A DNA stretch of 64,000 bases from a virus, in the IMG/VR virus record IMGVR_UViG_3300020579_000012, positions 4,946 through 68,945 of that record. One strand, written 5' to 3'. Below the pieces are notes generated by a model. The model did no database searches, was not told where the DNA came from, and worked only from the letters and a program-made list of their open reading frames with translations. The translations under genes and the position numbers were made by a program. Positions 1 to 64,000 of the stretch are shown in pieces. Within the stretch, counting starts at the first letter, position 1. The number at the start of each line of letters is the position of its first letter.

Positions 1-538
1 ATCCAAAGTTTCCGCCGACGATCGCGAGCTTCGAGACGGCGGCCTTGCAGACTTCCATCTGCGGGCCCCTGGCCTTCTGAGGGATTAGGACTTGCGCCTC
101 CTCGAAAAATAGGACACGAGGGATCTCAGGTTTCGCCCGCATTAGGCGTCCAGCAAAAGCCGTCATGAAGTGTCGAATCGTCCCAAGCGACTCGAAGGCA
201 ATGTCAATCACAGCGCAGATCGGTGTCGCAAGAAGCGCTTCTGCGAGTCTCTCGCCGGAGTCCTTCTCGAACGGGATATCTCCGTATGTCCCGCCGATCA
301 CAGCAACATTCAGTTCACTTGGACTGCCGTCCGGCTTGACCCGAAGACCGTACAGATTGTTTGCCGGATCGGTCGCAATCCATGGGCGCCCCGCATACCA
401 GAGCTCCTCCAGGATCACACCTAGGCCGTAGGTCTTACCCTTCTTTGATTGAGCAAGCATCGCGAGCTTGACGTCGCTCAAATCTTCGGGTAGTCCGAAC
501 GGCTTTCCGCTCGGAATTAGCGTACCGATGTGCAACAT
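1..538 (-). CDS. P-loop NTPase, FtsK/HerA-superfamily-like (N-terminal part; C-terminus lies left of window)
   Basis: Not in ORF track. I checked codon by codon that the frame is open from ATG 536-538 (GGAGCAGAGG upstream) to position 1. Translation MLHIGTLIPSGKPF..AQSKKGKTYG (Walker A-like)..RVLFFEEAQVLIP (Walker B-like)..LAIVGGNFG. Confidence 0.6.
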   Translation of the reverse strand, partial: MLHIGTLIPSGKPFGLPEDLSDVKLAMLAQSKKGKTYGLGVILEELWYAGRPWIATDPANNLYGLRVKPDGSPSELNVAVIGGTYGDIPFEKDSGERLAEALLATPICAVIDIAFESLGTIRHFMTAFAGRLMRAKPEIPRVLFFEEAQVLIPQKARGPQMEVCKAAVSKLAIVGGNFG

Positions 539-575
539 TCCTCTGCTCCTTCTTCTTCTCCCCTGGTCGCGAAAA

Positions 576-1127
576 CTACAGTTCCTTCATCAGGTACTCG
601 AAGAGTTTCTGCTTGGTTTCAAAGACGAGCTGCTCGTGGCGCGGCTCGATGTACTGCGGTACAGGCTCGTCGGAGACGACCTGATCGATCTGCCTGGATA
701 CTCCAGGGAACATGACCCGAAAGGCCTCCCTGATTTGAGCTCGATCCTCATCGTCCTTCCAGGACTCGCCTGCACCCTTGTCGTTGATCGCCCGAATCAC
801 CGCGCCGAAGCCATCGATCATCTTGTCGATAATCTCGTCCGGATCCTGGCCGACAAACGGGCTCGTCTGACGCTCAACGACACGAGGCTTCGGCTGCTCC
901 GGGTTCGTCGTTAGTGTCAGCATGTAGCCATTCTCAAGCTTCTGAATATCGATGACGACGGATGGAGCTTTGCTTGAGAATGCCGGACTTAGGTACGCGC
1001 CCATGCCACCTGGGTAATCTCCACGCATAAGTTTCTCCTTCTCCTTCTTCTCGGCAAGCTTAATGACCCTACGAACTTCTTCTTCAGGTGTCATCGGCAC
1101 AGTAGTTCCATAGTATGCAGAATGCAT
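576..1127 (-). CDS. hypothetical protein (183 aa)
   Basis: Long ORF in the operon orientation; the + strand ORFs overlapping it are Arg/Ser/Pro-rich antisense artefacts. Confidence 0.6.
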   Translation of the reverse strand: MHSAYYGTTVPMTPEEEVRRVIKLAEKKEKEKLMRGDYPGGMGAYLSPAFSSKAPSVVIDIQKLENGYMLTLTTNPEQPKPRVVERQTSPFVGQDPDEIIDKMIDGFGAVIRAINDKGAGESWKDDEDRAQIREAFRVMFPGVSRQIDQVVSDEPVPQYIEPRHEQLVFETKQKLFEYLMKEL

Positions 1128-1146
1128 TCACAATGGTCCAGTCCTT

Positions 1147-1305
1147 TTAGTCCTCTGTCGAATTAATAAAATCAAAGATGTCGAGGTGACAACGTCGACA
1201 TCTGAAAAGCCTCCGTATTTTTAACTTCCCATCCTCTTGGTATTCGAGGTTGTAGCGAAACCACTCGTGATCCATAATCCAGCACCAGATCCTCCGAAGA
1301 GTCAC
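1147..1305 (-). CDS. small hypothetical protein (..FRCRRCHLDIF..)
   Basis: Start trimmed to GTG 1303-1305, just after the stop of the upstream gene; an ATG at 1273-1275 is the alternative. Confidence 0.35.
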   Translation of the reverse strand: MTLRRIWCWIMDHEWFRYNLEYQEDGKLKIRRLFRCRRCHLDIFDFINSTED

Positions 1306-1307
1306 GT

Positions 1308-1640
1308 TTACTCTTCCTCTGACGATTCCTTCGACTCCTTCGGCCGAAAGTCGCTGTGTCGCCTCTGACGTCCGTTGTACTTCCGACGCCACTTCTTCGC
1401 GTCCATGAACGTGACGACGACACGGTCCTCCGGACTGCAAACAGCGATCATAGCGACCCCGAAGACCTTGATCTCATAAAGGGTTCGACCGAAGTTCGTC
1501 TTAACGACCTTCGCTTCGAGGGAGTCCAGCGTCTTTGAGATCTCCGCCTCGGCCTTCATATCCATCAGCAGGCCGATTCTCTTTGCTATCCGAGCCCGCG
1601 CGTGCGGAGAGAACCTCCAACCTTTCGCTTTCAAAGTCAT
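1308..1640 (-). CDS. hypothetical protein (110 aa)
   Basis: ORF-track frame trimmed to ATG 1638-1640; a CGTGTACACG palindrome lies immediately upstream. Confidence 0.55.
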   Translation of the reverse strand: MTLKAKGWRFSPHARARIAKRIGLLMDMKAEAEISKTLDSLEAKVVKTNFGRTLYEIKVFGVAMIAVCSPEDRVVVTFMDAKKWRRKYNGRQRRHSDFRPKESKESSEEE

Positions 1641-1651
1641 CGTGTACACGG
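1640..1651. promoter_or_regulatory. GTGTACAC-core palindrome at a gene junction
   Basis: Minus strand: TGACCGTGTACACGATG (upstream stop, site, downstream start). Confidence 0.5.
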
Positions 1652-1903
1652 TCAGAATGGAATGTCCTCGTCCATCTCCGCCTGAGAGTAGACGAGCTGC
1701 TTCCTACCGACCATCCCCCACACTCCGCGACCCTTCCATCGCCTCTCGAAAGCCGGGAAGACGTTCGACGGTATCGAACAGAAGTCGAACGTCCCGATCG
1801 GGTTCCAGCAGCCTATTACCTCGACGCCAAGCTTCTCGAGCTCCGCCCGGTCGGACTCCTTCGCGCCGATCCAACCCTTGTAGACTAGGATTTCTTTAGG
1901 CAT
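1652..1903 (-). CDS. hypothetical protein (83 aa)
   Basis: Trimmed to ATG 1901-1903 (MPKEILVYKGW..); 8-nt overlap with the upstream gene. Confidence 0.5.
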   Translation of the reverse strand: MPKEILVYKGWIGAKESDRAELEKLGVEVIGCWNPIGTFDFCSIPSNVFPAFERRWKGRGVWGMVGRKQLVYSQAEMDEDIPF

Positions 1904-2213
1904 CTGAAAATTTAAGAGTGAACTTCCCAAGTACAATGAACTGATCCAGCACGCCAAACTTTGTCTCTATGGCGTACGCGGCGCCAACAGGAACCGCAGC
2001 CGTATCGTTCGGCGGCGTCAGAAAACCGCGGCAGATCACTCGACGGTCTGACGATAGAAAAGCAAGGTCGAATGGCTCCGGCACATTCCGGGAGTGGAAA
2101 TAACCTCCCACAGGCGGTCCAACGAAGACGTAGATCGTGTCGTCTGGAATCCGCGGTAGACCTTGAAGCCCGAGCGCTTTCTCCTCCGGAGTCAGTAGCA
2201 CTTTTACATTCAT
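1896..2213 (-). CDS. DUF192-like protein
   Basis: Pattern ..ALGLQGLPRIPDDTIYVF..FHSRNVPEPFDLAFLSSDRRV..AAYAIETKFG matches the DUF192 (COG1430) layout as I remember it. Confidence 0.55.
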   Translation of the reverse strand: MNVKVLLTPEEKALGLQGLPRIPDDTIYVFVGPPVGGYFHSRNVPEPFDLAFLSSDRRVICRGFLTPPNDTAAVPVGAAYAIETKFGVLDQFIVLGKFTLKFSDA

Positions 2214-2326
2214 GATAGTTTGTCTCCGCCAAGTTTTCCGAACGCCGTGATCGACAGAAATGATATCACGCCGGAGACTACGCCGATGAAGGCGAGCGCT
2301 AACAGGACTGGGGACAACAGGATCAT
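2210..2326 (-). CDS. small membrane protein (38 aa)
   Basis: Not in track. MILLSPVLLALAFIGVVSGVISFLSITAFGKLGGDKLS; its stop overlaps the next ATG (ATGA). Confidence 0.4.
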   Translation of the reverse strand: MILLSPVLLALAFIGVVSGVISFLSITAFGKLGGDKLS

Positions 2327-2354
2327 GGTCACTGTGAAACGCACGAAAACCTTC

Positions 2355-2585
2355 CTACCGATCGCAACTAAGATCGAAATACGACGTAGATAGCCATGCC
2401 TTTAAGGAGCATACCATGGTCGGCCGTGGATTTTTAATCATCTCAGCTCTGCTATTTTTCTTCGCAGCGATCGGAGTCACGATGATTCCGCATCCAGAGT
2501 CATGGGCATTCGTCGCGCTGGCGCTCGGAATGGTAGCTGGAAACTGGTCTCCATTCTCCTGGCCTAAGAGAGGTCCGTAGGTCAT
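2355..2585 (-). CDS. hypothetical protein (76 aa); competes with the + strand ORF 2416-2580
   Basis: ATGA overlap with the upstream gene supports it, but the sequence is unremarkable. Confidence 0.3.
   Translation of the reverse strand: MTYGPLLGQENGDQFPATIPSASATNAHDSGCGIIVTPIAAKKNSRAEMIKNPRPTMVCSLKAWLSTSYFDLSCDR
2416..2580 (+). CDS. possible antisense-encoded 2-TM membrane peptide (54 aa)
   Basis: Not in track. AAGGAG sits 6 nt before the ATG; MVGRGFLIISALLFFFAAIGVTMIPHPESWAFVALALGMVAGNWSPFSWPKRGP. Confidence 0.3.
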   Translation: MVGRGFLIISALLFFFAAIGVTMIPHPESWAFVALALGMVAGNWSPFSWPKRGP

Positions 2586-2812
2586 TTCTGCGCTGCCTTA
2601 CGTACCTGTAAAGCCTGAAACTCGACATCTCCGATATCGGAACGCTTGACCCAGACGAACAGGCGATGGTCTGGATCATAGAGGAGCAGCTCGTCCAGGT
2701 TTGCTGGGTACGTGACGCCTTCGGTAATTCCTGATCCGACTACTCGGAAGTGTTCAGCTCTCTCGTACGGACAGCAGCCACCGAGAAGAAGTAGAAGGAC
2801 TAGTTTCTTCAT
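2582..2812 (-). CDS. putative lipoprotein
   Basis: MKKLVLLLLLGGC: signal peptide followed by an L-G-G-C lipobox. Confidence 0.65.
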   Translation of the reverse strand: MKKLVLLLLLGGCCPYERAEHFRVVGSGITEGVTYPANLDELLLYDPDHRLFVWVKRSDIGDVEFQALQVRKAAQK

Positions 2813-2816
2813 ATTC

Positions 2817-2838
2817 GCACTCTTTACCTCTTCTGTAC
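2817..2838 (-). promoter_or_regulatory. 22-bp dyad motif copy
   Basis: GTACAGAAGAGGTAAAGAGTGC, 4 nt before the lipoprotein ATG. Confidence 0.5.
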
Positions 2839-2843
2839 TAATC

Positions 2844-3131
2844 CTACTTTTCGAGAACCGCCAGGATTGCCCCTTCGATCAAGATCACATACTCCTGACC
2901 TTCGATCTTCACGTCTCCAATAAACTGCTCCGAGAAAAGGACCGTGTCCCCCTTCTTCACGCGAGGCTCAATCAGACGACCGGACTGAAACGCGCCTGGG
3001 CCGACGCCTTCCACGATACCACGATTCACCTTCTCCCGAGCCGCGTCAGGAATCAGAATGCCGCCGGGCGTCTTTTCGTCAGCCTTGAGTCTGCGGACAA
3101 CAATGTGGTCTGCCGTCGGGTTGATCTTCAT
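2844..3131 (-). CDS. groES: co-chaperonin GroES (Cpn10)
   Basis: Trimmed to ATG 3129-3131 (GGAGGA upstream). 95 aa: MKINPTADHIVVRRL..GGILIPDAAREKVNRGIVEGVGPG..GDTVLFSEQ..EYVILIEGAILAVLEK. Confidence 0.85.
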   Translation of the reverse strand: MKINPTADHIVVRRLKADEKTPGGILIPDAAREKVNRGIVEGVGPGAFQSGRLIEPRVKKGDTVLFSEQFIGDVKIEGQEYVILIEGAILAVLEK

Positions 3132-3171
3132 AAGTCCTCCTATATTGCCTCGCGCCAAAATAGCGCGTTTA

Positions 3172-3193
3172 GCACTCAACACCTTTTCTGTGC
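3172..3193 (-). promoter_or_regulatory. 22-bp dyad motif copy
   Basis: GCACAGAAAAGGTGTTGAGTGC, 40 nt upstream of the groES ATG. Confidence 0.55.
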
Positions 3194-3196
3194 CAA

Positions 3197-3844
3197 CTAC
3201 CAAGGAGGGGAGCCCCACCGGAACTCCATCCCCATAAGCATCACCTTCACGACGGACGGGCCCTTCAGGTTGACGAGTGGCATTTCCGCTTCGACGCGGA
3301 AGGACTCAGTCGAGTCCAGCTCGAGCGGCTCGCCTTTGTCGGAAACTACGCCCCTGGCATAGTGCGTCCAGATACCCTCCAGGTTGAACCTCTTCAGGCA
3401 GTCCCCGACCTGTTCGTTGAAGACGTTCCACTTGTTGACCTCGGTCTCGATCTTGTAAGCCTCGTCGATCGCGTGCATCGCCAGTCCATCGGTAACGTAC
3501 AGCACCGGAGAGAAGACCGACAGGGGACTCTCCTGCATTGTTACGTTGCCTCCGAAGATGAGCCGTAGCTTCAGATTTTTCAGGATCGTGAGAACATCGC
3601 TCTTGTCGTAGACCTGCTCGAGGGAGACGCCCCAGTAGTAGATCCGGAACGCCCTGGGAGTCCCGAGCATCCCGGAGCAGGTCATGTTCGTGTGAACTCC
3701 ACGCTCCTTCCACTCCCCATCGGGAAAGTGAAGGTTATCGAACAGGTTGACGCTCCCGTCTCCAAGCCCGTGCGACTTCAGTCGAAGCGTGTCGAAGAGG
3801 ACGTCTTTGTACCACTTCGCGTTGGGATGATAGTCTCTAGGCAT
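3197..3844 (-). CDS. beta-rich protein, paralog of the late-module protein 38992-39654 (capsid-like)
   Basis: Shares MLGTPRAFRIYYWG / SLGTPLSFDVFGYN, RLIFGGNVTM / QVVFGQDTTF and similar C-terminal strands with 38992-39654. Confidence 0.6.
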   Translation of the reverse strand: MPRDYHPNAKWYKDVLFDTLRLKSHGLGDGSVNLFDNLHFPDGEWKERGVHTNMTCSGMLGTPRAFRIYYWGVSLEQVYDKSDVLTILKNLKLRLIFGGNVTMQESPLSVFSPVLYVTDGLAMHAIDEAYKIETEVNKWNVFNEQVGDCLKRFNLEGIWTHYARGVVSDKGEPLELDSTESFRVEAEMPLVNLKGPSVVKVMLMGMEFRWGSPPW

Positions 3845-3862
3845 TCTTTACCTCTTCTGTGC
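3841..3862 (-). promoter_or_regulatory. 22-bp dyad motif copy
   Basis: GCACAGAAGAGGTAAAGAATGC; contains the ATG of 3197-3844. Confidence 0.5.
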
Positions 3863-4240
3863 CTACATCACTCTAGGCGGTTGAAGCATCTGCGTGTGGG
3901 CGAATCCGGGATATCTCCCGATTCGGGTCAATGATCTAGCCAGCTCAAACGCCTTTCTCGCTCTCTCGATCGCCGCCAATACTTCATCGCCAGTCGAGCA
4001 GATAACGAGCCTTGTCTCTGGAATGTGGGATCCGTCCAGTTCGCTCGCTACCTCTTCTTCGATCCTTCGCTTCAGATCGTCAGAAAGGTCTCCGGTCTCG
4101 ACCTTCTTAAATCTTCCCTGACCAGGAGCTTGACGACGAAAGTCCTGCTTTACGGGCTCGGTGAATCTGACGGCGAATACACCCGGCTTGTCGGTCGCCA
4201 GAATGGTTACGAACTCCAGATCTCTCATTTTATCCTCCAT
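3863..4240 (-). CDS. hypothetical protein (125 aa)
   Basis: Trimmed to ATG 4238-4240 (MEDKMRDLEF..). Confidence 0.55.
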   Translation of the reverse strand: MEDKMRDLEFVTILATDKPGVFAVRFTEPVKQDFRRQAPGQGRFKKVETGDLSDDLKRRIEEEVASELDGSHIPETRLVICSTGDEVLAAIERARKAFELARSLTRIGRYPGFAHTQMLQPPRVM

Positions 4241-4242
4241 TG

Positions 4243-4264
4243 GCACTCAATCTGCCTTTTGTGC
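4243..4264 (-). promoter_or_regulatory. 22-bp dyad motif copy
   Basis: GCACAAAAGGCAGATTGAGTGC, 2 nt before ATG 4240. Confidence 0.55.
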
Positions 4265-4414
4265 ATGACTACCGTTGGATCTGTGATTGCCGAATACCAT
4301 CTCGTGCGCCCAGTCGATGAAGAAACCGCCCGCTCTGTACCAACGGCGCTTCGCGTAGTCCAGCCAAGCGCGGTCGATAGCGTCGACCCATTCTTGCCGA
4401 CCCTCTGAAGTCAT
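4247..4414 (-). CDS. hypothetical protein (55 aa)
   Basis: Not in track. MTSEGRQEWVDAIDRAWLDYAKRRWYRAGGFFIDW..; ATGA overlap with the upstream gene. Confidence 0.4.
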   Translation of the reverse strand: MTSEGRQEWVDAIDRAWLDYAKRRWYRAGGFFIDWAHEMVFGNHRSNGSHAQKAD

Positions 4415-4608
4415 GAATCACGACTCCTTCTTGGCATCAGAGCAATAAATACGGATGGAAGGCCCATCAGAACTCCAAGTGCAAGAGCGTCGGGATTGTC
4501 CCGTACAGCGCCCTGGAGCCAAGTAAATAGAATCAAGCCGATCCCGATCCGCGCCAGAAGCGCGACGAGACAGCTTAGACCGAGCGGCTCTTCCGTATTC
4601 TCTTTCAC
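4411..4608 (-). CDS. small membrane protein (65 aa)
   Basis: Hydrophobic segments LSCLVALLARIGIGLILF and LGVLMGLPSVFIALM; GTG start with no clear SD. Confidence 0.5.
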   Translation of the reverse strand: MKENTEEPLGLSCLVALLARIGIGLILFTWLQGAVRDNPDALALGVLMGLPSVFIALMPRRSRDS

Positions 4609-4620
4609 GTTATAGCTATT

Positions 4621-4713
4621 TCAGCAATCGCAGCAGTAGCAGCAGCCTTCGCACCGCTCACAATGCTCCTCGGCCATCGCCCCGCACTCAGGACAAAGGA
4701 ATCGAATAATCAT
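4621..4713 (-). CDS. Cys-rich mini-protein (30 aa)
   Basis: Not in track. MIIRFLCPECGAMAEEHCERCEGCCYCCDC. Confidence 0.4.
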   Translation of the reverse strand: MIIRFLCPECGAMAEEHCERCEGCCYCCDC

Positions 4714-4726
4714 TGTGTTCTACCAT

Positions 4727-4748
4727 GCACTCAATTCGGCTTCTGTGC
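4727..4748 (-). promoter_or_regulatory. 22-bp dyad motif copy
   Basis: GCACAGAAGCCGAATTGAGTGC; spans the stop of 4731-4913. Confidence 0.55.
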
Positions 4749-4913
4749 CAACCCGTGTTTAGCGAGTAAGTGATCCTTAATGACCATAACGTCCAGAAAA
4801 TTCAACTCCTCACCGAGGAGGCCACGAGCCTCCATCCTTACTAAAATCGCACCGCAGACGGCACATCTGTAGCAGAACACACCGTCAACGAGGTCTTTAT
4901 TAATGGCTTCCAT
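4731..4913 (-). CDS. small zinc-ribbon-like protein (60 aa)
   Basis: Trimmed to ATG 4911-4913; contains ..FCYRCAVCGAIL.. Confidence 0.5.
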   Translation of the reverse strand: MEAINKDLVDGVFCYRCAVCGAILVRMEARGLLGEELNFLDVMVIKDHLLAKHGLAQKPN

Positions 4914-4923
4914 TTCTACAGTG

Positions 4924-4945
4924 GCACTCAATAGGTCTAGTGTGC
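4924..4945 (-). promoter_or_regulatory. 22-bp dyad motif copy
   Basis: GCACACTAGACCTATTGAGTGC; intergenic. Confidence 0.55.
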
Positions 4946-5119
4946 CTATCGCTTTCCGACCTTACTCTTCATGATTGAACCGAGAAGTTTCAGAGTTTCT
5001 TCAATTGTTGTTCGAACGGCTTCCTTCGACACGACGCGATCCTCATCGGTATCGTCGCACGTCCTGCTCTCAGTCCAGCTAACGATGAATCCACCATCTG
5101 CTGGTGAGACTCGAATCAT
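4946..5119 (-). CDS. hypothetical protein (57 aa; start uncertain)
   Basis: Trimmed to MIRVSPADGGF..; the upstream part of the track ORF overlaps the preceding gene. Confidence 0.4.
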   Translation of the reverse strand: MIRVSPADGGFIVSWTESRTCDDTDEDRVVSKEAVRTTIEETLKLLGSIMKSKVGKR

Positions 5120-5178
5120 GTTTGCAATGCGCAATGGATTTCTCCTAATGAAAAAAGTTCGCCTTCTCAAAATCACAG

Positions 5179-5634
5179 CTATCTCAACCACTGTCGAATT
5201 CCTAGATCTCGTTCCCACTCTACGGTCCACCTACCAAGCCTATCTGCCTCCGTTACAAGCAACTTCACGACTCGCTCAAGTTCAACCGCCATTGCATCGG
5301 CAGCTACCTGGGCAACTTTCGCACCCTTACCGTCACCACGCTTCTTACATCTGTTCGCGTCGTACTGAGCATTATTCCACTCGTTTTCAAGAGACAGGAA
5401 TAGACGCTCCAGAGATTCAAGGGAAACTTTCGGAGGGTTACTTAGACTTTTGGAGAGCCCCCTTCTAATCTCTGCGTATGTCCAAACGAGAGCCTTTGCG
5501 ATGGCTGCGTATGATTTTCTGGTGGCGTCGGCTATTTCAGGATACCGCGCAGACAAAAGCAGTCGATCTGCTGCATTGGAGAGCATTCTTGAGTAATGCC
5601 GGACATCGGAGTACAGGGATTTAGAGGTTCTCAT
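5179..5634 (-). CDS. hypothetical protein (151 aa)
   Basis: First ORF downstream of the sigma70-like promoter and leader at 5685-5793. Confidence 0.6.
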   Translation of the reverse strand: MRTSKSLYSDVRHYSRMLSNAADRLLLSARYPEIADATRKSYAAIAKALVWTYAEIRRGLSKSLSNPPKVSLESLERLFLSLENEWNNAQYDANRCKKRGDGKGAKVAQVAADAMAVELERVVKLLVTEADRLGRWTVEWERDLGIRQWLR

Positions 5635-5684
5635 AAAATTCTCAGAATCCTTCGAGCTGCGGCGAGTCCCATTGACGTGCTGAA

Positions 5685-5759
5685 CTGTCTAAGGTGCAGT
5701 ACGAGAGATAGGACGTCGCCGCAGTTCGTAAGACTCATATCGCACAGCACCTTAGACAG
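5685..5759 (-). other. long stem-loop at the 5' end of the predicted transcript (leader or small RNA)
   Basis: Perfect 13-nt arms CTGTCTAAGGTGC (5685-5697) and GCACCTTAGACAG (5747-5759) with a 49-nt loop; it begins about 5 nt after the -10 box. Confidence 0.5.
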
Positions 5760-5764
5760 CATTC

Positions 5765-5793
5765 AGTATAAGCACTGAACGTACCTCTGTCAA
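5765..5793 (-). promoter_or_regulatory. sigma70-type promoter TTGACA-17-TATACT
   Basis: On the minus strand: TTGACA (5793-5788), 17-nt spacer, TATACT (5770-5765). Confidence 0.65.
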
Positions 5794-5801
5794 GCTGTTC
5801 T

Positions 5802-5823
5802 GCACTCAACAATGCTTCTGTGC
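5802..5823 (-). promoter_or_regulatory. 22-bp dyad motif copy
   Basis: GCACAGAAGCATTGTTGAGTGC; 8 nt upstream of the TTGACA box of the 5765-5793 promoter. Confidence 0.55.
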
Positions 5824-6264
5824 TTACAGCCCGTCGTCCCAGACGCCACCCCACCGATCGCGACGATGACGTAGTTGAGCCTTGGTTATGCCTCTCCCTT
5901 TCTCGAGGAGCGTAACAGTTCCATGGGCCGGGATGCGAACGACCGCTGACGGCCATCCGGCCGTGAAGATCTCAAGACCGTCATCCATCGTCCGAACACC
6001 AAGCGCCAGGAGATCGATCGTCGACCCAATCGGACTCGTCTGCCGGAAGCTGTCACCGGCCTGGATTCTGTTTGGATGGTAATCCATCGGCAGGTAGCAC
6101 TCGCAGCTATTGATGGCGCATGAGCACTTCGCACGATCCTCGTACTCCCTCTGCGCCTTGATCTGGTCCGACAGGCGTAGGGCGGTCTCCTTACGCTTCG
6201 GCTCCTCCTGGAGGACATCCCGAACGAACGTCTCAAGATCTTCGTCGGTGATGAATCTGCTCAT
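5824..6264 (-). CDS. hypothetical protein (146 aa)
   Basis: GGGAGGGG SD before the ATG; ..CSCAINSCECY.. Confidence 0.6.
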   Translation of the reverse strand: MSRFITDEDLETFVRDVLQEEPKRKETALRLSDQIKAQREYEDRAKCSCAINSCECYLPMDYHPNRIQAGDSFRQTSPIGSTIDLLALGVRTMDDGLEIFTAGWPSAVVRIPAHGTVTLLEKGRGITKAQLRHRRDRWGGVWDDGL

Positions 6265-6277
6265 ATCCCCTCCCTAG

Positions 6278-6502
6278 CTACTTCCGGATCAGCAGGTAGA
6301 CGTCCCACTCGGCGCCAGCGCCGCCCTGTTCGCCGCCACAGCACATGGCGTCGGCCGCGATCCCGATGATCTCGCCACCGATCTTTCCGGCCTGGATCAG
6401 CGCGTTCGCCTTCGCCTCCTCGGCGCTCGCATGCGAGGTGCCGACCGCGACATCGTAGGTCCAGCGAGGCCACCAGAGCAGTTTCCTGAGCCACCAGAAC
6501 AT
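6278..6502 (-). CDS. hypothetical protein (74 aa)
   Basis: AGGAGG SD; MFWWLRKLLWWPRW.. Trp-rich N-terminus. Confidence 0.55.
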   Translation of the reverse strand: MFWWLRKLLWWPRWTYDVAVGTSHASAEEAKANALIQAGKIGGEIIGIAADAMCCGGEQGGAGAEWDVYLLIRK

Positions 6503-6514
6503 AGAGCCTCCTAT

Positions 6515-6919
6515 TTATAAATTACAGCAAAGATTCTTGCAGTCCGGCGGAGAGAATTCTCCGGTCGGCTTTCCGCGCGAAACCTCGACGTCGGTCCAAC
6601 GATGGAAAACTCGACATTCCGTGATGAGCCAGTGCTTGTGCTTATCGAGACCAATCCTCTTCCCGCACTCTAAGCAGACCGTCGATCCCGGAACACCCTG
6701 CTTGAAATAATGCCGTTCGCCTTTCTCAAGATGCTTTCTACATGGGTGACACTGATTCATCGTCTGTGGAACGTGCTCGGCAATGCGACCGGCTGCCTCC
6801 TCGCACCATGGGCATAGAAATGTTTCGATAGGACTCCAGGTGTGGTGTTTCCCGACGCACTCCACCATCGCGTAGGTGCCGTTCGTCTCGACGTAAAAGT
6901 CCCCGAGCTTGAATCTCAT
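6515..6919 (-). CDS. Cys/His-rich zinc-binding protein (134 aa)
   Basis: Several CxxC/CxxxH pairs (CPWCEE, CHPCRKH, CLECGK). Confidence 0.6.
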   Translation of the reverse strand: MRFKLGDFYVETNGTYAMVECVGKHHTWSPIETFLCPWCEEAAGRIAEHVPQTMNQCHPCRKHLEKGERHYFKQGVPGSTVCLECGKRIGLDKHKHWLITECRVFHRWTDVEVSRGKPTGEFSPPDCKNLCCNL

Positions 6920-7263
6920 GAAATCGGCTCTAGAAGGGTGATGACGCGGTATTTACCACGCTTCAGGCTCTCATTCCCCATAACCCCACGAAGCTGTATC
7001 CAATTGCTACCGAGCCTGAAATCACAGTTGAAGCTATTTGGGCTGTCACTGTACTCTTCGATCGTCCCGACAAGTACATTCGAATACCGATCGAATACCT
7101 TCTCTGGAACTTGCTTCGCGAGATTGACAAGTGATTGGATCTCTGACTGGCACTGCGATACTCTAACCTTCGCGTCGTCGGCTGCCTGCCGCGTCGACTT
7201 CACGACGGCCTCGAGATCCTTGACGCCCTGGGCGATGATCGCCTCGATGCTCTTCTGAAACAC
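6916..7263 (-). CDS. hypothetical protein (115 aa)
   Basis: Trimmed to GTG 7261-7263, which has GGAGGG 6 nt upstream. Confidence 0.55.
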   Translation of the reverse strand: MFQKSIEAIIAQGVKDLEAVVKSTRQAADDAKVRVSQCQSEIQSLVNLAKQVPEKVFDRYSNVLVGTIEEYSDSPNSFNCDFRLGSNWIQLRGVMGNESLKRGKYRVITLLEPIS

Positions 7264-7288
7264 GGTAACCCTCCTTCTTCTTCTCCAA

Positions 7289-7310
7289 GCACACTTCGAG
7301 CTTTCTGTGC
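7289..7310 (-). promoter_or_regulatory. 22-bp dyad motif copy
   Basis: GCACAGAAAGCTCGAAGTGTGC; intergenic. Confidence 0.55.
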
Positions 7311-7313
7311 AGG

Positions 7314-7541
7314 CTACTTCTTCTCCATCCAGGCCGACAGCTCTGTCACGCAATCCCCACAAAGGTCCTTCCGTTGGAAGGATACCTCGCCCTCCCGGAC
7401 GAGCGGCGCCAGGATCGAAGCTCCACGCTTCACGGACGAGTCCAACGGATCTGGCTTCTCAAGGGCCTTGCTCTCGGCGAACTCCTTAAGACATCTGTCA
7501 CAGTCGTACTTCGTGACCCGGCCGAGCTGCCGACTGCTCAT
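7314..7541 (-). CDS. zinc-ribbon protein (75 aa)
   Basis: CDRC...CGDC. Confidence 0.55.
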   Translation of the reverse strand: MSSRQLGRVTKYDCDRCLKEFAESKALEKPDPLDSSVKRGASILAPLVREGEVSFQRKDLCGDCVTELSAWMEKK

Positions 7542-7882
7542 CGGTTCCTCCTCTCGATTCCTCGCCGGACGCGCTTCGCCTCGCGCTCGGCGCCGCGCTC
7601 CGTGTAAGGGCCAGTAATCTTTGTCGCCTCGAGATGCTTATCGAGGACAATCACGGAGAAGTAGCGAGGCTCCTTAAAGCGACAGGAACCATGCTTCCGC
7701 TCATCGTGCGGACAGACCAGCGGAACGACGACGACCGCGGCCGACTTGATCGCGGCCCGCATAAGCGGATCCCGGCGTTTCGTCTTCTGGAAACAACTAC
7801 GACATATCGGACCGAGCTTCTCGTTCTCAACGAGCAGAAGACACTCGCAGGAAAAGCAATAGGACTCCTCGACTTTTTTCAT
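7538..7882 (-). CDS. Cys-rich protein (114 aa)
   Basis: Trimmed to ATG 7880-7882 (ATGA overlap with the integrase stop); CFSCEC..CRSCF. Confidence 0.55.
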   Translation of the reverse strand: MKKVEESYCFSCECLLLVENEKLGPICRSCFQKTKRRDPLMRAAIKSAAVVVVPLVCPHDERKHGSCRFKEPRYFSVIVLDKHLEATKITGPYTERGAEREAKRVRRGIERRNR

Positions 7883-8664
7883 CTCCGAAGCTTCTCGAAA
7901 GTGTTTACGACCTTCTCTTCCCTTGTATGAACGTAGATCTTCGCCAACTCGATCGAAGACCAACGAAGTTGAGACCTAACGTAGTTAAAGTCAGCTCCAG
8001 CAGCGATTAGCCTACTGGCACGGGTATGTCGAAGGATATGGATCAGACCAAATCGGTCTGGCTTTACGATATCTAAAATCCTTTCGAAGATGCTCTGAAG
8101 CGTCCTCTTTGGAATCTTAAAAAGTAGATCATTCGGACCAAACTGCTTCACCCATGTACGCAACTCGTTCGTAAAATCGCTCTTATTGTCAAGATCGACT
8201 GGTAGAAGAGGGTGCCCTGACTTCTTAAGAGTTGGAATCCAAAGGCTCGAAAATGGACCTTTCTTCCAGTCGACGTATTTCGTACGCATTAGCAATGCTT
8301 CGCCACAGCGGCATCCAGTTTCAAGGATAAATCTGATCGTAATTCCAGCCGGATTCTCAATCTTCTTTGTTTCAGCAAGAACCTCCTTGTACTCCTCGTC
8401 GCTAAGATATTTAGTTGAGTCGATTACCGCGTTCGACGACGAAAGAGTTGAGCCCTTCGAATACTTCGATCTACAGCAACCTTCTAAGCATGTGATGAAC
8501 TTGTCACGACGCCCAGCAGACTTCATTATTTTCTGTTTACAGACGTGATTTGGTGATGTGCAGACCTTCGCTCGATCTCCGATATTGTACCGGGCCATGA
8601 ATGATTTCCCACAAATGAAGCAGGTCGAAGGAATCCGGTACTCTGACTTTTCCTTTTTTTTCAT
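7879..8664 (-). CDS. tyrosine recombinase / phage integrase family, with an N-terminal Cys-rich region
   Basis: TGCRCGEALLMR (Arg box), HILRHTRAS (HxxR), LRWSSIELAKIYVHT (catalytic Tyr). Confidence 0.85.
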   Translation of the reverse strand: MKKKEKSEYRIPSTCFICGKSFMARYNIGDRAKVCTSPNHVCKQKIMKSAGRRDKFITCLEGCCRSKYSKGSTLSSSNAVIDSTKYLSDEEYKEVLAETKKIENPAGITIRFILETGCRCGEALLMRTKYVDWKKGPFSSLWIPTLKKSGHPLLPVDLDNKSDFTNELRTWVKQFGPNDLLFKIPKRTLQSIFERILDIVKPDRFGLIHILRHTRASRLIAAGADFNYVRSQLRWSSIELAKIYVHTREEKVVNTFEKLRR

Positions 8665-9314
8665 TTTTTGTGCTCTCGAACGTAGAAGCCGTAATCCTGT
8701 CGCTTCCCGTCGATGTAGGCAAGCTTTGCACAGGCAAGATTGACACAGTAGTTAAAGGAGACTTGATCTCGCTTCGATCCTGACGAAATCTCATCCCACC
8801 AGAGCTCGTTGAAGCGTCGGACCGTATCGTTGTGCCTCCGGATTAGGATATTCGTCTCTCCTAAACCTGCCGCTGCTGGGTATCCGGCCTTTCTTAGTTT
8901 TGTCAAATGATTGACCATCACCAACGGATCTTCCTTCCCTGCGAGAACCGCCGCATTGCCGCCGATATAAACGCAGTCGATTGTCTGGTGACGAAAGAGC
9001 GCAATGTCGTTGTCCGATGTGTACTTCTCAACGAGCGCGCGCAGATCTACGTCGACAGCGTCGATCGCACCGTCTATCCAAACAACGAGTCGATAGTCTT
9101 GTACTGGACTGGCGTGGGACATGACCTTATATAGCCTCGCGTTGCGCGTCAAATCCTTGAGTACAGTCGGAAGGATAACCACCTTCGCCCGGCTCGGCAC
9201 CCTCTTTGGGTAGGAATCCGTAAGAAAAAATACGTCGATATCTTCCCCGAATTCCGGCTCGACGTACGGATCATAATCTCCAAAAATCCCAGTGTACACG
9301 GCAATTTTTTCCAT
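8661..9314 (-). CDS. DUF616-type glycosyltransferase-like protein
   Basis: IAVYTGIFGDYD..VFFLTD..VVWIDGAI..SKRDQVSFNY matches the DUF616 layout as I remember it. Confidence 0.7.
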   Translation of the reverse strand: MEKIAVYTGIFGDYDPYVEPEFGEDIDVFFLTDSYPKRVPSRAKVVILPTVLKDLTRNARLYKVMSHASPVQDYRLVVWIDGAIDAVDVDLRALVEKYTSDNDIALFRHQTIDCVYIGGNAAVLAGKEDPLVMVNHLTKLRKAGYPAAAGLGETNILIRRHNDTVRRFNELWWDEISSGSKRDQVSFNYCVNLACAKLAYIDGKRQDYGFYVREHKK

Positions 9315-9316
9315 GA

Positions 9317-9865
9317 TTATCGCGGCGGTAAAGGGTTGATCTTCGAAAGAGATTCGTACGACAGCAACTCACCGGCACGTCGACGCGCTTTCAAAAGCAC
9401 GCCCGGCATATTTGGAACATCCTGATCGAGCGTCAGGATCTCCATGTCAACGAAGATCTCACGGAAATGATCCAGCGTGAATCGCCAGTGGTCCTCCGGA
9501 TACGGGTGATACGGGAACCCAGGCGAACGGGTTGTGACGATTAGGAGGCCACCAACCTTCACGACGGCCTTCATCTGGTCTGTAGCCCTTTGCCAAGACT
9601 TGACGTGTTCAAGCATCTCCGTCGAGATGACAACGTCAAACTTTTCCATCCCAAACTCCTGGACGAGCCAGTCGACGCTCACGACCCGGTCGACGCACGG
9701 ACCCATCTGAAAGTCGATGCCCATGTACGAGGCTGGTTTCAACGGCTCAAGGACTTCTCGTGGAGTCCCGTTGACGTTGTAGCTGCCGACCTCCAGGACG
9801 CTCTTGCCGGAGATCTCGTCAGACTTGATCGAACGCTTCAAAAAGTCGATAACCGACGGATGCAT
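9317..9865 (-). CDS. class I SAM-dependent methyltransferase
   Basis: VLEVGSYNVNG (motif I-like) and FDVVISTEMLEHV. Confidence 0.8.
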   Translation of the reverse strand: MHPSVIDFLKRSIKSDEISGKSVLEVGSYNVNGTPREVLEPLKPASYMGIDFQMGPCVDRVVSVDWLVQEFGMEKFDVVISTEMLEHVKSWQRATDQMKAVVKVGGLLIVTTRSPGFPYHPYPEDHWRFTLDHFREIFVDMEILTLDQDVPNMPGVLLKARRRAGELLSYESLSKINPLPPR

Positions 9866-9913
9866 GTTCTTTCCCCTTCTTCAACTGGGATTATACCTTC
9901 AAACCCTAAATCT

Positions 9914-9935
9914 GCACACTATATTTCTACTGTGC
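9914..9935 (-). promoter_or_regulatory. 22-bp dyad motif copy
   Basis: GCACAGTAGAAATATAGTGTGC; a TATAAT lies 23 nt downstream; upstream of the methyltransferase gene. Confidence 0.55.
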
Positions 9936-10247
9936 AGCTCGAACTAAGACAAGAAGATCTCTCAGGATCACCGACTCCTCGAACTGCTGGCAGTCGATAA
10001 GTCTCTGACGGTACTCTTCCGCTTTCTTAACTAAAGCGCCGACCTTGACTTCTGCAACACGTTTATCGGGCTTCTTATTCTTTGCGCATGTCTCGCAGAA
10101 GATGTAGACCCGTCCAATTGCCCGAAGATCGTTAAGGAGTTCGACTTCGCACCCCTCGCAGCAGAAGATATTTCGTTCACCGCAGTTTCCACACCTTGAA
10201 CTTGCAGTTCCTTTTTTGTGGCAGGAAGCCATGACGCATTCAAGCAT
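9927..10247 (-). CDS. Cys-rich protein (106 aa)
   Basis: CGNCG..FCCEGCE..FCETC. Confidence 0.5.
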   Translation of the reverse strand: MLECVMASCHKKGTASSRCGNCGERNIFCCEGCEVELLNDLRAIGRVYIFCETCAKNKKPDKRVAEVKVGALVKKAEEYRQRLIDCQQFEESVILRDLLVLVRAAQ

Positions 10248-10253
10248 CGTAAA

Positions 10254-10691
10254 TCACCTGCAAGCGGCTACTACAGTATCGTGAAGTTCGACTAACCCGA
10301 GCATCTGCTGGTAACTATGAACCCACTCAACCATCCGACGCATCAGGCCGAAGTCCTCGCCCTTGGCGTACAAGCCAATAATCTTAACACCACGCGCCCA
10401 AGCCATCCCGAGCTCTGCCGAGGCATCCTTACCGGACGGACCGATGTACAGCACGCAGTCTGAATTCATAGCGCCGTTCGTGTCGTAGTCGAAAGAGGAC
10501 TTCCCTCGCTCCGACCAGACCCAATCATCAAACGGCATCGGCTTCCCGTCCTTCGTCGCTTCGTGCCCTTTCTGCTCGCCGTGATTGTTCTCGACGAACG
10601 ACAATACCTCATGCCCTCGATCGCGAAGCATGGACGTAAGCATCTCGACGGCATGCTGGTGCTTCCAGGATGCTGCGATGTAGATCTTCAT
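10254..10691 (-). CDS. nucleoside 2-deoxyribosyltransferase-like protein
   Basis: MKIYIAASWKH.. N-terminus and ..GKDASAELGMAWARGVKIIGLY.. resemble the PF05014-like fold signature. Confidence 0.65.
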   Translation of the reverse strand: MKIYIAASWKHQHAVEMLTSMLRDRGHEVLSFVENNHGEQKGHEATKDGKPMPFDDWVWSERGKSSFDYDTNGAMNSDCVLYIGPSGKDASAELGMAWARGVKIIGLYAKGEDFGLMRRMVEWVHSYQQMLGLVELHDTVVAACR

Positions 10692-10711
10692 TTATCCTCC
10701 TTCTTACTAAT

Positions 10712-10733
10712 GCACAGATCCTACCTTCGGTGC
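10712..10733 (-). promoter_or_regulatory. 22-bp dyad motif copy (degenerate)
   Basis: GCACCGAAGGTAGGATCTGTGC; upstream of the deoxyribosyltransferase-like gene. Confidence 0.4.
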
Positions 10734-10828
10734 CGACGGCTTCTAGAAGCACATAGGATCGTCCAAACGAGAACTCCAATAGCAAACCCGAGCGCTTCTA
10801 GAAGGAATATCGGCAGTTCGATCGTCAC
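10721..10828 (-). CDS. possible membrane peptide (35 aa)
   Basis: Not in track. GTG start; TIELPIFLLEALGFAIGVLVWTILCASRSRRHRR; contains both CTTCTAGAAG palindromes. Confidence 0.25.
   Translation of the reverse strand: MTIELPIFLLEALGFAIGVLVWTILCASRSRRHRR
10739..10804. repeat. two copies of the palindrome CTTCTAGAAG, 55 nt apart
   Basis: GCTTCTAGAAGC (10739-10750, perfect 12-mer) and CTTCTAGAAG (10795-10804). Confidence 0.6.
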
Positions 10829-10830
10829 GG

Positions 10831-11025
10831 TCAGTCTTCCTTCTTGCCGAAAAGCGCCTTGATCGCCTTGACAGCAATCCCGGCGACGTTTCCCTGATTC
10901 TTGTCTGCTCCGTGGTCAGCCGCCTTCTGGATGAGCTCCATGAGGTCGGCCTTCATTTTTTCAGGCGCCGAGCCTCCGTACTTCGTAACGAAGGCGTCGA
11001 TATGCGTGAACAGCTCCTTAAGCAT
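10831..11025 (-). CDS. hypothetical protein (64 aa)
   Basis: ORF track; operon orientation. Confidence 0.5.
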   Translation of the reverse strand: MLKELFTHIDAFVTKYGGSAPEKMKADLMELIQKAADHGADKNQGNVAGIAVKAIKALFGKKED

Positions 11026-11233
11026 CTTTTCCCCTTTCAGTTGGTATACGGTTCGCCTTTGAAACGGAGCGACAGGTAAGGACTACTGGAATAAATAAGA
11101 TCAGTCCGACCGACGCCCCTAGCCACCCCCCTGGCCTCTGATCGGACGCCCAGCAAAAAGCGAACAGAGCGACTGCTGTTATCCACCCGGGGTGGTTCTT
11201 TGCTCCATCCAACCATTCTCTCACTGATGTCAT
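11018..11233 (-). CDS. membrane protein (71 aa)
   Basis: Two hydrophobic segments (WITAVALFAFCWA; VGLILFIPVVLTC). Confidence 0.55.
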   Translation of the reverse strand: MTSVREWLDGAKNHPGWITAVALFAFCWASDQRPGGWLGASVGLILFIPVVLTCRSVSKANRIPTERGKDA

Positions 11234-11376
11234 TCCTTTCGCTCTCCACTAGAAGCATCTCCGTTGATCGTACCCCCAAACTTCAAGCGAATCGGAGGAC
11301 CACCATCGAAAAGATAGACCCCATCTTCGGGAACAACGAAAACTTTACATTTTTGATGACACGGACATTCGCACAA
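11230..11376 (-). CDS. Cys-rich ORF with no canonical start (frame open up to 11454)
   Basis: Not in track. ..CDGWAVSPKNAPDGAPDGFVLCECPCHQKCKVFVVPEDGVYLFDGGPPIRLKF..; ends in an ATGA overlap with the next gene; the only start candidate is an internal TTG. Confidence 0.3.
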   Translation of the reverse strand: MCECPCHQKCKVFVVPEDGVYLFDGGPPIRLKFGGTINGDASSGERKE

Positions 11377-11468
11377 AACAAACCCGTCGGGAGCTCCATC
11401 TGGAGCATTTTTAGGACTGACAGCCCATCCGTCACAACTTTCATGAAATCCGCACTAGCACTTAAAGG

Positions 11469-11690
11469 TCATGGCTTTATATATCCGCTGGAAGTATTTG
11501 CGCTTTTCGATGCCAGAATAAGCATCAGGTCGCGGTCATAGCTGAGAACCTGCTCGGCCAAGTCCTGGAGTAGGATCAACTCCAGGATCTCGGCATCCGT
11601 CATTGGGTCGTTCGTCTCCCACTTCTTGAGGATGAGTTCCTGGCGACGGTCGTTCGCCGCGTCCCACCATTTCAACTTCACCGTTGTCAT
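11469..11690 (-). CDS. hypothetical protein (73 aa)
   Basis: ORF track. Confidence 0.5.
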   Translation of the reverse strand: MTTVKLKWWDAANDRRQELILKKWETNDPMTDAEILELILLQDLAEQVLSYDRDLMLILASKSANTSSGYIKP

Positions 11691-11855
11691 CTACGCCTCC
11701 ACCCATTTCCCGTTCTCGCATCTCCGCTTCAGGTGCCCGGCCTCGTCCCGAGGTTCCGTCATCGGCTTCGGGTTCGACTTCCTGCCTTTGGTGGCCCAGA
11801 AATAGACATGGATCACATTTCCGATCCACCACTTAACAGGGTTCATGAATGTCAT
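11691..11855 (-). CDS. hypothetical protein (54 aa)
   Basis: Not in track. MTFMNPVKWWIGNVIHVYFWATKGRKSNPKP..; ATGA overlap upstream and TAGATG junction downstream. Confidence 0.4.
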   Translation of the reverse strand: MTFMNPVKWWIGNVIHVYFWATKGRKSNPKPMTEPRDEAGHLKRRCENGKWVEA

Positions 11856-12037
11856 GATTTGGCTCTCGTAATTCTTAGGTCGCCCATCTCGAACTCTGCC
11901 GCCTCTAGCGCCTTGTTCAGCGCCTTCAACTCGGCCTCGCCGTAGGCTTCAACCTGCCCCTCGTCGAGAGACTCCGCGAAGTTGAGCGCCGCGATCCAGA
12001 CCTTTTCGAGTAGCTTCACCTGATCGGATGGATTCAT
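11852..12037 (-). CDS. hypothetical protein (61 aa)
   Basis: ORF track. Confidence 0.5.
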   Translation of the reverse strand: MNPSDQVKLLEKVWIAALNFAESLDEGQVEAYGEAELKALNKALEAAEFEMGDLRITRAKS

Positions 12038-12058
12038 ATACGGTTCTCCAGGTAGCTC

Positions 12059-12217
12059 TTAGAAGAAATCCCTTCCCGCCGTGCAGGAGTACACGTCCCG
12101 CACGTCATCCCACTGGGCTTTGAGGAAGTCGTACTCCTCCAGGTCCACCGCCTCCGTTGCAGCATAGTCCAGGGCGATCATCCAGAGGAGCATGTCGTCT
12201 TTCGTCATAGCGTTCAT
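12059..12217 (-). CDS. hypothetical acidic protein (52 aa)
   Basis: Not in track. MNAMTKDDMLLWMIALDYAATEAVDLEEYDFLKAQWDD..; ATGA overlap. Confidence 0.4.
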   Translation of the reverse strand: MNAMTKDDMLLWMIALDYAATEAVDLEEYDFLKAQWDDVRDVYSCTAGRDFF

Positions 12218-12387
12218 TTGTCCAGATCAGGAACTCTACGCCCCCTGAGCGCCAGCATCAGGCGGGCACTACCCCGGTCCCAATTCTTCTGGTCGTGCGG
12301 CGACATCTTCTCGTAAGGCACAAGCATCGCCCGCTTCGCCCTCTTGATGCCGCGTTCCAGTCTCTTCTTCTTCCCAGCCTCACTCAT
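12214..12387 (-). CDS. small basic protein (57 aa)
   Basis: Trimmed to ATG 12385-12387 (MSEAGKKKRLERGIKRAKRA..). Confidence 0.45.
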   Translation of the reverse strand: MSEAGKKKRLERGIKRAKRAMLVPYEKMSPHDQKNWDRGSARLMLALRGRRVPDLDK

Positions 12388-12421
12388 TCTGTGCTCCCTT
12401 TTGCAATCGTTCCTACTCGCC

Positions 12422-12625
12422 TTATTCGGAATTACGTACCATCGGAAGATCGTCCAATGGGACTGACTTATGATTCTCCCACTGGATCGAATGCCACACC
12501 CCGTCACCATGAAGTATGGCGTAGTGCGGCGGATCATGGGGCCTCGATCCTTGACACCAAACGAACGCCTCTCCACTCCACGTCCCTTCGACCTTGTACA
12601 CCGAGACGCACCTTTCGTTCAGCAC
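12422..12625 (-). CDS. hypothetical protein (67 aa)
   Basis: GGAGGAGG SD upstream of a GTG/TTG start. Confidence 0.45.
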   Translation of the reverse strand: MLNERCVSVYKVEGTWSGEAFVWCQGSRPHDPPHYAILHGDGVWHSIQWENHKSVPLDDLPMVRNSE

Positions 12626-12841
12626 TCAATACCTCCTCCGCGTCATCGGTGCCTCGGCCTTCTTCGTACACACGAAGCAGTATTCAACGGAAATGAACTT
12701 CACCATCGTCTCTGTAAAGGTCGGCACCAGAAACCTAAAGCCCGTAATTCCCTTCGCCTTCAGGCCGTAGTCGCAGGAAGAGTTAATGGTCGCTATCGCT
12801 TTCAACTCTACTCCGCAGCCATCGCACTTCGTAATCTGCAT
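12626..12841 (-). CDS. zinc-ribbon protein (71 aa)
   Basis: Trimmed to ATG 12839-12841 (MQITKCDGCGVEL..CFVCTKK). Confidence 0.5.
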   Translation of the reverse strand: MQITKCDGCGVELKAIATINSSCDYGLKAKGITGFRFLVPTFTETMVKFISVEYCFVCTKKAEAPMTRRRY

Positions 12842-12858
12842 CTTTACCTCTTCTGTGC
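12838..12858 (-). promoter_or_regulatory. dyad motif copy (21 bp)
   Basis: GCACAGAAGAGGTAAAGATGC; contains ATG 12841. Confidence 0.45.
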
Positions 12859-13188
12859 CAACCCGTTCACGAAAGGAAGCGCCTTCTTCACGCACTCGAG
12901 ATGCAGGCCGTTGTAGTCGCATACCTCGGGTGCATTTTGAGGAAGGATACGCATTGAAATGGCGGGTTCGATTCCCATCTCCATCGCAACCCAGCCAGAG
13001 CTGTCGTGGTAGACCCTGTAAGCCGTAGCCTTGACCGATTTCCCACAGTAGGCGCAACGCCATTGAGGGCATTCTCTGAGCGACTGAGCTGAGGCAACCG
13101 CTCTTTTAAGATCCGCTTCCGAAGGCTCCGCATGACAGCCATCGTGACTGCATTTTGAGACTTCGACCTGAACTCCGTTTATGATCAT
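12844..13188 (-). CDS. Cys-rich protein (114 aa)
   Basis: GGAGGAAAT SD; CSHDGCH..CPQWRCAYCGK. Confidence 0.55.
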   Translation of the reverse strand: MIINGVQVEVSKCSHDGCHAEPSEADLKRAVASAQSLRECPQWRCAYCGKSVKATAYRVYHDSSGWVAMEMGIEPAISMRILPQNAPEVCDYNGLHLECVKKALPFVNGLAQKR

Positions 13189-13196
13189 ATTTCCTC

Positions 13197-13517
13197 CTAC
13201 AGAGCCTTCTTCTTCCTGTCGTACTCTGGAACAAAGTCGTTCACGAGATCGTGCTGTAGCTTTTGGTCGTACTCAGGCGTCTTCGACGGCTTTGTGAAAG
13301 CTCCGCGCCACTCCTCGTCGACATATCCGAGAAAGGTGTGCGCTTCCGCTAGGAGGTACTCGAAGTTATTCTCGAGCTTCTTCTTCCGATTCGGATCCGT
13401 CTCCTCCCACCACGCCTGCCACGTCTTCTCCAGGGTATTGACCACGCGCCGTAGATTGCTAATTGGCATTCCCATTCCCACAGATACCTCCACATCATTG
13501 CTAAGGTTCCTACTCAC
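13197..13517 (-). CDS. hypothetical protein (start uncertain)
   Basis: ORF track; an internal ATG preceded by GGAGGT is an alternative start. Confidence 0.55.
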   Translation of the reverse strand: MSRNLSNDVEVSVGMGMPISNLRRVVNTLEKTWQAWWEETDPNRKKKLENNFEYLLAEAHTFLGYVDEEWRGAFTKPSKTPEYDQKLQHDLVNDFVPEYDRKKKAL

Positions 13518-13529
13518 GAATCTTTAAGA

Positions 13530-13562
13530 GGAGCCCGTCAACGGGGGAACCCGCCGGGCTCC
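13530..13562 (-). terminator. GC-rich hairpin downstream of gene 13619-14161
   Basis: GGAGCCCG..CGGGCTCC 8-bp stem; no U-tract. Confidence 0.35.
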
Positions 13563-13586
13563 AAAGGAAGTTGGATATCAATATAA

Positions 13587-13608
13587 GCACTCATCTTTAC
13601 TTCTATGC
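13587..13608 (-). promoter_or_regulatory. 22-bp dyad motif copy
   Basis: GCATAGAAGTAAAGATGAGTGC; intergenic, followed by TTATATT. Confidence 0.5.
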
Positions 13609-13618
13609 AAACCTAGAC

Positions 13619-14161
13619 TCAAGACTCTCCCCTCATCGTCTCTTCGTTCAGCTTCTTGACACTGATCTCTCCGCGCGCGAGCTGGCCGAGAAGATCTCCG
13701 CCATGCCGTACACCGTCGTCACGCTGACTCCTCAAGGCCGCCCGCACCGCTAAGTCTAGGCGATCGATCACCTTCCCGGTCGCTGCCGGACCCTTATAGA
13801 CCAGCGCCTTTTCGTAGAACGTGGTGTAGTAGGTTCGCCCACGGGTCTCCGTAGGAAGCGGAGAAACGTCTTTAGCGTAGGCGTCCCGATGAGACTTCGA
13901 CGGAGTCAAAACTCGTCTAGTCAATGCCTGAAACGCCTCAACCATCTCCTTCCTAATCTCGTCATCACGAACGAAGAAGTGGGGCCAGTCTGGAACGAGC
14001 CGGAATAGAGCCTCTTCTTTACTCTCCTCTTTGTGGTCTGCGTCCATCTTGACGGCCCTGCCGAGCGAGAGAAGTTTCGCGCATTCGTCGCAAAGACGAT
14101 CAGCATAGCGCCAACCCTTCTTTCCGCAACCGTGGCAGGGCTTATAAGTTCCGCCGCTCAT
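13619..14161 (-). CDS. hypothetical protein with N-terminal zinc ribbon (180 aa)
   Basis: Trimmed to ATG 14159-14161 (GGAG SD); CHGCGKKGW..CDEC. Confidence 0.6.
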   Translation of the reverse strand: MSGGTYKPCHGCGKKGWRYADRLCDECAKLLSLGRAVKMDADHKEESKEEALFRLVPDWPHFFVRDDEIRKEMVEAFQALTRRVLTPSKSHRDAYAKDVSPLPTETRGRTYYTTFYEKALVYKGPAATGKVIDRLDLAVRAALRSQRDDGVRHGGDLLGQLARGEISVKKLNEETMRGES

Positions 14162-14168
14162 AAAGTCT

Positions 14169-14180
14169 CCGTGTACACGA
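14169..14180. promoter_or_regulatory. GTGTACAC-core palindrome at a gene junction
   Basis: Minus strand: TGATCGTGTACACGGAGACTTTATG. Confidence 0.5.
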
Positions 14181-14252
14181 TCACTTCGCCTTGGAATGCT
14201 CACGGACCTTGACGAGAATCTTCTCGAGGCTCTCTGGCGTCGTCCGAATCAT
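14181..14252 (-). CDS. possible 23-aa peptide
   Basis: Not in track. MIRTTPESLEKILVKVREHSKAK; its stop directly abuts the palindrome site at 14169-14180. Confidence 0.2.
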   Translation of the reverse strand: MIRTTPESLEKILVKVREHSKAK

Positions 14253-14271
14253 TGAGTAGTCGAGCCTCGTT

Positions 14272-14577
14272 TCACCGACCAGCCATACCTTTGGTTGGAC
14301 CCTGTGCATCCGTTCCTCCTTCTTCTTCGATGCCATGCGCCTTTATAATCGCGCTCTCGACTGCAGGAATAACTGCCGCTGCGAGATCGCGCAGGATCCG
14401 CTCCTGAGCTGCGCTCGGACATTGCTCAGCAGCAGCGATCATGCCGTCTTTGAAGGCTGTCGAAACAATCCGAATCGTCGACATCAGCAGCGACTCGACG
14501 TCCCTCTCGAAAGACTCGGTCGACTTATCGCCGGTCGCCCGCTTCGCCCATCGGTCAAGGAATTCATCCTTCGTCAC
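14272..14577 (-). CDS. hypothetical protein (101 aa)
   Basis: ORF track, GTG start. Confidence 0.55.
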   Translation of the reverse strand: MTKDEFLDRWAKRATGDKSTESFERDVESLLMSTIRIVSTAFKDGMIAAAEQCPSAAQERILRDLAAAVIPAVESAIIKAHGIEEEGGTDAQGPTKGMAGR

Positions 14578-14620
14578 GTCGCTACCCCTGTATAATTCAT
14601 CCGGACACTTGCCCCTACTG

Positions 14621-14661
14621 GGGCGGGCCGCCGCTGGGGTGTTCCCGGCGACGGCCCGCCC
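14621..14661 (-). terminator. GC-rich hairpin immediately after gene 14666-15319
   Basis: GGGCGGGCCG..CGGCCCGCCC 10-bp stem with a 21-nt loop. Confidence 0.4.
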
Positions 14662-14665
14662 TTCT

Positions 14666-15319
14666 CTAGCAGCCGGTCGCAGTTCCTTGAGACTTCCGAT
14701 GTAACTCGAGAGCTGTCCGGAATGACTTCACTTCTGTCTCGTTGCGATTGAGCGACGGGGACTTGAGCACGATCGCCTCAGCAAGGACCAGGAGACGCCC
14801 GAACGGCTTCGTAGCGAGCTTAGATTTTTCGTTGGCCTCTTTGATACGGATCTCTGCCAGCTCGACCGCCCGCTCGGACTCACGAGCGACGTCATGCGAT
14901 CTCCCTGCGCGACGCTCGGACTTGTCGCGAGCGATCTGCATCGTCGTGAGAGTGTTCTGAAGCGTCACGGTCTTCTGTTCAGCGGAAGCCGTCCGGACGA
15001 GCAAAAGTTTCTCGTTCTCGGTGAACTTATCGAGCTGGCGCTTGTAGTCGACGAGTGCTCGGTCCTTCTGACCGACTTCCTTCCGGAGACCGTCGACCTG
15101 TCCCTGGAGCTCCTTATCGGTCCGGGCCATCTTCAGGCGGACGTTCTCGGCTTCGAGGCGGATCACCTGGGCGTTCTTCTCGCGAACGAGGGACTTCAAA
15201 CTGAGAACCTCAGACTCGAAATCCGAGCTTCGTTTCGTAAGGTTCACGATCCGAAGCTCCAACGCGATCCGATCATCCGACTCCGTCAGCTCCAGGCCCA
15301 TTTCTCTGTCTCCTACCAT
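14666..15319 (-). CDS. coiled-coil protein (217 aa)
   Basis: Heptad-like, E/K/R/L/Q-rich throughout. Confidence 0.65.
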   Translation of the reverse strand: MVGDREMGLELTESDDRIALELRIVNLTKRSSDFESEVLSLKSLVREKNAQVIRLEAENVRLKMARTDKELQGQVDGLRKEVGQKDRALVDYKRQLDKFTENEKLLLVRTASAEQKTVTLQNTLTTMQIARDKSERRAGRSHDVARESERAVELAEIRIKEANEKSKLATKPFGRLLVLAEAIVLKSPSLNRNETEVKSFRTALELHRKSQGTATGC

Positions 15320-15329
15320 CGAAAATTAC

Positions 15330-15446
15330 TTAGTACGCGATCATCCGAAACACTCGAACGGCGACACCAAGAACAGCACCCAGTAGAATGATCGTTGCGG
15401 AAACGATCAGAATACACTCGATCACGTCCCTCGTCTCCTTCCTCAT
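15330..15446 (-). CDS. small membrane protein (38 aa)
   Basis: Trimmed to ATG 15444-15446, 3 nt after a dyad-motif copy; MRKETRDVIECILIVSATIILLGAVLGVAVRVFRMIAY. Confidence 0.4.
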   Translation of the reverse strand: MRKETRDVIECILIVSATIILLGAVLGVAVRVFRMIAY

Positions 15447-15449
15447 CCT

Positions 15450-15471
15450 GCACTGAATCGTAGTACTGTGC
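15450..15471 (-). promoter_or_regulatory. 22-bp dyad motif copy
   Basis: GCACAGTACTACGATTCAGTGC; 3 nt before ATG 15446. Confidence 0.55.
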
Positions 15472-15846
15472 TTACCTAAGATCGTACTTATCCTGCCACG
15501 CAGAGATTCTCTTCTCGTCCCGTACAAGCTCTCCCTGATGGACAGACCAGATTCCTTTTTGATCTACACAGTGCTCGCCCATCGCTTTACAACCTGAAGC
15601 GACACAAACCCACCTAGCGTCCTGGATATGGTGCTGATGCCGATAAAGGCACGACTGGGAAGTGCAGTTGGCTCCCCAGCCTATACTGTGGCCGCAGTGG
15701 ACGATATCCCGAAGTGCTACGTAGTGCTTCTTGTGGCGTCCAAAAGAGCATGGGTTTGAACGGATCACCATCGAAAGAAACATCACTGTGACGACACATA
15801 TGACCACCACGACCGGGATCATCAAGGCGTATTCGAAATCGGTCAT
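15472..15846 (-). CDS. N-terminally anchored Cys/His-rich protein (124 aa)
   Basis: TM segment LMIPVVVVICVVTVMFLSMVI followed by many Cys and His residues. Confidence 0.55.
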   Translation of the reverse strand: MTDFEYALMIPVVVVICVVTVMFLSMVIRSNPCSFGRHKKHYVALRDIVHCGHSIGWGANCTSQSCLYRHQHHIQDARWVCVASGCKAMGEHCVDQKGIWSVHQGELVRDEKRISAWQDKYDLR

Positions 15847-16556
15847 TTGCTATTCTCAAGAGCTAGTTTTACGAGAGTTTCAACGGTGAATTTATCGTCG
15901 ACAGCCCCGTAGTACAGGTCTTTCGGAATAACCTCCTCGCGGGTCAGACATGAGCTCTCTGTAGTCGAAAACTGCCAGCCAGGGTAGTCCTCGACACCGT
16001 AGACCTTGTTGTCGATCCGGCGCCAGTCCCGGCCGAAGAGGGCATCGTGCCGGACCCAGAAGAAGGTCCCGGCCCAGCACCAGCCGCCGCGAAACGGCAT
16101 GTCCGTCGGAAGGTGCGTCCAACGAAGGCAGCCGACCGTCCCGAAGCGTTCGAGGCGCCGATCGATCACACCAGGGAATAGCAGGTTTGCACGGTACAGA
16201 AGCTCCGTCCAGCGCCGGACCGGCTCACGGAAGAAATCGTTCTTCGTAACGCCCTTTGCGTGCGCATAGAAAGTCGCCTCGTCCGACCGCCTGGACTCAA
16301 GCATCCCGAGTCCCTCAAGGAAGTACGCAGTCTCGGCGAGTGCAGGATTATTCCGGCGGACCAGGATCTCGGCTTCGAGCGGCGAAAGCTTGTCGCGAAG
16401 CTCGGCCTCCGGAGCGGTCCGGTCGTCGAGCGCCAGGATGACAATCCGGCGACCGTTCCAGACGTGCCGGTACTCGCGCAGGCGATCGACGTGCCAGGGC
16501 CAAAGCGTCCCACGAATCGGATAGCAGTGGAATAGGAGGTTACGGGTCATCGTCAT
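15843..16556 (-). CDS. hypothetical protein (237 aa), first gene of the second sugar-transferase cluster
   Basis: Long ORF; I recognise no motif with confidence. Confidence 0.6.
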   Translation of the reverse strand: MTMTRNLLFHCYPIRGTLWPWHVDRLREYRHVWNGRRIVILALDDRTAPEAELRDKLSPLEAEILVRRNNPALAETAYFLEGLGMLESRRSDEATFYAHAKGVTKNDFFREPVRRWTELLYRANLLFPGVIDRRLERFGTVGCLRWTHLPTDMPFRGGWCWAGTFFWVRHDALFGRDWRRIDNKVYGVEDYPGWQFSTTESSCLTREEVIPKDLYYGAVDDKFTVETLVKLALENSK

Positions 16557-16614
16557 TGCCAGTTTCCGAGGTCCTTCCGCATCTGCGCCAGCACGTACTC
16601 AACCCAGTCGGCGG

Positions 16615-17139
16615 TTATTTTTTTTTTTTTGAAATACGTCTATTCAACTGTTGCTGAATTCCGGTTGCCCAACGGATGTTGCCGGGTTCGTAGTTCCCGT
16701 TATTTTCGATCCTATCGATCGATACTTTAGAGGAAGGCTTCCTTCCGATCTCATTAACTAAGTCGTTAAAGAAATCATAAAAAGACCTCCTCCAGCGAGC
16801 ACATACAGATATGCCGCGGCCTCCGTAGTTTTTGAAATTTGTGTGGTTTTTATTATGGCACCTCTGAATCATTGCTTCCCAAGTTTGGTACTCAGGTTTG
16901 AATTCAGGTTTTCTAGACATTCCGTGAGTTCTATTTAAGAAACGCTCATCTCGAATACATCCGCAAGATCTCGTTGGATGCCCAGACCTTGAAAGTGAAC
17001 TTCCGTTCACATCAACTATCTTTCCGCAAAGGCATTTACATCTAAATCTTCTATCTCTGTTTCTGCCTTTAACGCCTATAAATTTAAGGACAGTTAATCT
17101 CCCAAATTTCTCTCTGACAGAAACGGATGCCGGTCTCAT
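16615..17139 (-). mobile_element. free-standing HNH homing-endonuclease-like gene
   Basis: FGRLTVLKF..CKCLCGK..SCGC..YGGRGISVCARW..SIDRIENNGNYEPGNIRWAT; visibly more AT-rich than its flanks; ends in an A14 run (KKKK). Confidence 0.8.
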
Positions 17140-17150
17140 CCTTTAAGTCT

Positions 17151-17933
17151 CTACTTTACAGAGGTAATCGAAAAAGATGAGACCTTCCAAGCACCGCCAG
17201 CAGCGACTACGAACAGGCGTCCGGATATCGAGACCTTAACGGCCGGGTGCAATGACGCCTGCTTCCAGTCAACGTGATTCTTCGAGAAGTCTTTTCCATC
17301 CAGCTGCACGATCAGTGCTTCCCGGCGAACCATCAGCTTGACTGTTCTTGGTTTCCCTGACTTGAAGACACACCCATTCGCGTGCTCGCCCTCGCCTCCG
17401 CCGACAAGCGCGAGGCAGCTCTTCGTGCCGTCGTAGCAGTCGAAGTGGAAGGCGCAGAGACCGCCAGGAACGACGATGCCGACGTCGAAGTCCTTGTTTC
17501 CGGAGTCTCCGCGCTCGACGATGAGCGTCAGATCATACTCCTCAGGAAGAGGGCCGTAGTCAAACATCAGCGGTGCGCGCGTCGGCCAGGAGGCCGTTCC
17601 TACGAGGGTTCGTCCGACGAGCTTCCAGCCTTCGGCTTTCTGAACGTCCGCCTTCAAGAGCAGGTCGGTCGTCGCGGTCTGTTTTGTGGGGAAGGATATC
17701 GACGCCCCGGTCAGCGGTCCTGCAGCAGGAGCGGCTGGGTCCTCAGACGGTACCGACAAACGCTCGACGTCTGCCTTGCGGACGCTGACGGTCCGACCGT
17801 CCTTTGTTTGGATAGAGTAGTTATCTCCGTCATCGGAGAGCGACTTCCAGGCGAGGCGCTTCCCGTCCCGGAGGAGCATCTCGTCGGCGGAACATGGGAG
17901 TGCTAACAGGAACGCGATCACAAAGAACCGCAT
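17151..17933 (-). CDS. secreted protein with signal peptide
   Basis: MRFFVIAFLLALPCSADE; beta-rich C-terminal domain. Confidence 0.7.
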   Translation of the reverse strand: MRFFVIAFLLALPCSADEMLLRDGKRLAWKSLSDDGDNYSIQTKDGRTVSVRKADVERLSVPSEDPAAPAAGPLTGASISFPTKQTATTDLLLKADVQKAEGWKLVGRTLVGTASWPTRAPLMFDYGPLPEEYDLTLIVERGDSGNKDFDVGIVVPGGLCAFHFDCYDGTKSCLALVGGGEGEHANGCVFKSGKPRTVKLMVRREALIVQLDGKDFSKNHVDWKQASLHPAVKVSISGRLFVVAAGGAWKVSSFSITSVK

Positions 17934-17940
17934 AACGACC

Positions 17941-18075
17941 TCACTTTCTCTTTAGGACGTCCCAATACGGTGTTTTGCACTTGCCACATCTACGTGGATG
18001 AGGGTCTTTGGAATGCCAGACACAGCCCTTCCGTAGACACTTGTGCTCGTACAGCCTGATCGTGATTCTCATCAT
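17941..18075 (-). CDS. zinc-ribbon mini-protein (44 aa), probably translated from a leaderless or near-leaderless mRNA
   Basis: Not in track. MMRITIRLYEHKCLRKGCVWHSKDPHPRRCGKCKTPYWDVLKRK; the ATG lies about 9 nt after the -10 box. Confidence 0.45.
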   Translation of the reverse strand: MMRITIRLYEHKCLRKGCVWHSKDPHPRRCGKCKTPYWDVLKRK

Positions 18076-18083
18076 GCACCGTC

Positions 18084-18130
18084 AGTGTACACCATCAGTG
18101 TACACTTGTCAATGTAAAATCACTGTACAC
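18084..18130 (-). promoter_or_regulatory. sigma70-type promoter overlapped by three GTGTACAC-type palindromes
   Basis: Minus strand: GGTGTACAGTGATTTTACATTGACAAGTGTACACTGATGGTGTACACT. -35 TTGACA (18112-18107), 17-nt spacer, -10 TACACT (18089-18084); palindromes at 18085-18092, 18098-18105 and 18123-18130 (one mismatch). Confidence 0.65.
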
Positions 18131-18857
18131 CCATTTTCGAATAGACCGGATGCTTCCGGACATCCGCGCGCTCCTGGTCGGTCATGTCGTGCCACTGCTT
18201 CCAGCGACCCTCACGGACCTCGCGCCAGACACCGAATGCGGTGTCGTACTCGACCTTCTGGTCGAGCTCCTTCTTCTCGATCGCCTCAGCGGTCGAGGCG
18301 CTTCCGCGATGCCAGATCGGACAAGAGTGGACACGAACTGATCGGAGACAGAACGAATGCAGCGCACGGTGGATCGCATCCGAGTCAGACATGTAGAAGC
18401 GCATCCGCTCGTCGACCCCTCGCAACTTGTTCCAATAGTCTCGGCGAATCGCCGCAACGTAAAACTGGAGTTGGTCGGTCGTCAGACGGTCGTCGATCTG
18501 ACGCTCATCGGAGATCTCACGCATAGCCTGTCGTGACGGCATCGGCTCCGAAGTCGGCGACGACCCGAACGGATCAGGCGTCGCGAAGGCAAGATCCGGA
18601 TTCCGGTCGATCGCTTCGACGAGACGAAGGTCCCAGTCCGGACAAAGTGCAATGTCTGGGTTCATGATAACAATATAATCACCGCGTCCAGCCGCCGCGA
18701 GATCGTTCCAGAGTCTCGAGAGCGTCTTCGAATTACGACTGTTGTCAAAGTAATGGACTGCGGTTTTACAGGCGCTCATATTCGAGATGTCCTGACGGAG
18801 TCTTGGTAGGTACATGTCGGATCGGTACCCGACTAGAACAATGTCAACTTTCCTCAT
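18120..18857 (-). CDS. glycosyltransferase family 2-like protein
   Basis: Trimmed to ATG 18855-18857; ..DYIVIMNPDIALCPDW..LRGVDERMRFYMSDSDAIHRA. Confidence 0.6.
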   Translation of the reverse strand: MRKVDIVLVGYRSDMYLPRLRQDISNMSACKTAVHYFDNSRNSKTLSRLWNDLAAAGRGDYIVIMNPDIALCPDWDLRLVEAIDRNPDLAFATPDPFGSSPTSEPMPSRQAMREISDERQIDDRLTTDQLQFYVAAIRRDYWNKLRGVDERMRFYMSDSDAIHRALHSFCLRSVRVHSCPIWHRGSASTAEAIEKKELDQKVEYDTAFGVWREVREGRWKQWHDMTDQERADVRKHPVYSKMGVQ

Positions 18858-18865
18858 AGCTTCCC

Positions 18866-19462
18866 TCAGTAGATATAAGCGATCACCTGATCTACCCAAA
18901 TAAGAGCATCTTCCTTCTCCGGATAGAGATTTACAGTCGACTTTACATAGTCGAAATCTCCGCTGTAATGGTTTCCGAAACGACCTACACGTCCAGGCAC
19001 ATTCGGTGCGACCAGCATAGGCGTTCCGACGTTCCCACACAGAATTTCTTTTGATCGCCAGCAGTGTCCGTACGAATGCCTCGGAGAGCAGGCGAGCATC
19101 TTAAAGAGATGTGGACGGGTCGGGTTCTCAGAAACGACCTGACGGATACTGTCGATTGCCCCTGGAGAATATGTGTCGTCGTCGTCCATTACGACGACAT
19201 GGCTACCGAAAGCCTTCTCAAGGCCTACGTTTTTCTGGGCCTGTCCGACCATCTTAGTGACCGGTCCAACTGTGAATTTAGAATCGATCCAACGCCTGTA
19301 GAAATCGAGGATCTTCTCTGCTTCCGGAGACGGACCATCACTGATGACGAGCAGCTCATCGACATTCTTACGGAATCCGTTGTCGATGATGCTGCGGATC
19401 GTCTGCTGAAGCGTCGGACGTCCGACCGTCGGAACTATGATAGATAGCCTGATTTCGCTCAA
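18866..19462 (-). CDS. glycosyltransferase family 2
   Basis: TTG start overlapping the upstream stop (TTGA); LSIIVPTVGRPTLQQTIRSI..VVVMDDDDTYSPGA. Confidence 0.75.
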   Translation of the reverse strand: MSEIRLSIIVPTVGRPTLQQTIRSIIDNGFRKNVDELLVISDGPSPEAEKILDFYRRWIDSKFTVGPVTKMVGQAQKNVGLEKAFGSHVVVMDDDDTYSPGAIDSIRQVVSENPTRPHLFKMLACSPRHSYGHCWRSKEILCGNVGTPMLVAPNVPGRVGRFGNHYSGDFDYVKSTVNLYPEKEDALIWVDQVIAYIY

Positions 19463-21177
19463 GGCTGTACCTCGATCAATCTGTTTGTAATAAGTTCTGC
19501 GGTAATATCCCATGTCATCCGACTCATCCGCACCTGTAGTCGTTCCGTTCGCTCACGAACCTCTCGACCTCCGGAGTGGACAGTTCTGATAAGCTCAGCG
19601 AGGGCACGCCGGGCTCTGGCACCATAGCGCGGCCAGTCCATGTCGACGTACCACGGAGAAACGGACTCCGCTTCCGGACACTTCGATATACCGTCTTTCT
19701 CAAACATCCAGGCATCCTCCCCGAGAACGTCTGGATTCGCACTGTTCCTAGGAACGATGATAGGCTTACCGCAGGCCGCCCCTTCGTGGGATGGGAGCCC
19801 CCAGCCTTCACCAAGACTAGCCGATACGATAGCGTCCGACGACGAGTAGATCTCTGCCATCTGCGTATCCGTGAACTTCCCTTCAAGGATCCAGACGCGC
19901 GTCTTCAGATTTGCGAGCTTGTCGTGAATCCTAGACGACCAAGATCCAGGAGCGTGCGTCGTTGCGATCACGAAGTCGACGTCGGATTTCTTCGGAAACG
20001 CCAGTTCGATCGCCTCCGCGATAAACTCAAAATTCTTCCGGCGGGAAGGTAGTCCGACCGCCAGTGCAATCCAGCCGGACGGGGATCTGTAGTTTCCTCT
20101 TTTCGAGGTCGAGACGAGACGGCATTCAGGGAATGCTATTTTCTTCAAAGGTTTGAAAATTGCTGGATTTATTCCGAGCGGAACCACTCTTGTCGGGATC
20201 CGGACGCCGGAACCGACAAAGGCGCTCTTCCCCCAGTTCGTACACGTCCATAATTCCGAGTACCGAGAATTGATCTTCTCAACCATATCTCGGTGTACAC
20301 GATCAGTCTCCATTAGCGTGTAGCAGATCGAGAATCGATCTTTCTGCGGCTCGTGATCTGGCCCAAAAATCCTTAGGATCGGCGCTTTCGGGCCTATCAA
20401 CGTCGACTGGAATGATTCGACTTTAGTTCTTGTGTACTCGTCAACGAGTATCGCCTCCTTGGAATCTGATTCGATCCGAACAGCCAAACTATTTGCTATC
20501 CGGAATAGGATCTCGCGATTAAGGCGACCGTATGATGCCCAGGATAGGAAGTGTCCTGACTGCAGAACCTCAGGAAAATTAGACTTTTTGTAGACATGCT
20601 TTAGAGCTGTAGATTCAACCGGCTTAGGTTTAGGAGGTTCATAGGTAACAGCTGGAAGCGACTGAACGCTTCCGAACCGCACGACCGCGTCGGATTCCGG
20701 GATGAACGACTCGGCGTGCCAGCGCCATGTCGGCGGCAGGAACAGGAAGGAGGTCTCCCGCGTCTCGGTCAGGGCGATACAGAGATTAACGTCCTCCTTG
20801 CCTGGATACGCGGCGTTCCGCTGGACCCAGCGGTCGAGTAGGCGCCGAGCACCCGTCGTCGGCCGGACGAGGATCGTCTCGAGCGAGACTACTCCGATCC
20901 CGTCGAACTGCCGAGGGGTCGTCGGCGTCGAGCCGATCCGGTCGACGTAGGCTGCGACGTCGAAGTCCTTCGAGCGCAGCCGCTCCAAGACCGGTGCGGT
21001 CCAGACGCGGGCCCCAGGCTGGACGAACAGGAACCCGTCCCGCTCGATCGTGAAGCGGCCGAGTGCGTCCAGGAACGCGTCAGCCGGGGACGGCCCGCGT
21101 GCGAGCGCGCAGATCGTGATGCCTTTCACGTGACCGACGAGCGGCGACGGGGCACCCTTGAAGGTGACGACGATCAT
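19459..21177 (-). CDS. two-domain glycosyltransferase (unknown N-terminal domain plus GT1/GT4-type C-terminal domain)
   Basis: ..SASLGEGWGLPSHEGAACGKPIIVPRNSANPDVLGE.. Confidence 0.8.
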   Translation of the reverse strand: MIVVTFKGAPSPLVGHVKGITICALARGPSPADAFLDALGRFTIERDGFLFVQPGARVWTAPVLERLRSKDFDVAAYVDRIGSTPTTPRQFDGIGVVSLETILVRPTTGARRLLDRWVQRNAAYPGKEDVNLCIALTETRETSFLFLPPTWRWHAESFIPESDAVVRFGSVQSLPAVTYEPPKPKPVESTALKHVYKKSNFPEVLQSGHFLSWASYGRLNREILFRIANSLAVRIESDSKEAILVDEYTRTKVESFQSTLIGPKAPILRIFGPDHEPQKDRFSICYTLMETDRVHRDMVEKINSRYSELWTCTNWGKSAFVGSGVRIPTRVVPLGINPAIFKPLKKIAFPECRLVSTSKRGNYRSPSGWIALAVGLPSRRKNFEFIAEAIELAFPKKSDVDFVIATTHAPGSWSSRIHDKLANLKTRVWILEGKFTDTQMAEIYSSSDAIVSASLGEGWGLPSHEGAACGKPIIVPRNSANPDVLGEDAWMFEKDGISKCPEAESVSPWYVDMDWPRYGARARRALAELIRTVHSGGREVRERTERLQVRMSRMTWDITAELITNRLIEVQP

Positions 21178-21461
21178 CTGCTCCCTCGCTTATTCGATTT
21201 CGCTTTTGTCTTGTGCTTCCCGTTTCCATTCCTTGACACATCGATATCTGCCGTATCGTAGATCGGCATAGTCGGCTTTAGAATTATTTGTTTTATCTTA
21301 ACAGGCTCTCTTGAGAGTCGAGCTCCTTCACATTTCGCTTCGTGACTTAAACCACAAGACCCTTCCCAGCCGAAGGATTGGTGAACGAGTTTGAAGCAGT
21401 ACGGGCAATGTGAGATTGCATATTTCTCACATTCAGTGCAGACCTTCAATTCCGTTGACAT
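21174..21461 (-). CDS. Cys-rich protein (95 aa)
   Basis: CTECEKYAISHCPYC. Confidence 0.5.
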   Translation of the reverse strand: MSTELKVCTECEKYAISHCPYCFKLVHQSFGWEGSCGLSHEAKCEGARLSREPVKIKQIILKPTMPIYDTADIDVSRNGNGKHKTKAKSNKRGSR

Positions 21462-21736
21462 CTAACCTCCAATTCGTGTGCAACGACCGACGCAAGGTCC
21501 TCGATGGTCTCCGGATGCGACGGGAGCGGAGCATCAAGTTCCAAAAGGATGTGGATTAATTTTCCTTCGACCGGAAAGACGGCGGACTTGTTCCAGTCGA
21601 GCGGCCAGCCGGTGAACCGCTCGTTCGTATCAAGGTCCTGAAGACACCAGGAGCAGAGGAAGCAGACCGGCCTTCGAGCCAGCAGCAGCTCCCGAAGCGC
21701 CGAGGACATTTCTATTTGTCGAAGGACTTCGCCCAT
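21446..21736 (-). CDS. hypothetical protein (96 aa)
   Basis: ORF track. Confidence 0.5.
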   Translation of the reverse strand: MGEVLRQIEMSSALRELLLARRPVCFLCSWCLQDLDTNERFTGWPLDWNKSAVFPVEGKLIHILLELDAPLPSHPETIEDLASVVAHELEVRCQRN

Positions 21737-21954
21737 TTCTCCCTCGCTTCCGTCTCACGTGCAATGATCGTATCCTTGAGGCGACGAGCTTCCTCGATCT
21801 GAGGTGTCGTTGCCTCGCCATCGACGACCTTTCGAAGGAGCCTCGAGTACCTCGCCCGAATCCGGTCAAGCTCGGTCCAACCGCGATCACCGCGACGTCG
21901 CTGCGGCAACGGACCGAATATATCGGATGTCTTTTTACGTCCTGTTTCGCCCAT
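21712..21954 (-). CDS. hypothetical protein (80 aa)
   Basis: Trimmed to ATG 21952-21954, preceded by GAGGAGG and the palindrome TCGTGTACACGA. Confidence 0.5.
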   Translation of the reverse strand: MGETGRKKTSDIFGPLPQRRRGDRGWTELDRIRARYSRLLRKVVDGEATTPQIEEARRLKDTIIARETEAREKWAKSFDK

Positions 21955-21965
21955 ATCACACCTCC

Positions 21966-21977
21966 TCGTGTACACGA
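21966..21977. promoter_or_regulatory. GTGTACAC-core palindrome at a gene junction (perfect 12-mer)
   Basis: Minus strand: TGATCGTGTACACGAGGAGGTGTGATATG. Confidence 0.5.
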
Positions 21978-22217
21978 TCAGTTCTCATCCCGATCGATAC
22001 CGTACTGGTCGCACATTTTATGGAGCGTGTCGAGCTGTCGTTGGGTCAACGGTCTCTTGTCGATCTGGAGTTGATCGAGAATGCTCTGAAGGAATCCAGC
22101 CTCCCAGGTATTCAGGTCATCCTCCATAACGTCGAGCGCCTTGGCGAGTGCGAGCTGGCGCTCCAACGTTTCGTTGAAAGCTCGGTCAATGTCGCCAAAT
22201 GGATTCTCAGCGGACAC
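21978..22217 (-). CDS. hypothetical protein (79 aa)
   Basis: Trimmed to GTG 22215-22217 with AGGAGG 6 nt upstream. Confidence 0.5.
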   Translation of the reverse strand: MSAENPFGDIDRAFNETLERQLALAKALDVMEDDLNTWEAGFLQSILDQLQIDKRPLTQRQLDTLHKMCDQYGIDRDEN

Positions 22218-22665
22218 CGAACACCTCCTGGATCTTAACGACGGCGTCGAGAGCCTCCTGGTAGACCGTGGTTCCTTCAAGCGCTTGCAGATCCAGGAGC
22301 GTTTGCAAACATGTTCCATTCCGACCAAAGCGGATCGGCGAGCGGGCGCCTGGAACTTCCTTCACGATCGTCAGGCCGGAGGCTGTCAACATCTCCTCGG
22401 TCATGCATTCGAGGACAAGAAAAGCCTCGTTTCCGGAGAGTCCGGCCGGATAGATATCGCCGTTGTACTCACGAACTAGCGAGAGCCAGAGTGCCTTCTT
22501 CTCACAAAAAAGACTCTTCGGCTCACACGGGCAGACGCCGGACCAGTCCGAGCGACAGCGGATTCCCTGACGCCAGAGGTTACCGAGGACCCCAGCACCC
22601 TTCATAAGGCGGGACGGGATCATAGCGCGTTGCTTAGCTGCGATAGTCTCTTGAATCGAGCTCAT
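22207..22665 (-). CDS. hypothetical protein (152 aa)
   Basis: ORF track; first gene downstream of the AT-rich iteron region. Confidence 0.55.
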   Translation of the reverse strand: MSSIQETIAAKQRAMIPSRLMKGAGVLGNLWRQGIRCRSDWSGVCPCEPKSLFCEKKALWLSLVREYNGDIYPAGLSGNEAFLVLECMTEEMLTASGLTIVKEVPGARSPIRFGRNGTCLQTLLDLQALEGTTVYQEALDAVVKIQEVFGVR

Positions 22666-22705
22666 TTTCGTACCTCAAACGTATCTAACATTCGCATTTT
22701 GAGAC

Positions 22706-22866
22706 GGTGAATTTAGTGACGAAAGTGACAGACCAAACCTATTCTGCTCCACAATTACACACACAGAAAAATATTCCTTTATCGCTACTCTACATAATAT
22801 TTTTCAATACCCTAATTACCAGGGTAGAATAGGTTAGTTCTGTCACTTTAGTCACCAATTGTCACT
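22706..22866. repeat. AT-rich region with inverted clusters of GTGAC iterons (candidate replication origin)
   Basis: GGTGAatttaGTGACgaaaGTGACAGA (22706-22732) faces TCTGTCACtttaGTCACcaattGTCAC (22840-22866). The 17-nt inverted repeat has one mismatch, and iterons are spaced 9-10 nt apart. Confidence 0.5.
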
Positions 22867-22884
22867 GAAAACATCATTTTTAGA

Positions 22885-25296
22885 TCAAAATTCAATATCA
22901 GCCTGTCGTTGGCTCGGTTGAATCGTTGGCTTACCGAACTGAGCTACCTCGTCAAGGGCGCCGGTCGGCGGGTGTCCATTTGACCACGTAAGACCTCCCC
23001 AGCCGCGTGCCTCACCGCGCCGGACCTCTCTAACATTCGCTCCTCGAAGCGTCTTGTTAAACTCGCGCGTTGACATCGGTTTTCTACCACCATCCTCAGA
23101 CCAGATTTTGTACCGATCGTAGACAAGCGGTCCAGCCAGCCAGCCGTTGGAATCATCACGGCAGCACTCCCGGAGGAAGTCATAAGCTGAGTTGCAGTCG
23201 CGTCTGTACTCCTCAAGCGCATTCTTTGAAGACCCAGGTATTGTGAATCGACCGCGAGTCACAAGGCGACTAAGACCATCGACAGCCCGGGACAGGAACG
23301 CCGATAGAAGTCCTGATTCTGAAACCAGCTTCTCTGAGTATTTTTTGATCTCGTTTGCGGTGTCACGGATCCGCTGATTGAATTCAACAAAGAGGAACCG
23401 GTCGAAATAAGCCGACGACCGATCCGTCGCCCTCGGCATCTGATTCGTTGCGAAGACCATCCGGCAGAACGGCCGGAACCAGAAAGGCGCCTTCCCTTTC
23501 TCCTCAGCTTTGATCTGGTTACCGTCGGTGATCTGTTTGAATATTCCAGTGTTCTCAAGCGCCTTCGACTCAAGCTCGTCGTAGCAGTTCGCGAGCTTAC
23601 CGATCAAAACCGAAGCCAGGAATCGTTCCTCGGTAAGGCTTTGAAGCGAGCAGTACGCTATATTTCTTTCGCCGATAAGGTGTTCGACGAGCTCAAGGAA
23701 CGTCGATTTTCCGTTGCCACCTTCTCCTACCATAACAAGACATTTCGTCATCGAAGCGTCTGGGATCATCATATGCCCGACGTATTCCTCTATCATGAGG
23801 ATCGCATCTTCCGGAAGTATTGACTTAAAGAACTTGTCGAGCGTCTCGGACTTCGCGTTTGGATCCCAGGCGACCGGGATTTGGATCGTCGAAATGTATT
23901 TTGGGTCGTGCGGGGAAAGCTGTTTTGTTCTCCAGTCGAGCATTCCGTTTTTGACGTTGATTAGAGTTTTTGCATGGAGATCGACTTCGTCGTACGGTCT
24001 CTTTGAGAGTTCCGTGATGAGCTCGACGACTTCGGTCAGGTGCTTATCCCGGAGAGACTTGCCCATCGCTTTCACGATCTCGCGACGCGCAAAGTCAGAT
24101 CCACCGGGCTTGAAGACGCCGTCCTTGTAGAAGGACAGTCGAATACCTTTCCCGTCATCGCCTATCGGTGTTGCCAGGAAGCGCGTTTCGGACATGATAT
24201 GCGCAGCCAGGAGCGCTGGAACAAGCTTTCCATTCTCGTCGAACCATGGGGGTCCGTCTGAAGGGCCTCTAAGCTCATCGTCCTTCCGGCGTTCCTTTCG
24301 ATCATCCTTCTCTTCGGCACGCTTAATCTCTTCACGTGCCCAAATATCCTCGACTATTTTCTCGATCTCGTCGTCCGGGAGCGGTGGACGATTCTTCTTG
24401 TTCCAGTCTGTTATTGCGTAGAGAGCGAGTTTTCTTGTTTTAAGTTTTGCGCAGTAGTGTCCAGCCATTGCAACGGCCGATAGATGTCGTCCGCCGTAAG
24501 GTCCGCCGGATTCATCGACACCATCTTTAATCTGCTCGATTTTAGGGTCACGGGACGTCGTTGATATTTTTGCGCGGTCCTTCTCTTCCTGCTCGATCTC
24601 GAGGTCATCGACTGATTTCTTTAGGTCCGTGATTGAGAAGTCCTTGAAAACCTCTATCGGGTAACGGTTCCAGGTCGCATCGACGATCTGGCACCATTTC
24701 GGATCTTTAGGATTCTTCAGGTTCATGAAACCCGGCATCCGAAGGATTCTGCGCGGGTCATGAATTGAATCAGAGATCTTAAAGTAGTCCATGATTCCTG
24801 CGCAGACTGGACGCGCTAGTTCTTTCGGATATGGCTTATCGAAGAGCCAGTAGGCGTGCATGCCGCGTCCGGACTCGAGGACGATTGATGGTTGAAGGTC
24901 TCTTGCTTTAAAGTCTGCGACCACTCCATCGAACTGCGCCCGCACGGCCTGCTCGTTTCCATGGAAATCAACATCGACCCAGGCGGCAACGTAGTGTGAA
25001 ACATCGGCGTTCGTTCCGTGCTTCTTCGGTTTCCGGAATCGTGGATTGATGCAATGATGAATATTTTCGACTTGAGTCCGGTTCATGTGATCGAGTTGTC
25101 GTTCGATCGTCGGCCAGTCGGAGAGGACTTGGGCGACCGTGTAGAACATTGCCCGCATCCGCTTAGCGTCGGGGTTCTCCTGCGTCGGTCGGTACTGGAG
25201 CAGATTGAACTCGACGAACCAGTCGCTCGGGGCGGACCCCCAGAGCTCCCGTATGAACTGCGTCGGAGTTACCTTCTCCGACGGTTGATCGATCAT
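22885..25296 (-). CDS. bifunctional primase-polymerase / SF3 (D5/P4-type) helicase
   Basis: AAWVDVDFHG and SGRGMHAYWLF (PrimPol-like); VMVGEGGNGKSTFLE (Walker A); NCYDELE (Walker B). Confidence 0.9.
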   Translation of the reverse strand: MIDQPSEKVTPTQFIRELWGSAPSDWFVEFNLLQYRPTQENPDAKRMRAMFYTVAQVLSDWPTIERQLDHMNRTQVENIHHCINPRFRKPKKHGTNADVSHYVAAWVDVDFHGNEQAVRAQFDGVVADFKARDLQPSIVLESGRGMHAYWLFDKPYPKELARPVCAGIMDYFKISDSIHDPRRILRMPGFMNLKNPKDPKWCQIVDATWNRYPIEVFKDFSITDLKKSVDDLEIEQEEKDRAKISTTSRDPKIEQIKDGVDESGGPYGGRHLSAVAMAGHYCAKLKTRKLALYAITDWNKKNRPPLPDDEIEKIVEDIWAREEIKRAEEKDDRKERRKDDELRGPSDGPPWFDENGKLVPALLAAHIMSETRFLATPIGDDGKGIRLSFYKDGVFKPGGSDFARREIVKAMGKSLRDKHLTEVVELITELSKRPYDEVDLHAKTLINVKNGMLDWRTKQLSPHDPKYISTIQIPVAWDPNAKSETLDKFFKSILPEDAILMIEEYVGHMMIPDASMTKCLVMVGEGGNGKSTFLELVEHLIGERNIAYCSLQSLTEERFLASVLIGKLANCYDELESKALENTGIFKQITDGNQIKAEEKGKAPFWFRPFCRMVFATNQMPRATDRSSAYFDRFLFVEFNQRIRDTANEIKKYSEKLVSESGLLSAFLSRAVDGLSRLVTRGRFTIPGSSKNALEEYRRDCNSAYDFLRECCRDDSNGWLAGPLVYDRYKIWSEDGGRKPMSTREFNKTLRGANVREVRRGEARGWGGLTWSNGHPPTGALDEVAQFGKPTIQPSQRQADIEF

Positions 25297-25432
25297 CGGA
25301 CCCCTCTACTCGCGTTCCCCGAACCCGCCATGTCTCTTCCTATCGCTGCCCTGGGAGCTTCGGAGGAACCTCCCAGGACAGCAGAGGAAGAGGACGGAGA
25401 GGTGGTCACGGCTCTCCGCCCCTGGAGGAACG

Positions 25433-26077
25433 CTAGAAGTCTGCCGGGCCCTTACCGGCGGCCTGCGTGGACTTCTTCGAAGATTCAGCGGCGGGTTTTC
25501 CAGGCGCCGCAGTGAGCTTCTTCTGGTCTGGCTTCGCATCGCCTTTCGCCGCGCTCGCCTTTTCGTTCTTCGGTGGAGTCCAGGGGTTGATGTAGGCGAT
25601 CCGGCTACGGATTCTACCGGATTTTTCAGGGTACTCCTCGTCGTAGACGACACCTTCGAAGGTCCTACCGGCCCATGGGATTGAGACGACCTCTCCCATA
25701 TGGGTCAGGTCTCGTTCGAGGATTACTGAGAGGTCCCGTAGAATGTAAGGCAGGTTCTTTTTTGTGACCCAGAAGACATGTTCGAGAACTTGCCCCTTTG
25801 TGGTGTACGGCTCTTCGGTTTTTTCGTTCTTGACGGATTCGGGCTCAAGGACCTCGCAGAAGAGCTTAAAACCCTTCGTGCCGGACGGCGTCACGAAGAT
25901 TTCGTGATCTGCGAGGACCTGTTCGGAGCTGTCGCGCTGCGTGATTTCCTGGGCGGTCAAGACGAACTTGTACGTATTTGGAGGGATACGCCCAGGAGTC
26001 GCTGCGGGACCTGCTTTCTCTGTTTTTTTGAAGTCCTCTTCGAACTCTCCGAATGGGTTGCTTGGATCGTGCGTCAT
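25433..26077 (-). CDS. possible ssDNA-binding protein (DUF669-like); product uncertain
   Basis: Lies between the two helicase genes; has a Lys/Ala/Pro-rich C-terminal tail; the resemblance is only a layout impression. Confidence 0.5.
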   Translation of the reverse strand: MTHDPSNPFGEFEEDFKKTEKAGPAATPGRIPPNTYKFVLTAQEITQRDSSEQVLADHEIFVTPSGTKGFKLFCEVLEPESVKNEKTEEPYTTKGQVLEHVFWVTKKNLPYILRDLSVILERDLTHMGEVVSIPWAGRTFEGVVYDEEYPEKSGRIRSRIAYINPWTPPKNEKASAAKGDAKPDQKKLTAAPGKPAAESSKKSTQAAGKGPADF

Positions 26078-26138
26078 ACCTTCTCCTTCTTTCTTTGATC
26101 CGTACTGTCAACTATCCAGTCTCTCCAGAGCCAGGATA

Positions 26139-26876
26139 CTAATCGTATTCGAGAACCTTCCTCCTAACCTCCTCTTCTGTGTCGCCTGTCGGGTTTTTGA
26201 TGAAAACAGTTCCGGTAGGATCCCTGGCGACGTAAGCCCTTCCTGCGAGTACATTTCCGAACAGATCGTGCAGGAATTCGATCTGTGGTTTACGTAGATC
26301 TTTTGAAGACTCAACCCCGTAGGCAGCTCGGATCAAGGACTTGCCGTCGGCGGTCCTAAACGATTCGTGGTTGTGTTGGTTATTAGAACAATTCTGCCTT
26401 CGGCACATTTGATTGTCGTCCGGCCAGCTCATATTATTTGCTTTTGTCATGAGAACTTTTATGTCTTCGAGCGTTGCTTCTGGTTGAGATTTATCGATGG
26501 GCGGACCACAGAAGAAGCGATTTATGTCTTTGATATTCTCTTCCGGTGTCGCTGGTGGCGGTAGCGGGTTGGATGGAGGGTCGCTTGGGGCATCTGTCGG
26601 CGGGGGGTCGTTCTTAATTGTGACTGACTTTTCAGCCTCGGTATGTATGGGCTCAAAGAGCTTACTGAATTCGCCAGCTTCGAACATATCCCGGATACTG
26701 AGTTTGTGCGGATTCTTATTTATTTTCCGATTCGCCTTTCTGCATGGACCGCACCTTTTTGGCATCCGATACCCAAGGGTGTCGGCAAACATTTTCTCTC
26801 GCGCGGTGATCTTGAATTCCTGTTGGCAGGCTGCGCAGACAGCTTTCTGGTCTTCGTAGACCTTACGTCCGCTCAT
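26139..26876 (-). CDS. hypothetical protein with N-terminal zinc ribbon (245 aa)
   Basis: CAACQQEF..CGPCRKA; Pro-rich linker. Confidence 0.6.
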   Translation of the reverse strand: MSGRKVYEDQKAVCAACQQEFKITAREKMFADTLGYRMPKRCGPCRKANRKINKNPHKLSIRDMFEAGEFSKLFEPIHTEAEKSVTIKNDPPPTDAPSDPPSNPLPPPATPEENIKDINRFFCGPPIDKSQPEATLEDIKVLMTKANNMSWPDDNQMCRRQNCSNNQHNHESFRTADGKSLIRAAYGVESSKDLRKPQIEFLHDLFGNVLAGRAYVARDPTGTVFIKNPTGDTEEEVRRKVLEYD

Positions 26877-26881
26877 TTAAT

Positions 26882-27091
26882 CTAACCTTCCTTCTTCTCT
26901 TCCTTGGTGTATCGCTTCGTTGTGACAGAATTGGACACACCATCCGGACCGAGTTTTACTTTACACCGATCGCACGGAGCAGTCGTCACGCGGATCTTCG
27001 CGGCGTGCTCTCCTGGAGGCAGGCGCCGGTCTGATTCGAGACCGAGCGACCTGCCGCAGTATCCGCAGATGACGACCTTAGGGAGACTCAT
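26882..27091 (-). CDS. zinc-ribbon protein (69 aa)
   Basis: CGYCGR..CDRC. Confidence 0.5.
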   Translation of the reverse strand: MSLPKVVICGYCGRSLGLESDRRLPPGEHAAKIRVTTAPCDRCKVKLGPDGVSNSVTTKRYTKEEKKEG

Positions 27092-28881
27092 TGACGTATC
27101 TCCTTTGGGGCGCCATTCCGGATTGCCTCATGGAACCAGTCCGGAAGCATCTTCGAGTTCTTCCAGAGGAATGACTCAAAACCCGCGTCCAGCAGATAGG
27201 TCGTTGCCCAGTCGTCGCGCGAGCGTACGGAGCGTCCGTAGGACTGCACGATCTTGAGGGCGCAGAGCCATGCGTACCACTGGGAATCCATGTCCATACG
27301 CTGTTTGATGACCCTGTCCTTCATATTGGGCCATGGCATTTTTGCGATCACCTGGAAGCGCGAGAGGTCACCTTTCAGGTCGAGACCTTCATGCATGGCG
27401 GGCGCGACGATGACGGAGTCTGTCCGGCGGGCGTGCTCGGCCAGCATTTCGTCCTTCGACTCGAAGTGCTCCTGGAACAGAAGCCGGTCGCCGTGCGGAG
27501 CAGGGATGTCATTGAAAAGGATCTTTGAGAGCGAGAAGGAGTGGCAGTGGATGATTCCACGCTGCCCGCGGTGCCGTTCCAGGATCTCGATGACTTTTCG
27601 GACGAACTTCGGCTCGGTCGGATCCTTCGGGTTCTGCTCGCGCGTGAAGTATTTGAAACCGAAGTTTCCGCAGTAAGACTTGTGGATCAGCCGGTTCTCC
27701 ACCGGGAAGTCGCATGGCGTCCGGATTAGCTCGACCTCGTCCATCGAGAGTCCGAGGTTCCGGGCCCAGACCTTGACGTCCAGGATCGTTGCCGACATGA
27801 AGCAGAGGCGATCGGCGTGACGGAACAGTAGATCCTGTGCGAAGTCCTTTGCGTAGAGTGGGCGGGCGACGATCTTCCGGCGCTCGTCGTCGGTCCTTTT
27901 GTCGTTGTACTTTACGACCTCCAGGATCCATTCGGTCTTCTCTAAGAAGGTCATGAAGTTCGAGAGCTTACCGTCCAACTCTCTGAGGGCGTCGATCTCA
28001 GCCGCGGACAGGTCCACGTCGTCGGAGTCCATTGAGCTTTCTGCTTCGCCTTCTGCGGCCTTCAGACGCCGCATGATGAGCGCGACGAGGTCGGTTTCTG
28101 CGAGCCATTCCAGAAACTCCGCCTTCGTCCTGATCTCACGGGTGATCTGGACACCGACCAGCGAGAGCGCCCACTCCGAGAGCTCCAGCGTCACGAATCC
28201 CATCAACTGAGATTCGCAGTTGTGCGCCTCGTCGACGATCATGAGGGCACGTTTCGGGAACCGCGAGATCCGCTTCTGGAAGAGGAAACTTGAGAAGTTG
28301 AAGAGCGAGATCGCTGCGTCGTGGCAGCGCTGAAGCTGCGCCCAGTACGGGCAGCGGTGGAAAGTTGCGGGGAGTGCAAGGCCGACCGCGGCTTGCATCG
28401 GCGAGATCTGCGCTGCGGAGGCATATTGATTAGCCTCGTCCGTGATGCACTCGCCGAGGATGCCTTTCGACCGGCGGCGGCAGACGCCGTCGCCAGCGTC
28501 CTGGCCATCTTCGGCAAGTTCGTGCGTGCAGGAGTAGTTCGACCGGCCCTTCAGCGTCTCGATGTCCGGTGCTGGGTAATCGGTGGCATACTGGTCCTGC
28601 AGGATCTTCTGAGAGGTCAGCATGAAGGTCGATTGTCCGTCCGACCGGAGGGCGTTCGCCAGGGTTTTGCAGGCGTCGGTCTTTCCGGCGCCGGTTGGTA
28701 GCTCTCCGACCACCACGCGCTTTCCCGCCGCGAAGGCCGCAGCGGCGCGCTCAAGGAAGTAAGTCTGTTGCGGGCGTGGAGTTTTCCCTGGTGTGAAGTG
28801 CCCGAGAAGCTGTTCCGCTGTGAATGACCAAGGCTTCACGTTTGAACTGGTTTGCGGTGGCGCGGCAGGCTTTGTGACCAC
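27088..28881 (-). CDS. XPD/DinG-like SF2 helicase with Fe-S cluster cysteines
   Basis: GELPTGAGKTDA (Walker A), IVDEAHNCE (DEAH), Cys residues in YSCTHE..GVCRRR..GECITD..HRCPYW. Confidence 0.9.
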   Translation of the reverse strand: MVTKPAAPPQTSSNVKPWSFTAEQLLGHFTPGKTPRPQQTYFLERAAAAFAAGKRVVVGELPTGAGKTDACKTLANALRSDGQSTFMLTSQKILQDQYATDYPAPDIETLKGRSNYSCTHELAEDGQDAGDGVCRRRSKGILGECITDEANQYASAAQISPMQAAVGLALPATFHRCPYWAQLQRCHDAAISLFNFSSFLFQKRISRFPKRALMIVDEAHNCESQLMGFVTLELSEWALSLVGVQITREIRTKAEFLEWLAETDLVALIMRRLKAAEGEAESSMDSDDVDLSAAEIDALRELDGKLSNFMTFLEKTEWILEVVKYNDKRTDDERRKIVARPLYAKDFAQDLLFRHADRLCFMSATILDVKVWARNLGLSMDEVELIRTPCDFPVENRLIHKSYCGNFGFKYFTREQNPKDPTEPKFVRKVIEILERHRGQRGIIHCHSFSLSKILFNDIPAPHGDRLLFQEHFESKDEMLAEHARRTDSVIVAPAMHEGLDLKGDLSRFQVIAKMPWPNMKDRVIKQRMDMDSQWYAWLCALKIVQSYGRSVRSRDDWATTYLLDAGFESFLWKNSKMLPDWFHEAIRNGAPKEIRQ

Positions 28882-29006
28882 TGACTCCTCCTTCTTCTTT
28901 CCGCACCCGCCAGCGGTTCCTCCACCGCTTTCGGGCGTACTACCTAGAGCCTCTGAATCTTCGCGGCGGTCTTGGATCCGTCCGACAACCTCCCGGAACG
29001 GAAGGT

Positions 29007-29087
29007 GTGAACGCCCGAGCCGGGAGCGGACGAACCGTTACCCCGGCCGCGAAGGTTCAGAGACTCTACGACTACTCGGGCGTTCAC
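29007..29087 (-). other. long stem-loop at the 5' end of the predicted early transcript
   Basis: Perfect 13-nt arms GTGAACGCCCGAG (29007-29019) and CTCGGGCGTTCAC (29075-29087) with a 55-nt loop that holds an inner CCGGG..CCCGG hairpin. Confidence 0.5.
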
Positions 29088-29093
29088 GAAAGG

Positions 29094-29121
29094 AGTATAG
29101 CACGAGACGGAGCCCTGTCAA
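29094..29121 (-). promoter_or_regulatory. sigma70-type promoter TTGACA-16-TATACT (leftward)
   Basis: Minus strand: TTGACA (29121-29116), 16-nt spacer, TATACT (29099-29094). Confidence 0.65.
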
Positions 29122-29156
29122 TGTGAAAAAGAACGAATATTCAGATCGGAAAACGC

Positions 29157-29184
29157 TTGCCTTATTGGCCGGTGCTCATAATAA
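29157..29184 (+). promoter_or_regulatory. candidate rightward promoter TTGCCT-16-TAATAA
   Basis: TTGCCT (29157-29162), TAATAA (29179-29184); overlaps the dyad GGTGC-N12-GCACC (29171-29192); an ATG lies at 29197. Confidence 0.4.
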
Positions 29185-29196
29185 TAAGCACCATAG

Positions 29197-29451
29197 ATGG
29201 GTCGCCCACTTAAAGCAACACTGCCGATCAGTTTGAAGTGTCCTCTCAGCGGTGCGCTGATCGGTTCGAAAGCCTTCGACGAGCACTTTGCGAACGCCTA
29301 TTCGGCGAAAAGCGGTCAGTCCGTCTACGTCCTCTGCTATCCACACGGCTTCCAGGGATTTATCAATAACCCTACTATCGTGGAGCTCGTCAATGCCGAA
29401 GCGGAAAAAGCTCGAGTCCGATCAGCCTCAGCCACTCCTCGACCCCACTGA
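29197..29451 (+). CDS. small hypothetical protein (84 aa), possibly near-leaderless
   Basis: ORF track; MGRPLKATLPISLK..; overlaps the start of the next gene, so one of the two starts must be wrong. Confidence 0.35.
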   Translation: MGRPLKATLPISLKCPLSGALIGSKAFDEHFANAYSAKSGQSVYVLCYPHGFQGFINNPTIVELVNAEAEKARVRSASATPRPH

Positions 29452-31450
29452 GGACGCCTCCGTCGAGACGCAGACATTGCCGGAGCCAGACAACGGCCAT
29501 CCCGAACAGATCGAGACGGTCGAGCCCGTTGAGCCGCCAGCGAAGGTTAAGTACTCGGCGGAAGGATCGCCACGTGCTGTTGCCGCCGCGGCCCGGAAGA
29601 TTGCGAACGTCCAAGTAGCTCCGCTACCAATTCCATCCGATGATGTCGAACCGCCGGATGAGACCGATAACCTGCTTGCCGACGGTCACAATATGGTGAT
29701 CGTTCAGCGTCAATTTCCGAAGTCCGTCGACATGGCGGACGGCTCGAAGCGTCGTTGCGCCGTCAAGCTTCCGGACCGCTATCAGTGCCCGACGACGCGC
29801 GAGGAGATCGAGAATGATGTCTTCGATCGGCATGGTGGGAAGAAGTACAAGTGTACGATCCACCCGGCAACGACAAACGGTGAGTCGACGATTCTTGGCT
29901 TCTTTACGATCGAACATCCGGATCCGGAGGTCGAGCCGTACTTCGACGATGCACCTACCGCCGGGCAACAGGACCCTCGGGATACACGGACGATGGTTCA
30001 TACAAGCGGTGGCGATCCGACCATGCACGAGACCGATGGACTCGCTAAGCTTCGTGCCGATGCTGAGCGACGTCTAGACCGCGCTCGTGTCCGAAAGGAG
30101 ATGAAGGAGCTCGAGGCTGAGGCGAAGCGGCTCGAGGCTGAGATCGACGGGGACGGGAAACCGTCCGCTGCTTTACAGCCTACCGTAGAGTCCGACGAAG
30201 TGAAGAAGCTTCGTGCGGAACTCGCCGAGAAGGATCGCCTGCTTGCTAAAAAAGAAGTCAATGATCGTTTCGATAAGATTGAGAACGTCTTAGGAACAAT
30301 CATGACGACGCTCGCGGCTCCAAAGCCCGTCGAGAAGTCCGGAGACAGCGAGTTAATGAAGTTCATCACGAAGAAGATGGAAACAGACTCGACGCAGATC
30401 ACGGCGCTTATGACTGCGCTCACGGCGAAGGCTCCGGCGCCGGTCCACTCCTCCGGAGACGACCTCGACAAGTTTCTGAGTCGGGCCGAGAAGTTGAAGG
30501 CGATTACCAGCAGCACTGATAGCAAAGGAGGTCGACTTTCGGAGATCGAGAATCGTTTGATAGACGTTGCCTGGGAGCGACTGCAGGGCGGCGATGGGGG
30601 CGACGAGACCGAGGACGTCGCAAAACTTGCCGTCAAGGAGTTCGCGCCGATCTTGAAGACCTTCGTCGAGCAGAAGATGAAGCAGGAGAGCGGTGCGAGC
30701 GGCGGAGCGCCGATCCCTCAGGAACGTCTCCAGCAGATCTACGCCGAGGCAGCTCAAGCCGCCGCAAAGAAAGTCACGGACGACCTTGCAGTCCAGGGTA
30801 TTCAGCTTGCCCAGGGTGTCGACGGCCGATTGATTGCTATGACGGCGGTGAAGTCAGGACCGACAAAGTCGGTTGTTCCGCCACGACAGCACGCAGGTAC
30901 AAAGGTCGTCGCCGAGCAGCGGACATCGTCAGGAGTCGTCAAGCAAGTTTCGATCAAACCGACAGACCTGACGAGCAAGACACAGCCGGAACCGCAGCCA
31001 TCGGCGGAGCCGTCTAAGGAAGGAGGAGACGTGAAACAGGGAGAATTCCCGTTGCTCGGCGAGAACGGGGCGACTCTTAAGATTCCATTCCCGATCAGCC
31101 CCGGCGAGATGAAATATGACAGGAAGCGTGCCGTCGACTTCGTCCTAGCTGGAATCCGATCGGAGATCCGGCAGCAGTTCCCGCAGAAGGCCGAGAACAA
31201 TCAGCAGGTAGAGAGTTATGTTGCTTCAGACGCGATGGCCTACCTCGACGATGAGCTTCTCGATAGTCTTGAGGCGATCGACAACGGACCGCAGCTCGAG
31301 GCGCTTCTAATGCAGTCTGGCGGAGAAGCTTCGCAGATCAACGAGATCAAGAAGGCTGGTGAGGACGAGGTCGTTGCGAGCTTCTTGAGGCGTCTCATCA
31401 AGACGATTCAGACCGAGTGGATTAAAGAAAAGGCGAAGAACACGAAATAA
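29393..31450 (+). CDS. large coiled-coil virion/assembly protein (685 aa)
   Basis: Trimmed to ATG 29393 (GGAG 7 nt upstream); has a central E/K/A-rich coiled coil. Confidence 0.6.
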   Translation: MPKRKKLESDQPQPLLDPTEDASVETQTLPEPDNGHPEQIETVEPVEPPAKVKYSAEGSPRAVAAAARKIANVQVAPLPIPSDDVEPPDETDNLLADGHNMVIVQRQFPKSVDMADGSKRRCAVKLPDRYQCPTTREEIENDVFDRHGGKKYKCTIHPATTNGESTILGFFTIEHPDPEVEPYFDDAPTAGQQDPRDTRTMVHTSGGDPTMHETDGLAKLRADAERRLDRARVRKEMKELEAEAKRLEAEIDGDGKPSAALQPTVESDEVKKLRAELAEKDRLLAKKEVNDRFDKIENVLGTIMTTLAAPKPVEKSGDSELMKFITKKMETDSTQITALMTALTAKAPAPVHSSGDDLDKFLSRAEKLKAITSSTDSKGGRLSEIENRLIDVAWERLQGGDGGDETEDVAKLAVKEFAPILKTFVEQKMKQESGASGGAPIPQERLQQIYAEAAQAAAKKVTDDLAVQGIQLAQGVDGRLIAMTAVKSGPTKSVVPPRQHAGTKVVAEQRTSSGVVKQVSIKPTDLTSKTQPEPQPSAEPSKEGGDVKQGEFPLLGENGATLKIPFPISPGEMKYDRKRAVDFVLAGIRSEIRQQFPQKAENNQQVESYVASDAMAYLDDELLDSLEAIDNGPQLEALLMQSGGEASQINEIKKAGEDEVVASFLRRLIKTIQTEWIKEKAKNTK

Positions 31451-31470
31451 CAATAAGGAGAGAGAATTCG

Positions 31471-31785
31471 ATGGCGCATCTCGAGAATATTCCAAGTCAG
31501 ACTGTAATTCTTGACCAGATCGAGGACCTCTTTCGGCAGTCACTTGCCTTCAGTGGTCGGATCATCGGCGAGTTCTCGAAGTCTCATGGTTTTAGTGAAT
31601 CTGAAACCAAGGACCTCATACTCGCAGCCGGTCCGCTTATCGCAACGGACTATTTGAAGCAGGTAACGGGTGTCGCACAGATCATCGAACGGGCAAACCA
31701 GAGTCAGATCGATGATATGGTGGACTCCATGGAGAAGATCCTCGTCGATATCCGCAAGAGGAACAAGCTGACAGACACGGCCTGA
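31471..31785 (+). CDS. hypothetical protein (104 aa)
   Basis: ORF track. Confidence 0.55.
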   Translation: MAHLENIPSQTVILDQIEDLFRQSLAFSGRIIGEFSKSHGFSESETKDLILAAGPLIATDYLKQVTGVAQIIERANQSQIDDMVDSMEKILVDIRKRNKLTDTA

Positions 31786-31790
31786 ACTGA

Positions 31791-31802
31791 CCGTGTACAC
31801 GG
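31791..31802. promoter_or_regulatory. GTGTACAC-core palindrome at a gene junction (perfect 12-mer, + strand operon)
   Basis: TGAACTGACCGTGTACACGGAGAATTTTCGAGATG. Confidence 0.5.
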
Positions 31803-31814
31803 AGAATTTTCGAG

Positions 31815-32138
31815 ATGCCTCCTGATGAACAGGACGTCCAGATCCGCGCTCAGCGTGCGGCATTTATAAAGGCCTTTCAGGATATTTCCGTTGCGACGGC
31901 GAATCTTGCTGCGATCTCGAAGAAGCAGATCGAGCTCATGAACGCTATGATCGACACGGCGACTGGCCTAGCTGCTACGGTTATGGAACCGAAGGATGGT
32001 CTCCGAGATGTGATCGATGAGTTGATCGAAGAGATCAACGGGCTTCGGGGAGACATTCGACTCATCGCGAAGGCAGGCGGCATGAACGGAGTGCTCGCGG
32101 CGCTCTTTTCCGGCGTGCGCGGACGGAAGGGTGGCTGA
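31815..32138 (+). CDS. hypothetical protein (107 aa)
   Basis: ORF track; short hydrophobic C-terminus followed by RGRKGG. Confidence 0.55.
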   Translation: MPPDEQDVQIRAQRAAFIKAFQDISVATANLAAISKKQIELMNAMIDTATGLAATVMEPKDGLRDVIDELIEEINGLRGDIRLIAKAGGMNGVLAALFSGVRGRKGG

Positions 32139-32139
32139 T

Positions 32140-32289
32140 GTGCGATTCTTTCGTTGGATCCGGCAGACGCTATGCGGCCTGCGTGGTCGTCATGATCCGC
32201 ATACCGAAAATGTCGCCGCGCTTTGGGGGCGGACGCGCTGGTGCCGGGTCTGTCGGCGCTGTGGAAAGGTTCTCGAGATTTTATAATTC
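32140..32289 (+). CDS. possible zinc-ribbon peptide (49 aa)
   Basis: Not in track. GTG start overlapping TGATG; ..WCRVCRRCGKVLEIL; a competing ATG frame runs 32138-32311. Confidence 0.25.
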
Positions 32290-32298
32290 ACATTTCGT

Positions 32299-32327
32299 TT
32301 GACAAACGGGTCTTCTTATCGCAAACT
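32299..32327 (+). promoter_or_regulatory. candidate promoter TTGACA-17-CAAACT
   Basis: Perfect -35 box, weak -10 box; upstream of the Com-like gene. Confidence 0.35.
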
Positions 32328-32420
32328 CTGACTTAGATGATTCGGCGGATCACCCGAACTGGGTGGACAAGCCGCGCGGCGTGAAGACGCTACGCGGCTT
32401 GCTTCGTTGAGAGACGAAAG

Positions 32421-32603
32421 ATGCCTGAGAGCAGCACGGTTGGTGGGGACCTTCGGTGTCCGGCCTGCGCGAACTGGATCCTGAGAGGATGGTTCGAGGG
32501 TGGGTTGAACCTGAAGTGCGGCAACAAGAGATGTGCCGCGCAGCTCCGAGTGGAGATGCGATCCGGGAAGCCGACGATCACCGTGCTCTCGACAAAAAAG
32601 TAG
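32421..32603 (+). CDS. Com-like zinc-ribbon protein (60 aa)
   Basis: DLRCPACANWILRGWFEGGLNLKCGNKRCAAQLRV follows the Mu Com-family pattern (RC..C..L..g.l.iKC..C). Confidence 0.5.
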   Translation: MPESSTVGGDLRCPACANWILRGWFEGGLNLKCGNKRCAAQLRVEMRSGKPTITVLSTKK

Positions 32604-32720
32604 GCGGATCGCCCGTCCTGGGCGGACAGCCTGGAGAAATCCAGGGAGCGCAATGCGCTGTTCGCTCGGTACAACCGAACGTAACCTGCACCTCCAGCTT
32701 AACTTAGTTCCTTCTTCTTC

Positions 32721-32754
32721 GAGGGGGCTCAGTTCCTCCATACTGAGCCCCCTC
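32721..32754 (+). other. perfect 12-bp hairpin in the leader of gene 32781
   Basis: GAGGGGGCTCAG-ttcctccata-CTGAGCCCCCTC; the loop carries CCUCC; no U-tract. Confidence 0.5.
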
Positions 32755-32780
32755 GCCCCATACACCGTCGGAGCCTCTCG

Positions 32781-34433
32781 ATGAGCAACACTGTCGAGAA
32801 TCTCGATCGTGGCGTGTCAGGCACGTCGGCGACGCTCGACAAGATGCACCAGCTCGTCGCTCAGGGAAAACTCGACCCGACGTTTCAAAAGATTGCGACT
32901 TGGATCCGCGCATCCGTCTCACAGGATCGTCGTGGCAAGACCAAGGATACGGCCGACGCGATCTTCGATTGGGTGAAGACGAGCGGGATCTTTCAGTCAG
33001 ATCCATTTCAGATCGAGAAGATTGAAAGTCCGATCGAAGCGATGCGTCCGATCATCCAGGCGCGTCAGGCAGGCACATATACGGGACCCGGTCTCTTTGT
33101 CGGTGACTGCGACACGTTTGCGATCATAACTGCGACACTTGGCGGCATTCTAGGTTTCCAGTACGCCTTCGAGACCGCGAAGGTCGACGCCTCTCGTCCG
33201 GACGAGTTTTCGCACGTCTGGACGGCACTACTTGTCGACAACGACTGGTACCCGCTCGACTCCTCGACTCCTGGCGCCTACCCAGGCTGGCGCCCTCCTG
33301 TCGCGCCGAATCTGCTGGCGCGTTGGCCGGAGCAACCGATCGAGAACTTCGTCAAGGGGTCCGTCATGAGCGCATTCAACCGCGGACTCGGCGATAACCA
33401 GACCTCACCGACTGCTGGAATTGACACAGCGTATCCGCAGGACTACATCGCCTACGGTGTTCCGAAAGATTTTGGCGCTGGCCCTGGCGTGATTCCGCAA
33501 GCGAACTTCGATGATCTTCAACTTCTCCCGCCGCATGAGACGCAGATTCCGGACGCCGACATGCAGCCGGACATGCATCTGCTTAAGGCTGCGCCGCTAC
33601 TAAACCCATCCGAACGGATCGAGTCGATCTCTGGATTCCCGACAAACGACCACGGAAACCCGTACTTCCAGAGCAAACCCGGCAACCCACGCTACAAGGT
33701 AGAAAACCAGTTTTACCCGCCCGGCTCGCGCTGGAACGGGCAGATGGGTCACGACATCGTCCGGTACGTTAAGACCGGGTCGTACGTGAAGGTCAAGAGT
33801 GCCGAGTCCCCAGAGAGACAAGTGAGGGCGAATATGGCTCAACCGATGATGGTTCGCAGGCGTATCATCATGTCGAACGGACGACAGATTCCGTTCGGTG
33901 CGATGGAGGGCCTCGGTCAGACTGATCCTGGTCTTGTCACGTCACTTGATCCGTCCGTCTCAGACCCGACAGCCACACCACCGGACACGTCGGGGATGGT
34001 TACGTCGCTTGGGCCGACTCCGGCTCCAGCTCCGACTCCAACTCCGGCTCCAGCACCATCTTCGGCCTCCATCATGTCGACCGCCGTCACGTCGAATCAG
34101 CTTGCACCGACGCCGACTCCAGCCGCCTCATCGAGCCCGCAAGCCGCTGCCGCAGCATCCGCTGGAGGATCTGTCTGGTCGTCGATCTCATCTGCCTTCC
34201 AGGCTGCTGGAACGATCGCCCCGGCCGCGATGCAGTCATCGTTGATGCAGTCCGTTATCGCAGCGACGAACAAGCTTGCCGGGAAAACCGTTCTCGCACC
34301 CGGCGTCGTTCCATGGTACCTGAACCCGATCACGCTCTTCACGCTCGCCCTGATTGGTGGCGGCGGCTACTACATTCTGCACAAGAACCGTCCTGGGGGC
34401 TCCGGAACTCGCCGTCGCCGTCGGTACGCCTAA
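32781..34433 (+). CDS. transglutaminase-like cysteine peptidase with S/T/P/A-rich linker and C-terminal TM anchor
   Basis: GDCDTFAIITATL..SHVWTALLV..WYPLDSS (Cys-His-Asp layout); ends ..VVPWYLNPITLFTLALIGGGGYYILHKNRPGGSGTRRRRRYA. Confidence 0.7.
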   Translation: MSNTVENLDRGVSGTSATLDKMHQLVAQGKLDPTFQKIATWIRASVSQDRRGKTKDTADAIFDWVKTSGIFQSDPFQIEKIESPIEAMRPIIQARQAGTYTGPGLFVGDCDTFAIITATLGGILGFQYAFETAKVDASRPDEFSHVWTALLVDNDWYPLDSSTPGAYPGWRPPVAPNLLARWPEQPIENFVKGSVMSAFNRGLGDNQTSPTAGIDTAYPQDYIAYGVPKDFGAGPGVIPQANFDDLQLLPPHETQIPDADMQPDMHLLKAAPLLNPSERIESISGFPTNDHGNPYFQSKPGNPRYKVENQFYPPGSRWNGQMGHDIVRYVKTGSYVKVKSAESPERQVRANMAQPMMVRRRIIMSNGRQIPFGAMEGLGQTDPGLVTSLDPSVSDPTATPPDTSGMVTSLGPTPAPAPTPTPAPAPSSASIMSTAVTSNQLAPTPTPAASSSPQAAAAASAGGSVWSSISSAFQAAGTIAPAAMQSSLMQSVIAATNKLAGKTVLAPGVVPWYLNPITLFTLALIGGGGYYILHKNRPGGSGTRRRRRYA

Positions 34434-34437
34434 GTAA

Positions 34438-34707
34438 ATGTCTCAGATCATCTACGTCCGGAGACCCGGCCTCGGCGACGTGACTTCATCGATCACGGAC
34501 GCTGCGACCGCGTCTATGGCTCCCGTGATCGAGCAGATGCTCGTGAATGACGTTCTACCGATGGTTGTTGTCGGTATGGTTGCGGGAGCCGCCGTCGCCG
34601 CGTTCATCGGCACATGGTTTTCGCACAAGGCGATGCGTTCTGCAGGAGTTATCAGGAAGAATCCTGTCGCGCGGACGTACGTCTCGCTCCGACGGAGGCG
34701 TGCGTGA
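34438..34707 (+). CDS. membrane protein (89 aa) with basic tail
   Basis: IYVRRPGLGD near the N-terminus; TM segment MVVVGMVAGAAVAAFIGTWF; ..IRKNPVARTYVSLRRRRA. Confidence 0.55.
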   Translation: MSQIIYVRRPGLGDVTSSITDAATASMAPVIEQMLVNDVLPMVVVGMVAGAAVAAFIGTWFSHKAMRSAGVIRKNPVARTYVSLRRRRA

Positions 34708-34730
34708 GCTGGCTGAATTTAAAATCAAGG

Positions 34731-37697
34731 ATGATGTCAGAGCTTCGGCGCTGGGCTCGAGGTATTACAGAGACCAGCGGCCCGGAGTTCAACTTCGACG
34801 CCGAGTCGGCAATCTGGTGGTTCGCAAACGACTACCACAGCGGCGGCGGCAGCGAGCTCTATCAGATCCTCTCGATGTCGAAACTCCGTCCCGGTCCGTC
34901 GCACCGTTCTGTCTCAGACGAGGGTGAGATCCCGGCGATGATGTACGAGGCTCTCGAGCAGAAGTTCATCCCGAAGGGTAAAGCTAAACGGAATCCTTCC
35001 CGTGTCCGAGCGAACAGTAACTACGCTCATCAGGACGCGAAGCTTTTCCAGATCGTCTACATCGGTCGATCGAAGTACCGAGCGATCGGACGGCTGCCAG
35101 ACGGAATCATGCTCTGGAAGGGCTCAGGTCCGACGATTTATATGTTGATCGAGAATGCCCAGGGCGAGTGGGGAACCGGTCGCTTCGACAACAAACTCTT
35201 CGCGCAGCCGGTCGCCCAGCAGTTCTCGCGTCTGCCGACAGAGACCAAGCGGTACATCATCACCCAGCAGAAACGCGGTTCGGCGATCACTCCGGGCGGC
35301 ATCTGGAAGAACTCCGGAGGCTCCGTGCGGAAGAATATCTACACCTTTAACAATCCCGGCAACGCCCAGAAGATTCTCGCCGAGAACTTCATGCGCGGCG
35401 CGAACTCCGGCGTTGCATCGTCGATGTACATCCACGGGAACAGGATCTACTCGTACGGCCCGCACTTCCCGATCGCGCAGCGGAACGACGACGGGACGAT
35501 CCTGATCCGGCACCCGAGCAAGAAGGCGCCGTCAAAGACGACTGCGGGGCACATCTCCGCCGTCGTGAATGCTGCGCGTCAGGTCTACTCGCCCGACTCG
35601 ATTCTGTATGACACGGCCGGGGAGCTTTCGGCTGAGGCGAAAGGTCCGGCGGCGTACTCGAACCCAGGTGTCAGAAAAAACATCTACACGTTCAACAATC
35701 CGCGTGACTCCTCTGTCGAGTCCGCCGCTCGCGCGGTCGGTCTGTTCGTTGGAGTTTGGTCGCCTGGAGACGGACAGACACGATATCGCTTCTTCTCGAA
35801 GACAACGCGCGGTAGTCGGTATGCCGATTACCACGAGGGCGATGGCATCTACACGGCGCTCGGACGGAAGGACGCGCTGGCGTTCATTGCGGCATACGGG
35901 AAGGGCCGTGGAGCCAGGAGAAATCCAAAGACGTCGGTATATGTTATCGAAGGCTTCACACACCGTGGTCGACGCGGCAAAAGTCAACGGCGTGCGGAAT
36001 TCAGGACGCCGTCTCTCACAGAGGCACGTGCGAGAGCGGAGCAGATATTCCAGGAGACCGGCGTTGTTGTTGCGATCACTCAGAGGAACCCACTGACACG
36101 CTCGGAGGCCGGATACCTGCTTCGGCATGCGAAGGCAGACGTCACCGAGGCAGCCGTCGCTCGCCGACATGGCCTGACCTACGAGCAGAAGTACGCCGTC
36201 GGACACGCCCGCGGGATCGGCTTCGCGGTCCAGGAGACAGGACCGAAGGCAGCGCGGAAGGCCTGGGTCGATCTCCATACGAGGTTGGATCGGGTCACTC
36301 GGAATCCGTGCTTGAATAATCCAACCTGCGCGAATCCGAGGCATCCGCACGGTCCTGTCGAGAACACAGCCTACGGACAGCGTCGTTCGTATGCCGACTT
36401 CGTCGCGCGGAAGCGTGCGGAGTACGGTGACAAGTTCGACGACTCGGATCTCGCGCCTCAGTTCATCCAGTACTACGAATCCGGCGCGCGGATCGAGGTC
36501 GAGTTCGTCTCGTCGACAACCGGTAAGCCGTACGAGACGAAGCGCGGTCGCGTCGGCGTGACGACCGGCTGGAAGCCTGTCTTTCTGCTCATGCTGACAA
36601 CGAGAAGTATGGGTTCTCCGTACACGCTCGGGAAAAATGATCGTGTAGTCCGGTTCGTCCGGTCGAACCCTCTTACCGTCTCCGAAGACAGAGAGATCGA
36701 GCACGTCGCAAGACGTGAGAGGATCATAGGCGAGCAGATTCAGAGTCCCGGCAGCCGCGGGTATGCACTCGGTCACTCGGACGGAATGAACCACGTCCGG
36801 AGGAAGTACGGCCCTATTCGTCGCAACCCTCTCCTCCAGACGATCGGCCTGATGGCAAACCCGCCGGTCTCTGACCAGTGGAACAGGATGACGTCGCGCC
36901 AGCGACTCCATGCGCTCGAGTTCGTCGGCTACCCGACGGATTTCGCCAGTTCGATGGCCCGGCGCCTCTGGATGACGCTTCCTGGGACTGCTCGCGAGCG
37001 CCTCGAGTCCGCTCGGCTCGACACGAGCTCGCGCGGGACGACCCGTCGGCGCGTCGCTGTGCCGGTCGGGGCGAATCCTCTGACACGGACAGAATCAGGT
37101 CAGATCCTTCGGGATGCGAGATTTGACGCCCGTTACGGATCGACATTTCAGGGTGGACACACTCGCTCATCCCGTGCCGGGATGGCCTGGGCGAAGGCGA
37201 AAGTCGTCCGTCAGTACGGACCGAAGAGCGCTCGTCGCGCTGCGAGTCGGATTGCCGATAAAGCTCGGACTGTGGCGCGGACGGCGATGTCGAACCCCGG
37301 TGTCCGCTTCCCGAAGCCCGGCACGAAGTTGACCGTTGCACAAGCCTTCGAGCTCGCGCGCCGGATCGGCGATCGGGCCCTGATCGAGCAGTGCCGGAAG
37401 GCGCTGAAGCTCCAGAAGGCCGCCAACAAGGACGTCAAGTGTGTCATCTGGAAGACCTTTCCGATGGGCTCGAAAGGACAAATCGACTCGGTGATCGCCC
37501 TGACGCACTACGGCGACTCGCCGGAGACGATGTACCGGCCGCCGCCAGGATCGAAGAAGGGCAACCACATGTACCGTCACAACTGGGGCGAGAAGGGCGG
37601 CAAGCAGACCGTCCCGCTGCTCGCCTCGGCGGACGGGAAGATGCTGCTGATGCCGCTTGAAGGTAAGAAGGTCGCTTCCGATTGGCTGAGGCATTGA
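34731..37697 (+). CDS. large multi-repeat virion protein (988 aa)
   Basis: Trimmed to ATG 34731 (AAGGA SD). VRKNIYTFNNP occurs twice with different codons; three NPLT..GH..YGP modules; more than ten basic-N-P motifs. Confidence 0.7.
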   Translation: MMSELRRWARGITETSGPEFNFDAESAIWWFANDYHSGGGSELYQILSMSKLRPGPSHRSVSDEGEIPAMMYEALEQKFIPKGKAKRNPSRVRANSNYAHQDAKLFQIVYIGRSKYRAIGRLPDGIMLWKGSGPTIYMLIENAQGEWGTGRFDNKLFAQPVAQQFSRLPTETKRYIITQQKRGSAITPGGIWKNSGGSVRKNIYTFNNPGNAQKILAENFMRGANSGVASSMYIHGNRIYSYGPHFPIAQRNDDGTILIRHPSKKAPSKTTAGHISAVVNAARQVYSPDSILYDTAGELSAEAKGPAAYSNPGVRKNIYTFNNPRDSSVESAARAVGLFVGVWSPGDGQTRYRFFSKTTRGSRYADYHEGDGIYTALGRKDALAFIAAYGKGRGARRNPKTSVYVIEGFTHRGRRGKSQRRAEFRTPSLTEARARAEQIFQETGVVVAITQRNPLTRSEAGYLLRHAKADVTEAAVARRHGLTYEQKYAVGHARGIGFAVQETGPKAARKAWVDLHTRLDRVTRNPCLNNPTCANPRHPHGPVENTAYGQRRSYADFVARKRAEYGDKFDDSDLAPQFIQYYESGARIEVEFVSSTTGKPYETKRGRVGVTTGWKPVFLLMLTTRSMGSPYTLGKNDRVVRFVRSNPLTVSEDREIEHVARRERIIGEQIQSPGSRGYALGHSDGMNHVRRKYGPIRRNPLLQTIGLMANPPVSDQWNRMTSRQRLHALEFVGYPTDFASSMARRLWMTLPGTARERLESARLDTSSRGTTRRRVAVPVGANPLTRTESGQILRDARFDARYGSTFQGGHTRSSRAGMAWAKAKVVRQYGPKSARRAASRIADKARTVARTAMSNPGVRFPKPGTKLTVAQAFELARRIGDRALIEQCRKALKLQKAANKDVKCVIWKTFPMGSKGQIDSVIALTHYGDSPETMYRPPPGSKKGNHMYRHNWGEKGGKQTVPLLASADGKMLLMPLEGKKVASDWLRH

Positions 37698-37707
37698 GGG
37701 TGAGATC

Positions 37708-38817
37708 ATGATCGGAGCACTTGTATTTGCGAACCCCGGGCGGCCTGTCGCCGCACGGCGGAGACGTTCACGTTCCAGAACCGCCCGCGCGACGGGCAAG
37801 GAGATCAGGATGGCACGCACTCGTACGCGCCGTCGGGCAGGGCGGCGTAGGAATGCCAAAGGGCATTTCATGAAGACACGCCGGTCGTCCCGGCGTCGGA
37901 ACCCCAGCGGTCACATCAAGGTAGGCCGCCGCTGGAGGAAGATCACGAAGTTCGCCACGCGCCGCAAGCGCGGCAAGCGTCGCGGACAGATTCGTGGGTT
38001 TCACTTTCCGAAGCGGTATCGCCGGTCGCGTCGGCGCGTCCACCGGAACCCGGTGGTCGTGTCGAATCCGCGTCGGAGCCGTCGTCGGGCCCGCCGGAAT
38101 CCGTACCGTCGGAGCTATCGGCACGCGCGCCGGAACCCGGCCGTGTCGATGCGTCTGTCGAACGATCCGATCGCGGCGATCAAGAATGCGCTGATGTCGG
38201 CGTTCTCGATGGACACCGCAGAGACGCTGTTCCAGATGGGCCTCGGCTTCGGCGGTGCGATGTCTATGAGCAAGTGGCTGTACGTTCAGCCCTGGATGCC
38301 CGCCACGGCCACGACGGCGCCGTTCGTGCAGGTCGGGTCGACGCTGTTGTCGACCGCGCTGTTGACCGGTGCGTCGGTTCTGCTCAAGAATCCGAAGTTG
38401 ACGGCCCGGGTCCTGACCGGCGGTCTCTTCGCAACGCTTTGGCAGGGGCTCTCTCTGGCGGTTGCCGGAACCCCGGTCCAGCAGTTCATTCCGACCCTCT
38501 CCGGTTCGCCGGAGACCGATGCCTTCCGGAAGGCGATCGAGGCGGAGGTCCTCAAGGAGCTCAAGGGTGGCGGCGTCCACGGCTACCTGCGTGCGGCGGG
38601 TTCCGAGGGGATGTCGACCTACCTGCAGCCTGCCGGGATCGCGTACCTCAAGCCCGCGGGCAGCGAGGCGTACCTGACCCAGGTGAACACCGAGCGTGCG
38701 AACGCCGGGATGGGCGCCTATTTGACCCAGGTCAATTCCGAGATGGCGAATGCCGGAGTCGGACACGACCAGGGCGACGACGAGTTCTCCCGTCGGGGCA
38801 TGTCGGAGAGGTTCTAG
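37708..38817 (+). CDS. protamine-like Arg-rich N-terminal domain fused to a membrane domain (369 aa)
   Basis: About 51 Arg in the first ~150 aa by my count; hydrophobic core LGFGGAMSMSKW..STALLTGASVLL..LFATLWQGLSLAVAG; repeated YL-x-x-AG / AYLTQVN units. Confidence 0.7.
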   Translation: MIGALVFANPGRPVAARRRRSRSRTARATGKEIRMARTRTRRRAGRRRNAKGHFMKTRRSSRRRNPSGHIKVGRRWRKITKFATRRKRGKRRGQIRGFHFPKRYRRSRRRVHRNPVVVSNPRRSRRRARRNPYRRSYRHARRNPAVSMRLSNDPIAAIKNALMSAFSMDTAETLFQMGLGFGGAMSMSKWLYVQPWMPATATTAPFVQVGSTLLSTALLTGASVLLKNPKLTARVLTGGLFATLWQGLSLAVAGTPVQQFIPTLSGSPETDAFRKAIEAEVLKELKGGGVHGYLRAAGSEGMSTYLQPAGIAYLKPAGSEAYLTQVNTERANAGMGAYLTQVNSEMANAGVGHDQGDDEFSRRGMSERF

Positions 38818-38833
38818 ATCAGAGCGATCGAAG

Positions 38834-38899
38834 GGAGCACCGGGGACGTGAGTCTCCGGTGCCTCCCCGAGGGGTGTCCAGAACGGACGCCCCTCGGGG
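38834..38899 (+). terminator. two adjacent GC-rich hairpins after gene 37708-38817
   Basis: GGAGCACCGG..CCGGTGCCTCC and CCCCGAGGGG-15nt-CCCCTCGGGG. Confidence 0.4.
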
Positions 38900-38991
38900 A
38901 GCCGGGCCAGAACGCCAGCCCGTCCCGCGGTATTTTGTGGACGAAAGTCCCGGCCGATGCGGAAGTGGCGTGAGATCGAAAGGTGGAAGCC

Positions 38992-39654
38992 ATGAATATG
39001 GGACAGGCGGCGGCAGCCGCGGCGGCGGATCCCGCCAGCCAGGGAGTGACGGTCGTTCAACCGTACTACAAGATCACGCAGGGCGTTCCTGCGGCGATCG
39101 TGCGGTCGTACAAGCAGCCCTTGTACGACTCCGAGATCATCCTGGCGTCGGCGCCGCAGCGTGAGTTCACGCTGTACCAGAAGCCCGTCGGCCAGACGCT
39201 CAACGACGGTGTGACCGTGAAGACGTTCTTGTACTCGAACCAGACCCAGGCGGGCTCCCTCGGGACTCCCCTGAGTTTCGACGTATTCGGGTATAACTGC
39301 CGCATCTGGGGCAGCCCGGCGTCCAAGCTCCTGTCGATCGGCAACTACACCCTGGTCGAAGCCGCGGGCGTCGCCCAGGTCGTTTTCGGACAGGACACGA
39401 CCTTCCTGACGATCCCGATCGAGGACGTGCCGTCCGGCGTCGACACCGAAGGTCAGGCCGTGACCGATGCTCCGCACATCGGCTGGGGCGTGAGCGACAA
39501 CATCTACCGGTTCGATATCGGTGGACGTGCGCTCCACATCAACGCGACAGAGCCGTATTCCGTCAAGATCTCCTGGCCGAGCGGGCTGACCGGCACGACC
39601 GGCAACCTGCTCTTCCGCTGGTTCATGAGGGGCATCCTCTACAAGGGCGTCTAG
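38992..39654 (+). CDS. beta-rich capsid-like protein (220 aa), candidate small major capsid protein
   Basis: Ala-rich N-terminus; ..SLGTPLSFDVFGYNCRIWG..QVVFGQDTTFLTIPIEDVP..LLFRWFMRGILYKGV; flanked by strong hairpins; paralog of 3197-3844. Confidence 0.6.
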   Translation: MNMGQAAAAAAADPASQGVTVVQPYYKITQGVPAAIVRSYKQPLYDSEIILASAPQREFTLYQKPVGQTLNDGVTVKTFLYSNQTQAGSLGTPLSFDVFGYNCRIWGSPASKLLSIGNYTLVEAAGVAQVVFGQDTTFLTIPIEDVPSGVDTEGQAVTDAPHIGWGVSDNIYRFDIGGRALHINATEPYSVKISWPSGLTGTTGNLLFRWFMRGILYKGV

Positions 39655-39681
39655 AGCGCCTTTGGCATCGAGTGTAACTTC

Positions 39682-39704
39682 GCGTGCCCCGAAGAGGGGC
39701 ACGC
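39682..39704 (+). terminator. hairpin directly after the capsid-like gene
   Basis: GCGTGCCCC-gaaga-GGGGCACGC (9-bp stem). Confidence 0.45.
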
Positions 39705-39786
39705 CTTGATGGACTCGACGAACTAGAATAGCGCCCGCACTGTGCGCGGTCCGCTTCCCTGCTGAGTAGCTCGGAAGGAGACGACG

Positions 39787-40728
39787 ATGAGTTGGGGTCA
39801 GGTACCGACATTCCTCCGCGACAAGGACACCGGCCAGATCTACATGAACCCAGCGAAGGACTGGGTTCAACCGTTCGAGCTGACGGTCTCGAAGCCGAAC
39901 CAGATCATCCACCTCGCAGCAGGAGAGAGTCGTGGGGTCTTTCCGCTCACGGCCCAGTACGACGGGCCGATCGAGGTTTTCTATGTCAAAGCGAACGTCT
40001 ATGCTCCGGCCGAGGACCCGACACAGCCGGGCGCGCTCCTTCAGACGTACGATATCGATTTCCTGCTGGAGCATCCTGGAAAGCGGATTCAGTTCTCGAA
40101 CAGGATCGTTCCGCTCCTGGCCCTATCCGGGAACGCTGCGCAGCCGTACGTCCTGCCGGAGACGATCTTTGTTCCGCCGGTCCAGTCGCTCAATCTGACA
40201 CTCGTAAACAACGATCTTGTGAACGCCGTCTTCGTTGAGTTTGTTCTTGGCGGGATCAAGTTCTATCCGAATCAGGCGCCCGCCGGTCAGATCAAGGACG
40301 AGGTTTGGAAGTACGTCGATCGGCGTGAGCGGACCTATTGCTACTTTCAGACGACTGACGAGCCGGTCGTTCTGACGGCGCTCCAGGAGACCATGTTCTT
40401 CATGACGATCCCGGACAACTCGGACTTTGAGTGCTTCAAGCTCTCGCAGCAGTCGACCGACGTCTTTCGCTGTTTGATTCGAGATGGTCAGAATGACCGG
40501 GCTCTAACCGGTGATCGGATCCACCGGGACCTGCTGTTCGGAGGTCACGCACAGATGCCACTAGGAGCACAGTTCCTTGGCTCCGGTGGGATCTGGCCCG
40601 CTCGGTGGGCGTCATCCTGGCTGATTCGACGATCGACGAAAGTCCAGCTCGACCTGTCGGACATCTCGGACGCTTCGAACACGATCAAGGTCGTCTTCGC
40701 GGGGAGAAAGATCTCGTATGTCAGCTAA
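39787..40728 (+). CDS. beta-rich capsid-like protein (313 aa), candidate large major capsid protein
   Basis: ..PYVLPETIFVPPVQSLNLTLVNN..VFVEFVLGGIKFY..TIKVVFAGRKISYVS: alternating-strand pattern throughout. Confidence 0.6.
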   Translation: MSWGQVPTFLRDKDTGQIYMNPAKDWVQPFELTVSKPNQIIHLAAGESRGVFPLTAQYDGPIEVFYVKANVYAPAEDPTQPGALLQTYDIDFLLEHPGKRIQFSNRIVPLLALSGNAAQPYVLPETIFVPPVQSLNLTLVNNDLVNAVFVEFVLGGIKFYPNQAPAGQIKDEVWKYVDRRERTYCYFQTTDEPVVLTALQETMFFMTIPDNSDFECFKLSQQSTDVFRCLIRDGQNDRALTGDRIHRDLLFGGHAQMPLGAQFLGSGGIWPARWASSWLIRRSTKVQLDLSDISDASNTIKVVFAGRKISYVS

Positions 40729-41455
40729 GAGGCCGCCGGGACGTCCTCCGGGACGCCCGCCGGGCCCCCCTCGCCCGCCGCGTGGCGGTGGCATGGGCGG
40801 TCCCGATCACGAGGAGTACCAATACGAGGGCTGGCGTGACGCCGGACAGGGCGAGCCGCGTCCGAACGACGTCGTCTTTGATCCTAACTGTCCGCCGCAG
40901 CCGGACCCGTGCGCAAAGCCGCGAGTTTGCTTCGTCAAGTTTCCGGCCTTCAATCAGCCACCTTGGTTCTCGAAACCGCTGATTAAAGTTCGCTCGTCGC
41001 TCGTGATTCCGGCGGGACAGATTGCGCTGATATTCGACCGTGAGATTCCTGATCGGCAGCGTGCAGTCTCGTCGTTTCTTGGGATCGACGTTGCACCGAT
41101 TGCGCCGCTACTTAACTCTCAGCTTGAGTTCTGGTTTCAGCTCGGCCAGAAGGGTATCGCTGCGCCATCCTCAAACGTCATCCCTGTCTGGGACGATCAG
41201 AATCCGACAAGCTACGGGACATCTCACGCGATCCAGTCTGGCCGAACGACCGTCTGGCCCGGTGTTGGAACACCTCTAAACTTTCAAGAAGTTGGCCTGC
41301 AGTTCGGTCTGCGTGGCCGCTGTCAGTTTCAAGGGCTTATCGAGAACAAGTCTGGCGTCGCGATTACGGTCCGCGGTGTCTTCGGCTACTACTACTACTG
41401 GGCGTCCGCAAAGGGCGGAGCGTCCGAGTGGGAGTCCGGCGACTTCGAGGCCTAG
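40718..41455 (+). CDS. beta-rich structural protein with Pro/Gly-rich N-terminus (245 aa)
   Basis: MSAKRPPGRPPGRPPGPPRPPRGGG..; shares GVGTPLNFQEVG and AITVRGVFGYYYY motifs with 38992-39654. Confidence 0.55.
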   Translation: MSAKRPPGRPPGRPPGPPRPPRGGGMGGPDHEEYQYEGWRDAGQGEPRPNDVVFDPNCPPQPDPCAKPRVCFVKFPAFNQPPWFSKPLIKVRSSLVIPAGQIALIFDREIPDRQRAVSSFLGIDVAPIAPLLNSQLEFWFQLGQKGIAAPSSNVIPVWDDQNPTSYGTSHAIQSGRTTVWPGVGTPLNFQEVGLQFGLRGRCQFQGLIENKSGVAITVRGVFGYYYYWASAKGGASEWESGDFEA

Positions 41456-41476
41456 AGGTTTCGAGAAGGAGACACG

Positions 41477-41884
41477 ATGCCCGCGCCACTAAATCCGAAC
41501 CTCTGGCCCTCAGTCCTGCACGACGAGAACGGGATCCCGATCGGCCCACTGAACCCGCTGCCTGTTACGGGCGGTGGCGGTGGCGGCGGTGCTGCGAACC
41601 GTCCGGCCTTCGTGACCGGTCAGGTCAATGTCCCGGTTCCGGGAACCGCCGCGCAGCTTCCGGCGCAGGCGATTCCGGACGGTTTCACGATCTTCATCCG
41701 CGCGAAGGTCACGAACACCGGGAACATCTACATCGGGAACTCTGCACCGAACGCCCAGAATCATCTTGTCGCTTTCATCCTGGAGCCAGGCGCCTTCCTC
41801 GAGTACGGCATCACGAACGGCGATCTCGTCTTTCTGGACGCGGACGACGCGAACGACGGCGTCATGTGGACCTCCGAGGTATAG
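41477..41884 (+). CDS. small beta-sandwich structural protein (135 aa)
   Basis: poly-Gly linker followed by ..FTIFIRAKVTNTGNIYIGNS.. Confidence 0.55.
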   Translation: MPAPLNPNLWPSVLHDENGIPIGPLNPLPVTGGGGGGGAANRPAFVTGQVNVPVPGTAAQLPAQAIPDGFTIFIRAKVTNTGNIYIGNSAPNAQNHLVAFILEPGAFLEYGITNGDLVFLDADDANDGVMWTSEV

Positions 41885-41887
41885 ACC

Positions 41888-42787
41888 ATGGCAAGCGGTG
41901 GAATTGGAAATCAGTCCCCGGCGTCACTCTTCCAGGCACGTCTGGACACGACGGACGGCGTCAATAATCTCCTGACCCTGAAACAGTACCAGGGAAACAA
42001 AGTCGTCGTTTCCGGAGTGACGGTCGTGATTCCCGGAGGCGGTCTGACCGTCTCGGTAGCTGCGAACCTGATCGACCCGGCCGGAGCGGACTTCGGCTCT
42101 CCCGGCGTCGCCAGCACGCTATACTATGTCTACATCTCGAACGCAAGGTCTCCATTTGCGCCGTCGTCGATCCGGCTCTGCGCGACCGCACCGACCCTGG
42201 TGAACGGTGTCAAGTACCTCGGTGCCGCCGGGAACGCGCTCAACTGGCGCTTCGTCGGCTGGGTCTTCCTGAACGCCACGCCGCAGTTCGAGTCCTCACT
42301 GACGGGAAGACTCATCGTCAACTACTACAACCGGCTGCTCCTGAAGCTATTCACCTGTCCCGGATATGTCGACGACAACGCGGCCACCCTATACCTGTGT
42401 AACAATACGGTATGGGATCAGATCTCGAAGGGGACTGTAACGGGCGGCGTCGACAGCCGCGTGACCTACATCGCCAACGGCGAGGATGCTCAGTCATTCA
42501 AGATCGCCGGATCCGCGGACAATACTGTAGGCCGTCCGGGACTTATTGGGCTTGGTATCGACACACCGAACACCTCAAAAGTAGAGGCGATCCTGGATAA
42601 TCCAACCGCAGGGGATATCTCGATCCATGAGACATACGAAGATGTGGGCGTTGAAGGCCACCACACTGCCGACCTTCTTGGCATGCAGACTGCCGTGAAT
42701 CCGATGAACGTCTTCGCGGACGACGTCCGGAACGGCGGCACGAAAGACCCATTTTTGACTTACCTCACGGGAACGCTGTTCGCGTAA
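41888..42787 (+). CDS. spike/fibre-like structural protein (299 aa)
   Basis: MASGGIGN.. N-terminus; beta-rich. Confidence 0.6.
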   Translation: MASGGIGNQSPASLFQARLDTTDGVNNLLTLKQYQGNKVVVSGVTVVIPGGGLTVSVAANLIDPAGADFGSPGVASTLYYVYISNARSPFAPSSIRLCATAPTLVNGVKYLGAAGNALNWRFVGWVFLNATPQFESSLTGRLIVNYYNRLLLKLFTCPGYVDDNAATLYLCNNTVWDQISKGTVTGGVDSRVTYIANGEDAQSFKIAGSADNTVGRPGLIGLGIDTPNTSKVEAILDNPTAGDISIHETYEDVGVEGHHTADLLGMQTAVNPMNVFADDVRNGGTKDPFLTYLTGTLFA

Positions 42788-42791
42788 CGAT

Positions 42792-43460
42792 ATGGCGAGC
42801 GGCGGCGGCCCCGGCGGGGGCGGAGGCCCCGGAGGGTCTGGAGGCGGTATCAAGCACTATTGCGAAGTCCGATTGGACGCGACCATGGCCCTGCTGGGCG
42901 CCACCCGGTACATGGTACCCTGGACCCATGTCGTCTACGACGAGAGCGGGATCTACTCGATCGTCGTCGATCCGTCTCCTCCGGCAAACTGGAATCCGGA
43001 CGGCCGGTACGGTGCGTTCGATATCCCGGAGGACGGATCATGGACCCTCTGGTGTCAGGCCTATCAGCAGACATCGGGAAGCACGGAACACGGTCTGAAC
43101 TTTCTGAGAGATATTCCTGCGGTTCAGCACTCTCCGACAGCACTTCCCGGAGACCACGCGCGGGGAGAATGGCTCCTACTCCAGAACCCGGTATCTCCGG
43201 ACGCTACGAACCAGCCGATGACGTCCATCTACAAGGGTGCGCTGTTTAAGGGTGATCGAATCTACTGCGAGGTGCAATCCGCGGACCCTTTCTACCTTCT
43301 GTACAACGATCCCGCAATACCTCCTCCGGGCTGGGGTGGCACCGTTCAGGACTGGATCAATGCCCAGGCGATCCGGCCGAAGGAGCAGTACGTTTACCCG
43401 AGGATGGTGGCGTACATGGATGGCCCGTTGCCGCCACTCTTGGATAAGATTCTGAGCTGA
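42792..43460 (+). CDS. Gly-rich N-terminus plus C1q/TNF-like-looking beta domain (222 aa)
   Basis: MASGGGPGGGGGPGGSGGGIKH..; ..GAFDIPEDGSWTLWCQAY..IYCEVQS. Confidence 0.55.
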   Translation: MASGGGPGGGGGPGGSGGGIKHYCEVRLDATMALLGATRYMVPWTHVVYDESGIYSIVVDPSPPANWNPDGRYGAFDIPEDGSWTLWCQAYQQTSGSTEHGLNFLRDIPAVQHSPTALPGDHARGEWLLLQNPVSPDATNQPMTSIYKGALFKGDRIYCEVQSADPFYLLYNDPAIPPPGWGGTVQDWINAQAIRPKEQYVYPRMVAYMDGPLPPLLDKILS

Positions 43461-43470
43461 ATGGAACTCT

Positions 43471-43860
43471 ATGGCTAAAGGCGGAGGTCCTGGTGGCGGC
43501 TCCGGTTCGAAACAAGCCGGAAACGTAATCGACGTAACTGGAACCAGCACCGATATCAACACCACTGTATTCGATGTTGTTCAGGCTCGAGGGCTGGTCG
43601 GCATTGGAGCAATCAAGAATACGGGCGCCAATAGCATTACGATCATCGAGACCGTCACCGACAAGTTCGGCGTCACGACGCCTGTGCCGACGGACATCCC
43701 GGCCGGAGACCAGTACATCCTGAATCCGCAGTCCAGTTTCAACGATGAGATCACGAACTCCTGGCCCCCATATACGGAGTACAAACTGGAGGTTCAGAGC
43801 ACGACCGCCGGTCAGCCGAGCACCTTCGAGTTGCACTACATCGATGTTTCACCGTCCTGA
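43471..43860 (+). CDS. small structural protein with Gly-rich N-terminus (129 aa)
   Basis: MAKGGGPGGGSGSKQ.. Confidence 0.55.
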   Translation: MAKGGGPGGGSGSKQAGNVIDVTGTSTDINTTVFDVVQARGLVGIGAIKNTGANSITIIETVTDKFGVTTPVPTDIPAGDQYILNPQSSFNDEITNSWPPYTEYKLEVQSTTAGQPSTFELHYIDVSPS

Positions 43861-43896
43861 TGAACATGAACTTCTTACTTGTAGCGTGGTGTCCTA

Positions 43897-44295
43897 ATGG
43901 CCGCGGTTAAGAGAGAGAAGACCGGGCTCTCGGCAGAGTTCGCGGACACGCTTCCGACGTACGCATTCACGTGGCCCGGGCCGAATAACCTGAACACTAC
44001 GAGCAATGCGGACACTCCGAGATTGATCGGGAAGAACAATTTCGTATCTCGTGCGGCCGGTCAGGTCGTCGTCGCTCCGGTCGGTGCCGCGATCACGGTG
44101 GATCTTCAGATCGGTCTCCGGTCGACAGGTGTCTTGGCGGCGGCCTTCGCGACCGTCACCATTCCGGACGGAGCTTTGACGGTGGATTTCGGATTCGCTG
44201 CGGTCGAGATCGACAGCGCGCACTTTCTTGCGGCGAACATCACGCAGGTCGGCTCCGGAACACCCGGGAAGAACATGACCATTCAGGTGTTCTGA
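43897..44295 (+). CDS. small structural protein (132 aa)
   Basis: ORF track. Confidence 0.55.
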   Translation: MAAVKREKTGLSAEFADTLPTYAFTWPGPNNLNTTSNADTPRLIGKNNFVSRAAGQVVVAPVGAAITVDLQIGLRSTGVLAAAFATVTIPDGALTVDFGFAAVEIDSAHFLAANITQVGSGTPGKNMTIQVF

Positions 44296-44296
44296 G

Positions 44297-45010
44297 ATGG
44301 GAAACTTCACCAGTCCCGGCGGAACGCTCGTCTGCGAGATCTGGGCTGACGGCGGAATCGGACAGACATGGGGGTCAGCATCCGGAAAGGGCGGCGGGGG
44401 TGGCAGCTACGCGAGGGTGGAGCTTGTGACAGCTCCCGGAGACATACTGCAATTCCTCGACACTGGTGCTGGTGGCATAACTAAACTCACCGTAGCAGCA
44501 GTAATCAAGGCGTCAGCAGGGAATGGAGGTGCTGGTGCTGGGGGTGGAGGAGTTGCTACCGTCGGCGACGTGCTTTATAACGGCGGAAGTGGAGCCAATG
44601 CCTCGGATGTCAACGGTTTCAATGATGACGGAGGCGGCGGAGGAGGACCTGCTCTAAGAGATACCAATGGCGTTAGCACGCCTACTACCACAAGTATTCT
44701 TGGCGGTGTAACGTCGCCTGGGAATTTTGGTGGAGAAGGCGGTGGGAGATTTTCTAGCGCTCCTCAGCCTCCTGAAAGTGGGAGCTCTCCAGGAGGCGGC
44801 GGAGGCGGTGCAGGGAATGGAAATCCTAGCCCTGGCGGTAGTAGTGGTGGCTATGCGGTTGCTGTCTGGACTTTGGCAAACTGGAATGGGAATCCGCAGG
44901 TTGGTGGGACTCTTCCTGTTTCAGGCGCAAGTCCATTATATACCGAAGGGGCGCCTCAACCGGCTCCTCCGGCCTTGGATCCGACGCAGCGAGCGGCATT
45001 TGTGATGTGA
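44297..45010 (+). CDS. glycine-rich domain protein (fibre-associated type)
   Basis: ..CEIWADGGIG..GKGGGGGSYARVEL.. and several further poly-Gly blocks. Confidence 0.6.
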   Translation: MGNFTSPGGTLVCEIWADGGIGQTWGSASGKGGGGGSYARVELVTAPGDILQFLDTGAGGITKLTVAAVIKASAGNGGAGAGGGGVATVGDVLYNGGSGANASDVNGFNDDGGGGGGPALRDTNGVSTPTTTSILGGVTSPGNFGGEGGGRFSSAPQPPESGSSPGGGGGGAGNGNPSPGGSSGGYAVAVWTLANWNGNPQVGGTLPVSGASPLYTEGAPQPAPPALDPTQRAAFVM

Positions 45011-45066
45011 GTTCGCTCTTTGAAGATGTACTATATGATTATAAATGACCGGGGCTAGGAGGATGG

Positions 45067-45330
45067 GTGAACCTTCTATTGGCGGCGCTTTCAGCGACGA
45101 ACGTTGATCCACCGGCCGGAACGTTCAGTCAGGCGTCCTGGGCGATTATTGTCGTGCTCGGGGCTGCACTTATGGCGGTTAGTGGTTTTGCCGTCAAGTG
45201 GTTGACGAAGATGTATGACGATTTAAAGGCGTGCAATGCGGCTCGTGCAGCTCAGGAGGAGGACATTCTCGGGCTGCTGAAAGTGCTGAGGCTTCAGATG
45301 GAACAGTCTAGAGGAGGTAGACCACGATGA
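45067..45330 (+). CDS. membrane protein (87 aa), holin-like position
   Basis: TM segment WAIIVVLGAALMAVSGFAV followed by a charged helix. Confidence 0.5.
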   Translation: MNLLLAALSATNVDPPAGTFSQASWAIIVVLGAALMAVSGFAVKWLTKMYDDLKACNAARAAQEEDILGLLKVLRLQMEQSRGGRPR

Positions 45331-45557
45331 CTGTACGGAGCATGAGCACAGCGAAGTTCCTGTGTCACAAAGCTCACATTGCTCGTGAGGAGCTGACGCT
45401 TGAGGCCCAAAAATTGTTCGACTTATACAACGATCCGAATGTCGCACCAGAGCAAAAGGAGATCGCACGGCAGCAGCTTGACGAGGCGATCGAAAAGCTC
45501 GAAAAGAAGGTGACGACCAGGAGACTTCCTGACCAGAAGAAGGAAGATACACCCTGA
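45327..45557 (+). CDS. hypothetical protein (76 aa)
   Basis: ORF track; ATGA overlap. Confidence 0.5.
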   Translation: MTVRSMSTAKFLCHKAHIAREELTLEAQKLFDLYNDPNVAPEQKEIARQQLDEAIEKLEKKVTTRRLPDQKKEDTP

Positions 45558-45566
45558 AGCACTTGA

Positions 45567-45593
45567 AACCGCCCGACCCCTAGCCGGGCGGTT
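45567..45593 (+). terminator. candidate intrinsic terminator
   Basis: AACCGCCCG-acccctagc-CGGGCGGTT followed by CTGATCC (weak U-tract). Confidence 0.45.
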
Positions 45594-45662
45594 CTGATCC
45601 GGCGATCGGTGATTACTGATGGAAAGCCCGGGGCGGGCGGGAATATTTAGAGGAGGGTTCAA

Positions 45663-46235
45663 ATGGCGGACGAAGCGGCGGCAGCGACCTCGGCGACGGC
45701 GGTGAAGCCGGGCTGGCAGACGACGGAGTTCTGGCTTCATTTGATCGCCACATTAGCTGGTGCAGTAATGGCGAGCGGTCTTCCGAGTAACAGTAAGATC
45801 GTGCAGGTTGCGGGCATGGCGACCTCTTTGATCTCTGTGCTCGGTTATACGACGAGTCGCACGATGGTCAAGAATGCGGCGCAGGCTTTTTTGATCGGAA
45901 TCCTCCTGATGGGGGCTGGCTGCAAGACCATTGACGCAAAGACGCTGGCGGACTTTCAGACCGGCGAGGCACTAATCCTGAAGGACATGGCGAAGTACAT
46001 CGCCGCGGATGTTGCGGCTGGGAAAACCCCGACGATCACCCAGGCCGCCCTCGACGCGCATATGATAAAGATCAAGGCGGATGTTACGAGCGTCGATCCG
46101 ACGGAGGAGCAGGCGATCATGGCTCAGTTCCAAGCCTATATTGCTAGTGACTCGAAGATGTCCGCTGGAACGCTCCGGGCATGGAACGGAGAAGTCAGCG
46201 GACATTTGGCTCTATTCACGTCGGTTCATCGGTAG
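45663..46235 (+). CDS. membrane protein with holin-like N-terminus and an internal lipobox-like LMGAGC (190 aa)
   Basis: ..KPGWQTTEFWLHLIATLAGAVMASGL..VAGMATSLISVLGY..FLIGILLMGAGCKTID. Confidence 0.55.
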   Translation: MADEAAAATSATAVKPGWQTTEFWLHLIATLAGAVMASGLPSNSKIVQVAGMATSLISVLGYTTSRTMVKNAAQAFLIGILLMGAGCKTIDAKTLADFQTGEALILKDMAKYIAADVAAGKTPTITQAALDAHMIKIKADVTSVDPTEEQAIMAQFQAYIASDSKMSAGTLRAWNGEVSGHLALFTSVHR

Positions 46236-46261
46236 ACCCTGAAAGAGAAAGAGAGAGTCCT

Positions 46262-46669
46262 ATGGTAGACCAAATTCCTCCGACCCCTGTACCGGCTCCT
46301 ACCCCCGCACCCGCCGGGCTAGACTGGTCCGCGATTGGCTCATCGATCCTAGCCGATGCGAAGGCCGCCCTCGGTGCGGCGGCGACCGGTTTCCTTACCA
46401 CGCATCCGAACGCTCTGGCCTTTCTGGAGAATTCGAGTATCGAAGCGGCTAAGTCCCTCGTCCTGTACGCCATCACCTCTGACCCGGATGCGAAGGCAGA
46501 TCTGAAGCTTCAGGTTGACCTCTGGCGACAGGGGATCAAGGAAGAGGCGGAGTCCATCGTCAAGGACATTCTGGACGAAGCGCCTTCGGTGTTCATGACC
46601 ATTGTTGAGGACATCGGGCGGATCGCCATGGGCCTCGCGCCGGTCCTGTTGAAGGCCATTCCGATCTGA
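46262..46669 (+). CDS. hypothetical protein (135 aa)
   Basis: Trimmed to ATG 46262; Pro/Ala-rich N-terminus and hydrophobic C-terminus. Confidence 0.5.
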   Translation: MVDQIPPTPVPAPTPAPAGLDWSAIGSSILADAKAALGAAATGFLTTHPNALAFLENSSIEAAKSLVLYAITSDPDAKADLKLQVDLWRQGIKEEAESIVKDILDEAPSVFMTIVEDIGRIAMGLAPVLLKAIPI

Positions 46670-46685
46670 CGAAACGGAGAATCCG

Positions 46686-47828
46686 ATGCAAGTTTACGCG
46701 CCCCCCGGCCCAGGTCTTGGAAGCCAGGAGGTTTCTGCCTTTCAGCGCCTTTCGCCCAGGTCTAGGGCACTTGTTGCGGATGAGTTTCGGAGCCCGGAGT
46801 CGCACGAGGCGATCCGATGGGTCCTCCAGCAGCGAGATCCGGAGGCCGCGTTAGCCGATGCGATTTCCGAGAATGTTCATCAGGCGTCCAGAGACGCTGC
46901 GTCTGGTGTTGGGCTTGGTGACGGACTTGGACGGAGCTTCTTTAAGAGACTTGCGAGGTTGCACCGAAAGATCTTCAACGTCTTCAAGAAGGTCGATCCG
47001 GGGCTTCATGCGCTGACAAAGAAGAAGCACAGTGGCTCAGCGGCGGTTCCGTACGCAGCGGCGACCGCCTCGGCACCAGCGCCGACGCCGCCTCCTGTCG
47101 ATTCTGGATCTTCGGCGGCCCCTGGGATGTACAACATGCCTGCACCGATTGTGCCTACTCCTTCAGCTTCACAGCCGTCTCCATCTTCGTCGATGTACAA
47201 TATGCCATCTCCGCAGGTGCCGGTCAACTATGTCCAGGAGCAGCCGCCGACGGATCCATCTGCTTCCGCTCCTCCTACGTTCGATCCGTCGACGATGACA
47301 CAGGTTGCTGCTCCCGCAACTCCTGTAGCTCCTGTTCCAGCAGCAGCATCGCCTTCTACACCCGTTGCTGCTTCGTCGTATACGACCGGCACGGACGAGA
47401 CGGCCGGGCTCCCGTCGGCAACAGGTTACACGCTGACCGTTGAGGGCCAAACGATCACGAACTATCCGGTTGACATCACGCAGATCTCGTCACTCGTCCA
47501 GTCTGGCACGCAGCCCGGAGACCGCTTCGAGATTCTAGCAGATGGAGTTGGGACCGGGCTCCGGGTCCGGACGACCACAGGTTTCATTTCGATCCCAGAT
47601 TCTATGCGTGCGCAGGTTCAGGCAATGCCGAAGGGTCAAGTTCTCGCTCTCTTAACGCAGGCCGCGGCGAATGTTGCGGCGTCTGGAGTCCCGATGCCGA
47701 CACCGCTTCCGGCGACGCCGCCACCGAGCGCAGCACCGGCCTCGGACGGTGGTGGAATAGTCTGGCTACTCGGCGCTGGCGGTGTTGTGGCAGCTCTAGC
47801 GGTCGCTGGTGGAGGGAAGCGTCGGTGA
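46686..47828 (+). CDS. S/P/A-rich protein with C-terminal GG-TM-basic anchor (380 aa)
   Basis: Ends ..ASDGGGIVWLLGAGGVVAALAVAGGGKRR. Confidence 0.6.
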   Translation: MQVYAPPGPGLGSQEVSAFQRLSPRSRALVADEFRSPESHEAIRWVLQQRDPEAALADAISENVHQASRDAASGVGLGDGLGRSFFKRLARLHRKIFNVFKKVDPGLHALTKKKHSGSAAVPYAAATASAPAPTPPPVDSGSSAAPGMYNMPAPIVPTPSASQPSPSSSMYNMPSPQVPVNYVQEQPPTDPSASAPPTFDPSTMTQVAAPATPVAPVPAAASPSTPVAASSYTTGTDETAGLPSATGYTLTVEGQTITNYPVDITQISSLVQSGTQPGDRFEILADGVGTGLRVRTTTGFISIPDSMRAQVQAMPKGQVLALLTQAAANVAASGVPMPTPLPATPPPSAAPASDGGGIVWLLGAGGVVAALAVAGGGKRR

Positions 47829-49162
47829 GCGTCCGCTACATCAAACGTCCGACGGTTACGTACATCCGGCGACCCGGCCTTGGAGGATTCGCTCCTCCGT
47901 CAGATCCGACCGCCGGATTGCCGGGTGGCGGTCCGATCTCATATCCAGGAGGCCCTGTAAATCAAACTTATACAGGACCTCAGAATCAATTCCGTTATCT
48001 TGCCGACGGAACTGCCCAGCAGCTTATTTTTCCTAAGTATTTCAGTGGAACAAATGCTGGATCGTGGCAAAACGTAACCGACATAAGTAGCGTAGCTTTC
48101 GAGGGTATGAAGTGGTACGTCGATGGGATCTACTTCATTTATAGTGCAACAGACCCTCAATCTGGAGCGAGGAATCCTGGATGGCATCTAAGCCTTCCAG
48201 GTGCGCAGGAGATCTACTCGCGCGCCAATGCTATGAGATCTTCAGGGAATATAATCTATGCGCCGCTCCCTCCCGGCGTAGACCAGACGACCATTGTTAG
48301 TCCGAGCAACAACACATGGAGTACTCCTCCGGATTCTATCAATGTTGATTACATAACTGCGAAGCAGGCGGCGAGTCAGAACGTCCGCAGCAACACCTAT
48401 CGGATCTACGATCCGTTCACTTGGCAGGGGTATCAGGCTCTTCCTGATGGTTTCATGGAGCCGGTTGACGGAGGTGTCTGGGTCCTCGCTTCCGACAACG
48501 TGCTCGATGCTGTTCAGCAGAAGTTCGGAATTTTTGCGGATCCATGGTACTGGCTGGTTGCGACGCACCCGACGACCGGTCAGGAGCGGCTCTTTCTCGT
48601 GAATCGTGGACCGAATATCAGTAACATCTTCACGCGACTCGGAAAGACAGGTCCCATGGTGATCTCGATCCTCGGGACTGTGCTTGCACCGTTTACGCTT
48701 GGCATCTCGGCCGCCGTCGCCGCGGTCGCTGACACGGCCATCGCGATCGAACAGAAGAAGGCAGCAGCAGCAGCCGCAGCCGCGGCCAATCAGCACCAAG
48801 CCGACGTTCTTCAGCAGCAGGTTAACGACCAGACGGTCCAGGTCACTGCGCAGGCCGACTCCGTCTATCAGGCGAACCAGACAGCATTCCTGGCGGCCGG
48901 GTACACGCAGGCCATCTGGAATGGGCTCACGCTCGATCAGAAAACCGCCCTTCTCCAGCAGGCCGCCGCCGGACAGCTCCAGCCAACCCCAGCCGCGGTT
49001 GCCGTGGCTCAGCAGACCCAGCAGACCGTCGCCAATGCCATCCAGAGCGCTACAGTAAACGCGGCGCTAGGTACGCAACAGCCGACGTCATCCGGCGGCG
49101 TCTGGCTCCTGTTGCTCGGCGGTGGAGCTGCACTGGCGTTTGCCGGGGGTGGAAAGAAGTAG
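47825..49162 (+). CDS. protein with Q/A-rich coiled coil and C-terminal GG-TM-basic anchor (445 aa)
   Basis: GTGA overlap at the start; N-terminal YIRRPGLGG; ends ..TSSGGVWLLLLGGGAALAFAGGGKK. Confidence 0.6.
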   Translation: MSVRYIKRPTVTYIRRPGLGGFAPPSDPTAGLPGGGPISYPGGPVNQTYTGPQNQFRYLADGTAQQLIFPKYFSGTNAGSWQNVTDISSVAFEGMKWYVDGIYFIYSATDPQSGARNPGWHLSLPGAQEIYSRANAMRSSGNIIYAPLPPGVDQTTIVSPSNNTWSTPPDSINVDYITAKQAASQNVRSNTYRIYDPFTWQGYQALPDGFMEPVDGGVWVLASDNVLDAVQQKFGIFADPWYWLVATHPTTGQERLFLVNRGPNISNIFTRLGKTGPMVISILGTVLAPFTLGISAAVAAVADTAIAIEQKKAAAAAAAAANQHQADVLQQQVNDQTVQVTAQADSVYQANQTAFLAAGYTQAIWNGLTLDQKTALLQQAAAGQLQPTPAAVAVAQQTQQTVANAIQSATVNAALGTQQPTSSGGVWLLLLGGGAALAFAGGGKK

Positions 49163-49164
49163 CC

Positions 49165-49767
49165 ATGGACCCAGACGTCACCTACGCCCGGGCCCTCGCG
49201 ACCGCCTTTGCGGCGGACATAGACAATCCGTCAATCGCCGGGGTGATCCAACGTGGTGGCCTTACGCAGGACCAGTTTACGTCGATTGTTTATCGGGACA
49301 TTCAGCGGGGCCTTACCGGAGCACCTGGACCAGCTCTTTTTCCGTCTGTTCGGGCTTTTGCACGTCAGGTTGTTGGTATTACAGCGATAAAGCAGGCGAG
49401 GAGCTACGGACTCTCGCAGGCCTCTTCTGACATCGGCGGGGCCGCCGGTTTAGTCGGCGCTATTGCTGGAGCTGTTGGTGCGATTTGGAGTACGAAGATC
49501 AACACCGACTCCCAGAAGAATCTTGCAAAGATCCAGGCAAACGAGGCGCAGATCACTCAGAACTCCCAGACACTTGCTGCGCAGTCTGCATTGATCCAGA
49601 ATGCGACAGCGAACGGCGTACTCCTCTCTCCGGCGGGAGGTGTGACTCCTGTGACCGCGATAGGTCCGTCGGGGACTCTGACCGCCGTTAGTGGTCTTCC
49701 GGTTCTGGCGATCGGAACGGCGCTCGCAGCGATGGTGTTCGGTGGCTACTTCTTCGCAAAAGGATGA
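49165..49767 (+). CDS. tail-anchored membrane protein (200 aa)
   Basis: Ends ..GLPVLAIGTALAAMVFGGYFFAKG. Confidence 0.55.
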   Translation: MDPDVTYARALATAFAADIDNPSIAGVIQRGGLTQDQFTSIVYRDIQRGLTGAPGPALFPSVRAFARQVVGITAIKQARSYGLSQASSDIGGAAGLVGAIAGAVGAIWSTKINTDSQKNLAKIQANEAQITQNSQTLAAQSALIQNATANGVLLSPAGGVTPVTAIGPSGTLTAVSGLPVLAIGTALAAMVFGGYFFAKG

Positions 49768-49771
49768 TTCT

Positions 49772-50629
49772 ATGAGAAACCTGCAGCACGGCGTTAGAGT
49801 CCGCGTCGTCCAGACGCCGTTGGTTATGTACGTCAACGAGGCGACCTGGATCCCCAGCGGCATGCATGGCTACGGCGACGAGGGCTGGCGGAGCGGCATG
49901 TCCGCCTACCCGGTCGTCGATGACGACTCCGCCGCGATCGAGCCGCTCGTCTCGAAGCTCATGGTGAATGGGTTACCGGAGGCACAGGCAAGGGCAATCG
50001 TTCAGGCCGCCGTAGGGCGTGTCCGGTCGGTTGGAGGCGGTATGGGCGCCTCGTTGATGGTTGAGAAGGCTACCGCTCTCGACGCGGTCTTCCAGGGTCT
50101 CTTAGTCAGGGGTATCCCTGCCGATCGAGCCCGTATTCTCGTCAACCGGGCTGCCATGCGTCGTGCCGGTCTGTCCGGTATGGGCCAGAGCGCGACCGTC
50201 GACGCTGCAGTCCTGCAGAAGGCGAGCGATACGCAGACCCAGCACCAAGCTTTAATTGCCCAGTACGCCGCGGCGACAGACCCCACTTCGCAACTGGATA
50301 TCCGGAACCAGATTGATGCTCTGTATTCCGACTGGACGACCTACGCGGTCGGCGTCGAGAATGGTCAGCCTCCGTACCAGTGGAATCTGGCCGACCCGAC
50401 CGCGGCAATCCTTTCGTCGATCCGAAATGACATCGCGAATACGCTGTCCCTGATCGATGCCGGGAAGGCTCAGCTCGCGCTCCAAAAGAACATCGTGACC
50501 TCCTGGTCGCAGTCTTCGCCGAATATGACCATGCCGACGATATCACCAGGCGATGTCCCCTGGTACGTCTGGGCGGGTGGCGGTGTGGTTGGCCTGACAG
50601 CACTCAGCAAGTTATTCGGGAAGAAGTGA
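49772..50629 (+). CDS. tail-anchored membrane protein (285 aa)
   Basis: Trimmed to ATG 49772; ends ..GDVPWYVWAGGGVVGLTALSKLFGKK. Confidence 0.55.
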   Translation: MRNLQHGVRVRVVQTPLVMYVNEATWIPSGMHGYGDEGWRSGMSAYPVVDDDSAAIEPLVSKLMVNGLPEAQARAIVQAAVGRVRSVGGGMGASLMVEKATALDAVFQGLLVRGIPADRARILVNRAAMRRAGLSGMGQSATVDAAVLQKASDTQTQHQALIAQYAAATDPTSQLDIRNQIDALYSDWTTYAVGVENGQPPYQWNLADPTAAILSSIRNDIANTLSLIDAGKAQLALQKNIVTSWSQSSPNMTMPTISPGDVPWYVWAGGGVVGLTALSKLFGKK

Positions 50630-50642
50630 CATTACGTTTCCT

Positions 50643-50664
50643 GCACAGTAGAATAGTTCAGCCG
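50643..50664 (+). promoter_or_regulatory. dyad motif copy on the + strand (right half degenerate)
   Basis: GCACAGTAGAATAGTTCAGCCG; upstream of the late glycosyltransferase gene. Confidence 0.35.
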
Positions 50665-50706
50665 CGGCATGGTGCTTCGGCGGGGTGAAGAAGAAGGAGA
50701 GGGGTT

Positions 50707-52035
50707 ATGCCTCAGAAACCGCAGCTCATCGACATGATCCGGACGGTCCCGGAAGTCGCCGTGCGACTTTGGGCGGGCGGAGTCCCGCGCCCGTCCGACG
50801 ATGGCGTCCGGATCGAGTTCGAGGGCCACATGCCGGTATTTCATGCGGACATCTACCAGCAGGCCGACAAAGTCGCTCGGATCCTGGCGATCCGCTGGGG
50901 CAGTCGCAAGCTCCGGTCGATGACGGACCTTTTGGATCTCCGGCACGCCGCTGAGGATGTTTTCATCGAAAATCTCTTCCATCGAGAGGACACACCGAAA
51001 GTCCTCTTTGTTCCGGCTGGTGAGACCGCCTCCGGCTTCTACCGTGCGATGATCCCGGCAGATCTGATGAATGAGGGCGGCCGGATCATCTCCCATTGGA
51101 CGAGTCGCCCGGATGTTGCGAAGGCACTTCGCTACGACGTCCTTTGGATCCAGCTCATCACGGCGCCGATTCTGATCGAGATCGCCCGTCAGGCGCAGGC
51201 GAGCGGCGTCCGGATCGTCTACGACATCGACGACAACCTGTCTGCGATTCCAGACGAGAATCAAGCAAAGAACGTCTACGGGACTCCGGAAAAGCAGGCG
51301 GAGATCCGGGCGATGATCGATTTGGCGGATCTCGTCACAGTCTCGACGGCACCGCTCGGGCGGGTCATTGCCGCTCGGCACCCTGGCAAACGGGTCGTCG
51401 TCCTTCCGAATATGGTGACGGCGAACGTTGCTCCGCGTCGGCATACACCGAATCCTGGCTTTGTTCGGATACTCTGGGCCGGAACGCCGACACATAAGCG
51501 GGACCTCGCGATCGTTGCACCCGCACTCCGGGAGCTGCTCCGGGAGCGGAACGGAAATGTTCGCTTTACGCTCTTCGGCGAGCGCGTCCCGGAGGCCCTG
51601 GCGGACTGCCAACAGTGGATCGACCTTAAGAAGCCGGTCGACTTTCAGGACTACCACGACGAGCTTGCCGAGCTCGCCGCGGACTTTGGGATCGTCCCGC
51701 TCGAGGCGAATGCCTTTAACGAATCGAAGTCCGGCTTGAAGGGTCTCGAGTACGCCTCCGCGGGCTACCCGATGCTCTGTTCTCCGGCCGCTGAGTACCC
51801 GGACATGGTCCGGGACGGATTCCCGTCCGCACTCGTTGCCGATGGCGACTGGCTTCCCGCGCTCCGGTACATGGTCGATCTGACGGCCAAGGAACGCGAT
51901 ATCATGGGGAAGGCTTGCATTGACTGGGCCACCCGGAACCGCTGCATGGGGACGAACCATGCAGACCAGTGGGCCGACGTTGTCCATGATCTTCTCGGGA
52001 AGCCGACGAAGGCGGAACTGAAGCTGGTGAGTTGA
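50707..52035 (+). CDS. glycosyltransferase (GT1/GT4-like) inside the late module
   Basis: ..IDLADLVTVSTAPLG..VVVLPNMV..RILWAGTPTHKRDL..NESKSGLKGLEYASAGYPMLCSP. Confidence 0.8.
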   Translation: MPQKPQLIDMIRTVPEVAVRLWAGGVPRPSDDGVRIEFEGHMPVFHADIYQQADKVARILAIRWGSRKLRSMTDLLDLRHAAEDVFIENLFHREDTPKVLFVPAGETASGFYRAMIPADLMNEGGRIISHWTSRPDVAKALRYDVLWIQLITAPILIEIARQAQASGVRIVYDIDDNLSAIPDENQAKNVYGTPEKQAEIRAMIDLADLVTVSTAPLGRVIAARHPGKRVVVLPNMVTANVAPRRHTPNPGFVRILWAGTPTHKRDLAIVAPALRELLRERNGNVRFTLFGERVPEALADCQQWIDLKKPVDFQDYHDELAELAADFGIVPLEANAFNESKSGLKGLEYASAGYPMLCSPAAEYPDMVRDGFPSALVADGDWLPALRYMVDLTAKERDIMGKACIDWATRNRCMGTNHADQWADVVHDLLGKPTKAELKLVS

Positions 52036-52301
52036 TGGCGCGACTTGATGCAGCGATCGATGTGGCGACGGAGTACGCCTACCACCTCTACAAGGTGGAC
52101 GGCGTTCCACAGGCTCAGGCCATCACGATCGGTGCGGCGGCGGTCGTCCGGGCAGCTCGTGCGAATCCGTTAAAGTTCGTCACGCCGAGAGCACAGCCAC
52201 AGCCGGAGTCCGCACTTGGTTGGTCCGGACAGGCACTCTCACTGGTTGGTTCATCTCTCTCGGTAATCGGTTTGATTAAAACACTTTTCGGTGGAGGATA
52301 G
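52032..52301 (+). CDS. tail-anchored small protein (89 aa)
   Basis: Ends ..GQALSLVGSSLSVIGLIKTLFGGG. Confidence 0.5.
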   Translation: MMARLDAAIDVATEYAYHLYKVDGVPQAQAITIGAAAVVRAARANPLKFVTPRAQPQPESALGWSGQALSLVGSSLSVIGLIKTLFGGG

Positions 52302-52305
52302 AAAG

Positions 52306-52716
52306 ATGTCGAAGGGAATCCGACGCTCCGGTCCAGGAAAATGTAACACGATCCTAGACTCGGTCATCTACCAGATGATCGGAGAGGGCATGGGCGACGA
52401 GTCTTGCGGGGATGTTTCCGAGGTTGGATTCGCTGCCGAGAAGATCTCTCTCGGTAGGGATGCTATCAAGGAGGCTGAGAGAATTGCCGCGGAAGACGAC
52501 GGTCTGACCGACGAGGAAGTCGATATGATAAAAGACTCCGTCGGGGCGATCATGGTCGAGAACGACCAAGGATTCGTCACTGTCGACTACTACGAAAATG
52601 AGAAGGAATTCGAGAAGGACTGGGAGGAAATCCAGGACGACGCTTCCCCTGAAGACGAGGAAGAAGAGGAAGAGGAATCTGAAGAGGAAGACGCCGAGAC
52701 CGAGGAGGCTGAATAG
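52306..52716 (+). CDS. highly acidic protein with poly-Glu tail (136 aa)
   Basis: GGAGGA SD; ends ..DDASPEDEEEEEEESEEEDAETEEAE. Confidence 0.55.
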   Translation: MSKGIRRSGPGKCNTILDSVIYQMIGEGMGDESCGDVSEVGFAAEKISLGRDAIKEAERIAAEDDGLTDEEVDMIKDSVGAIMVENDQGFVTVDYYENEKEFEKDWEEIQDDASPEDEEEEEEESEEEDAETEEAE

Positions 52717-52718
52717 CC

Positions 52719-53168
52719 ATGTCGCTGACAACCGAACAGTACAGGACCTTGGCAGACGTCCAGCGCAACCTCGTCCGACGTGGGGTGAGTCCGGTAGCCG
52801 CAGGGCAGGCGATCCTCCGTGCCGTCGACCGGGTGGCGCCGGGTGGCATGGGCTCGTGTGGTCCGGACTGCTGCTGCTGCCGTGGCAGTGGCGTCGGACA
52901 GACTACTCTTGCGCCCCTCTCGACGACGACCGGCGGGCTGGCGCCAACGACGGCCAGTCCCGTAGCCGGAGCCCCTCCGATCATCTCGACGATCGACGCG
53001 GCAGGGAATAATCCGTCCGTTGCGGCAATGCGGGACCTCGTCGGGAAGTGGTCTTGGGTGATTCCGGTTGGCGGTCTATTGATGTCCGCGAAGTCGAAGT
53101 TCACGGACTGGCGGGCCTCGAAGACGGATCCGGCGTATGCTGCTTCGAAGAGTCTGAGGAGCCGGTGA
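52719..53168 (+). CDS. hypothetical protein (149 aa)
   Basis: ..GSCGPDCCCCRGSG.. followed by a T/A/P-rich linker. Confidence 0.5.
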   Translation: MSLTTEQYRTLADVQRNLVRRGVSPVAAGQAILRAVDRVAPGGMGSCGPDCCCCRGSGVGQTTLAPLSTTTGGLAPTTASPVAGAPPIISTIDAAGNNPSVAAMRDLVGKWSWVIPVGGLLMSAKSKFTDWRASKTDPAYAASKSLRSR

Positions 53169-53395
53169 AGCTGCTGAAAGCCTTCAGGTTTCTTCATAAG
53201 AAGAAACCGTGTTTTCGATGCGGCGGGAACGCGACAGTCGGGTATATGTCGATCGACTACTGCGTGATCTGCCGTGAAGTCGTGATGAGAATGATGCCGA
53301 TCGTCGGGTTTGGCGGGATGTTCGGGTTTCCGGGGGCGACCGGATACTTGGAGTTCCCGAATTTGGAGAAGATCCAGGAGAAGAAGGAGAACTGA
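53165..53395 (+). CDS. small zinc-ribbon/hydrophobic protein (76 aa; start uncertain)
   Basis: GTG overlapping the upstream stop; CFRCGG..CVICRE. Confidence 0.4.
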   Translation: MKLLKAFRFLHKKKPCFRCGGNATVGYMSIDYCVICREVVMRMMPIVGFGGMFGFPGATGYLEFPNLEKIQEKKEN

Positions 53396-53396
53396 C

Positions 53397-53711
53397 ATGG
53401 GAGACGCGCCGTACATCATCATCAAGAACCGTCCCGGGTCCGGGGCCTTTAAGCGGTCGATCAGAACCCCTCGTTTCTGGCAGCACAACGAGACCGGGAA
53501 CGTGGTCGAGATCGTCCGAGTTCAGGAGGTCGACGGGAGCTGGCTCAGGTACATCTTCATCGATCCGACTGTTCCCGGCGTGCAGCTTTCCATGCCGTTC
53601 AAGACCCGGGAGAATCCGTACCAGCCACCCGGCCGATCGACGCCGCTGATGGAGCCTGGTTTTGAGGACCAGTACCACGTTTACAAGGACCAGCAGAGCA
53701 CGCGGGTCTAG
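53397..53711 (+). CDS. hypothetical protein (104 aa)
   Basis: AAGGAG 8 nt upstream of ATG 53397. Confidence 0.5.
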   Translation: MGDAPYIIIKNRPGSGAFKRSIRTPRFWQHNETGNVVEIVRVQEVDGSWLRYIFIDPTVPGVQLSMPFKTRENPYQPPGRSTPLMEPGFEDQYHVYKDQQSTRV

Positions 53712-53713
53712 TT

Positions 53714-54223
53714 ATGGATGAACTCAATAAACCACAAAAGGTCCGGCCGATTGTATTTCCGGACATCCTGTCTCCCGAGGAGCTCGACCGGGAGATCCGT
53801 CGCGTCTGGAAGATCTGTATCGCCGCGTCTGTCTCGGTTCCGCTCCTGGCGTGCGTCGTCGTGGCACTCCTGTTCTTCGGCGTCACGGACCTAAAGACCG
53901 TCGGACTGATCGCCTACCCGATAACGGCGATCGTTCTGATGACGTTCGGGCTCGCCTTCGTGATCCCGGCGACACTGACCAGCATCCGCCGCGTTTCGGC
54001 TACGGTCCGGATGGCCTATACAGGGCTACAGACGAACCAGCAGACGACGGAGTCGATAAAGGCCTTTCTCGAGGAGGCTCGGCCGATCGTCGATGTCATG
54101 AAGAATCAGATCCAGGACGGTTTCCTTGAGAAAATCGAGGGACACTTGAAGACGATCGCCGAGCGCGTCAAGCGCGACACGACGCCGTTGCCGACAGGTC
54201 GCCGACCCTCGATCGAGGCCTAA
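53714..54223 (+). CDS. membrane protein (169 aa)
   Basis: Two TM segments (ICIAASVSVPLLACVVVALLFFGV; LIAYPITAIVLMTFGLAFVIPA). Confidence 0.55.
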   Translation: MDELNKPQKVRPIVFPDILSPEELDREIRRVWKICIAASVSVPLLACVVVALLFFGVTDLKTVGLIAYPITAIVLMTFGLAFVIPATLTSIRRVSATVRMAYTGLQTNQQTTESIKAFLEEARPIVDVMKNQIQDGFLEKIEGHLKTIAERVKRDTTPLPTGRRPSIEA

Positions 54224-54232
54224 CGGAAAAAT

Positions 54233-54667
54233 ATGGCAGGCGGCGGAGGCAGCGGGACGATTTACCTGAGAGGCTCTACCTATCAATGCTGCGGCAGCAT
54301 ATCCCAAAATAAAGACGTGGTGACGATCCGGAAGGGCCAGCCAGTTGCCGTTCACTCGAGCGGAGTCGGAGTCGTCCTGGCCGGTGCCGCTCTCAACGGG
54401 ATGTACGCTGTTGGACTAGCGAAGGAAGACATTGCGGTAGGCGCGAGCGGACCGATCGCAGACTTCGGCGACTTCCAGATGTCCGACTGGACACCCGTCG
54501 TCGGTTCGCCGTCCCTGGCGGCGAAGGCAACGTACTTCCTAAGTGACGTGGTAGGCCAGCTCTCGACAGTTTCTCCGTCATCCCCTGGAGACGTCAGTCA
54601 GATTGTTCTGCGTGAGATAGCTCCGGACACTGCGTCGCTACGAATAGAATCTCCGATTTTGATCTGA
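54233..54667 (+). CDS. small beta-rich structural protein, paralog of 54676-55152
   Basis: MAGGGGSG.. N-terminus; ends ..LRIESPILI. Confidence 0.55.
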   Translation: MAGGGGSGTIYLRGSTYQCCGSISQNKDVVTIRKGQPVAVHSSGVGVVLAGAALNGMYAVGLAKEDIAVGASGPIADFGDFQMSDWTPVVGSPSLAAKATYFLSDVVGQLSTVSPSSPGDVSQIVLREIAPDTASLRIESPILI

Positions 54668-54675
54668 GGTGATCC

Positions 54676-55152
54676 TTGGCACTCAGAAAACCGCTCGTCT
54701 TCAACGGCGGCATCCAGCAGCTCCAGAGTGGAGACACCCTGGATGCCGCACGGTCCGATTCATCCGGTCTGATCCAGACGAACGACAACGTCGGCGCAAT
54801 GATCGCCGGACAGGTCGTATACAACGACGCGAACGACGGCGTCAAGAGCGCGAAGGCTGACGCCAGCGCGACGAAGGACGTCGTCGGTCTGATGCTCGAC
54901 ACTCCGGCGGCGGCCGGAACCGGCTTCGTCGCTATGAGCGGACCGGTCACGTTGACGACCGCGCAATGGGATGCGGTCTTCGGGACGTCCGGAGGACTGA
55001 CAAAGGGAACTCGCTACTACCTGTCGGCAACATCCGCCGGTCAGGGTCAGGCTGGTGCCCCAACCACCGTGGGACAGTATGTCGTCGAACTCGGTATCGC
55101 CATTTCGACGACCGAGCTGATGCTTGCGATCAGGAGCCCGATCCTCCTTTGA
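54676..55152 (+). CDS. small beta-rich structural protein, paralog of 54233-54667
   Basis: Ends ..LMLAIRSPILL; shares the G..V..G.A.S/T..L.I.SPIL pattern. Confidence 0.55.
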   Translation: MALRKPLVFNGGIQQLQSGDTLDAARSDSSGLIQTNDNVGAMIAGQVVYNDANDGVKSAKADASATKDVVGLMLDTPAAAGTGFVAMSGPVTLTTAQWDAVFGTSGGLTKGTRYYLSATSAGQGQAGAPTTVGQYVVELGIAISTTELMLAIRSPILL

Positions 55153-55370
55153 GCGACAAGAAGCCTCTTGTCCTGGGGACCGATCCGTCGAGCGGTGCGG
55201 TTCAGATGCAGCAGATTCAGCCGTGCGATCAGGTTAACCCGGCCTCGCTCCCGTTCGATCGGGAGACGAATTTGCGTAGGCTCTTTCGTGTCCTGATTCG
55301 AGATCTGATGAGCATTGGATTCCCTGTGTCTCAGGAATTGATCGACGAAGCCTCTAAGCAAGGATACTGA
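55149..55370 (+). CDS. hypothetical protein (73 aa; TTG start)
   Basis: TTGA overlap with the upstream stop. Confidence 0.4.
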   Translation: MSDKKPLVLGTDPSSGAVQMQQIQPCDQVNPASLPFDRETNLRRLFRVLIRDLMSIGFPVSQELIDEASKQGY

Positions 55371-55371
55371 C

Positions 55372-56136
55372 ATGGCAAACTTCACAGCGATCGTACGAGG
55401 GATAGCGCAGCGCGTCCTCGCGATCACATCGCCGACCCCGGACGGAACGGAGACACCGAACGGAGTCCGTACTGGGAGATTCAACGAACTATTCTCGCTG
55501 AATCTCTGGGCAAAACAGCACGGCCTCGCGGACGAGGAGTCGTCCTTTGTGATGTCCGGAACGCTCGGCACCGGAGTCGCAACGATCGCTGCGCTCACGG
55601 GGCTTGTCGATACATCTCCTTTTATCATTGCGAAGAATATTGCTGATCCGTCAACCGGGATCCGGTCCTATCTCGACCTCTTGAAGCTCATCTGCACGGT
55701 GGCCGGGACAGCAGGGACGGCGCTTCGATACGGGGTCAAAGTCGGACCGAGTCGACAAGACCCGACCGGAATGGACGCTGCATTCAACCCGACTCTGGCG
55801 GCACCGACCGGCGTTCCACAAAACGTCCAGGCGTCCAGCCAGAGGCAGTCGATCCTGCGCGTCTATGCCGGGGCGCTCGTTGCACCGGCCGCTCAGGGCG
55901 GTACGCGCCAGCTTGGGGGAGGTCTCCTGAAGAGCGCAATCCCCGTCGCCAACGACCAATACATCATCAACTTCGGCGGAATCGATCCGGCCGCGCCTGC
56001 AACCCAGGTCGATAGGAACGACGCGCATCCTTCGGTGGTAATCCCTCCCGGCTACTCCGCGTTCATACACATTTGGCTCCCCTCGCAGTCTGCGGCCTCG
56101 AGCTACGAGATTCAACTCCATCATCACGAAAGATAG
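55372..56136 (+). CDS. structural protein (254 aa), fold unknown
   Basis: ORF track; last large late ORF. Confidence 0.6.
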   Translation: MANFTAIVRGIAQRVLAITSPTPDGTETPNGVRTGRFNELFSLNLWAKQHGLADEESSFVMSGTLGTGVATIAALTGLVDTSPFIIAKNIADPSTGIRSYLDLLKLICTVAGTAGTALRYGVKVGPSRQDPTGMDAAFNPTLAAPTGVPQNVQASSQRQSILRVYAGALVAPAAQGGTRQLGGGLLKSAIPVANDQYIINFGGIDPAAPATQVDRNDAHPSVVIPPGYSAFIHIWLPSQSAASSYEIQLHHHER

Positions 56137-56139
56137 ATC

Positions 56140-56538
56140 GTGACCAGAGTCGAAGTCCTCTTCGATCTCATCCGGACACAGGCGTCGCTCCGGTTCCCCT
56201 GGATCGCCCAGGTCAAGGTGAAGTTCTGTCCGATGGCCGACCGGGATCACGGGATGAAATGGCGCCAGTTCGCCCATACAAATCATCGCGTGTACACGGT
56301 CTGTTTCGCGAAGGCGGCCGAGATCGAACTCTTCGACGAGGAGGTCCTCGGGATGTCGGCGCACGAGCTGGGGCATATCGTCGGGAAGCGTCTTCGATAC
56401 CCGGAGCACTCGCGGCCGACGACGACGAAGAGGACCCCCAAGGCCGTCCAGGACGAGGCCGACAGGATCGCCCAGGAGGTCCTTGGGTTCGACGGCCTTC
56501 ACTACAACCACCGGACGCTCCAGGAGCTTAGAGGATAG
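56140..56538 (+). CDS. small HEXXH metallopeptidase-like protein
   Basis: ..GMSAHELGHIVGK.. Confidence 0.6.
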   Translation: MTRVEVLFDLIRTQASLRFPWIAQVKVKFCPMADRDHGMKWRQFAHTNHRVYTVCFAKAAEIELFDEEVLGMSAHELGHIVGKRLRYPEHSRPTTTKRTPKAVQDEADRIAQEVLGFDGLHYNHRTLQELRG

Positions 56539-56755
56539 TCTCCTCCGGCGTGTCCGGCAACGTGAAGGCGACCGTCATCTGGAACTCATAGATCAGCCGT
56601 TTGGCCGCGTCAATCGAGACGAGCTTCCAATAAAACGGGTCTCCGCGCTCGTCCCGGAACTGCAGGCAGGCGACGATCTCGTCGTCGGAGATCTGGATCC
56701 TGAGCGGACAATTGGAGCCCTTGATCGCATAGACCTTCAAGCGCCCAACCCCCAC
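56528..56755 (-). CDS. hypothetical protein (75 aa)
   Basis: ORF track; its 3' end converges on and overlaps gene 56140-56538 by 11 nt. Confidence 0.5.
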   Translation of the reverse strand: MGVGRLKVYAIKGSNCPLRIQISDDEIVACLQFRDERGDPFYWKLVSIDAAKRLIYEFQMTVAFTLPDTPEETIL

Positions 56756-56790
56756 CCGGTCGCGCCTGCTATTTTATACGATCTCCAGGT

Positions 56791-57030
56791 CTAGCGCCAG
56801 ATGCAGCGGCACCAGTCATGCTCGCCCTGATGATGGTTGCAGAGCCCGTAGATCTCCACCTTGCAGACGACGCACTTCTTGCAGTCCGAGCTCGAGACGG
56901 CGTTCCTCGCGATCGAGTACCTTCTCAGGATGGAGAATCTTGAGCGCGTCACGGTGAAAAGGGCCGCCAGCATGAACATTCCAAAGGATACCCCGAACGT
57001 CGCCTTCCAGTGGACCAGGATGCTCGTCAT
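56791..57030 (-). CDS. membrane plus Cys-rich protein (79 aa)
   Basis: TM segment FGVSFGMFMLAALFTV; CKKCVVCK..CNHH. Confidence 0.5.
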   Translation of the reverse strand: MTSILVHWKATFGVSFGMFMLAALFTVTRSRFSILRRYSIARNAVSSSDCKKCVVCKVEIYGLCNHHQGEHDWCRCIWR

Positions 57031-57051
57031 GGCTCTCTCTCCTGCAGTACG

Positions 57052-57073
57052 GCACTTTATAACAGTTCTGTGC
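57052..57073 (-). promoter_or_regulatory. 22-bp dyad motif copy
   Basis: GCACAGAACTGTTATAAAGTGC; intergenic. Confidence 0.55.
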
Positions 57074-57075
57074 AG

Positions 57076-57261
57076 CTACCCGGAACGGACCTTGTTCTTG
57101 TGGGACTTGAGCTCCTGCTTTGTCCTGTTCTGTCGACCGTGCCGTCCATGGTCCTTCGAGCTGCTTTGAGCCTTGTAGTCCCTATCCAACCTCTCGCAGA
57201 GATCGTCGCAGAAACGTCGATCGCCCAGGATTACTTCTCCGCACCAGAAGCAGGTTTTCAT
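57076..57261 (-). CDS. zinc-ribbon protein with basic tail (61 aa)
   Basis: CFWCGE..FCDDLCE. Confidence 0.5.
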   Translation of the reverse strand: MKTCFWCGEVILGDRRFCDDLCERLDRDYKAQSSSKDHGRHGRQNRTKQELKSHKNKVRSG

Positions 57262-57276
57262 GTATTATTTTACACA

Positions 57277-57292
57277 AAGAAGATTACAGGGA
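57277..57292 (-). promoter_or_regulatory. CCCT(A)GTAATCTTCT motif copy
   Basis: Minus strand: TCCCTGTAATCTTCTTT, 19 nt before ATG 57261. Confidence 0.4.
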
Positions 57293-57466
57293 GAGAGGCT
57301 TTCGCCCATGGATCTTCTTAAAGAGATCCTCGTACACCTTCCTTGCCTTCGGTCCGCTGACGAAGCACTTACCGCCGCCAGCTATGAACCCTCGACGCCC
57401 CTTCTTCCTTGGGGCGAGAAGTGAAAGGCTCACGTAGTACGCCTTGTCTCGATGCGCCTTGTCCAT
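57284..57466 (-). CDS. small basic protein (60 aa)
   Basis: Trimmed to ATG 57464-57466. Confidence 0.45.
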   Translation of the reverse strand: MDKAHRDKAYYVSLSLLAPRKKGRRGFIAGGGKCFVSGPKARKVYEDLFKKIHGRKPLSL

Positions 57467-57474
57467 GAAACCCC

Positions 57475-57717
57475 CTAATAGAGGTCTTCGCTCATCAGAA
57501 CAGTATAGAGCTTCGGAACCTGCCCAGCCTCGAACGCCACCTTTGCTGCTTCCTTCCTGTCTAAGAACTTTCCGCATTCGGTGACGAATCCCTGGGTCCC
57601 CCTGACCGGGGCGGCCTTGCGACCGAGCTCGTCGATGATTTTTTGAATCACGTCGTGGTGCCTACGGCCGGTCCAGACGACGCCACCGTGTATGATGGCG
57701 GCCTCTTTGATCCTCAT
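57475..57717 (-). CDS. hypothetical protein (80 aa)
   Basis: AAIIHGGVVWTGRRHHDVI..GFVTECGKFLDRKEAAKVAFEAGQ: a pattern I have seen in uncharacterised phage proteins. Confidence 0.55.
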   Translation of the reverse strand: MRIKEAAIIHGGVVWTGRRHHDVIQKIIDELGRKAAPVRGTQGFVTECGKFLDRKEAAKVAFEAGQVPKLYTVLMSEDLY

Positions 57718-57728
57718 TTATCTTCCGC

Positions 57729-57746
57729 AGAGAAGATTACGTAGGG
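57729..57746 (-). promoter_or_regulatory. CCCTACGTAATCTTCT motif copy
   Basis: Minus strand: CCCTACGTAATCTTCTC, 16 nt before ATG 57717. Confidence 0.45.
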
Positions 57747-57747
57747 A

Positions 57748-58014
57748 TTAACATCTCTCAGCGTTCTCGTGAAGCACGCTCCTTGATGAGAATTCGTCAT
57801 TTTTCATCGCCGTGAAGTGCTCCTTATTCACCCAGTACAGCTTTTGGTCAGCCTCGCAAATCACGAGCAGGTAGGTCTTATGTGAGAACCACGTATCCTT
57901 GACCCAGACGCCAAGAGCCCGGACTGGAGCGTCGGTGATCGGAGCGGCCTCAAGATCATCGAAGTTGATCCTGAATACATTGCCCTTGATCGGTTCCTGA
58001 AACATCGAGACCAT
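57748..58014 (-). CDS. hypothetical protein (88 aa)
   Basis: ORF track. Confidence 0.5.
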   Translation of the reverse strand: MVSMFQEPIKGNVFRINFDDLEAAPITDAPVRALGVWVKDTWFSHKTYLLVICEADQKLYWVNKEHFTAMKNDEFSSRSVLHENAERC

Positions 58015-58024
58015 ATTCTCTCCT

Positions 58025-58042
58025 GAGAAGATTACGTAGGGA
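58025..58042 (-). promoter_or_regulatory. CCCTACGTAATCTTCT motif copy
   Basis: Minus strand: TCCCTACGTAATCTTCTC, 14 nt before ATG 58014; 17 of 17 nt identical to the 57729 copy. Confidence 0.45.
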
Positions 58043-58253
58043 GACTCCCCATAAACTTCCTGGCGTCCTCTAGCGTATGGAGCCTATGAAGCTCTCCACT
58101 TAGAGGATGCTCGACCTCTACCACAATTGAGTTCCAAGCGAGCGTCCTATCTGATCCGATGCGGTCGCCTTCGGCTTTATATTTGAATTGAAGTCCAGCC
58201 GCATGTAGCAGGCTCGCTATGGTGACCGCAACCTCATCAGCATCCATAATCAT
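58032..58253 (-). CDS. hypothetical protein (73 aa)
   Basis: ORF track. Confidence 0.5.
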   Translation of the reverse strand: MIMDADEVAVTIASLLHAAGLQFKYKAEGDRIGSDRTLAWNSIVVEVEHPLSGELHRLHTLEDARKFMGSLPT

Positions 58254-58474
58254 AATCTTATTCCGAACCGTCTTGCGTACTCGTCTTTGAGCGCCGAAAG
58301 GCGGTCCTCTGCGATCTTAATCTCCGTCTCCAGTCGCGACTTATTGATTCGACCTTGGACCCGATAGCACTCAGGATTTCCACAAAGAATCCACTTCGCA
58401 TAATACGGCTTCGCGTGGTCAGGCTCGTATTCGAACCTGCAGCCACAGTCCATCGGGATCTCAACGATCGCCAT
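58250..58474 (-). CDS. hypothetical protein (74 aa)
   Basis: ORF track; ATGA overlap. Confidence 0.5.
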   Translation of the reverse strand: MAIVEIPMDCGCRFEYEPDHAKPYYAKWILCGNPECYRVQGRINKSRLETEIKIAEDRLSALKDEYARRFGIRL

Positions 58475-58713
58475 TAGTATCCACGTTCTTTCAGGTGCTT
58501 ATCGACGGCATTGCTTACGGTATCAAGTAGCACCTTTCGGCAAGATTCGCATACCTCCGTATGCTTATTGAAGGTCTTTGCTTCTCTACTTGTGATTTTA
58601 GCACCAACCATCTTGAACAATTTCTTTTTGAACTGCTCGCAGGTCATAATCTTCTTCCACAATGAAACCGGGTTTATCGGGCCTTTCCCCGGTAAGCGGG
58701 TTCCAACTGGCAC
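58474..58713 (-). CDS. anti-sigma zf-HC2-like small protein (start may be ATG 58645-58647)
   Basis: MTCEQFKKKLFKMVGAKITSREAKTFNKHTEVCESCRKVL follows the C..x..H..x3..C..x2..C pattern of putative-zinc-finger anti-sigma factors. Confidence 0.45.
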   Translation of the reverse strand: MPVGTRLPGKGPINPVSLWKKIMTCEQFKKKLFKMVGAKITSREAKTFNKHTEVCESCRKVLLDTVSNAVDKHLKERGY

Positions 58714-58733
58714 CCAACCCGCGATAGCCTTTC

Positions 58734-59246
58734 TTATTTAGCCGTCACCTCTTCTGCGGCCCGCCAGTCCGCTTCCCTATCGCCAAGCCGCCGATCCATC
58801 CTCTGGCACGTTTCCGGCTCAAGGTGGGCGTCATTCACGATCCGGAAGTAAAACTCGTTCCACCACTCTCTGATAGTTTGATCGGGATGTTTGTATCCCA
58901 GAATCTCAGCAGCGTGCATCAGGTGCAGTTGGAAGTGATGCGGGAGTTCGTCTACCGAGCGAAAATACTCATTGGCGTATGAGTCTAGCTGATCGTATCC
59001 ACTCAACCCAGATCCATCCGGCGGCCTTGGTATCGGGCCCGTAAAGGACCCCCCTCCCGGAGTTAGGGGGTCCAATAGAGCCTTCTTATCGAACGCTGAT
59101 ACCAAGAATGAGCGCCGGAGCCATCGACAGAGAACCTTGACGGGATGATCCTTCTTGATACCGTCTGGGCCTCGAACGGAGGCGATCAAAACAGACTGCT
59201 GCATCATCGGAAGCTCGTGAACCCAGGGCTGTAAAACGGATGGCAT
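58734..59246 (-). CDS. hypothetical protein (170 aa)
   Basis: ORF track; AAAGGAGAGAG SD. Confidence 0.6.
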   Translation of the reverse strand: MPSVLQPWVHELPMMQQSVLIASVRGPDGIKKDHPVKVLCRWLRRSFLVSAFDKKALLDPLTPGGGSFTGPIPRPPDGSGLSGYDQLDSYANEYFRSVDELPHHFQLHLMHAAEILGYKHPDQTIREWWNEFYFRIVNDAHLEPETCQRMDRRLGDREADWRAAEEVTAK

Positions 59247-59270
59247 AGCTCTCTCCTTTATCTTCTTCCA

Positions 59271-59285
59271 CTAAGATTACTTAGG
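59271..59285 (-). promoter_or_regulatory. CCTAAGTAATCTT motif copy (degenerate)
   Basis: Minus strand: CCTAAGTAATCTTAG, 27 nt before ATG 59246. Confidence 0.3.
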
Positions 59286-59484
59286 CGACCTTCTGGCCGA
59301 CCACTTCATAGTCTACTGAGAGGCCGCAATTGTGAAGGAGGCCCCGGATCACCTCTCCGTTTTTGATTTCGTCCGTCTTGGAGAAATCGACCATGGTCAG
59401 CTTTCGCTGGAACGCGAAGACGTGGACCTTGGTAGAGTCGAGCATCACAACCTTGCCGCAGTGAAGGCATTTCGCGTTCATCAT
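59281..59484 (-). CDS. hypothetical protein (67 aa)
   Basis: ORF track; AGGAGAGG SD. Confidence 0.5.
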   Translation of the reverse strand: MMNAKCLHCGKVVMLDSTKVHVFAFQRKLTMVDFSKTDEIKNGEVIRGLLHNCGLSVDYEVVGQKVA

Positions 59485-59526
59485 CCTCTCCTATAATCTT
59501 CCCGTTGTACGATTATATACACTACG

Positions 59527-59548
59527 GCACAGAATTTAGCTAGTGTGC
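59527..59548 (-). promoter_or_regulatory. 22-bp dyad motif copy (fits in both orientations)
   Basis: GCACACTAGCTAAATTCTGTGC on the minus strand, followed 9 nt later by TATAAT. Confidence 0.5.
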
Positions 59549-59552
59549 AGGT

Positions 59553-60056
59553 CTATTCCAGGACCCCGAGCGTCTTCATGTCGGCAGCAAAATGACCCAT
59601 CAGCTTCGGGAGACGGGCCTGAAGCCACTTCTCGACGTCCGGCCAGTGGTCCGTGTACGGCATCGCATCTCCGGGAACGGCGCCGAAGACAATCGTCGAC
59701 TTGAATGCGTCCCGCGGGTCGACGCGCTGGTACTTGTCCAGCGCGATCTTGCCCATCGCCATCTCCCACCAGTATTTCGCATTGGCGAGGTAGTGCATCG
59801 GCTCTCCGGTAGAAACGAGGTGCCACTTCAAGTACGGAGCAAGCTGCGGGAAGTGCCGCTCGATCTCATTATGCTGCATCCCACCGGAGTCGTCCTTCCA
59901 TCCGCGTCCGTTCCAGATGTCGATCCTTGCGGTCGCAGAGAAGTGCGGTGCCTGCTGATTCCGGCGCCCGAAGTCGTAGTCGAGGCCGTAGGTCGCCTGG
60001 ATCCGATACTTCTGGCCGCGTTCGGTGAACTCCTTCCAGGGCGTCATTTTCATCAT
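59553..60056 (-). CDS. hypothetical protein (167 aa)
   Basis: ORF track. Confidence 0.6.
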   Translation of the reverse strand: MMKMTPWKEFTERGQKYRIQATYGLDYDFGRRNQQAPHFSATARIDIWNGRGWKDDSGGMQHNEIERHFPQLAPYLKWHLVSTGEPMHYLANAKYWWEMAMGKIALDKYQRVDPRDAFKSTIVFGAVPGDAMPYTDHWPDVEKWLQARLPKLMGHFAADMKTLGVLE

Positions 60057-60069
60057 GGCTCATTCCTCC

Positions 60070-61197
60070 CTATTTCGTAAGCTTGTGCTTGTAGTATCTC
60101 GCGGACTTTACAACTGCCTTTGTTGCGTGCGCGCCTTCCGGGACTCCGGCAAAGATCCAGTCCCTCTCAGCATCGAGCCGGGTCATCTGCCCGCAGCCTT
60201 CACAGGCGACCTTCGGATCACCGTAGCCTGAGACGGGACCGATCGTTGCAAGCGTCGCCGCCGAAACCTTCTCACGGCTTTTTGGGCAGTAGCCTGCGGT
60301 CTCTAGCTTCGCAGCGGCCCCGGCCCGTTCAGCGCCCGGCGTCTTGTGGTTGCGGAACTTCCAGCTCTGCTTATTAACGCTCGCAACCGCGCCGCAGCTC
60401 GGACACTTCACGTAGACGGTCATTCTGTTGTACAGGCCCTTCAGAAGCGCCTCCGGAACAAACTGTCCGCTCATCGGACATACTCCAGCCGCAGCGGCGA
60501 GCTCGCGCTTCTCCTCCGCGGCGCTCTTTGTTGCTCCAAGGAGGATCCGAAGTTCGTCCTCTGACGGCCGGGTATACAACTTCCCGCCGACCTCAGCCTC
60601 GATGAAGACGAGAGGGTACTGAAAGTACGGCGTGACGTTCGGGATACGGCGAATCACGTACTTGATGTCAACGTCGCCGCGGAAGTAGGCACCTTCCAGG
60701 TAGACCTGTAGGTTCCCACGGAAGTAACCCGCCCTCCAATCGAACTTGATGACGGCATTCTTGAGATCCTGTCTGGCGCCGAGGACGTTGGAGATCTTCC
60801 CAATGTTCTTGTAGACGAAGGAGTTCCTGGCGTTTTCGTAGGATTCGTTGGCTTCTTTATCGGCGTAGTGGTATGTCAGTTTGAAGTTTCCAACAACCGC
60901 GCGCATATCCTCCCAGGTATTAAAGAACCCGTGTGTAGGTCCGATATAGTCTGCGAACGTGTGCCAGTTCGAAAACTGCCTGTGTCCGTATCTGTCTGTC
61001 GGGATCTTTCCTGAGCTTGACTTTACGGTGTCGATGAAGTTCGTGAACGCACCTTTCGCGTGCTCCCGGTACGCCTTAATGAGGTCCTCTCGAATCTTCT
61101 CGCCGATCGAGTTGAAGGCGTCCTCGAACATCCGGATAATCCGGAGCATCGCCGGATTCTTCTCCCACTTCTTCATGCTGACGTCAAGCTTGCCCAT
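60070..61197 (-). CDS. hypothetical protein with C-terminal zinc ribbons (375 aa)
   Basis: Trimmed to ATG 61195-61197 (GAGGAGGAG SD, TAATG overlap); ..KCPSCGA..ACEGCGQ. Confidence 0.65.
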   Translation of the reverse strand: MGKLDVSMKKWEKNPAMLRIIRMFEDAFNSIGEKIREDLIKAYREHAKGAFTNFIDTVKSSSGKIPTDRYGHRQFSNWHTFADYIGPTHGFFNTWEDMRAVVGNFKLTYHYADKEANESYENARNSFVYKNIGKISNVLGARQDLKNAVIKFDWRAGYFRGNLQVYLEGAYFRGDVDIKYVIRRIPNVTPYFQYPLVFIEAEVGGKLYTRPSEDELRILLGATKSAAEEKRELAAAAGVCPMSGQFVPEALLKGLYNRMTVYVKCPSCGAVASVNKQSWKFRNHKTPGAERAGAAAKLETAGYCPKSREKVSAATLATIGPVSGYGDPKVACEGCGQMTRLDAERDWIFAGVPEGAHATKAVVKSARYYKHKLTK

Positions 61198-61556
61198 TAC
61201 TCCTCCTCTGGATCTTTCGGATTCGCGACGGCCCGGAGACCGGTCGACGGCCGAGCTTTGACCTTCGACTTTCCTCTGATCCACTTGACCCGACGCCGTC
61301 CGCCGTCCGTCAGCTCAAACAGATACGGCTTCTTTGCGCCGTCAAGGCGATTCGTCGTCACGAGTCCATTCATAATCGCCCGGTTCAGGATCGTCAGGAC
61401 CGTCCCCCTGTGGACGCCCTCACTGTGCGGTCCCATCCCGCCAAGGATAGAACTGATCGTCACGGGACCAGCAGCCAACTGCAGTAAAACCGACCTGGAG
61501 AGGCCGGTCGGACCGTACGGATTCGGAGTCCCTTTTCTGAGGTTCGGATTTCCCAT
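61197..61556 (-). CDS. winged-helix DNA-binding protein (PadR/MarR-like impression)
   Basis: ..LSRSVLLQLAAGPVTISSILGG..VHRGTVLTILNRAIMNGLVTT..KKPYLFELTDGGRRRV. Confidence 0.5.
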   Translation of the reverse strand: MGNPNLRKGTPNPYGPTGLSRSVLLQLAAGPVTISSILGGMGPHSEGVHRGTVLTILNRAIMNGLVTTNRLDGAKKPYLFELTDGGRRRVKWIRGKSKVKARPSTGLRAVANPKDPEEE

Positions 61557-61920
61557 TCTTGTCTCCCTGAAGGATTGTAGCCTTTCGACGCTGCTGAATC
61601 GACCTTCCTCGAGCGATCATATCCTGGACGTTCTGGAGCTGCGTTCCTGGTTGGATGTGCTCCAGGACGTTGACGCATCGGCGGTTGTCACAGCCGTGCC
61701 GGAGGACCTTTCCGCGCGGCGGCCAGCAACCGAATAGGATCCTGTAGGCGACCTTGTGGGCCCGCTCTACGTGCCCGTTCAGCTTGAAGGCGCCAAAGCC
61801 GCCGTCCCAAGGCTCCTTCCTCCAAGTCCGAACTGACGCCGTCCAGAGCCAGCAACCGGTCTCCGGGCAGATCCGGACCTTCTTCCAGAAACGCTCGCAA
61901 TCTCGCTTCGTCACGTCCAA
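61420..61920 (-). mobile_element. HNH endonuclease gene
   Basis: ..TGCWLWTASV..GGFGAFKLNGHVERAHKVAY..RHGCDNRRCVNVLEHIQPGTQLQNVQD; its 3' end overlaps the next ORF by 137 nt. Confidence 0.75.
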
Positions 61921-61941
61921 ACCCCCTCGTTTCCGGTCAAA

Positions 61942-62145
61942 TTACCCCTGGTTACCGACGCGAAAGACAGCCCGCCATAAGGCCCGTTTCAAACGATTTC
62001 GATAGTTTCTGTCGTTCCGATCCGGCAGGACCTCCATCCCGCACAAACAGAGCCCGTACGGAACGATCCCGTAGAGGGCAGCACGCTTCCGGGTCTGCTG
62101 TATTGCCAGGAAATCAGGTCTCTGACCGCAGACACGGCAGGTCAC
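61942..62145 (-). CDS. hypothetical protein (67 aa)
   Basis: ORF track; MTCRVCGQ.. Confidence 0.45.
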   Translation of the reverse strand: MTCRVCGQRPDFLAIQQTRKRAALYGIVPYGLCLCGMEVLPDRNDRNYRNRLKRALWRAVFRVGNQG

Positions 62146-62375
62146 TTCGCTTTCCTAATCGAATCAAGAAGCGCACGTTTCTCATCTTCCAGCTCCCATC
62201 GATCAATTCCGGTGAACTCATAAAGCAGGTCAGCGTGCGGCTTGTAGATATCGTCCTTCGTCAGGATAATACCCTTCTCTTCGCAGAACATCAGGAAGTC
62301 GTGAACGAACTGTGTCTTATCAGAGACCGTCTCGAGCTTTGCATGCTGCGGGTACTTCTTCGCATCGATCGCCAT
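62142..62375 (-). CDS. hypothetical protein (77 aa)
   Basis: GAAGGAGGAG SD. Confidence 0.5.
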   Translation of the reverse strand: MAIDAKKYPQHAKLETVSDKTQFVHDFLMFCEEKGIILTKDDIYKPHADLLYEFTGIDRWELEDEKRALLDSIRKAK

Positions 62376-62428
62376 TTCTCCTCCTTCTTCATTCCTCGTG
62401 GACGGTCCACTCGGGCCGCCCGCGAGGA

Positions 62429-62454
62429 GGGCCGGAGCGAAGTTGCTCCGGCCC
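62429..62454 (-). terminator. hairpin after the HTH regulator gene
   Basis: GGGCCGGAGC-gaagtt-GCTCCGGCCC. Confidence 0.35.
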
Positions 62455-62500
62455 GGATAGAGTGGGGTACAGTCCAGAGGGACTGCCTCCCTCCTTCATG

Positions 62501-62803
62501 TCAGAGTTTGAAGTCAGGCTCCCCGTATAGCATTCGTCGGATCCGAGCGACCTCCGCAACGGTAACGCTCCGGACGACAGACAGCGTCTTGATGTGGCCT
62601 TCTCTCGGAAACAGAGTCTCAAGTGTCCGGCGCATCGTTCCTTTACCAGCCACCCTCGGCTTGTAGCCTAGCTCCTTCGCTTTGTCGAAAACGAGCTTGA
62701 TCGTGTCCTTCCTGAAAACTGGTCCGCTGACCTGATTTAAGATCTTATTCACTGTCGAAACGTCGAGCCCGACCGCCGCTGCGATCTCTACCTGGGTGGT
62801 CAT
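62501..62803 (-). CDS. stand-alone LacI/GalR-type HTH DNA-binding protein (100 aa)
   Basis: Trimmed to ATG 62801-62803 (GAAGGAG SD); MTTQVEIAAAVGLDVSTVNKILNQ. Confidence 0.6.
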   Translation of the reverse strand: MTTQVEIAAAVGLDVSTVNKILNQVSGPVFRKDTIKLVFDKAKELGYKPRVAGKGTMRRTLETLFPREGHIKTLSVVRSVTVAEVARIRRMLYGEPDFKL

Positions 62804-62816
62804 ATAATCTCCTTCT

Positions 62817-62942
62817 TCAAAACTCAACGATGCCACGTTTCGAATCGATCAAGATCACCTTGTACGTCTGGATCAACTCCGAGACCTGCTCGTCGGTCAT
62901 GACGTCAAAGAGTTTGCCGCAGATATAGACGGTCCACTTCAA
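62817..62942 (-). CDS. possible 41-aa protein
   Basis: Not in track. TTG start; KWTVYICGKLFDVMTDEQVSELIQTYKVILID.. Confidence 0.25.
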   Translation of the reverse strand: MKWTVYICGKLFDVMTDEQVSELIQTYKVILIDSKRGIVEF

Positions 62943-62947
62943 ATTCG

Positions 62948-63262
62948 TCACCGCCGAACCCTCCTTCCCGTCGTAAGAAGCGCCAGTGTCCGACGGCGAA
63001 TCTGCGCTTCGGACTTCCGTCGCTCACGAATCTCTTCGGCGTGCTCCTCGCTGTACTGCCGAAGCTTCTCCTTGGTCTCCTCAGACATCGGAGGCCCTTG
63101 GACACCGAGAAGCTTCCGGACGAGACGACCAGCCGCGTCCTCCTGACCGGACTGCCGAAGCTCGACAACGCGGGCCCAGCCGTCGTACTGGCGGTCCAGG
63201 CCGCGCTTCAATGCCGCGTACAAGTACGGGCACTTCTTTGGGTTGACATCAGATAGTTTCAT
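62948..63262 (-). CDS. hypothetical basic protein (104 aa)
   Basis: ORF track; GGAGGA SD. Confidence 0.5.
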   Translation of the reverse strand: MKLSDVNPKKCPYLYAALKRGLDRQYDGWARVVELRQSGQEDAAGRLVRKLLGVQGPPMSEETKEKLRQYSEEHAEEIRERRKSEAQIRRRTLALLTTGRRVRR

Positions 63263-63281
63263 GAGTCCTCCTTCAGTTCTT

Positions 63282-64000
63282 CTACGACTTCACCGCGAAC
63301 GTCGCCACCATGCGCGAATGCCACTCCTCAGCCCATTCCAGCGCGAGCTTGGCAGCGGCATTCTTCTTCGGGGTGTCGCCGGGATTGATGGCCGTGAAGA
63401 ACGCCTCTGCTGGGCGATGGCTGTTTGGTGTCAGTCCAGGGATCTCCGCGTAGTTGCACTTCCTGGCGTTGGCGATGGTACCCACCAGACACGCGCATTC
63501 GCCTTCGTAGGTCGATCCGTTGACTTTGCCATCCTTGAGCGCCTGGATCAGCGCGGGAACCTCAGCCGGGGCCGCCGAAAGGACGGCCCAGAAGTCGTCG
63601 CGGATGGGCGTCAGGTCGGCATCGCGCAGGTCGGCACCGCGCAGGTCGGCACCGCGCAGGTCGGCACCGCGCAGGTCGGCACCGCGCAGGTCGGCATCGC
63701 GCAGGTCGGCATCGCGCAGGAAGGCACCGCGCAGGACGGCACCGCGCAGGTCGGCATCGCGCAGGTCGGCATCGCGCAGGTCGGCATCGCGCAGGACGGC
63801 ACCGGGCAGGACGGCACCGGGCAGGACGGCACCGCGCAGGTCGGCACCGCGCAGGAAGGCACCGCGCAGGTCGGCACCGCGCAGGAAGGCACCGGGCAGG
63901 ACGGCACCGCGCAGGTCGGCACCGCGCAGGTCGGCACCGCGCAGGTCGGCACCGCGCAGGTCGGCACCGCGCAGGTCGGCACCGCGCAGGTCGGCACCGC
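63282..64000 (-). CDS. pentapeptide-repeat protein (N-terminus beyond the right edge) with a ~110-aa non-repeat C-terminal domain
   Basis: I checked the frame (codon starts divisible by 3): it is open from 64000 to the stop at 63282. It reads ..(RGADL)n, [66 protein letters not shown]... The track shows only the last 67 aa and a wrong-frame PTCAV ORF. Confidence 0.8.
63612..64000. repeat. tandem 15-nt repeat, about 26 units, continuing off the window
   Basis: Unit CAGGTCGGCACCGCG with a few variants (GTC/GAC/GAA, ACC/ATC, GCG/GGG). Confidence 0.95.

Follow-up and report, generated by a model that had tools for sequence, protein, structure and literature searches.

We have analysed a stretch of viral DNA of 64,000 nt (the window) in which a 44-aa zinc-ribbon ORF (17941..18075, minus strand) is preceded by a promoter that carries two copies of one palindrome. 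The reading that we favour, with a probability of about one half on the basis of sequence comparison, is that of a near-leaderless internal promoter at which two dyad operators mediate repression, the repressor probably being the zinc-ribbon protein that it expresses. The start site of this internal promoter, of the sigma-70 type, would lie at the zinc-ribbon ATG or no more than about 2 nt from it, and the transcript would probably run on into the gene for a secreted protein and the genes past it. The two 8-bp dyads, one in the spacer and one at the -10, would bind a dimeric, sequence-specific protein, and this bound protein would exclude RNA polymerase. The most likely binder would be the product of the first gene, the 44-aa zinc ribbon, in which case promoter and gene together would form a self-limiting cassette under negative autoregulation. 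Promoter occlusion by dyad operators is textbook logic; the unusual part is the likely regulator, a mini zinc-ribbon family with thousands of members in phage metagenomes.

The minus-strand promoter string that was quoted in an earlier note on this DNA matches the window sequence exactly. It consists of a -35 hexamer TTGACA (18107..18112), a 17-nt spacer (18106-18090), a -10 hexamer TACACT (18084..18089), the 8 nt GACGGTGC and an ATGATG that starts at 18075. The hexamers and their spacing are those of a sigma-70 promoter (TTGACA/TATAAT-like, 16-18 bp apart), with 10 of 12 consensus positions matched, and the site ranks second within 19.5 kb. The whole 64-kb window has five sites with at most two mismatches to the sigma-70 consensus, the zinc-ribbon promoter among them, and on the minus strand only three, again including this one, combine a perfect TTGACA with at most two mismatches overall. 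The layout recurs in relatives: TTGAC(A/G) is present at the equivalent place in L003, L004, L012, L019, L020 and L021, and TTGAC(A/G)-16/17-TAnnnT precedes the orthologous zinc-ribbon ORF in 6-7 relatives, these six among them. The TACACT form of the -10 reappears in other promoters of the zinc-ribbon subfamily C-[G/A]-K-C, to which the 44-aa protein belongs.

No Shine-Dalgarno sequence is found ahead of the zinc-ribbon ORF, and since the ATG lies 8 nt past the -10 hexamer, the mRNA is predicted to be leaderless or to have a leader of at most 2 nt. The near-leaderless layout described earlier thus stands, with a measured distance slightly below the "about 9 nt" given there. This distance is 6-9 nt in 5-6 relatives, including L004, L012, L019, L020 and L021; L003 is the exception. 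Of 79 IMG/VR homologues, 16 have a near-consensus promoter whose end lies 4-10 nt (mode 7) ahead of the start codon, against 8 of 1556 random ATGs (0.5%) in the control. The site is very probably a real, conserved promoter of the sigma-70 type with a leaderless or near-leaderless start of the zinc-ribbon ORF; from these patterns we infer its activity and the position of the transcription start at the zinc-ribbon ATG.

Perfect palindromes had been claimed for the spacer and for the -10, and both were found, at 18105-18098 and 18092-18085. The spacer box, O2 (18098..18105), is GTGTACAC within the 10-bp palindrome AGTGTACACT, and 8 of its 8 bases are kept in L019. Box O1 (18085..18092) is GTGTACAC placed over the -10 hexamer and is kept in L019 and further lineages. 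L019, the closest diverged relative, retains both boxes, the -10 and five of the six bases of the -35, while the other intergenic bases are altered. Equivalents of O1 over the -10 occur in L019, L026, L130, L131, L227, L236, L251, L256, L274 and L287, and those of O2 in the spacer of L026, L130 (GTGCACAC) and L268 (GTGCGCAC). The centre-to-centre distance of the two boxes is 13 bp in the window but 12 bp in L019, L026 and L130, a difference that counts against our reading. Two copies of GTGTACAC at a distance of 13 bp inside such a rare promoter site are far beyond chance.

A pattern search of IMG/VR that was blind to proteins found the TTGAC-box-box layout in four unrelated lineages. In one of these, L026/L027, a phage that is otherwise unrelated, it stands directly before a 58-aa zinc-ribbon homologue, and a second paralogue in L026 has other dyads (ACTGTTACAGT / CTACTGCACAGTAG) at the equivalent promoter positions. 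Paired boxes as such (GTGTACAC-N3-6-GTGTACAC) have no general tie to zinc-ribbon genes in IMG/VR: they occur in 107 stretches, with per-gap counts of about chance except for one TTA/TAA-repeat family, and a downstream zinc-ribbon ORF is present only in L026/L027 and L023. An ORF of L023 with a Phd-like look was not recognised as Phd by Pfam. The retention of the palindromes in L019 amid changed flanks, together with their recurrence at homologous promoters (L026, L130, L131, L227, L287 and others), agrees with their earlier description as operator-like. O1 and O2 are likely to be protein operators, and it is from this conservation that we infer protein binding and repression.

The proposal of a third operator fared less well. 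The one-mismatch copy GTGTACAG (18123..18130) is indeed present, 10 nt upstream of the -35, but its operator role is doubtful. It overlaps the last codons and the TGA stop (18122-18120) of a GT2 gene, and its equivalent in L019 reads GTGGTCGC and is thus not conserved. Such copies occur at chance frequency: the window has 8 with one mismatch to GTGTACAC, and the total at up to one mismatch is 17 against 11.4 expected. Since the one-mismatch class is not enriched, the third site is statistically unsupported on its own account. Its sole precedent comes from L236, where an exact box precedes the -35 by 9 nt.

The 44-aa protein has the Cys knuckles CLRKGC and CGKC and is the only member in the window of its family, as defined by a family HMM (E=2e-16). 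This family, with 2284 homologues, comprises mini zinc ribbons of 40-60 aa that have the pattern C..C...C.KC.[ST]PYW, with two Cys knuckles, a W-x-P-R-like strand and K-C-K-[ST]-P-Y-W. The protein falls within the C-[G/A]-K-C subfamily, carrying RCGKCKTPYW, and its first knuckle is atypical (C-x4-C). An AF2 model predicts a confident zinc-ribbon-like hairpin (pLDDT 87.9). Pfam and PHROGs searches with the zinc ribbon gave no match, comparison with the PDB gave generic zinc-ribbon resemblance only, and a fold search with the model gave no significant match, with PF0610 at E=1.1. By sequence, PF0610 of Pyrococcus furiosus (PDB 2gmg) is the best match of the family profile to a solved structure (E=0.005), and the JGI label that some homologues bear, "predicted Zn-ribbon and HTH transcriptional regulator", derives from it. 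In PF0610 a rubredoxin-like zinc ribbon is embedded in a winged helix, whereas the phage proteins consist of a zinc ribbon and a basic tail, without the winged helix. Weak matches by sequence (E about 0.02-0.05) were also obtained to the structures of zinc-ribbon RNA-binding ribosome proteins from archaea.

The association of box and protein was assessed in 135 non-redundant IMG/VR upstream regions, among them 38 of the C-[G/A]-K-C and 91 of the C-P-K-C class. An exact box lies upstream in 8 of the former and in none of the latter (Fisher p = 3e-5); with up to one mismatch the counts are 15/38 and 1/91 (Fisher p = 1.3e-8). Two of three randomly sampled homologues (L130, L131) have a box over the -10, and the first family sample, of the C-P-K-C class, had none in 80, so the association is specific to the subfamily and not family-wide. 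The phages that carry the box span 35-61% GC. This recurrence of the palindrome-gene pairing in unrelated phages suggests a family of mini-proteins that switch off their own promoter. Naming the zinc-ribbon product as the binder of the boxes is nevertheless a tentative assignment made from sequence, and the association could instead reflect co-inheritance in a cassette and not direct recognition.

The palindrome is also found elsewhere in the genome, a feature that the earlier note had overlooked: there are seven further exact copies of GTGTACAC outside the promoter, four of them at gene junctions by Shine-Dalgarno sequences. The window total of 9 compares with 0.38 expected from shuffles and 0.32 from a second-order model, by which no other 8-bp palindrome of the window is so over-represented. 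Genome-wide, away from promoters, the excess is about 28-fold. The junction copies read TGA-tc-GTGTACAC-GAGGAGG-ATG (21968..21975, minus strand; orthologous site L004:13339, with differing flanks), TGA-tc-GTGTACAC-GGAGACTTT-ATG (14171..14178, minus strand), TGAcc-GTGTACAC-GGAG...ATG in a plus-strand gene block (31793..31800, plus strand; orthologous site L004:2383) and TGA-cc-GTGTACAC-g-ATG (1642..1649, minus strand; orthologous site L020:19429). The second of these is part of a 26-nt cassette, GTGATCGTGTACACGGAGACTTTATG, that is found in identical form ahead of a different gene in L020 (L020:11344). All share the palindromic core CGTGTACACG with a flank that is always on the upstream side relative to gene direction, and the order is stop codon, 2 nt, motif, Shine-Dalgarno, ATG. 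The other three copies lie inside genes. One is in frame (T-D-R-V-H) in a GT1 gene (20293..20300, minus strand) with the full CTGATC flank, and identical codons make the motif in L012:15509 and L293:13489. Another (56290..56297) lies in a plus-strand HExxH gene (56140-56538) near the convergence point of the gene blocks; the last, in the N-terminal codons (A-V-Y-T) of a TOD1/MUCI70-like glycosyltransferase gene (9292..9299), may be fortuitous.

The junction copies were considered as promoters and rejected as such: they lack a -35, their hexamer would read TACACG, and directly after the motif comes what looks like a functional Shine-Dalgarno sequence. Readings as a partition site or as a site for a phage RNA polymerase or sigma factor found no counterpart, there being no ParA/ParB, RNA polymerase or sigma family among the matches listed. 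PHROGs and Pfam gave no match for structural genes or for the genes beside the junction copies, and a literature search on the 8-mer itself yielded nothing relevant.

In L004, L020 and L021 a single GTGTACAC is kept at the orthologous junctions although the zinc-ribbon promoter has no box. The zinc ribbons of these three are of the C-P-K-C class, so the motif may be recognised by a factor that is not a C-[G/A]-K-C zinc ribbon. The boxes would then be operators of a different regulator, either another phage protein or a host protein, for instance an antitoxin of the Phd/YefM type, which would also act on the junction copies, and the zinc ribbon would be cargo. An unassigned HTH-like ORF of 100 aa lies at 62501-62803, and L019, L026 and L130 share the geometry of the YefM-YoeB operator exactly: two TGTACA cores lie over the -10 at a distance of 12 bp. 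We consider a separate regulator unlikely, however. The 13-bp spacing of the window departs from this geometry, neither Phd/YefM nor YoeB was found in the window (phmmer and the listed Pfam and NCBIfam families, 100 predicted proteins), and a host factor would leave unexplained the link of the box to a single zinc-ribbon subfamily in phages that differ so widely in %GC.

Alternatively, there may be no regulator at all. GTG+TACACT could be a -10 variant peculiar to the lineage, the second copy having arisen by duplication, and the pair would act at most as a hairpin in read-through transcripts. The upstream GT2 glycosyltransferase gene (18120..18857, minus strand) has its stop 7 nt before the -35, so read-through transcripts traverse the boxes, and the pair is able to form a hairpin of -13.2 kcal/mol. 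A GTG is found directly before many -10s of the subfamily, even where these read TATAAT or TATACT (L004, L235, L265); GTGTATAAT in L004 and L265 places it before an ordinary -10, and O1 could be partly promoter sequence. In L217, L218, L220 and L221, GTGnTACACT is a canonical extended -10. The spacer box, however, has no sigma-70 role and yet is kept in L019, L026, L130 and L268. The box of L236 lies upstream of the -35, the hairpin is unremarkable when compared with shuffled sequences (z=-1.76) and would need no palindromic arms, and the excess of the 8-mer lies away from promoters. We judge the absence of a regulator quite unlikely.

It is improbable that the motif acts at the level of RNA, with GUGUACAC by ribosome-binding sites as the target of a translational regulator or a processing nuclease; equally improbable is the corollary that the promoter copies matter only in read-through from the upstream glycosyltransferase genes. 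The fixed junction order and the constant side of the flank would suit an RNA target, as would the position of O1 9 nt before the ATG, like that of the 14171 cassette, and the weak matches of the protein to RNA-binding ribosome proteins. Very short intergenic spacers would equally give the fixed placement, however, and the 56290 copy is antisense within its gene. In the cassettes of unrelated phages the box lies upstream of the predicted start and is thus absent from the gene's own mRNA.

The promoter is internal to a gene block of about 28 kb, in which the neighbouring genes all run in the same direction. The second gene (17151..17933, minus strand) has its own Shine-Dalgarno sequence and encodes a 260-aa protein with a signal-peptide-like N-terminus, 67 homologues and no Pfam family. 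The earlier note had proposed an operon that includes an HNH gene. The co-directional order is as described, no terminator was predicted in the candidate operon, and an operon reaching past the zinc ribbon into downstream genes is plausible from this arrangement; the "HNH gene" (16615-17139) had no Pfam match. The phage genome is about 68 kb. A megablast of 20 kb against INPHARED phages and a primase scan of genome contigs for the host returned no match. A scan with the secreted protein returned a single contig, of 41 kb, which had been binned to a MAG of uncultured Planctomycetales, a weak hint of the host.

The earlier claim of an immunity or early switch, in which a prophage repressor would act on an early lytic promoter via three operators, is very improbable: operators do overlap the -35/-10 region, a tyrosine recombinase gene is present (7879-8664) and the motif is scattered like the stoperators of Cluster A mycobacteriophages (PMC9283540), but the promoter lies inside the long co-directional block with no divergent promoter and, for several kb around, no HTH gene, conservation does not extend to the third operator, the unit of promoter and zinc-ribbon gene occurs in many unrelated phages, no integrated copy of the element was found in the genomes searched, and the relatives are recurrent free contigs of 65-72 kb.

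If negative autoregulation by the zinc ribbon is correct, proteins of only 40-60 aa, whose more than 2000 homologues have no annotated function, would rank with the smallest known repressors, and the consensus promoter, dyad operators and leaderless gene would form a self-contained cassette. Being compact and recurrent across very different base compositions, it could serve as a portable self-limiting promoter. The junction copies point to a possible second layer of control over long phage operons, stoperator-like but based on palindromes. A more speculative extension, which we consider less likely than not, is that standalone zinc ribbons of 40-60 aa are sequence-specific binders of double-stranded DNA that travel between phages on such cassettes and, in the lineage of the window phage, also act on the junction copies as a genome-wide roadblock to transcription or as a pacing system. 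To our knowledge, no DNA-binding activity has been described for the mini zinc-ribbon family.

Several known systems resemble parts of this arrangement. At lambda PRM/cI, operators overlap the promoter hexamers, the mRNA of the small regulator is leaderless and negative autoregulation is possible. The window has candidate operators over hexamers, a predicted leaderless mRNA for a small gene and possibly the same autoregulation; unlike lambda it has no divergent PR/PRM pair, no HTH repressor and no third conserved operator, and downstream of its gene come co-directional cargo genes. The PeSL mobile promoter cassettes of T4-type phages are short and are found repeatedly at the borders of genes, next to genes that can be exchanged. 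The 26-nt cassette that precedes different genes in the window and L020 is similar in this respect, but the junction copies of the window have neither promoter hexamers nor a stem-loop and adjoin Shine-Dalgarno sequences.

Cluster A stoperators also use one short motif at a promoter and at many other sites, mostly in short intergenic gaps and co-oriented with transcription, and the spread, mainly intergenic, co-oriented copies of the window share this pattern. Stoperators are asymmetric sites of 13 bp, to which a repressor with two domains binds as a monomer and blocks elongation (PMC9283540); the window core, by contrast, is a perfect palindrome of 8-10 bp with far fewer sites (7 outside the promoter), and no immunity repressor was identified for the window phage. 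A similar geometry is that of the experimentally defined YefM-YoeB operator, in which two palindromes, whose TGTACA cores lie at a distance of 12 bp, cover the -10; many different genomes have this arrangement ahead of yefM-yoeB (PMC1802561; Kedzierska et al. 2007). Both systems have two adjacent TGTACA-core palindromes over the -10 with an inter-box sequence that is free to vary; the 12-bp spacing is that of L019, L026 and L130, and the window has 13 bp. The window differs in that its core is extended to GTGTACAC and is also scattered at gene junctions, and in that its first gene is a zinc ribbon of 40-60 aa, with no gene for a Phd/YefM antitoxin or a YoeB toxin. In YefM-YoeB the product of the first gene represses its own promoter, and it is this role that we propose for the zinc ribbon in the window.

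The promoter lies on the minus strand of the window and reads exactly as the earlier note had quoted it. Upstream, a GT2 glycosyltransferase gene ends in ...ATG GGT GTA CAG TGA (TGA at 18122-18120), followed by TTTTACA, the -35 box TTGACA (18112-18107), a 17-nt spacer AGTGTACACTGATGGTG, the -10 box TACACT (18089-18084), 8 nt GACGGTGC, and ATGATG from 18075. Perfect copies of the palindrome GTGTACAC are found in the spacer (O2, 18105-18098) and over the -10 box (O1, 18092-18085), with their centres 13 bp apart. The promoter-proximal ATG, which has no Shine-Dalgarno sequence before it, opens a 44-aa ORF with two Cys knuckles (the zinc ribbon, 18075-17941, minus strand); the next gene, of 260 aa with a signal-peptide-like N-terminus (17933-17151, minus strand), has its own Shine-Dalgarno. 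This promoter is one of five sites in the window with at most 2 mismatches to TTGACA-16..18-TATAAT and one of three minus-strand sites among these with a perfect TTGACA. The other two near-consensus promoters (5793-5765 and 29121-29094, minus strand, TTGACA-16/17-TGc-TATACT) both lack GTGTACAC; the one at 29.1 kb, in a 550-bp divergent region separating two gene blocks, is probably the main early promoter.

Relatives, which recur as contigs of 65-72 kb, were collected by means of the primase and the secreted 260-aa protein. The zinc-ribbon ORF is downstream of the promoter in all six of them, with TTGACG-17-TACACT-8-ATG in L019, TTGACA-16-TATAAT-8-ATG in L004, TTGACA-16-TATCAT-6-ATG in L012, TTGACA-16-TAAACT-8-ATG in L020, TTGACA-16-TATCAT-9-ATG in L021, and TTGACA-17-TACCAT followed by a 31-nt leader with a Shine-Dalgarno in L003. 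Of 79 homologues sampled from IMG/VR without bias, 16 carry a near-consensus promoter with a -10 box (mostly TATACT) whose end lies 4-10 nt (mode 7) upstream of the in-frame start; for random ATGs of these loci the figure is 8 of 1556. On this difference, a leaderless consensus promoter is a hallmark of the zinc-ribbon gene family. The promoter and the leaderless mRNA predicted by the earlier note are well supported by the conserved relatives and by the family-wide layout.

The closest diverged relative is L019, in which identity is 76% for the secreted protein and about 80% for the adjacent coding DNA. There the intergenic region is TGA-atttcc-TTGACG-tg-GTGTACAC-cacg-GTGTACACT-agacaggt-ATG, so that both boxes, the -10 and five of six -35 bases are kept while the bases between and around the boxes have changed; the box spacing is 12 bp, versus 13 bp in the window. 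In this comparison O1 and O2 behave like operators. More distant relatives of this phage group have the same promoter with other dyads: ATACGTAT in L004, aTGTACAa in L012, and AGTGCTAT-CATA-ATAGCACT, spanning the -10 and the start, in L021. The 64 kb contain 9 exact copies of GTGTACAC, where dinucleotide shuffles predict 0.38 and a second-order Markov model 0.32; under the latter, no other 8-bp palindrome of the window comes close to it in over-representation. One-mismatch copies are not enriched (17 sites in total at <=1 mismatch, 8 of them one-mismatch, against 11.4 expected).

The observation in the earlier note holds except for its third operator, a one-mismatch copy GTGTACAG (18130-18123) overlapping the end of the GT2 gene: L019 has GTGGTCGC at that position, and such copies are at chance level. 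Its interpretation was right in part. The promoter is regulated-looking and near-leaderless, with two operator-like dyads, but it is not an immunity-type switch; it is embedded in a long phage operon. A codon-usage gene map places it within a minus-strand block of co-directional genes that extends from about 28.8 kb to 0.6 kb, and no prominent terminator-like site was found downstream of it.

The window is contained in a metagenomic contig of 68,456 bp (Logan SRR7101043), and the gene content of the genome is phage-like: a D5/P4-type primase-helicase, a DinG-like helicase, several glycosyltransferases, a tyrosine recombinase and GroES. The GroES/Cpn10 co-chaperonin match (Pfam E=2.6e-24) was placed on the minus-strand ORF at 2844-3131 by its sequence (MKINPTADHIVVRR...). 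The long plus-strand block yielded no family matches and presumably carries the structural genes. One distant relative was binned in an uncultured Planctomycetales MAG. A pentapeptide-repeat protein, (G-A-D-L-R)n, is encoded by some 26 tandem 15-bp repeats at 63611-64000 (minus strand) and continues past the window end; Qnr, MfpA and similar DNA-mimic proteins have this fold. A 12-mer, AAGAAGAAGGAG, occurs five times (546, 7271, 14316, 28888 and 50688), and at least some of these either code for K-K-K-E close to a protein N-terminus or sit at ribosome-binding sites.

The 44-aa product is a member of a very large group of standalone zinc ribbons of 40-99 aa, with 2284 hits (consensus C.RCGH.W.PR...P..CPKCKSPYW), for which no curated family or function was found. 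Two subfamilies differ at the second Cys knuckle, C-P-K-C or C-[G/A]-K-C. Two IMG/VR scans with family alignments provided 135 non-redundant upstream regions. Exact boxes are present in 8 of 38 members of the C-[G/A]-K-C class, which includes the window, L019, L026, L130 and L131, and in none of 91 C-P-K-C members (Fisher p = 3e-5); at <=1 mismatch the counts are 15 and 1 (p = 1.3e-8). Background windows contain the box at 0.2% and 2.1%, respectively. The box-bearing members are diverse in protein sequence and have 50 to 60% GC. Of three homologues drawn from the protein search, L130 reads TTGACT-a-GTGCACAC-ttcg-GTGTACACT-7-ATG, L131 reads TTGACA-17-(GTG)TACACT-6-ATG, and L133 has no box. Several box-bearing promoters (window 18070-18083; L130, L256, L274) join the -10 to the start by (c/t)GGTGC-ATG, in the window a degenerate third unit of a 13-bp periodicity (GTGTACACTGATG / GTGTACACTGACG / GTGCATGATGAGA); only 3 of the 38 subfamily members have GTGCATG.

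A pattern search of IMG/VR (TTGAC-N2-4-box-N3-6-box), blind to protein information, picked out seven contigs, which fall into four unrelated lineages with 33-56% GC. In L026/L027, which otherwise have only an HNH domain in common with the window, a box pair 12 bp apart within longer palindromes precedes a Shine-Dalgarno and a 58-aa zinc-ribbon family member. A second L026 paralogue, 1.6 kb off, has different dyads, ACTGTTACAGT and CTACTGCACAGTAG, at the same promoter positions. The two form tandem modules (L026:3301-6468, minus strand), each made up of a promoter with dyads, a zinc ribbon of 58 aa and an HNH endonuclease; a long ORF overlaps each zinc-ribbon ORF in a different frame. The window likewise has an HNH-like gene (16615-17139), the second gene after its zinc ribbon. 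In L023 the box pair precedes a leaderless 140-aa ORF ending in a zinc ribbon. Four GTGTACAC-like boxes surround its TTGACT promoter (L023:11674-11740, minus strand), and the ORF adjoins a terminase small-subunit gene in this phage of 37% GC. A separate low-GC phage family (L034, L057, L064, L077 and about 36 other IMG/VR loci) has 3-4 tandem 11-bp repeats TTAGTGTACAC (TTTACACTTAGTGTACACTTAGTGTACACTTGTGTACAC), an iteron- or operator-like array built on the same 8-mer.

Seven exact copies of GTGTACAC lie outside the promoter. Four (1642, 14171, 21968 and 31793) share a gene-junction layout: a stop codon (or retained TGA), 2 nt (YC), GTGTACAC, G, a Shine-Dalgarno and ATG. Their core is a 10-bp palindrome, CGTGTACACG, and, whichever strand the gene is on, the AACTGAYC flank lies towards its upstream side. 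Orthologous copies with diverged flanks occur at L004:13339, L004:2383 and L020:19429 and in L006 and L008. A 26-nt sequence, GTGATCGTGTACACGGAGACTTTATG, comprising motif, Shine-Dalgarno, spacer and ATG, is identical at window 14153-14183 and L020:11335-11363 before non-homologous genes (copies at 14171 and 11344), and looks like an exchangeable junction cassette; near-identical versions are at L021:12127 and L008:920. A fifth copy (20293-20300) is in frame within a GT1 glycosyltransferase gene, coding T-D-R-V-H, and recurs in L012:15509 and L293:13489 (codons R-V-H). This copy falls where the N-terminal part of the protein meets the GT1 domain, with an in-frame ATG 6 nt further on. A relative whose primase is only 54% identical retains it; L004 has the same residues in other codons. 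The remaining copies are in coding sequence at 9292 and 56290, the latter in a 132-aa ORF (56140-56538, plus strand) with an HExxH metallopeptidase-like motif (SAHELGH) that ends the plus-strand block; there the flank is antisense, 240 nt past the end of the converging minus-strand block. Dispersed copies were ruled out as promoters, having no -35 and a Shine-Dalgarno directly after the motif. Their simplest reading would be a protein bound between genes as a stoperator-like roadblock; they may instead act at the RNA level, beside ribosome-binding sites.

A dyad that covaries with the protein encoded just downstream is a classic autoregulator signature, and mainly for this reason the zinc-ribbon product is ranked as the most likely binder of the boxes. 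Promoter, operators and zinc ribbon are best seen as a self-contained cassette within the long phage operon, probably under negative autoregulation, a mechanism proposed from comparison of genomes only. The AF2 model of the protein is confident (pLDDT 87.9), yet it is a generic zinc-ribbon hairpin, and a fold search with it gave no significant match. The best solved relatives are the PF0610 zinc ribbon (sequence E=0.005) and archaeal ribosome-associated zinc-ribbon proteins; this fold is not known to bind DNA.

A factor other than the zinc ribbon might recognise GTGTACAC. L004, L020 and L021 have a C-P-K-C zinc ribbon and a box-free zinc-ribbon promoter, yet keep 2-3 dispersed copies per 20 kb (about 20 of 70 kb seen per genome), and the window has a single family member; this is the strongest argument against the zinc ribbon as the recognising factor. 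The association of box and subfamily could also reflect co-inheritance of promoter and gene, without direct binding. Finally, GTG precedes the -10 in the C-[G/A]-K-C subfamily even with a TATAAT or TATACT hexamer, and GTGnTACACT can be read as an extended -10 in four loci, so part of O1 may be promoter sequence, but this fails for the spacer box (window, L019, L026, L130, L268), for the L236 box upstream of the -35 and for the dispersed copies.

The box geometry resembles that of the YefM-YoeB operator, in which paired TGTACA cores lie 12 bp apart over the -10 (PMC1802561). No Phd/YefM or YoeB gene was found in the window, either by phmmer or among the families listed for 100 predicted proteins. 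For a roadblock at the dispersed copies, the comparison system is the stoperators (PMC9283540). The regulatory logic of the cassette is of a known kind; the novelty lies in the junction copies and in the family to which the regulator probably belongs.

Follow-up and report, generated by a model that had tools for sequence, protein, structure and literature searches.

Genomes of prokaryotic double-jelly-roll viruses have been reported at 7–18 kb (PMC5894146). SSIP-1, a characterised bacterial member with a 44-kb genome (PMC6260650), is an unclassified Salisaeta phage, tail-less and icosahedral (T=49), with an internal membrane and a circular dsDNA genome of 43.8 kb. Homology searches point to it as the closest cultured relative of the virus considered here. 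The window, a stretch of 64,000 nucleotides (positions 4,946 to 68,945 of the IMG/VR record IMGVR_UViG_3300020579_000012), is best read as 64 kb of the complete circular genome, of ∼69 kb, of an uncultured prokaryotic (probably bacterial) virus, whose virion follows the vertical jelly-roll plan (PRD1/STIV/SSIP-1 type) and not that of tailed phages; we put the probability of this reading at roughly 70%. Genomes of the lineage range from 58 to 134 kb, far beyond the sizes described for jelly-roll viruses of bacteria. The statement of the earlier note on this DNA, that characterised bacterial members are far smaller than this element, does not hold throughout, because SSIP-1 has 44 kb (PMC6260650).

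The circular genome of ∼69 kb, of which the window is part, is documented by seven contigs of 68.4–69.1 kb from independent samples, one of them circularly permuted; a 15-bp array at the window end resumes at the far end of contig L001. The genome-wide scans took in the minus-strand block and the 4.9 kb of L001 that lie outside the window. Where the minus-strand and plus-strand blocks diverge, there are back-to-back sigma-70-like promoter matches (29094..29185), the minus-strand one (TTGACA-16-TATACT) agreeing with the consensus at 11/12 positions and the plus-strand one at 9/12 (shuffled-sequence mean of 0.1). A Shine-Dalgarno motif precedes 21 of the 34 late genes, against a background of 15%. 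These promoters and motifs are expression signals of prokaryotic type. Pfam matches reveal two helicases, a D5-like primase-helicase and one that is DinG-like, together with several glycosyltransferases and a tyrosine integrase, and searches with Pfam and PHROGs add HNH endonucleases of phage type and a holin-like gene. Relatives of this genome are found in the IMG/VR viral collection.

The structures of two key products of the plus-strand late module (38992-39654 and 39787-40728) were predicted with AlphaFold2 and searched with Foldseek; the jelly-roll folds suspected in the earlier note were recovered for both, one single and one double, with capsid proteins among the matches. The 313-aa protein (39787..40728) is a candidate major capsid protein of the double jelly-roll type. 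Its model (pLDDT 87.7, pTM 0.85) consists of two eight-stranded β-barrels, with a short helix before the last three strands in each half, and matches the major capsid proteins of STIV (3j31_P), PR772 (6q5u_A, PRD1-like), and phiCjT23 (7zzz_A), and also cellular double-jelly-roll proteins, e.g., DUF2961 and PHM. The TM scores with solved capsid proteins are modest (0.35–0.42) and no better than those with DUF2961 and PHM, and P23-77 VP17 is not among the Foldseek matches. The best match in the viral library is I1ZBI0, a 256-aa protein (TM 0.57/0.68), which is probably SSIP-1 gp47, judging only from its equal length and the hhalign result given below. No sequence similarity was found between the candidate and PRD1 P3 or any solved capsid protein. 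As modelled, this is a confident two-jelly-roll protein, with barrels that would stand either side by side (PRD1-like) or stacked (P23-77 VP17–like). It has homologues in 101 close clusters and in at least 456 clusters at 50% identity in the superfamily.

The preceding gene (38992..39654) codes for a 220-aa single-jelly-roll capsid protein, putatively a penton or second major capsid protein, which no other protein of the late module matches in conservation and which has 61 homologue clusters. Its model (pLDDT 78.5, pTM 0.71) is a single jelly roll, with the SPV1 capsid as a weak top match (2.2e-3), followed by P23-77 VP16; the other matches are mostly viral capsid jelly rolls, VP17 among them. 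The single- and double-jelly-roll genes are adjacent across the superfamily, in contigs of up to 134 kb, and hhalign recovers both proteins at 100% probability in the distant relative L015 and the pair at 99.6% in L019. Within the same lineage, these observations could also be read as a plan with two major capsid proteins, as in P23-77, sphaerolipoviruses, and SSIP-1, in which the 220-aa protein is the small one and not merely a penton, and the 313-aa protein the large one, with barrels unlike those of PRD1 P3. In favor of such a plan are the adjacency of both genes throughout the superfamily, the identity in relatives of the 220-aa protein (65–96%, versus 52–89% for the 313-aa protein, and higher in every relative), its matches with VP16, VP17, and SPV1, and the description of SSIP-1 with two major capsid protein types (PMC6356626, PMC4958249). 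However, the 313-aa model matches double-jelly-roll capsid proteins (STIV, PR772, phiCjT23) and cellular proteins, VP17 being absent, and we consider the two-protein plan rather unlikely.

On the minus strand, a 215-aa protein (3197..3844) adjoins the gene of a GroES (Cpn10) co-chaperonin (2844..3218, minus strand; PF00166 at 2.9e-22, phrog_3188). By its similarity to the product of 38992 (BLASTP 1e-4; hhalign 92%, 146 aligned columns), it is a true paralogue of the late single-jelly-roll protein. The earlier note had described a trio of adjacent β-rich late proteins, and the three ORFs are real, but the start of the third is more likely at 40793 (220 aa, from gene calls) than at 40718. This third ORF (40793..41455) codes for a conserved β-rich protein (42–89% identity in relatives), a candidate vertex or minor capsid protein, with no profile match and no homology detectable to the neighboring jelly-roll proteins of 38992 and 39787. 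The LGTPxxF motif said to be shared by two of the trio is indeed in 38992, but its other exact copy is in the minus-strand ORF 3197-3844, and 40793 has VGTPLNF.

Scans with Pfam and PHROGs of the 35–36 plus-strand ORFs of the late module (29197-56538, 27 kb) returned no terminase, portal, HK97 capsid, tape-measure, sheath, tube, or baseplate family. The sole functional profile match of the module is a GT4-family glycosyltransferase (50707..52035; PF13692 at 1e-7, phrog_7162 at 2e-34), besides matches with PHROGs of unknown function in a 997-aa ORF. In the remainder of the genome, the same searches matched no head, tail, or terminase/portal families, with the exception of phrog_2666, the minus-strand block and the 4.9 kb of L001 outside the window included. 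The absence of tailed-phage hallmarks noted earlier for the late module extends to the whole genome, and the glycosyltransferase noted with it is also present. Proteins with a Walker A motif are limited to a HerA-like ATPase, the D5 primase-helicase, and the DinG-like helicase, plus one incidental match (45663-46235). Because, this match aside, the complete genome has no other Walker-A protein, there is no terminase candidate, and the survey agrees with the earlier claim that the HerA/FtsK-like gene is the only packaging-type NTPase.

The window holds the N-terminal 179 codons of this HerA/FtsK-superfamily ATPase (1..538, minus strand), a protein of 468 aa in full (L001:10590-11996), with Walker A at residues 29–36 and a C-terminus containing a coiled coil and a probable winged helix. 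Its matches among PDB sequences are HerA proteins alone (single sequence, 5.6e-6; profile, 1.9e-14), and its distant homologues carry PF01935/PF05872. Its match with phrog_2666, “terminase large subunit” (3.6e-9), is the only packaging-category match in the genome. Its N-terminal ATPase domain is P9-like, and there is a weak, full-length colinear match with PRD1 P9 (hhalign 39%, E 3e-4). Its nearest homologue with an annotation, a “HerA helicase” (33% identity, 2e-30), is encoded in the early region of an ordinary tailed phage that has its own terminase, and because of this the packaging role is only putative. The ATPase gene belongs to the minus-strand block and is 29 kb away from those of the capsid. 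This ATPase is the only candidate packaging motor.

One may then ask whether the profiles miss the HK97 capsid, portal, and terminase of a tailed phage that has diverged strongly, the jelly rolls being its tail, baseplate, or decoration proteins. β-sandwich/jelly-roll domains are frequent in tail proteins, the viral-library matches include some tail or structural proteins from tailed phages (with TM ≤0.26), a tailed phage encodes a homologue of the HerA-like ATPase, and the structure predictions cover two late ORFs (38992, 39787), with several large late proteins outside them. However, the Walker-A proteins of the complete genome include no terminase candidate, the HK97 capsid, portal, and tail families of Pfam and PHROGs have no match (and a terminase family has one only via the phrog_2666 match of the ATPase), the jelly rolls are the most conserved late proteins, and there is homology to SSIP-1 virion proteins, which together make a tailed phage very improbable.

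The link with SSIP-1 comes in part from a 550-aa protein (32781..34433), homologous to its structural protein gp34 (BLASTP 3e-7, hhalign 96%). Its N-terminal domain is transglutaminase-like (Cys-His-Asp), and a linker rich in Pro, Thr, and Ala leads from there to a Gly-rich TM helix at the C-terminus, with RRRRR after it. C110, H145, and D160 are invariant in the family, and gp34 has the same catalytic triad and Gly-rich C-terminal anchor; PF01841 matches six of the eight members (best 7e-8; 0.0015 for the window copy). It is a membrane-anchored transglutaminase-like protein. Next to it are an 89-aa membrane protein conserved in relatives, with a C-terminal RKNP...RRRRA tail (34438..34707), and the 997-aa basic protein (34704..37697; 789 aa in a strain variant, L004), with eight [R/K/S]NP motifs and matches with phrog_8217 and phrog_7247, a candidate internal (core) protein or polyprotein. 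In the following 369-aa protein (37708..38817), a candidate DNA-condensing membrane protein, an Arg-rich head with conserved xNP motifs is fused to a hydrophobic Gly/Ala-rich domain; Arg makes up 34% of its first 150 residues, close to the one-third estimated earlier, and the 134-kb relative encodes a homologue (hhalign 97%). Upstream, a 685-aa acidic coiled-coil protein (29393..31450) is conserved in relatives (30–66% identity; hhalign 88% to a 658-aa protein of the 134-kb relative), has no match in Pfam, PHROG, or PDB, and may be a scaffold or size-determining protein.

Downstream of the β-rich genes, a 135-aa protein with a Gly7 linker (41477..41884; 48–89% identity in relatives, no profile match) is a candidate vertex protein. 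Six variable ORFs follow (41888..45010; 299, 222, 129, 132, 237 aa and others), candidate host-recognition spikes that are weakly conserved or absent in relatives, with only their N-termini in common by hhalign. The Gly-rich spike- or fiber-like proteins of the earlier note are recognizable in MA[S/K/G]GGG N-termini at 41888, 42792, 43471, and 54233, and in the 26.6% Gly of ORF 44297-45010. Then comes a block of membrane proteins (45067..50629; 87, 76, 190, 135, 380, 445, 200, and 285 aa), four of which have a Gly/Ala-rich TM helix and then K/R at the C-terminus; the C-terminal anchors of the 380- and 445-aa proteins are in common (hhalign 83%). The 190-aa late membrane ORF (45663-46235) carries the incidental Walker A match. 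In all, at least seven late proteins end in a TM helix plus basic residues, as had been counted before (550, 89, 380, 445, 200, 285, and 89 aa), and these helices are hydrophobic and Gly/Ala-rich. The distal late genes (52032..56538) include a 2-TM holin-like protein (53714-54223), a Gly-rich pair with SPIL[I/L] C-termini common to both (54233-55152), a 254-aa ORF (55372-56136), and a 132-aa HExxH protein (56140-56538), with no profile match in Pfam or PHROGs beyond a weak Phage_holin_3_6 hit of the holin-like protein (0.0064).

On the vertical jelly-roll plan, the capsid appears tail-less, with a probable internal membrane lining. Late genes would be transcribed from the divergent promoter region near 29.1 kb, and tail-anchored proteins would enter the host membrane, over a patch of which the icosahedral shell of jelly-roll proteins would form, possibly with help from the 685-aa coiled-coil protein and the GroES of the virus. 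The HerA-type ATPase would pump the genome in through a vertex, and inside the vesicle the DNA would be neutralized and condensed by the 369-aa protein, through its Arg-rich head, and by the basic 997-aa protein. The transglutaminase-like peptidase may process these two proteins at the conserved xNP sites or cut the cell wall at entry, and the variable Gly-rich-headed proteins (41.9–45 kb) may be vertex spikes setting host range. That the element is instead a large plasmid or integrative element, its late module coding for cell-surface, secreted, and glycosylated proteins and its tandem β-sandwich being a lectin or enzyme, is hardly credible: in Foldseek, glycan-binding proteins, DUF2961, and PHM score as well as capsid proteins do, and the many tail-anchored and Pro/Thr-rich proteins, several glycosyltransferases, tyrosine integrase, and HerA-type ATPase would fit, but its relatives sit in a viral collection, two experimentally identified SSIP-1 virion proteins have homologues here, the jelly-roll pair is very strongly conserved while the neighboring spike-like genes vary, there are a holin-like gene and HNH endonucleases of phage type, and genome size is tightly kept at 68.4–69.1 kb across samples.

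Among known systems, the P23-77 group also has two adjacent, highly conserved jelly-roll genes, with VP16 matched by the 220-aa model, and an internal-membrane architecture is plausible here too; the larger protein, however, matches double-jelly-roll proteins and not VP17, there is no sequence similarity, and the group's genomes, of 17–31 kb, are much smaller. With PRD1/Tectiviridae, PM2, STIV, and FLiP/phiCjT23, the likeness is in the two-jelly-roll candidate and its matches with the STIV, PR772, and phiCjT23 major capsid proteins, in the adjoining single jelly roll, in the many small membrane proteins, and in the FtsK/HerA-type ATPase with its weak full-length match to P9. In contrast to PRD1, the genome is circular and not linear, and protein-primed PolB and the terminal protein are lacking, with a DinG-like helicase and a D5-like primase-helicase instead; the ATPase gene does not adjoin the capsid gene, and the genome is 4–9 times larger than the 7–18 kb of prokaryotic double-jelly-roll viruses (PMC5894146). 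The circular dsDNA genome carries a long structural module on one strand, as does that of SSIP-1, with which it also shares the gp34 homologue with its transglutaminase-like domain and Gly-rich C-terminal anchor, and the link to gp47 (structural, 256 aa), the best SSIP-1 match to the 313-aa capsid profile (hhalign 53%, E 1.4e-4). Gene order is loosely alike, with a ∼210-aa gene before gp47 and a ∼130-aa gene after it, versus 220, 313, 220, and 135 aa here, an extra 220-aa gene lying between. Beyond gp34 and gp47, BLASTP and hhalign detect no further homologous SSIP-1 protein, the ATPase included, and the 2319-aa gp43 is absent here, whereas GroES, the D5 primase-helicase, the set of glycosyltransferases, the membrane protein rich in Arg, and the proteins with xNP motifs occur only in the present lineage, whose source habitats are not those of hypersaline isolates. 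The genome is 1.6 times larger than that of SSIP-1, and those of relatives up to 3 times. The jelly-roll folds, the HerA/FtsK-type ATPase, the SSIP-1 link, and the absence of HK97, portal, and terminase support the earlier suggestion of a large member, or a related lineage, of the vertical jelly-roll viruses; “new virion architecture” was too strong a term for a lineage whose architecture is known, its novelty being the large genome size within that architecture.

The plus-strand late module (29197–56538) had been described in the earlier note as lacking every recognizable tailed-phage hallmark, and profile searches agree. Pfam and PHROG scans took in all late ORFs, joined into nine query strings, and their sole functional match was a GT4-family glycosyltransferase (50707–52035), a function already assigned to the module in that note; two PHROGs of unknown function also match within the 997-aa ORF (34704–37697). 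Over the whole circular genome, the scans returned no terminase, portal, HK97 capsid, tape-measure, sheath, tube, or baseplate family, and the only match in the packaging category is that of a HerA/FtsK-superfamily ATPase to phrog_2666. Inspection of the rest of the contig with Pfam and PHROGs, including the 4.9 kb outside the window, found neither terminase nor portal genes. At the profile level, the whole genome thus lacks the HK97-fold capsid, portal, and large terminase that together characterize Caudoviricetes. A Walker A motif scan of the complete genome also gave no ATPase-nuclease candidate of the terminase type: the motifs are confined to the ATPase (1–538), the primase-helicase, the DinG helicase region, and one incidental match in a 190-aa late ORF (45663–46235). 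Nothing in 50,697 phage records matched the module by megablast or the capsid candidate by tblastn. Because virion hallmark genes escape profile annotation in these genomes, which give no Pfam or PHROG match to a capsid, portal, or tail, pipelines would call the whole virion module hypothetical proteins.

The same element is present on seven contigs of 68.4–69.1 kb from independent samples (exact-protein look-ups), one of which has a different start point, at about window position 32,961. A 15-bp tandem array at the window end (63612–64000, 25.9 copies in the window) resumes at the far end (15885–16037) of L001, a locus of the same genome that runs 4.9 kb past the window start. The shifted contig start and the array running on in L001 indicate a circular or circularly permuted genome of ~69 kb, which could therefore be examined in full. 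The array is the usual assembly break point and gives the position of the circular junction with respect to the window. Its sequence is coding, and the product is a pentapeptide-repeat protein built of (A/G)DLRG units (63282–64000, minus strand; Pfam Pentapeptide, 4e-48); the "AVPTC" repeat protein once considered at this end of the window came from the wrong reading frame. A divergent tailed phage, with virion genes beyond the reach of profiles, is an unlikely reading of this element because the complete genome offers no terminase candidate.

Fold-level tests covered two late proteins, of 313 aa (39787–40728) and 220 aa (38992–39654). The 313-aa protein has 101 close homologue clusters (42–88% identity, all ~305–320 aa, contigs up to 75 kb), and a Pfam domain was found in none of the 101. 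Its AlphaFold2 model (pLDDT 87.7, pTM 0.85, 65-sequence alignment) is all-beta and consists of two eight-stranded halves (residues 27–159 and 183–310), each with a short helix ahead of its last three strands. As counted in the model, and orientation to the shell aside, there are two barrels in one chain, one of the two arrangements, along with a pair of single-jelly-roll major capsid proteins, that characterize the vertical jelly-roll viruses (Varidnaviria sensu lato, PRD1-adenovirus lineage). Foldseek searches of the PDB with this model, a check proposed in the earlier note, retrieved viral capsid proteins, namely STIV (3j31_P), the PRD1-like PR772 (6q5u_A, TM 0.37), and phiCjT23 (7zzz_A, TM 0.35/0.42), and likewise the cellular double-jelly-roll proteins DUF2961 and PHM. 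Among predicted viral structures, the best match was I1ZBI0 (256 aa, TM 0.57/0.68). Neither narrow nor broad profiles of the capsid family matched PDB sequences or PHROGs. With sequence-profile searches empty, the relationship to capsid proteins is visible only at the fold level.

In each of the relatives, the 220-aa protein encoded upstream (38992–39654) shows stronger conservation than the 313-aa protein. Its model is a beta-sandwich with a single jelly roll (pLDDT 78.5, pTM 0.71), for which Foldseek gives mostly viral jelly-roll capsids, SPV1 first at 2.2e-3, then P23-77 VP16, VP17, and KHP30, all of them weak matches. As modeled, it may be the penton or a second major capsid protein. The capsid may be PRD1-like (double-jelly-roll trimers and single-jelly-roll pentons) or P23-77-like (two major capsid proteins). 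A 215-aa paralogue of this protein is encoded on the minus strand, outside the late module (3197–3844), and its end is overlapped by GroES (2844–3218, minus strand). An LGTPxxF motif had been taken as common to two members of the beta-rich trio around the capsid gene. What the ORFs at 38992 and 40718 share is reduced to the short string GTPxxF, and the latter more likely starts at 40793, making it a second 220-aa ORF (40793–41455). The string had suggested that the 220-aa ORFs on either side of the capsid gene might be paralogous, an idea that was dropped, as they have no detectable homology.

The module also has links with SSIP-1, a Salisaeta phage that is tail-less, with an internal membrane, T=49 geometry, and a 44-kb circular genome (PMC6260650), and that has been described with two major capsid protein types (PMC6356626, PMC4958249). 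The first 164 residues of the 550-aa ORF (32781–34433) are homologous to SSIP-1 gp34 (BLASTP 3e-7, hhalign 96%), whose annotation is that of a structural protein. A Cys-His-Asp triad is invariant in this alignment, six of the eight members of the 550-aa protein family match Transglut_core in Pfam, and gp34 and the 550-aa protein alike have a Gly-rich membrane anchor at the C-terminus. Among SSIP-1 proteins, gp47, a structural protein of 256 aa, matches the capsid profile best, with a suggestive score from the broad profile (hhalign 53%, E 1.4e-4). This protein is equal in length to I1ZBI0, the best match of the 313-aa model in the viral library, and the two are plausibly the same. Beyond gp34 and gp47, no similarity to other SSIP-1 proteins was detectable.

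Several compositional features reported earlier from the sequence were recovered. At least seven late proteins have a C-terminal hydrophobic stretch with basic residues after it; Arg makes up 34% of the first 150 residues of the 369-aa protein (37708–38817); and Gly-rich proteins are present, in the form of Gly-rich N-termini and of one protein with 26.6% Gly. The tail-anchored late proteins and the homologue of an SSIP-1 virion protein hint, indirectly, at a virion that would be icosahedral and tail-less, with an internal membrane. Scaled up from SSIP-1, such a particle would measure an estimated 110–120 nm or so. A non-viral element is unlikely because of the homologies to SSIP-1 virion proteins and the pattern of conservation. 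In conclusion, we favor, with a probability of about 0.7, a virus that belongs to the vertical jelly-roll lineage, has no tail, probably has an internal membrane, and is distantly related to SSIP-1.

The 468-aa ATPase (N-terminal part at 1–538, minus strand; full gene L001:10590–11996) has HerA proteins as its sole PDB matches (5.6e-6, or 1.9e-14 with a profile), and HerA domains PF01935 and PF05872 are found in its distant homologues. Its match to phrog_2666, labeled "terminase large subunit," has an E value of 3.6e-9. The alignment with the PRD1 packaging ATPase P9 is weak but end-to-end (hhalign 39%, E 3e-4), and in both proteins the ATPase domain begins at the N-terminus. The closest annotated homologue is a 622-aa "HerA helicase" of MW202482.1 (L018, 20547–22415; E 2e-30, hhalign 99.95%), an ordinary tailed phage that encodes a terminase, a portal, a capsid protein, and a tape-measure protein of its own. 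The N-terminal 290 residues of this helicase, whose gene lies in the early region, are 31–33% identical to the ATPase. Hence, the subfamily is not restricted to tail-less viruses. The closest annotated homologue is a nonpackaging protein of a tailed phage, and the ATPase is a candidate packaging motor only by elimination and precedent. A pattern-based scan of IMG/VR recovered the ATPase in one of eight capsid-bearing UViGs and is a poor gauge of its co-occurrence with the capsid gene.

Within the late module, the region 29393–41884 is conserved across relatives and 41888–45010 is variable; the products of the latter fit host-recognition spikes with a common Gly-rich N-terminal attachment segment. 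Three consecutive genes (34438–38817) share an [R/K/S]NP motif, with 15 occurrences (one in the 89-aa, eight in the 997-aa, and six in the 369-aa protein) and a single one in the other 32 late ORFs. The motif is retained in relatives even where neighboring residues differ and possibly marks DNA-binding elements or Asn-Pro processing sites. In another sample, a near-identical strain (L004, 2368–4737) has a 789-aa version of the 997-aa protein. This difference of ~208 residues suggests that the protein is modular and tolerates segment loss. The 550-, 997-, and 685-aa proteins have no match in the PDB by phmmer. Toward the end of the module, a 169-aa protein (53714–54223) has two strong TM helices and a weak match to Phage_holin_3_6 (E 0.0064, below the Pfam cut-off), and is possibly a holin. 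It is followed by two adjacent Gly-rich ORFs (54233–55152) with near-identical C-terminal peptides (…ESPILI and …RSPILL); ORF 54966–55370, which overlaps this pair in another frame, is probably not a gene.

Gene orientation divides the window into three blocks (minus, 1–28.9 kb; plus, 29.2–56.5 kb; minus, 56.8–64 kb). Minus-strand products identified with Pfam and PHROGs include GroES, a tyrosine integrase, a methyltransferase, glycosyltransferases, HNH endonucleases, a D5-type primase-helicase, and a DinG-like helicase. The 4.9 kb beyond the window hold the remainder of the ATPase gene, a SprT-like protein, a DUF6011 protein, and small ORFs. Two minus-strand stretches (8661–10691 and 17151–21177) encode a TOD1/MUCI70-like glycosyltransferase, a SAM methyltransferase, a nucleoside 2-deoxyribosyltransferase-like protein (phrog_12607), and GT2 and GT4 glycosyltransferases, a set that, besides the late GT4, suggests modification of DNA or surface glycans. 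There are two small HExxH proteins, the last late ORF (56140–56538; HELGH, no family match) and the SprT-like protein (L001:14193–14774; PF10263, 3e-7), either of which could be a protease for maturation or lysis. The interval separating the divergent gene blocks holds sigma-70-like promoter matches placed back to back, and a Shine-Dalgarno motif precedes 21 of 34 late genes, compared with a background of 15%. These expression signals point to a prokaryotic host, probably a bacterium. A scan of genome contigs for a prophage or host returned one 14-kb contig, binned to a Thermoanaerobaculia MAG; as other relatives carry the labels Vicinamibacteria and Thermoplasmata, these mixed assignments give only a weak hint of an Acidobacteriota host.

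The family of the 313-aa protein is large. A profile search of 1.84 billion representative proteins found 456 clusters at 50% identity with E ≤ 1e-3 (221 with E ≤ 1e-10), none matching a PHROG or a PDB sequence. Eight relatives were found in IMG/VR, the four longest of 67–73 kb, and remote members of the family lie on contigs of 58, 71, and 87 kb. One remote branch was assembled twice, in different rotations, on contigs of ~134 kb (L015, ERZ27247850, 134,025 bp; L016, JGI 3300027896, 133,938 bp), a sign that the lineage includes a circular genome of 134 kb. Its double- and single-jelly-roll proteins are 27% and 31% identical to those of the window, and synteny is kept for the transglutaminase-like gene, the homologue of the Arg-rich membrane protein, and the single and double jelly rolls; this last pair is also retained in a further remote relative. 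With at least 456 capsid clusters, long contigs of 58–134 kb, and circular genomes of ~69 and ~134 kb, there is about an even chance that these viruses form a high-rank lineage of vertical jelly-roll viruses of prokaryotes that is distributed globally and has yet to be described, with the pair of single- and double-jelly-roll genes as its signature and SSIP-1 as its sole cultured relative. No description of a prokaryotic jelly-roll virus group of 60–134 kb was found in open-access papers, so an earlier one may exist elsewhere. Double-jelly-roll viruses of prokaryotes mined from metagenomes are reported to have genomes of 7–18 kb (PMC5894146), those of ANME-1 have ~10–11 kb (PMC9894754), and Preplasmiviricota are described as staying below 50 kb (PMC11071308) and as "tightly constrained in size" (PMC13598248). 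This picture would change with a widespread lineage that uses the same capsid principle for genomes of 58–134 kb. Its members would rank as the largest known tail-less viruses of prokaryotes, small genomes would be no rule for the non-eukaryotic members of the structural lineage, and the viruses would carry their own DNA-condensing membrane protein and chaperonin. They would also provide a test case for the scaling of jelly-roll capsids, from size determination to DNA condensation by an Arg-rich membrane protein and the role of a virus-encoded GroES.

Among known groups, Tectiviridae differ from this element, which has a circular or circularly permuted genome of ~69 kb, replication genes consisting of the D5 primase-helicase and the DinG-like helicase with no PolB, and a capsid profile with no signal against PRD1 P3 (hhalign). 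From the core set of Nucleocytoviricota, Pfam and PHROG scans of the genome found no PolB, VLTF3, or RNA polymerase; the core features seen are the two-barrel capsid protein candidate, the HerA/FtsK ATPase, and the D5-like primase-helicase. The hosts of Nucleocytoviricota are eukaryotic, whereas the expression signals here are prokaryotic, and these viruses would be bacterial or archaeal counterparts to a size expansion seen until now only in eukaryotic giant viruses.
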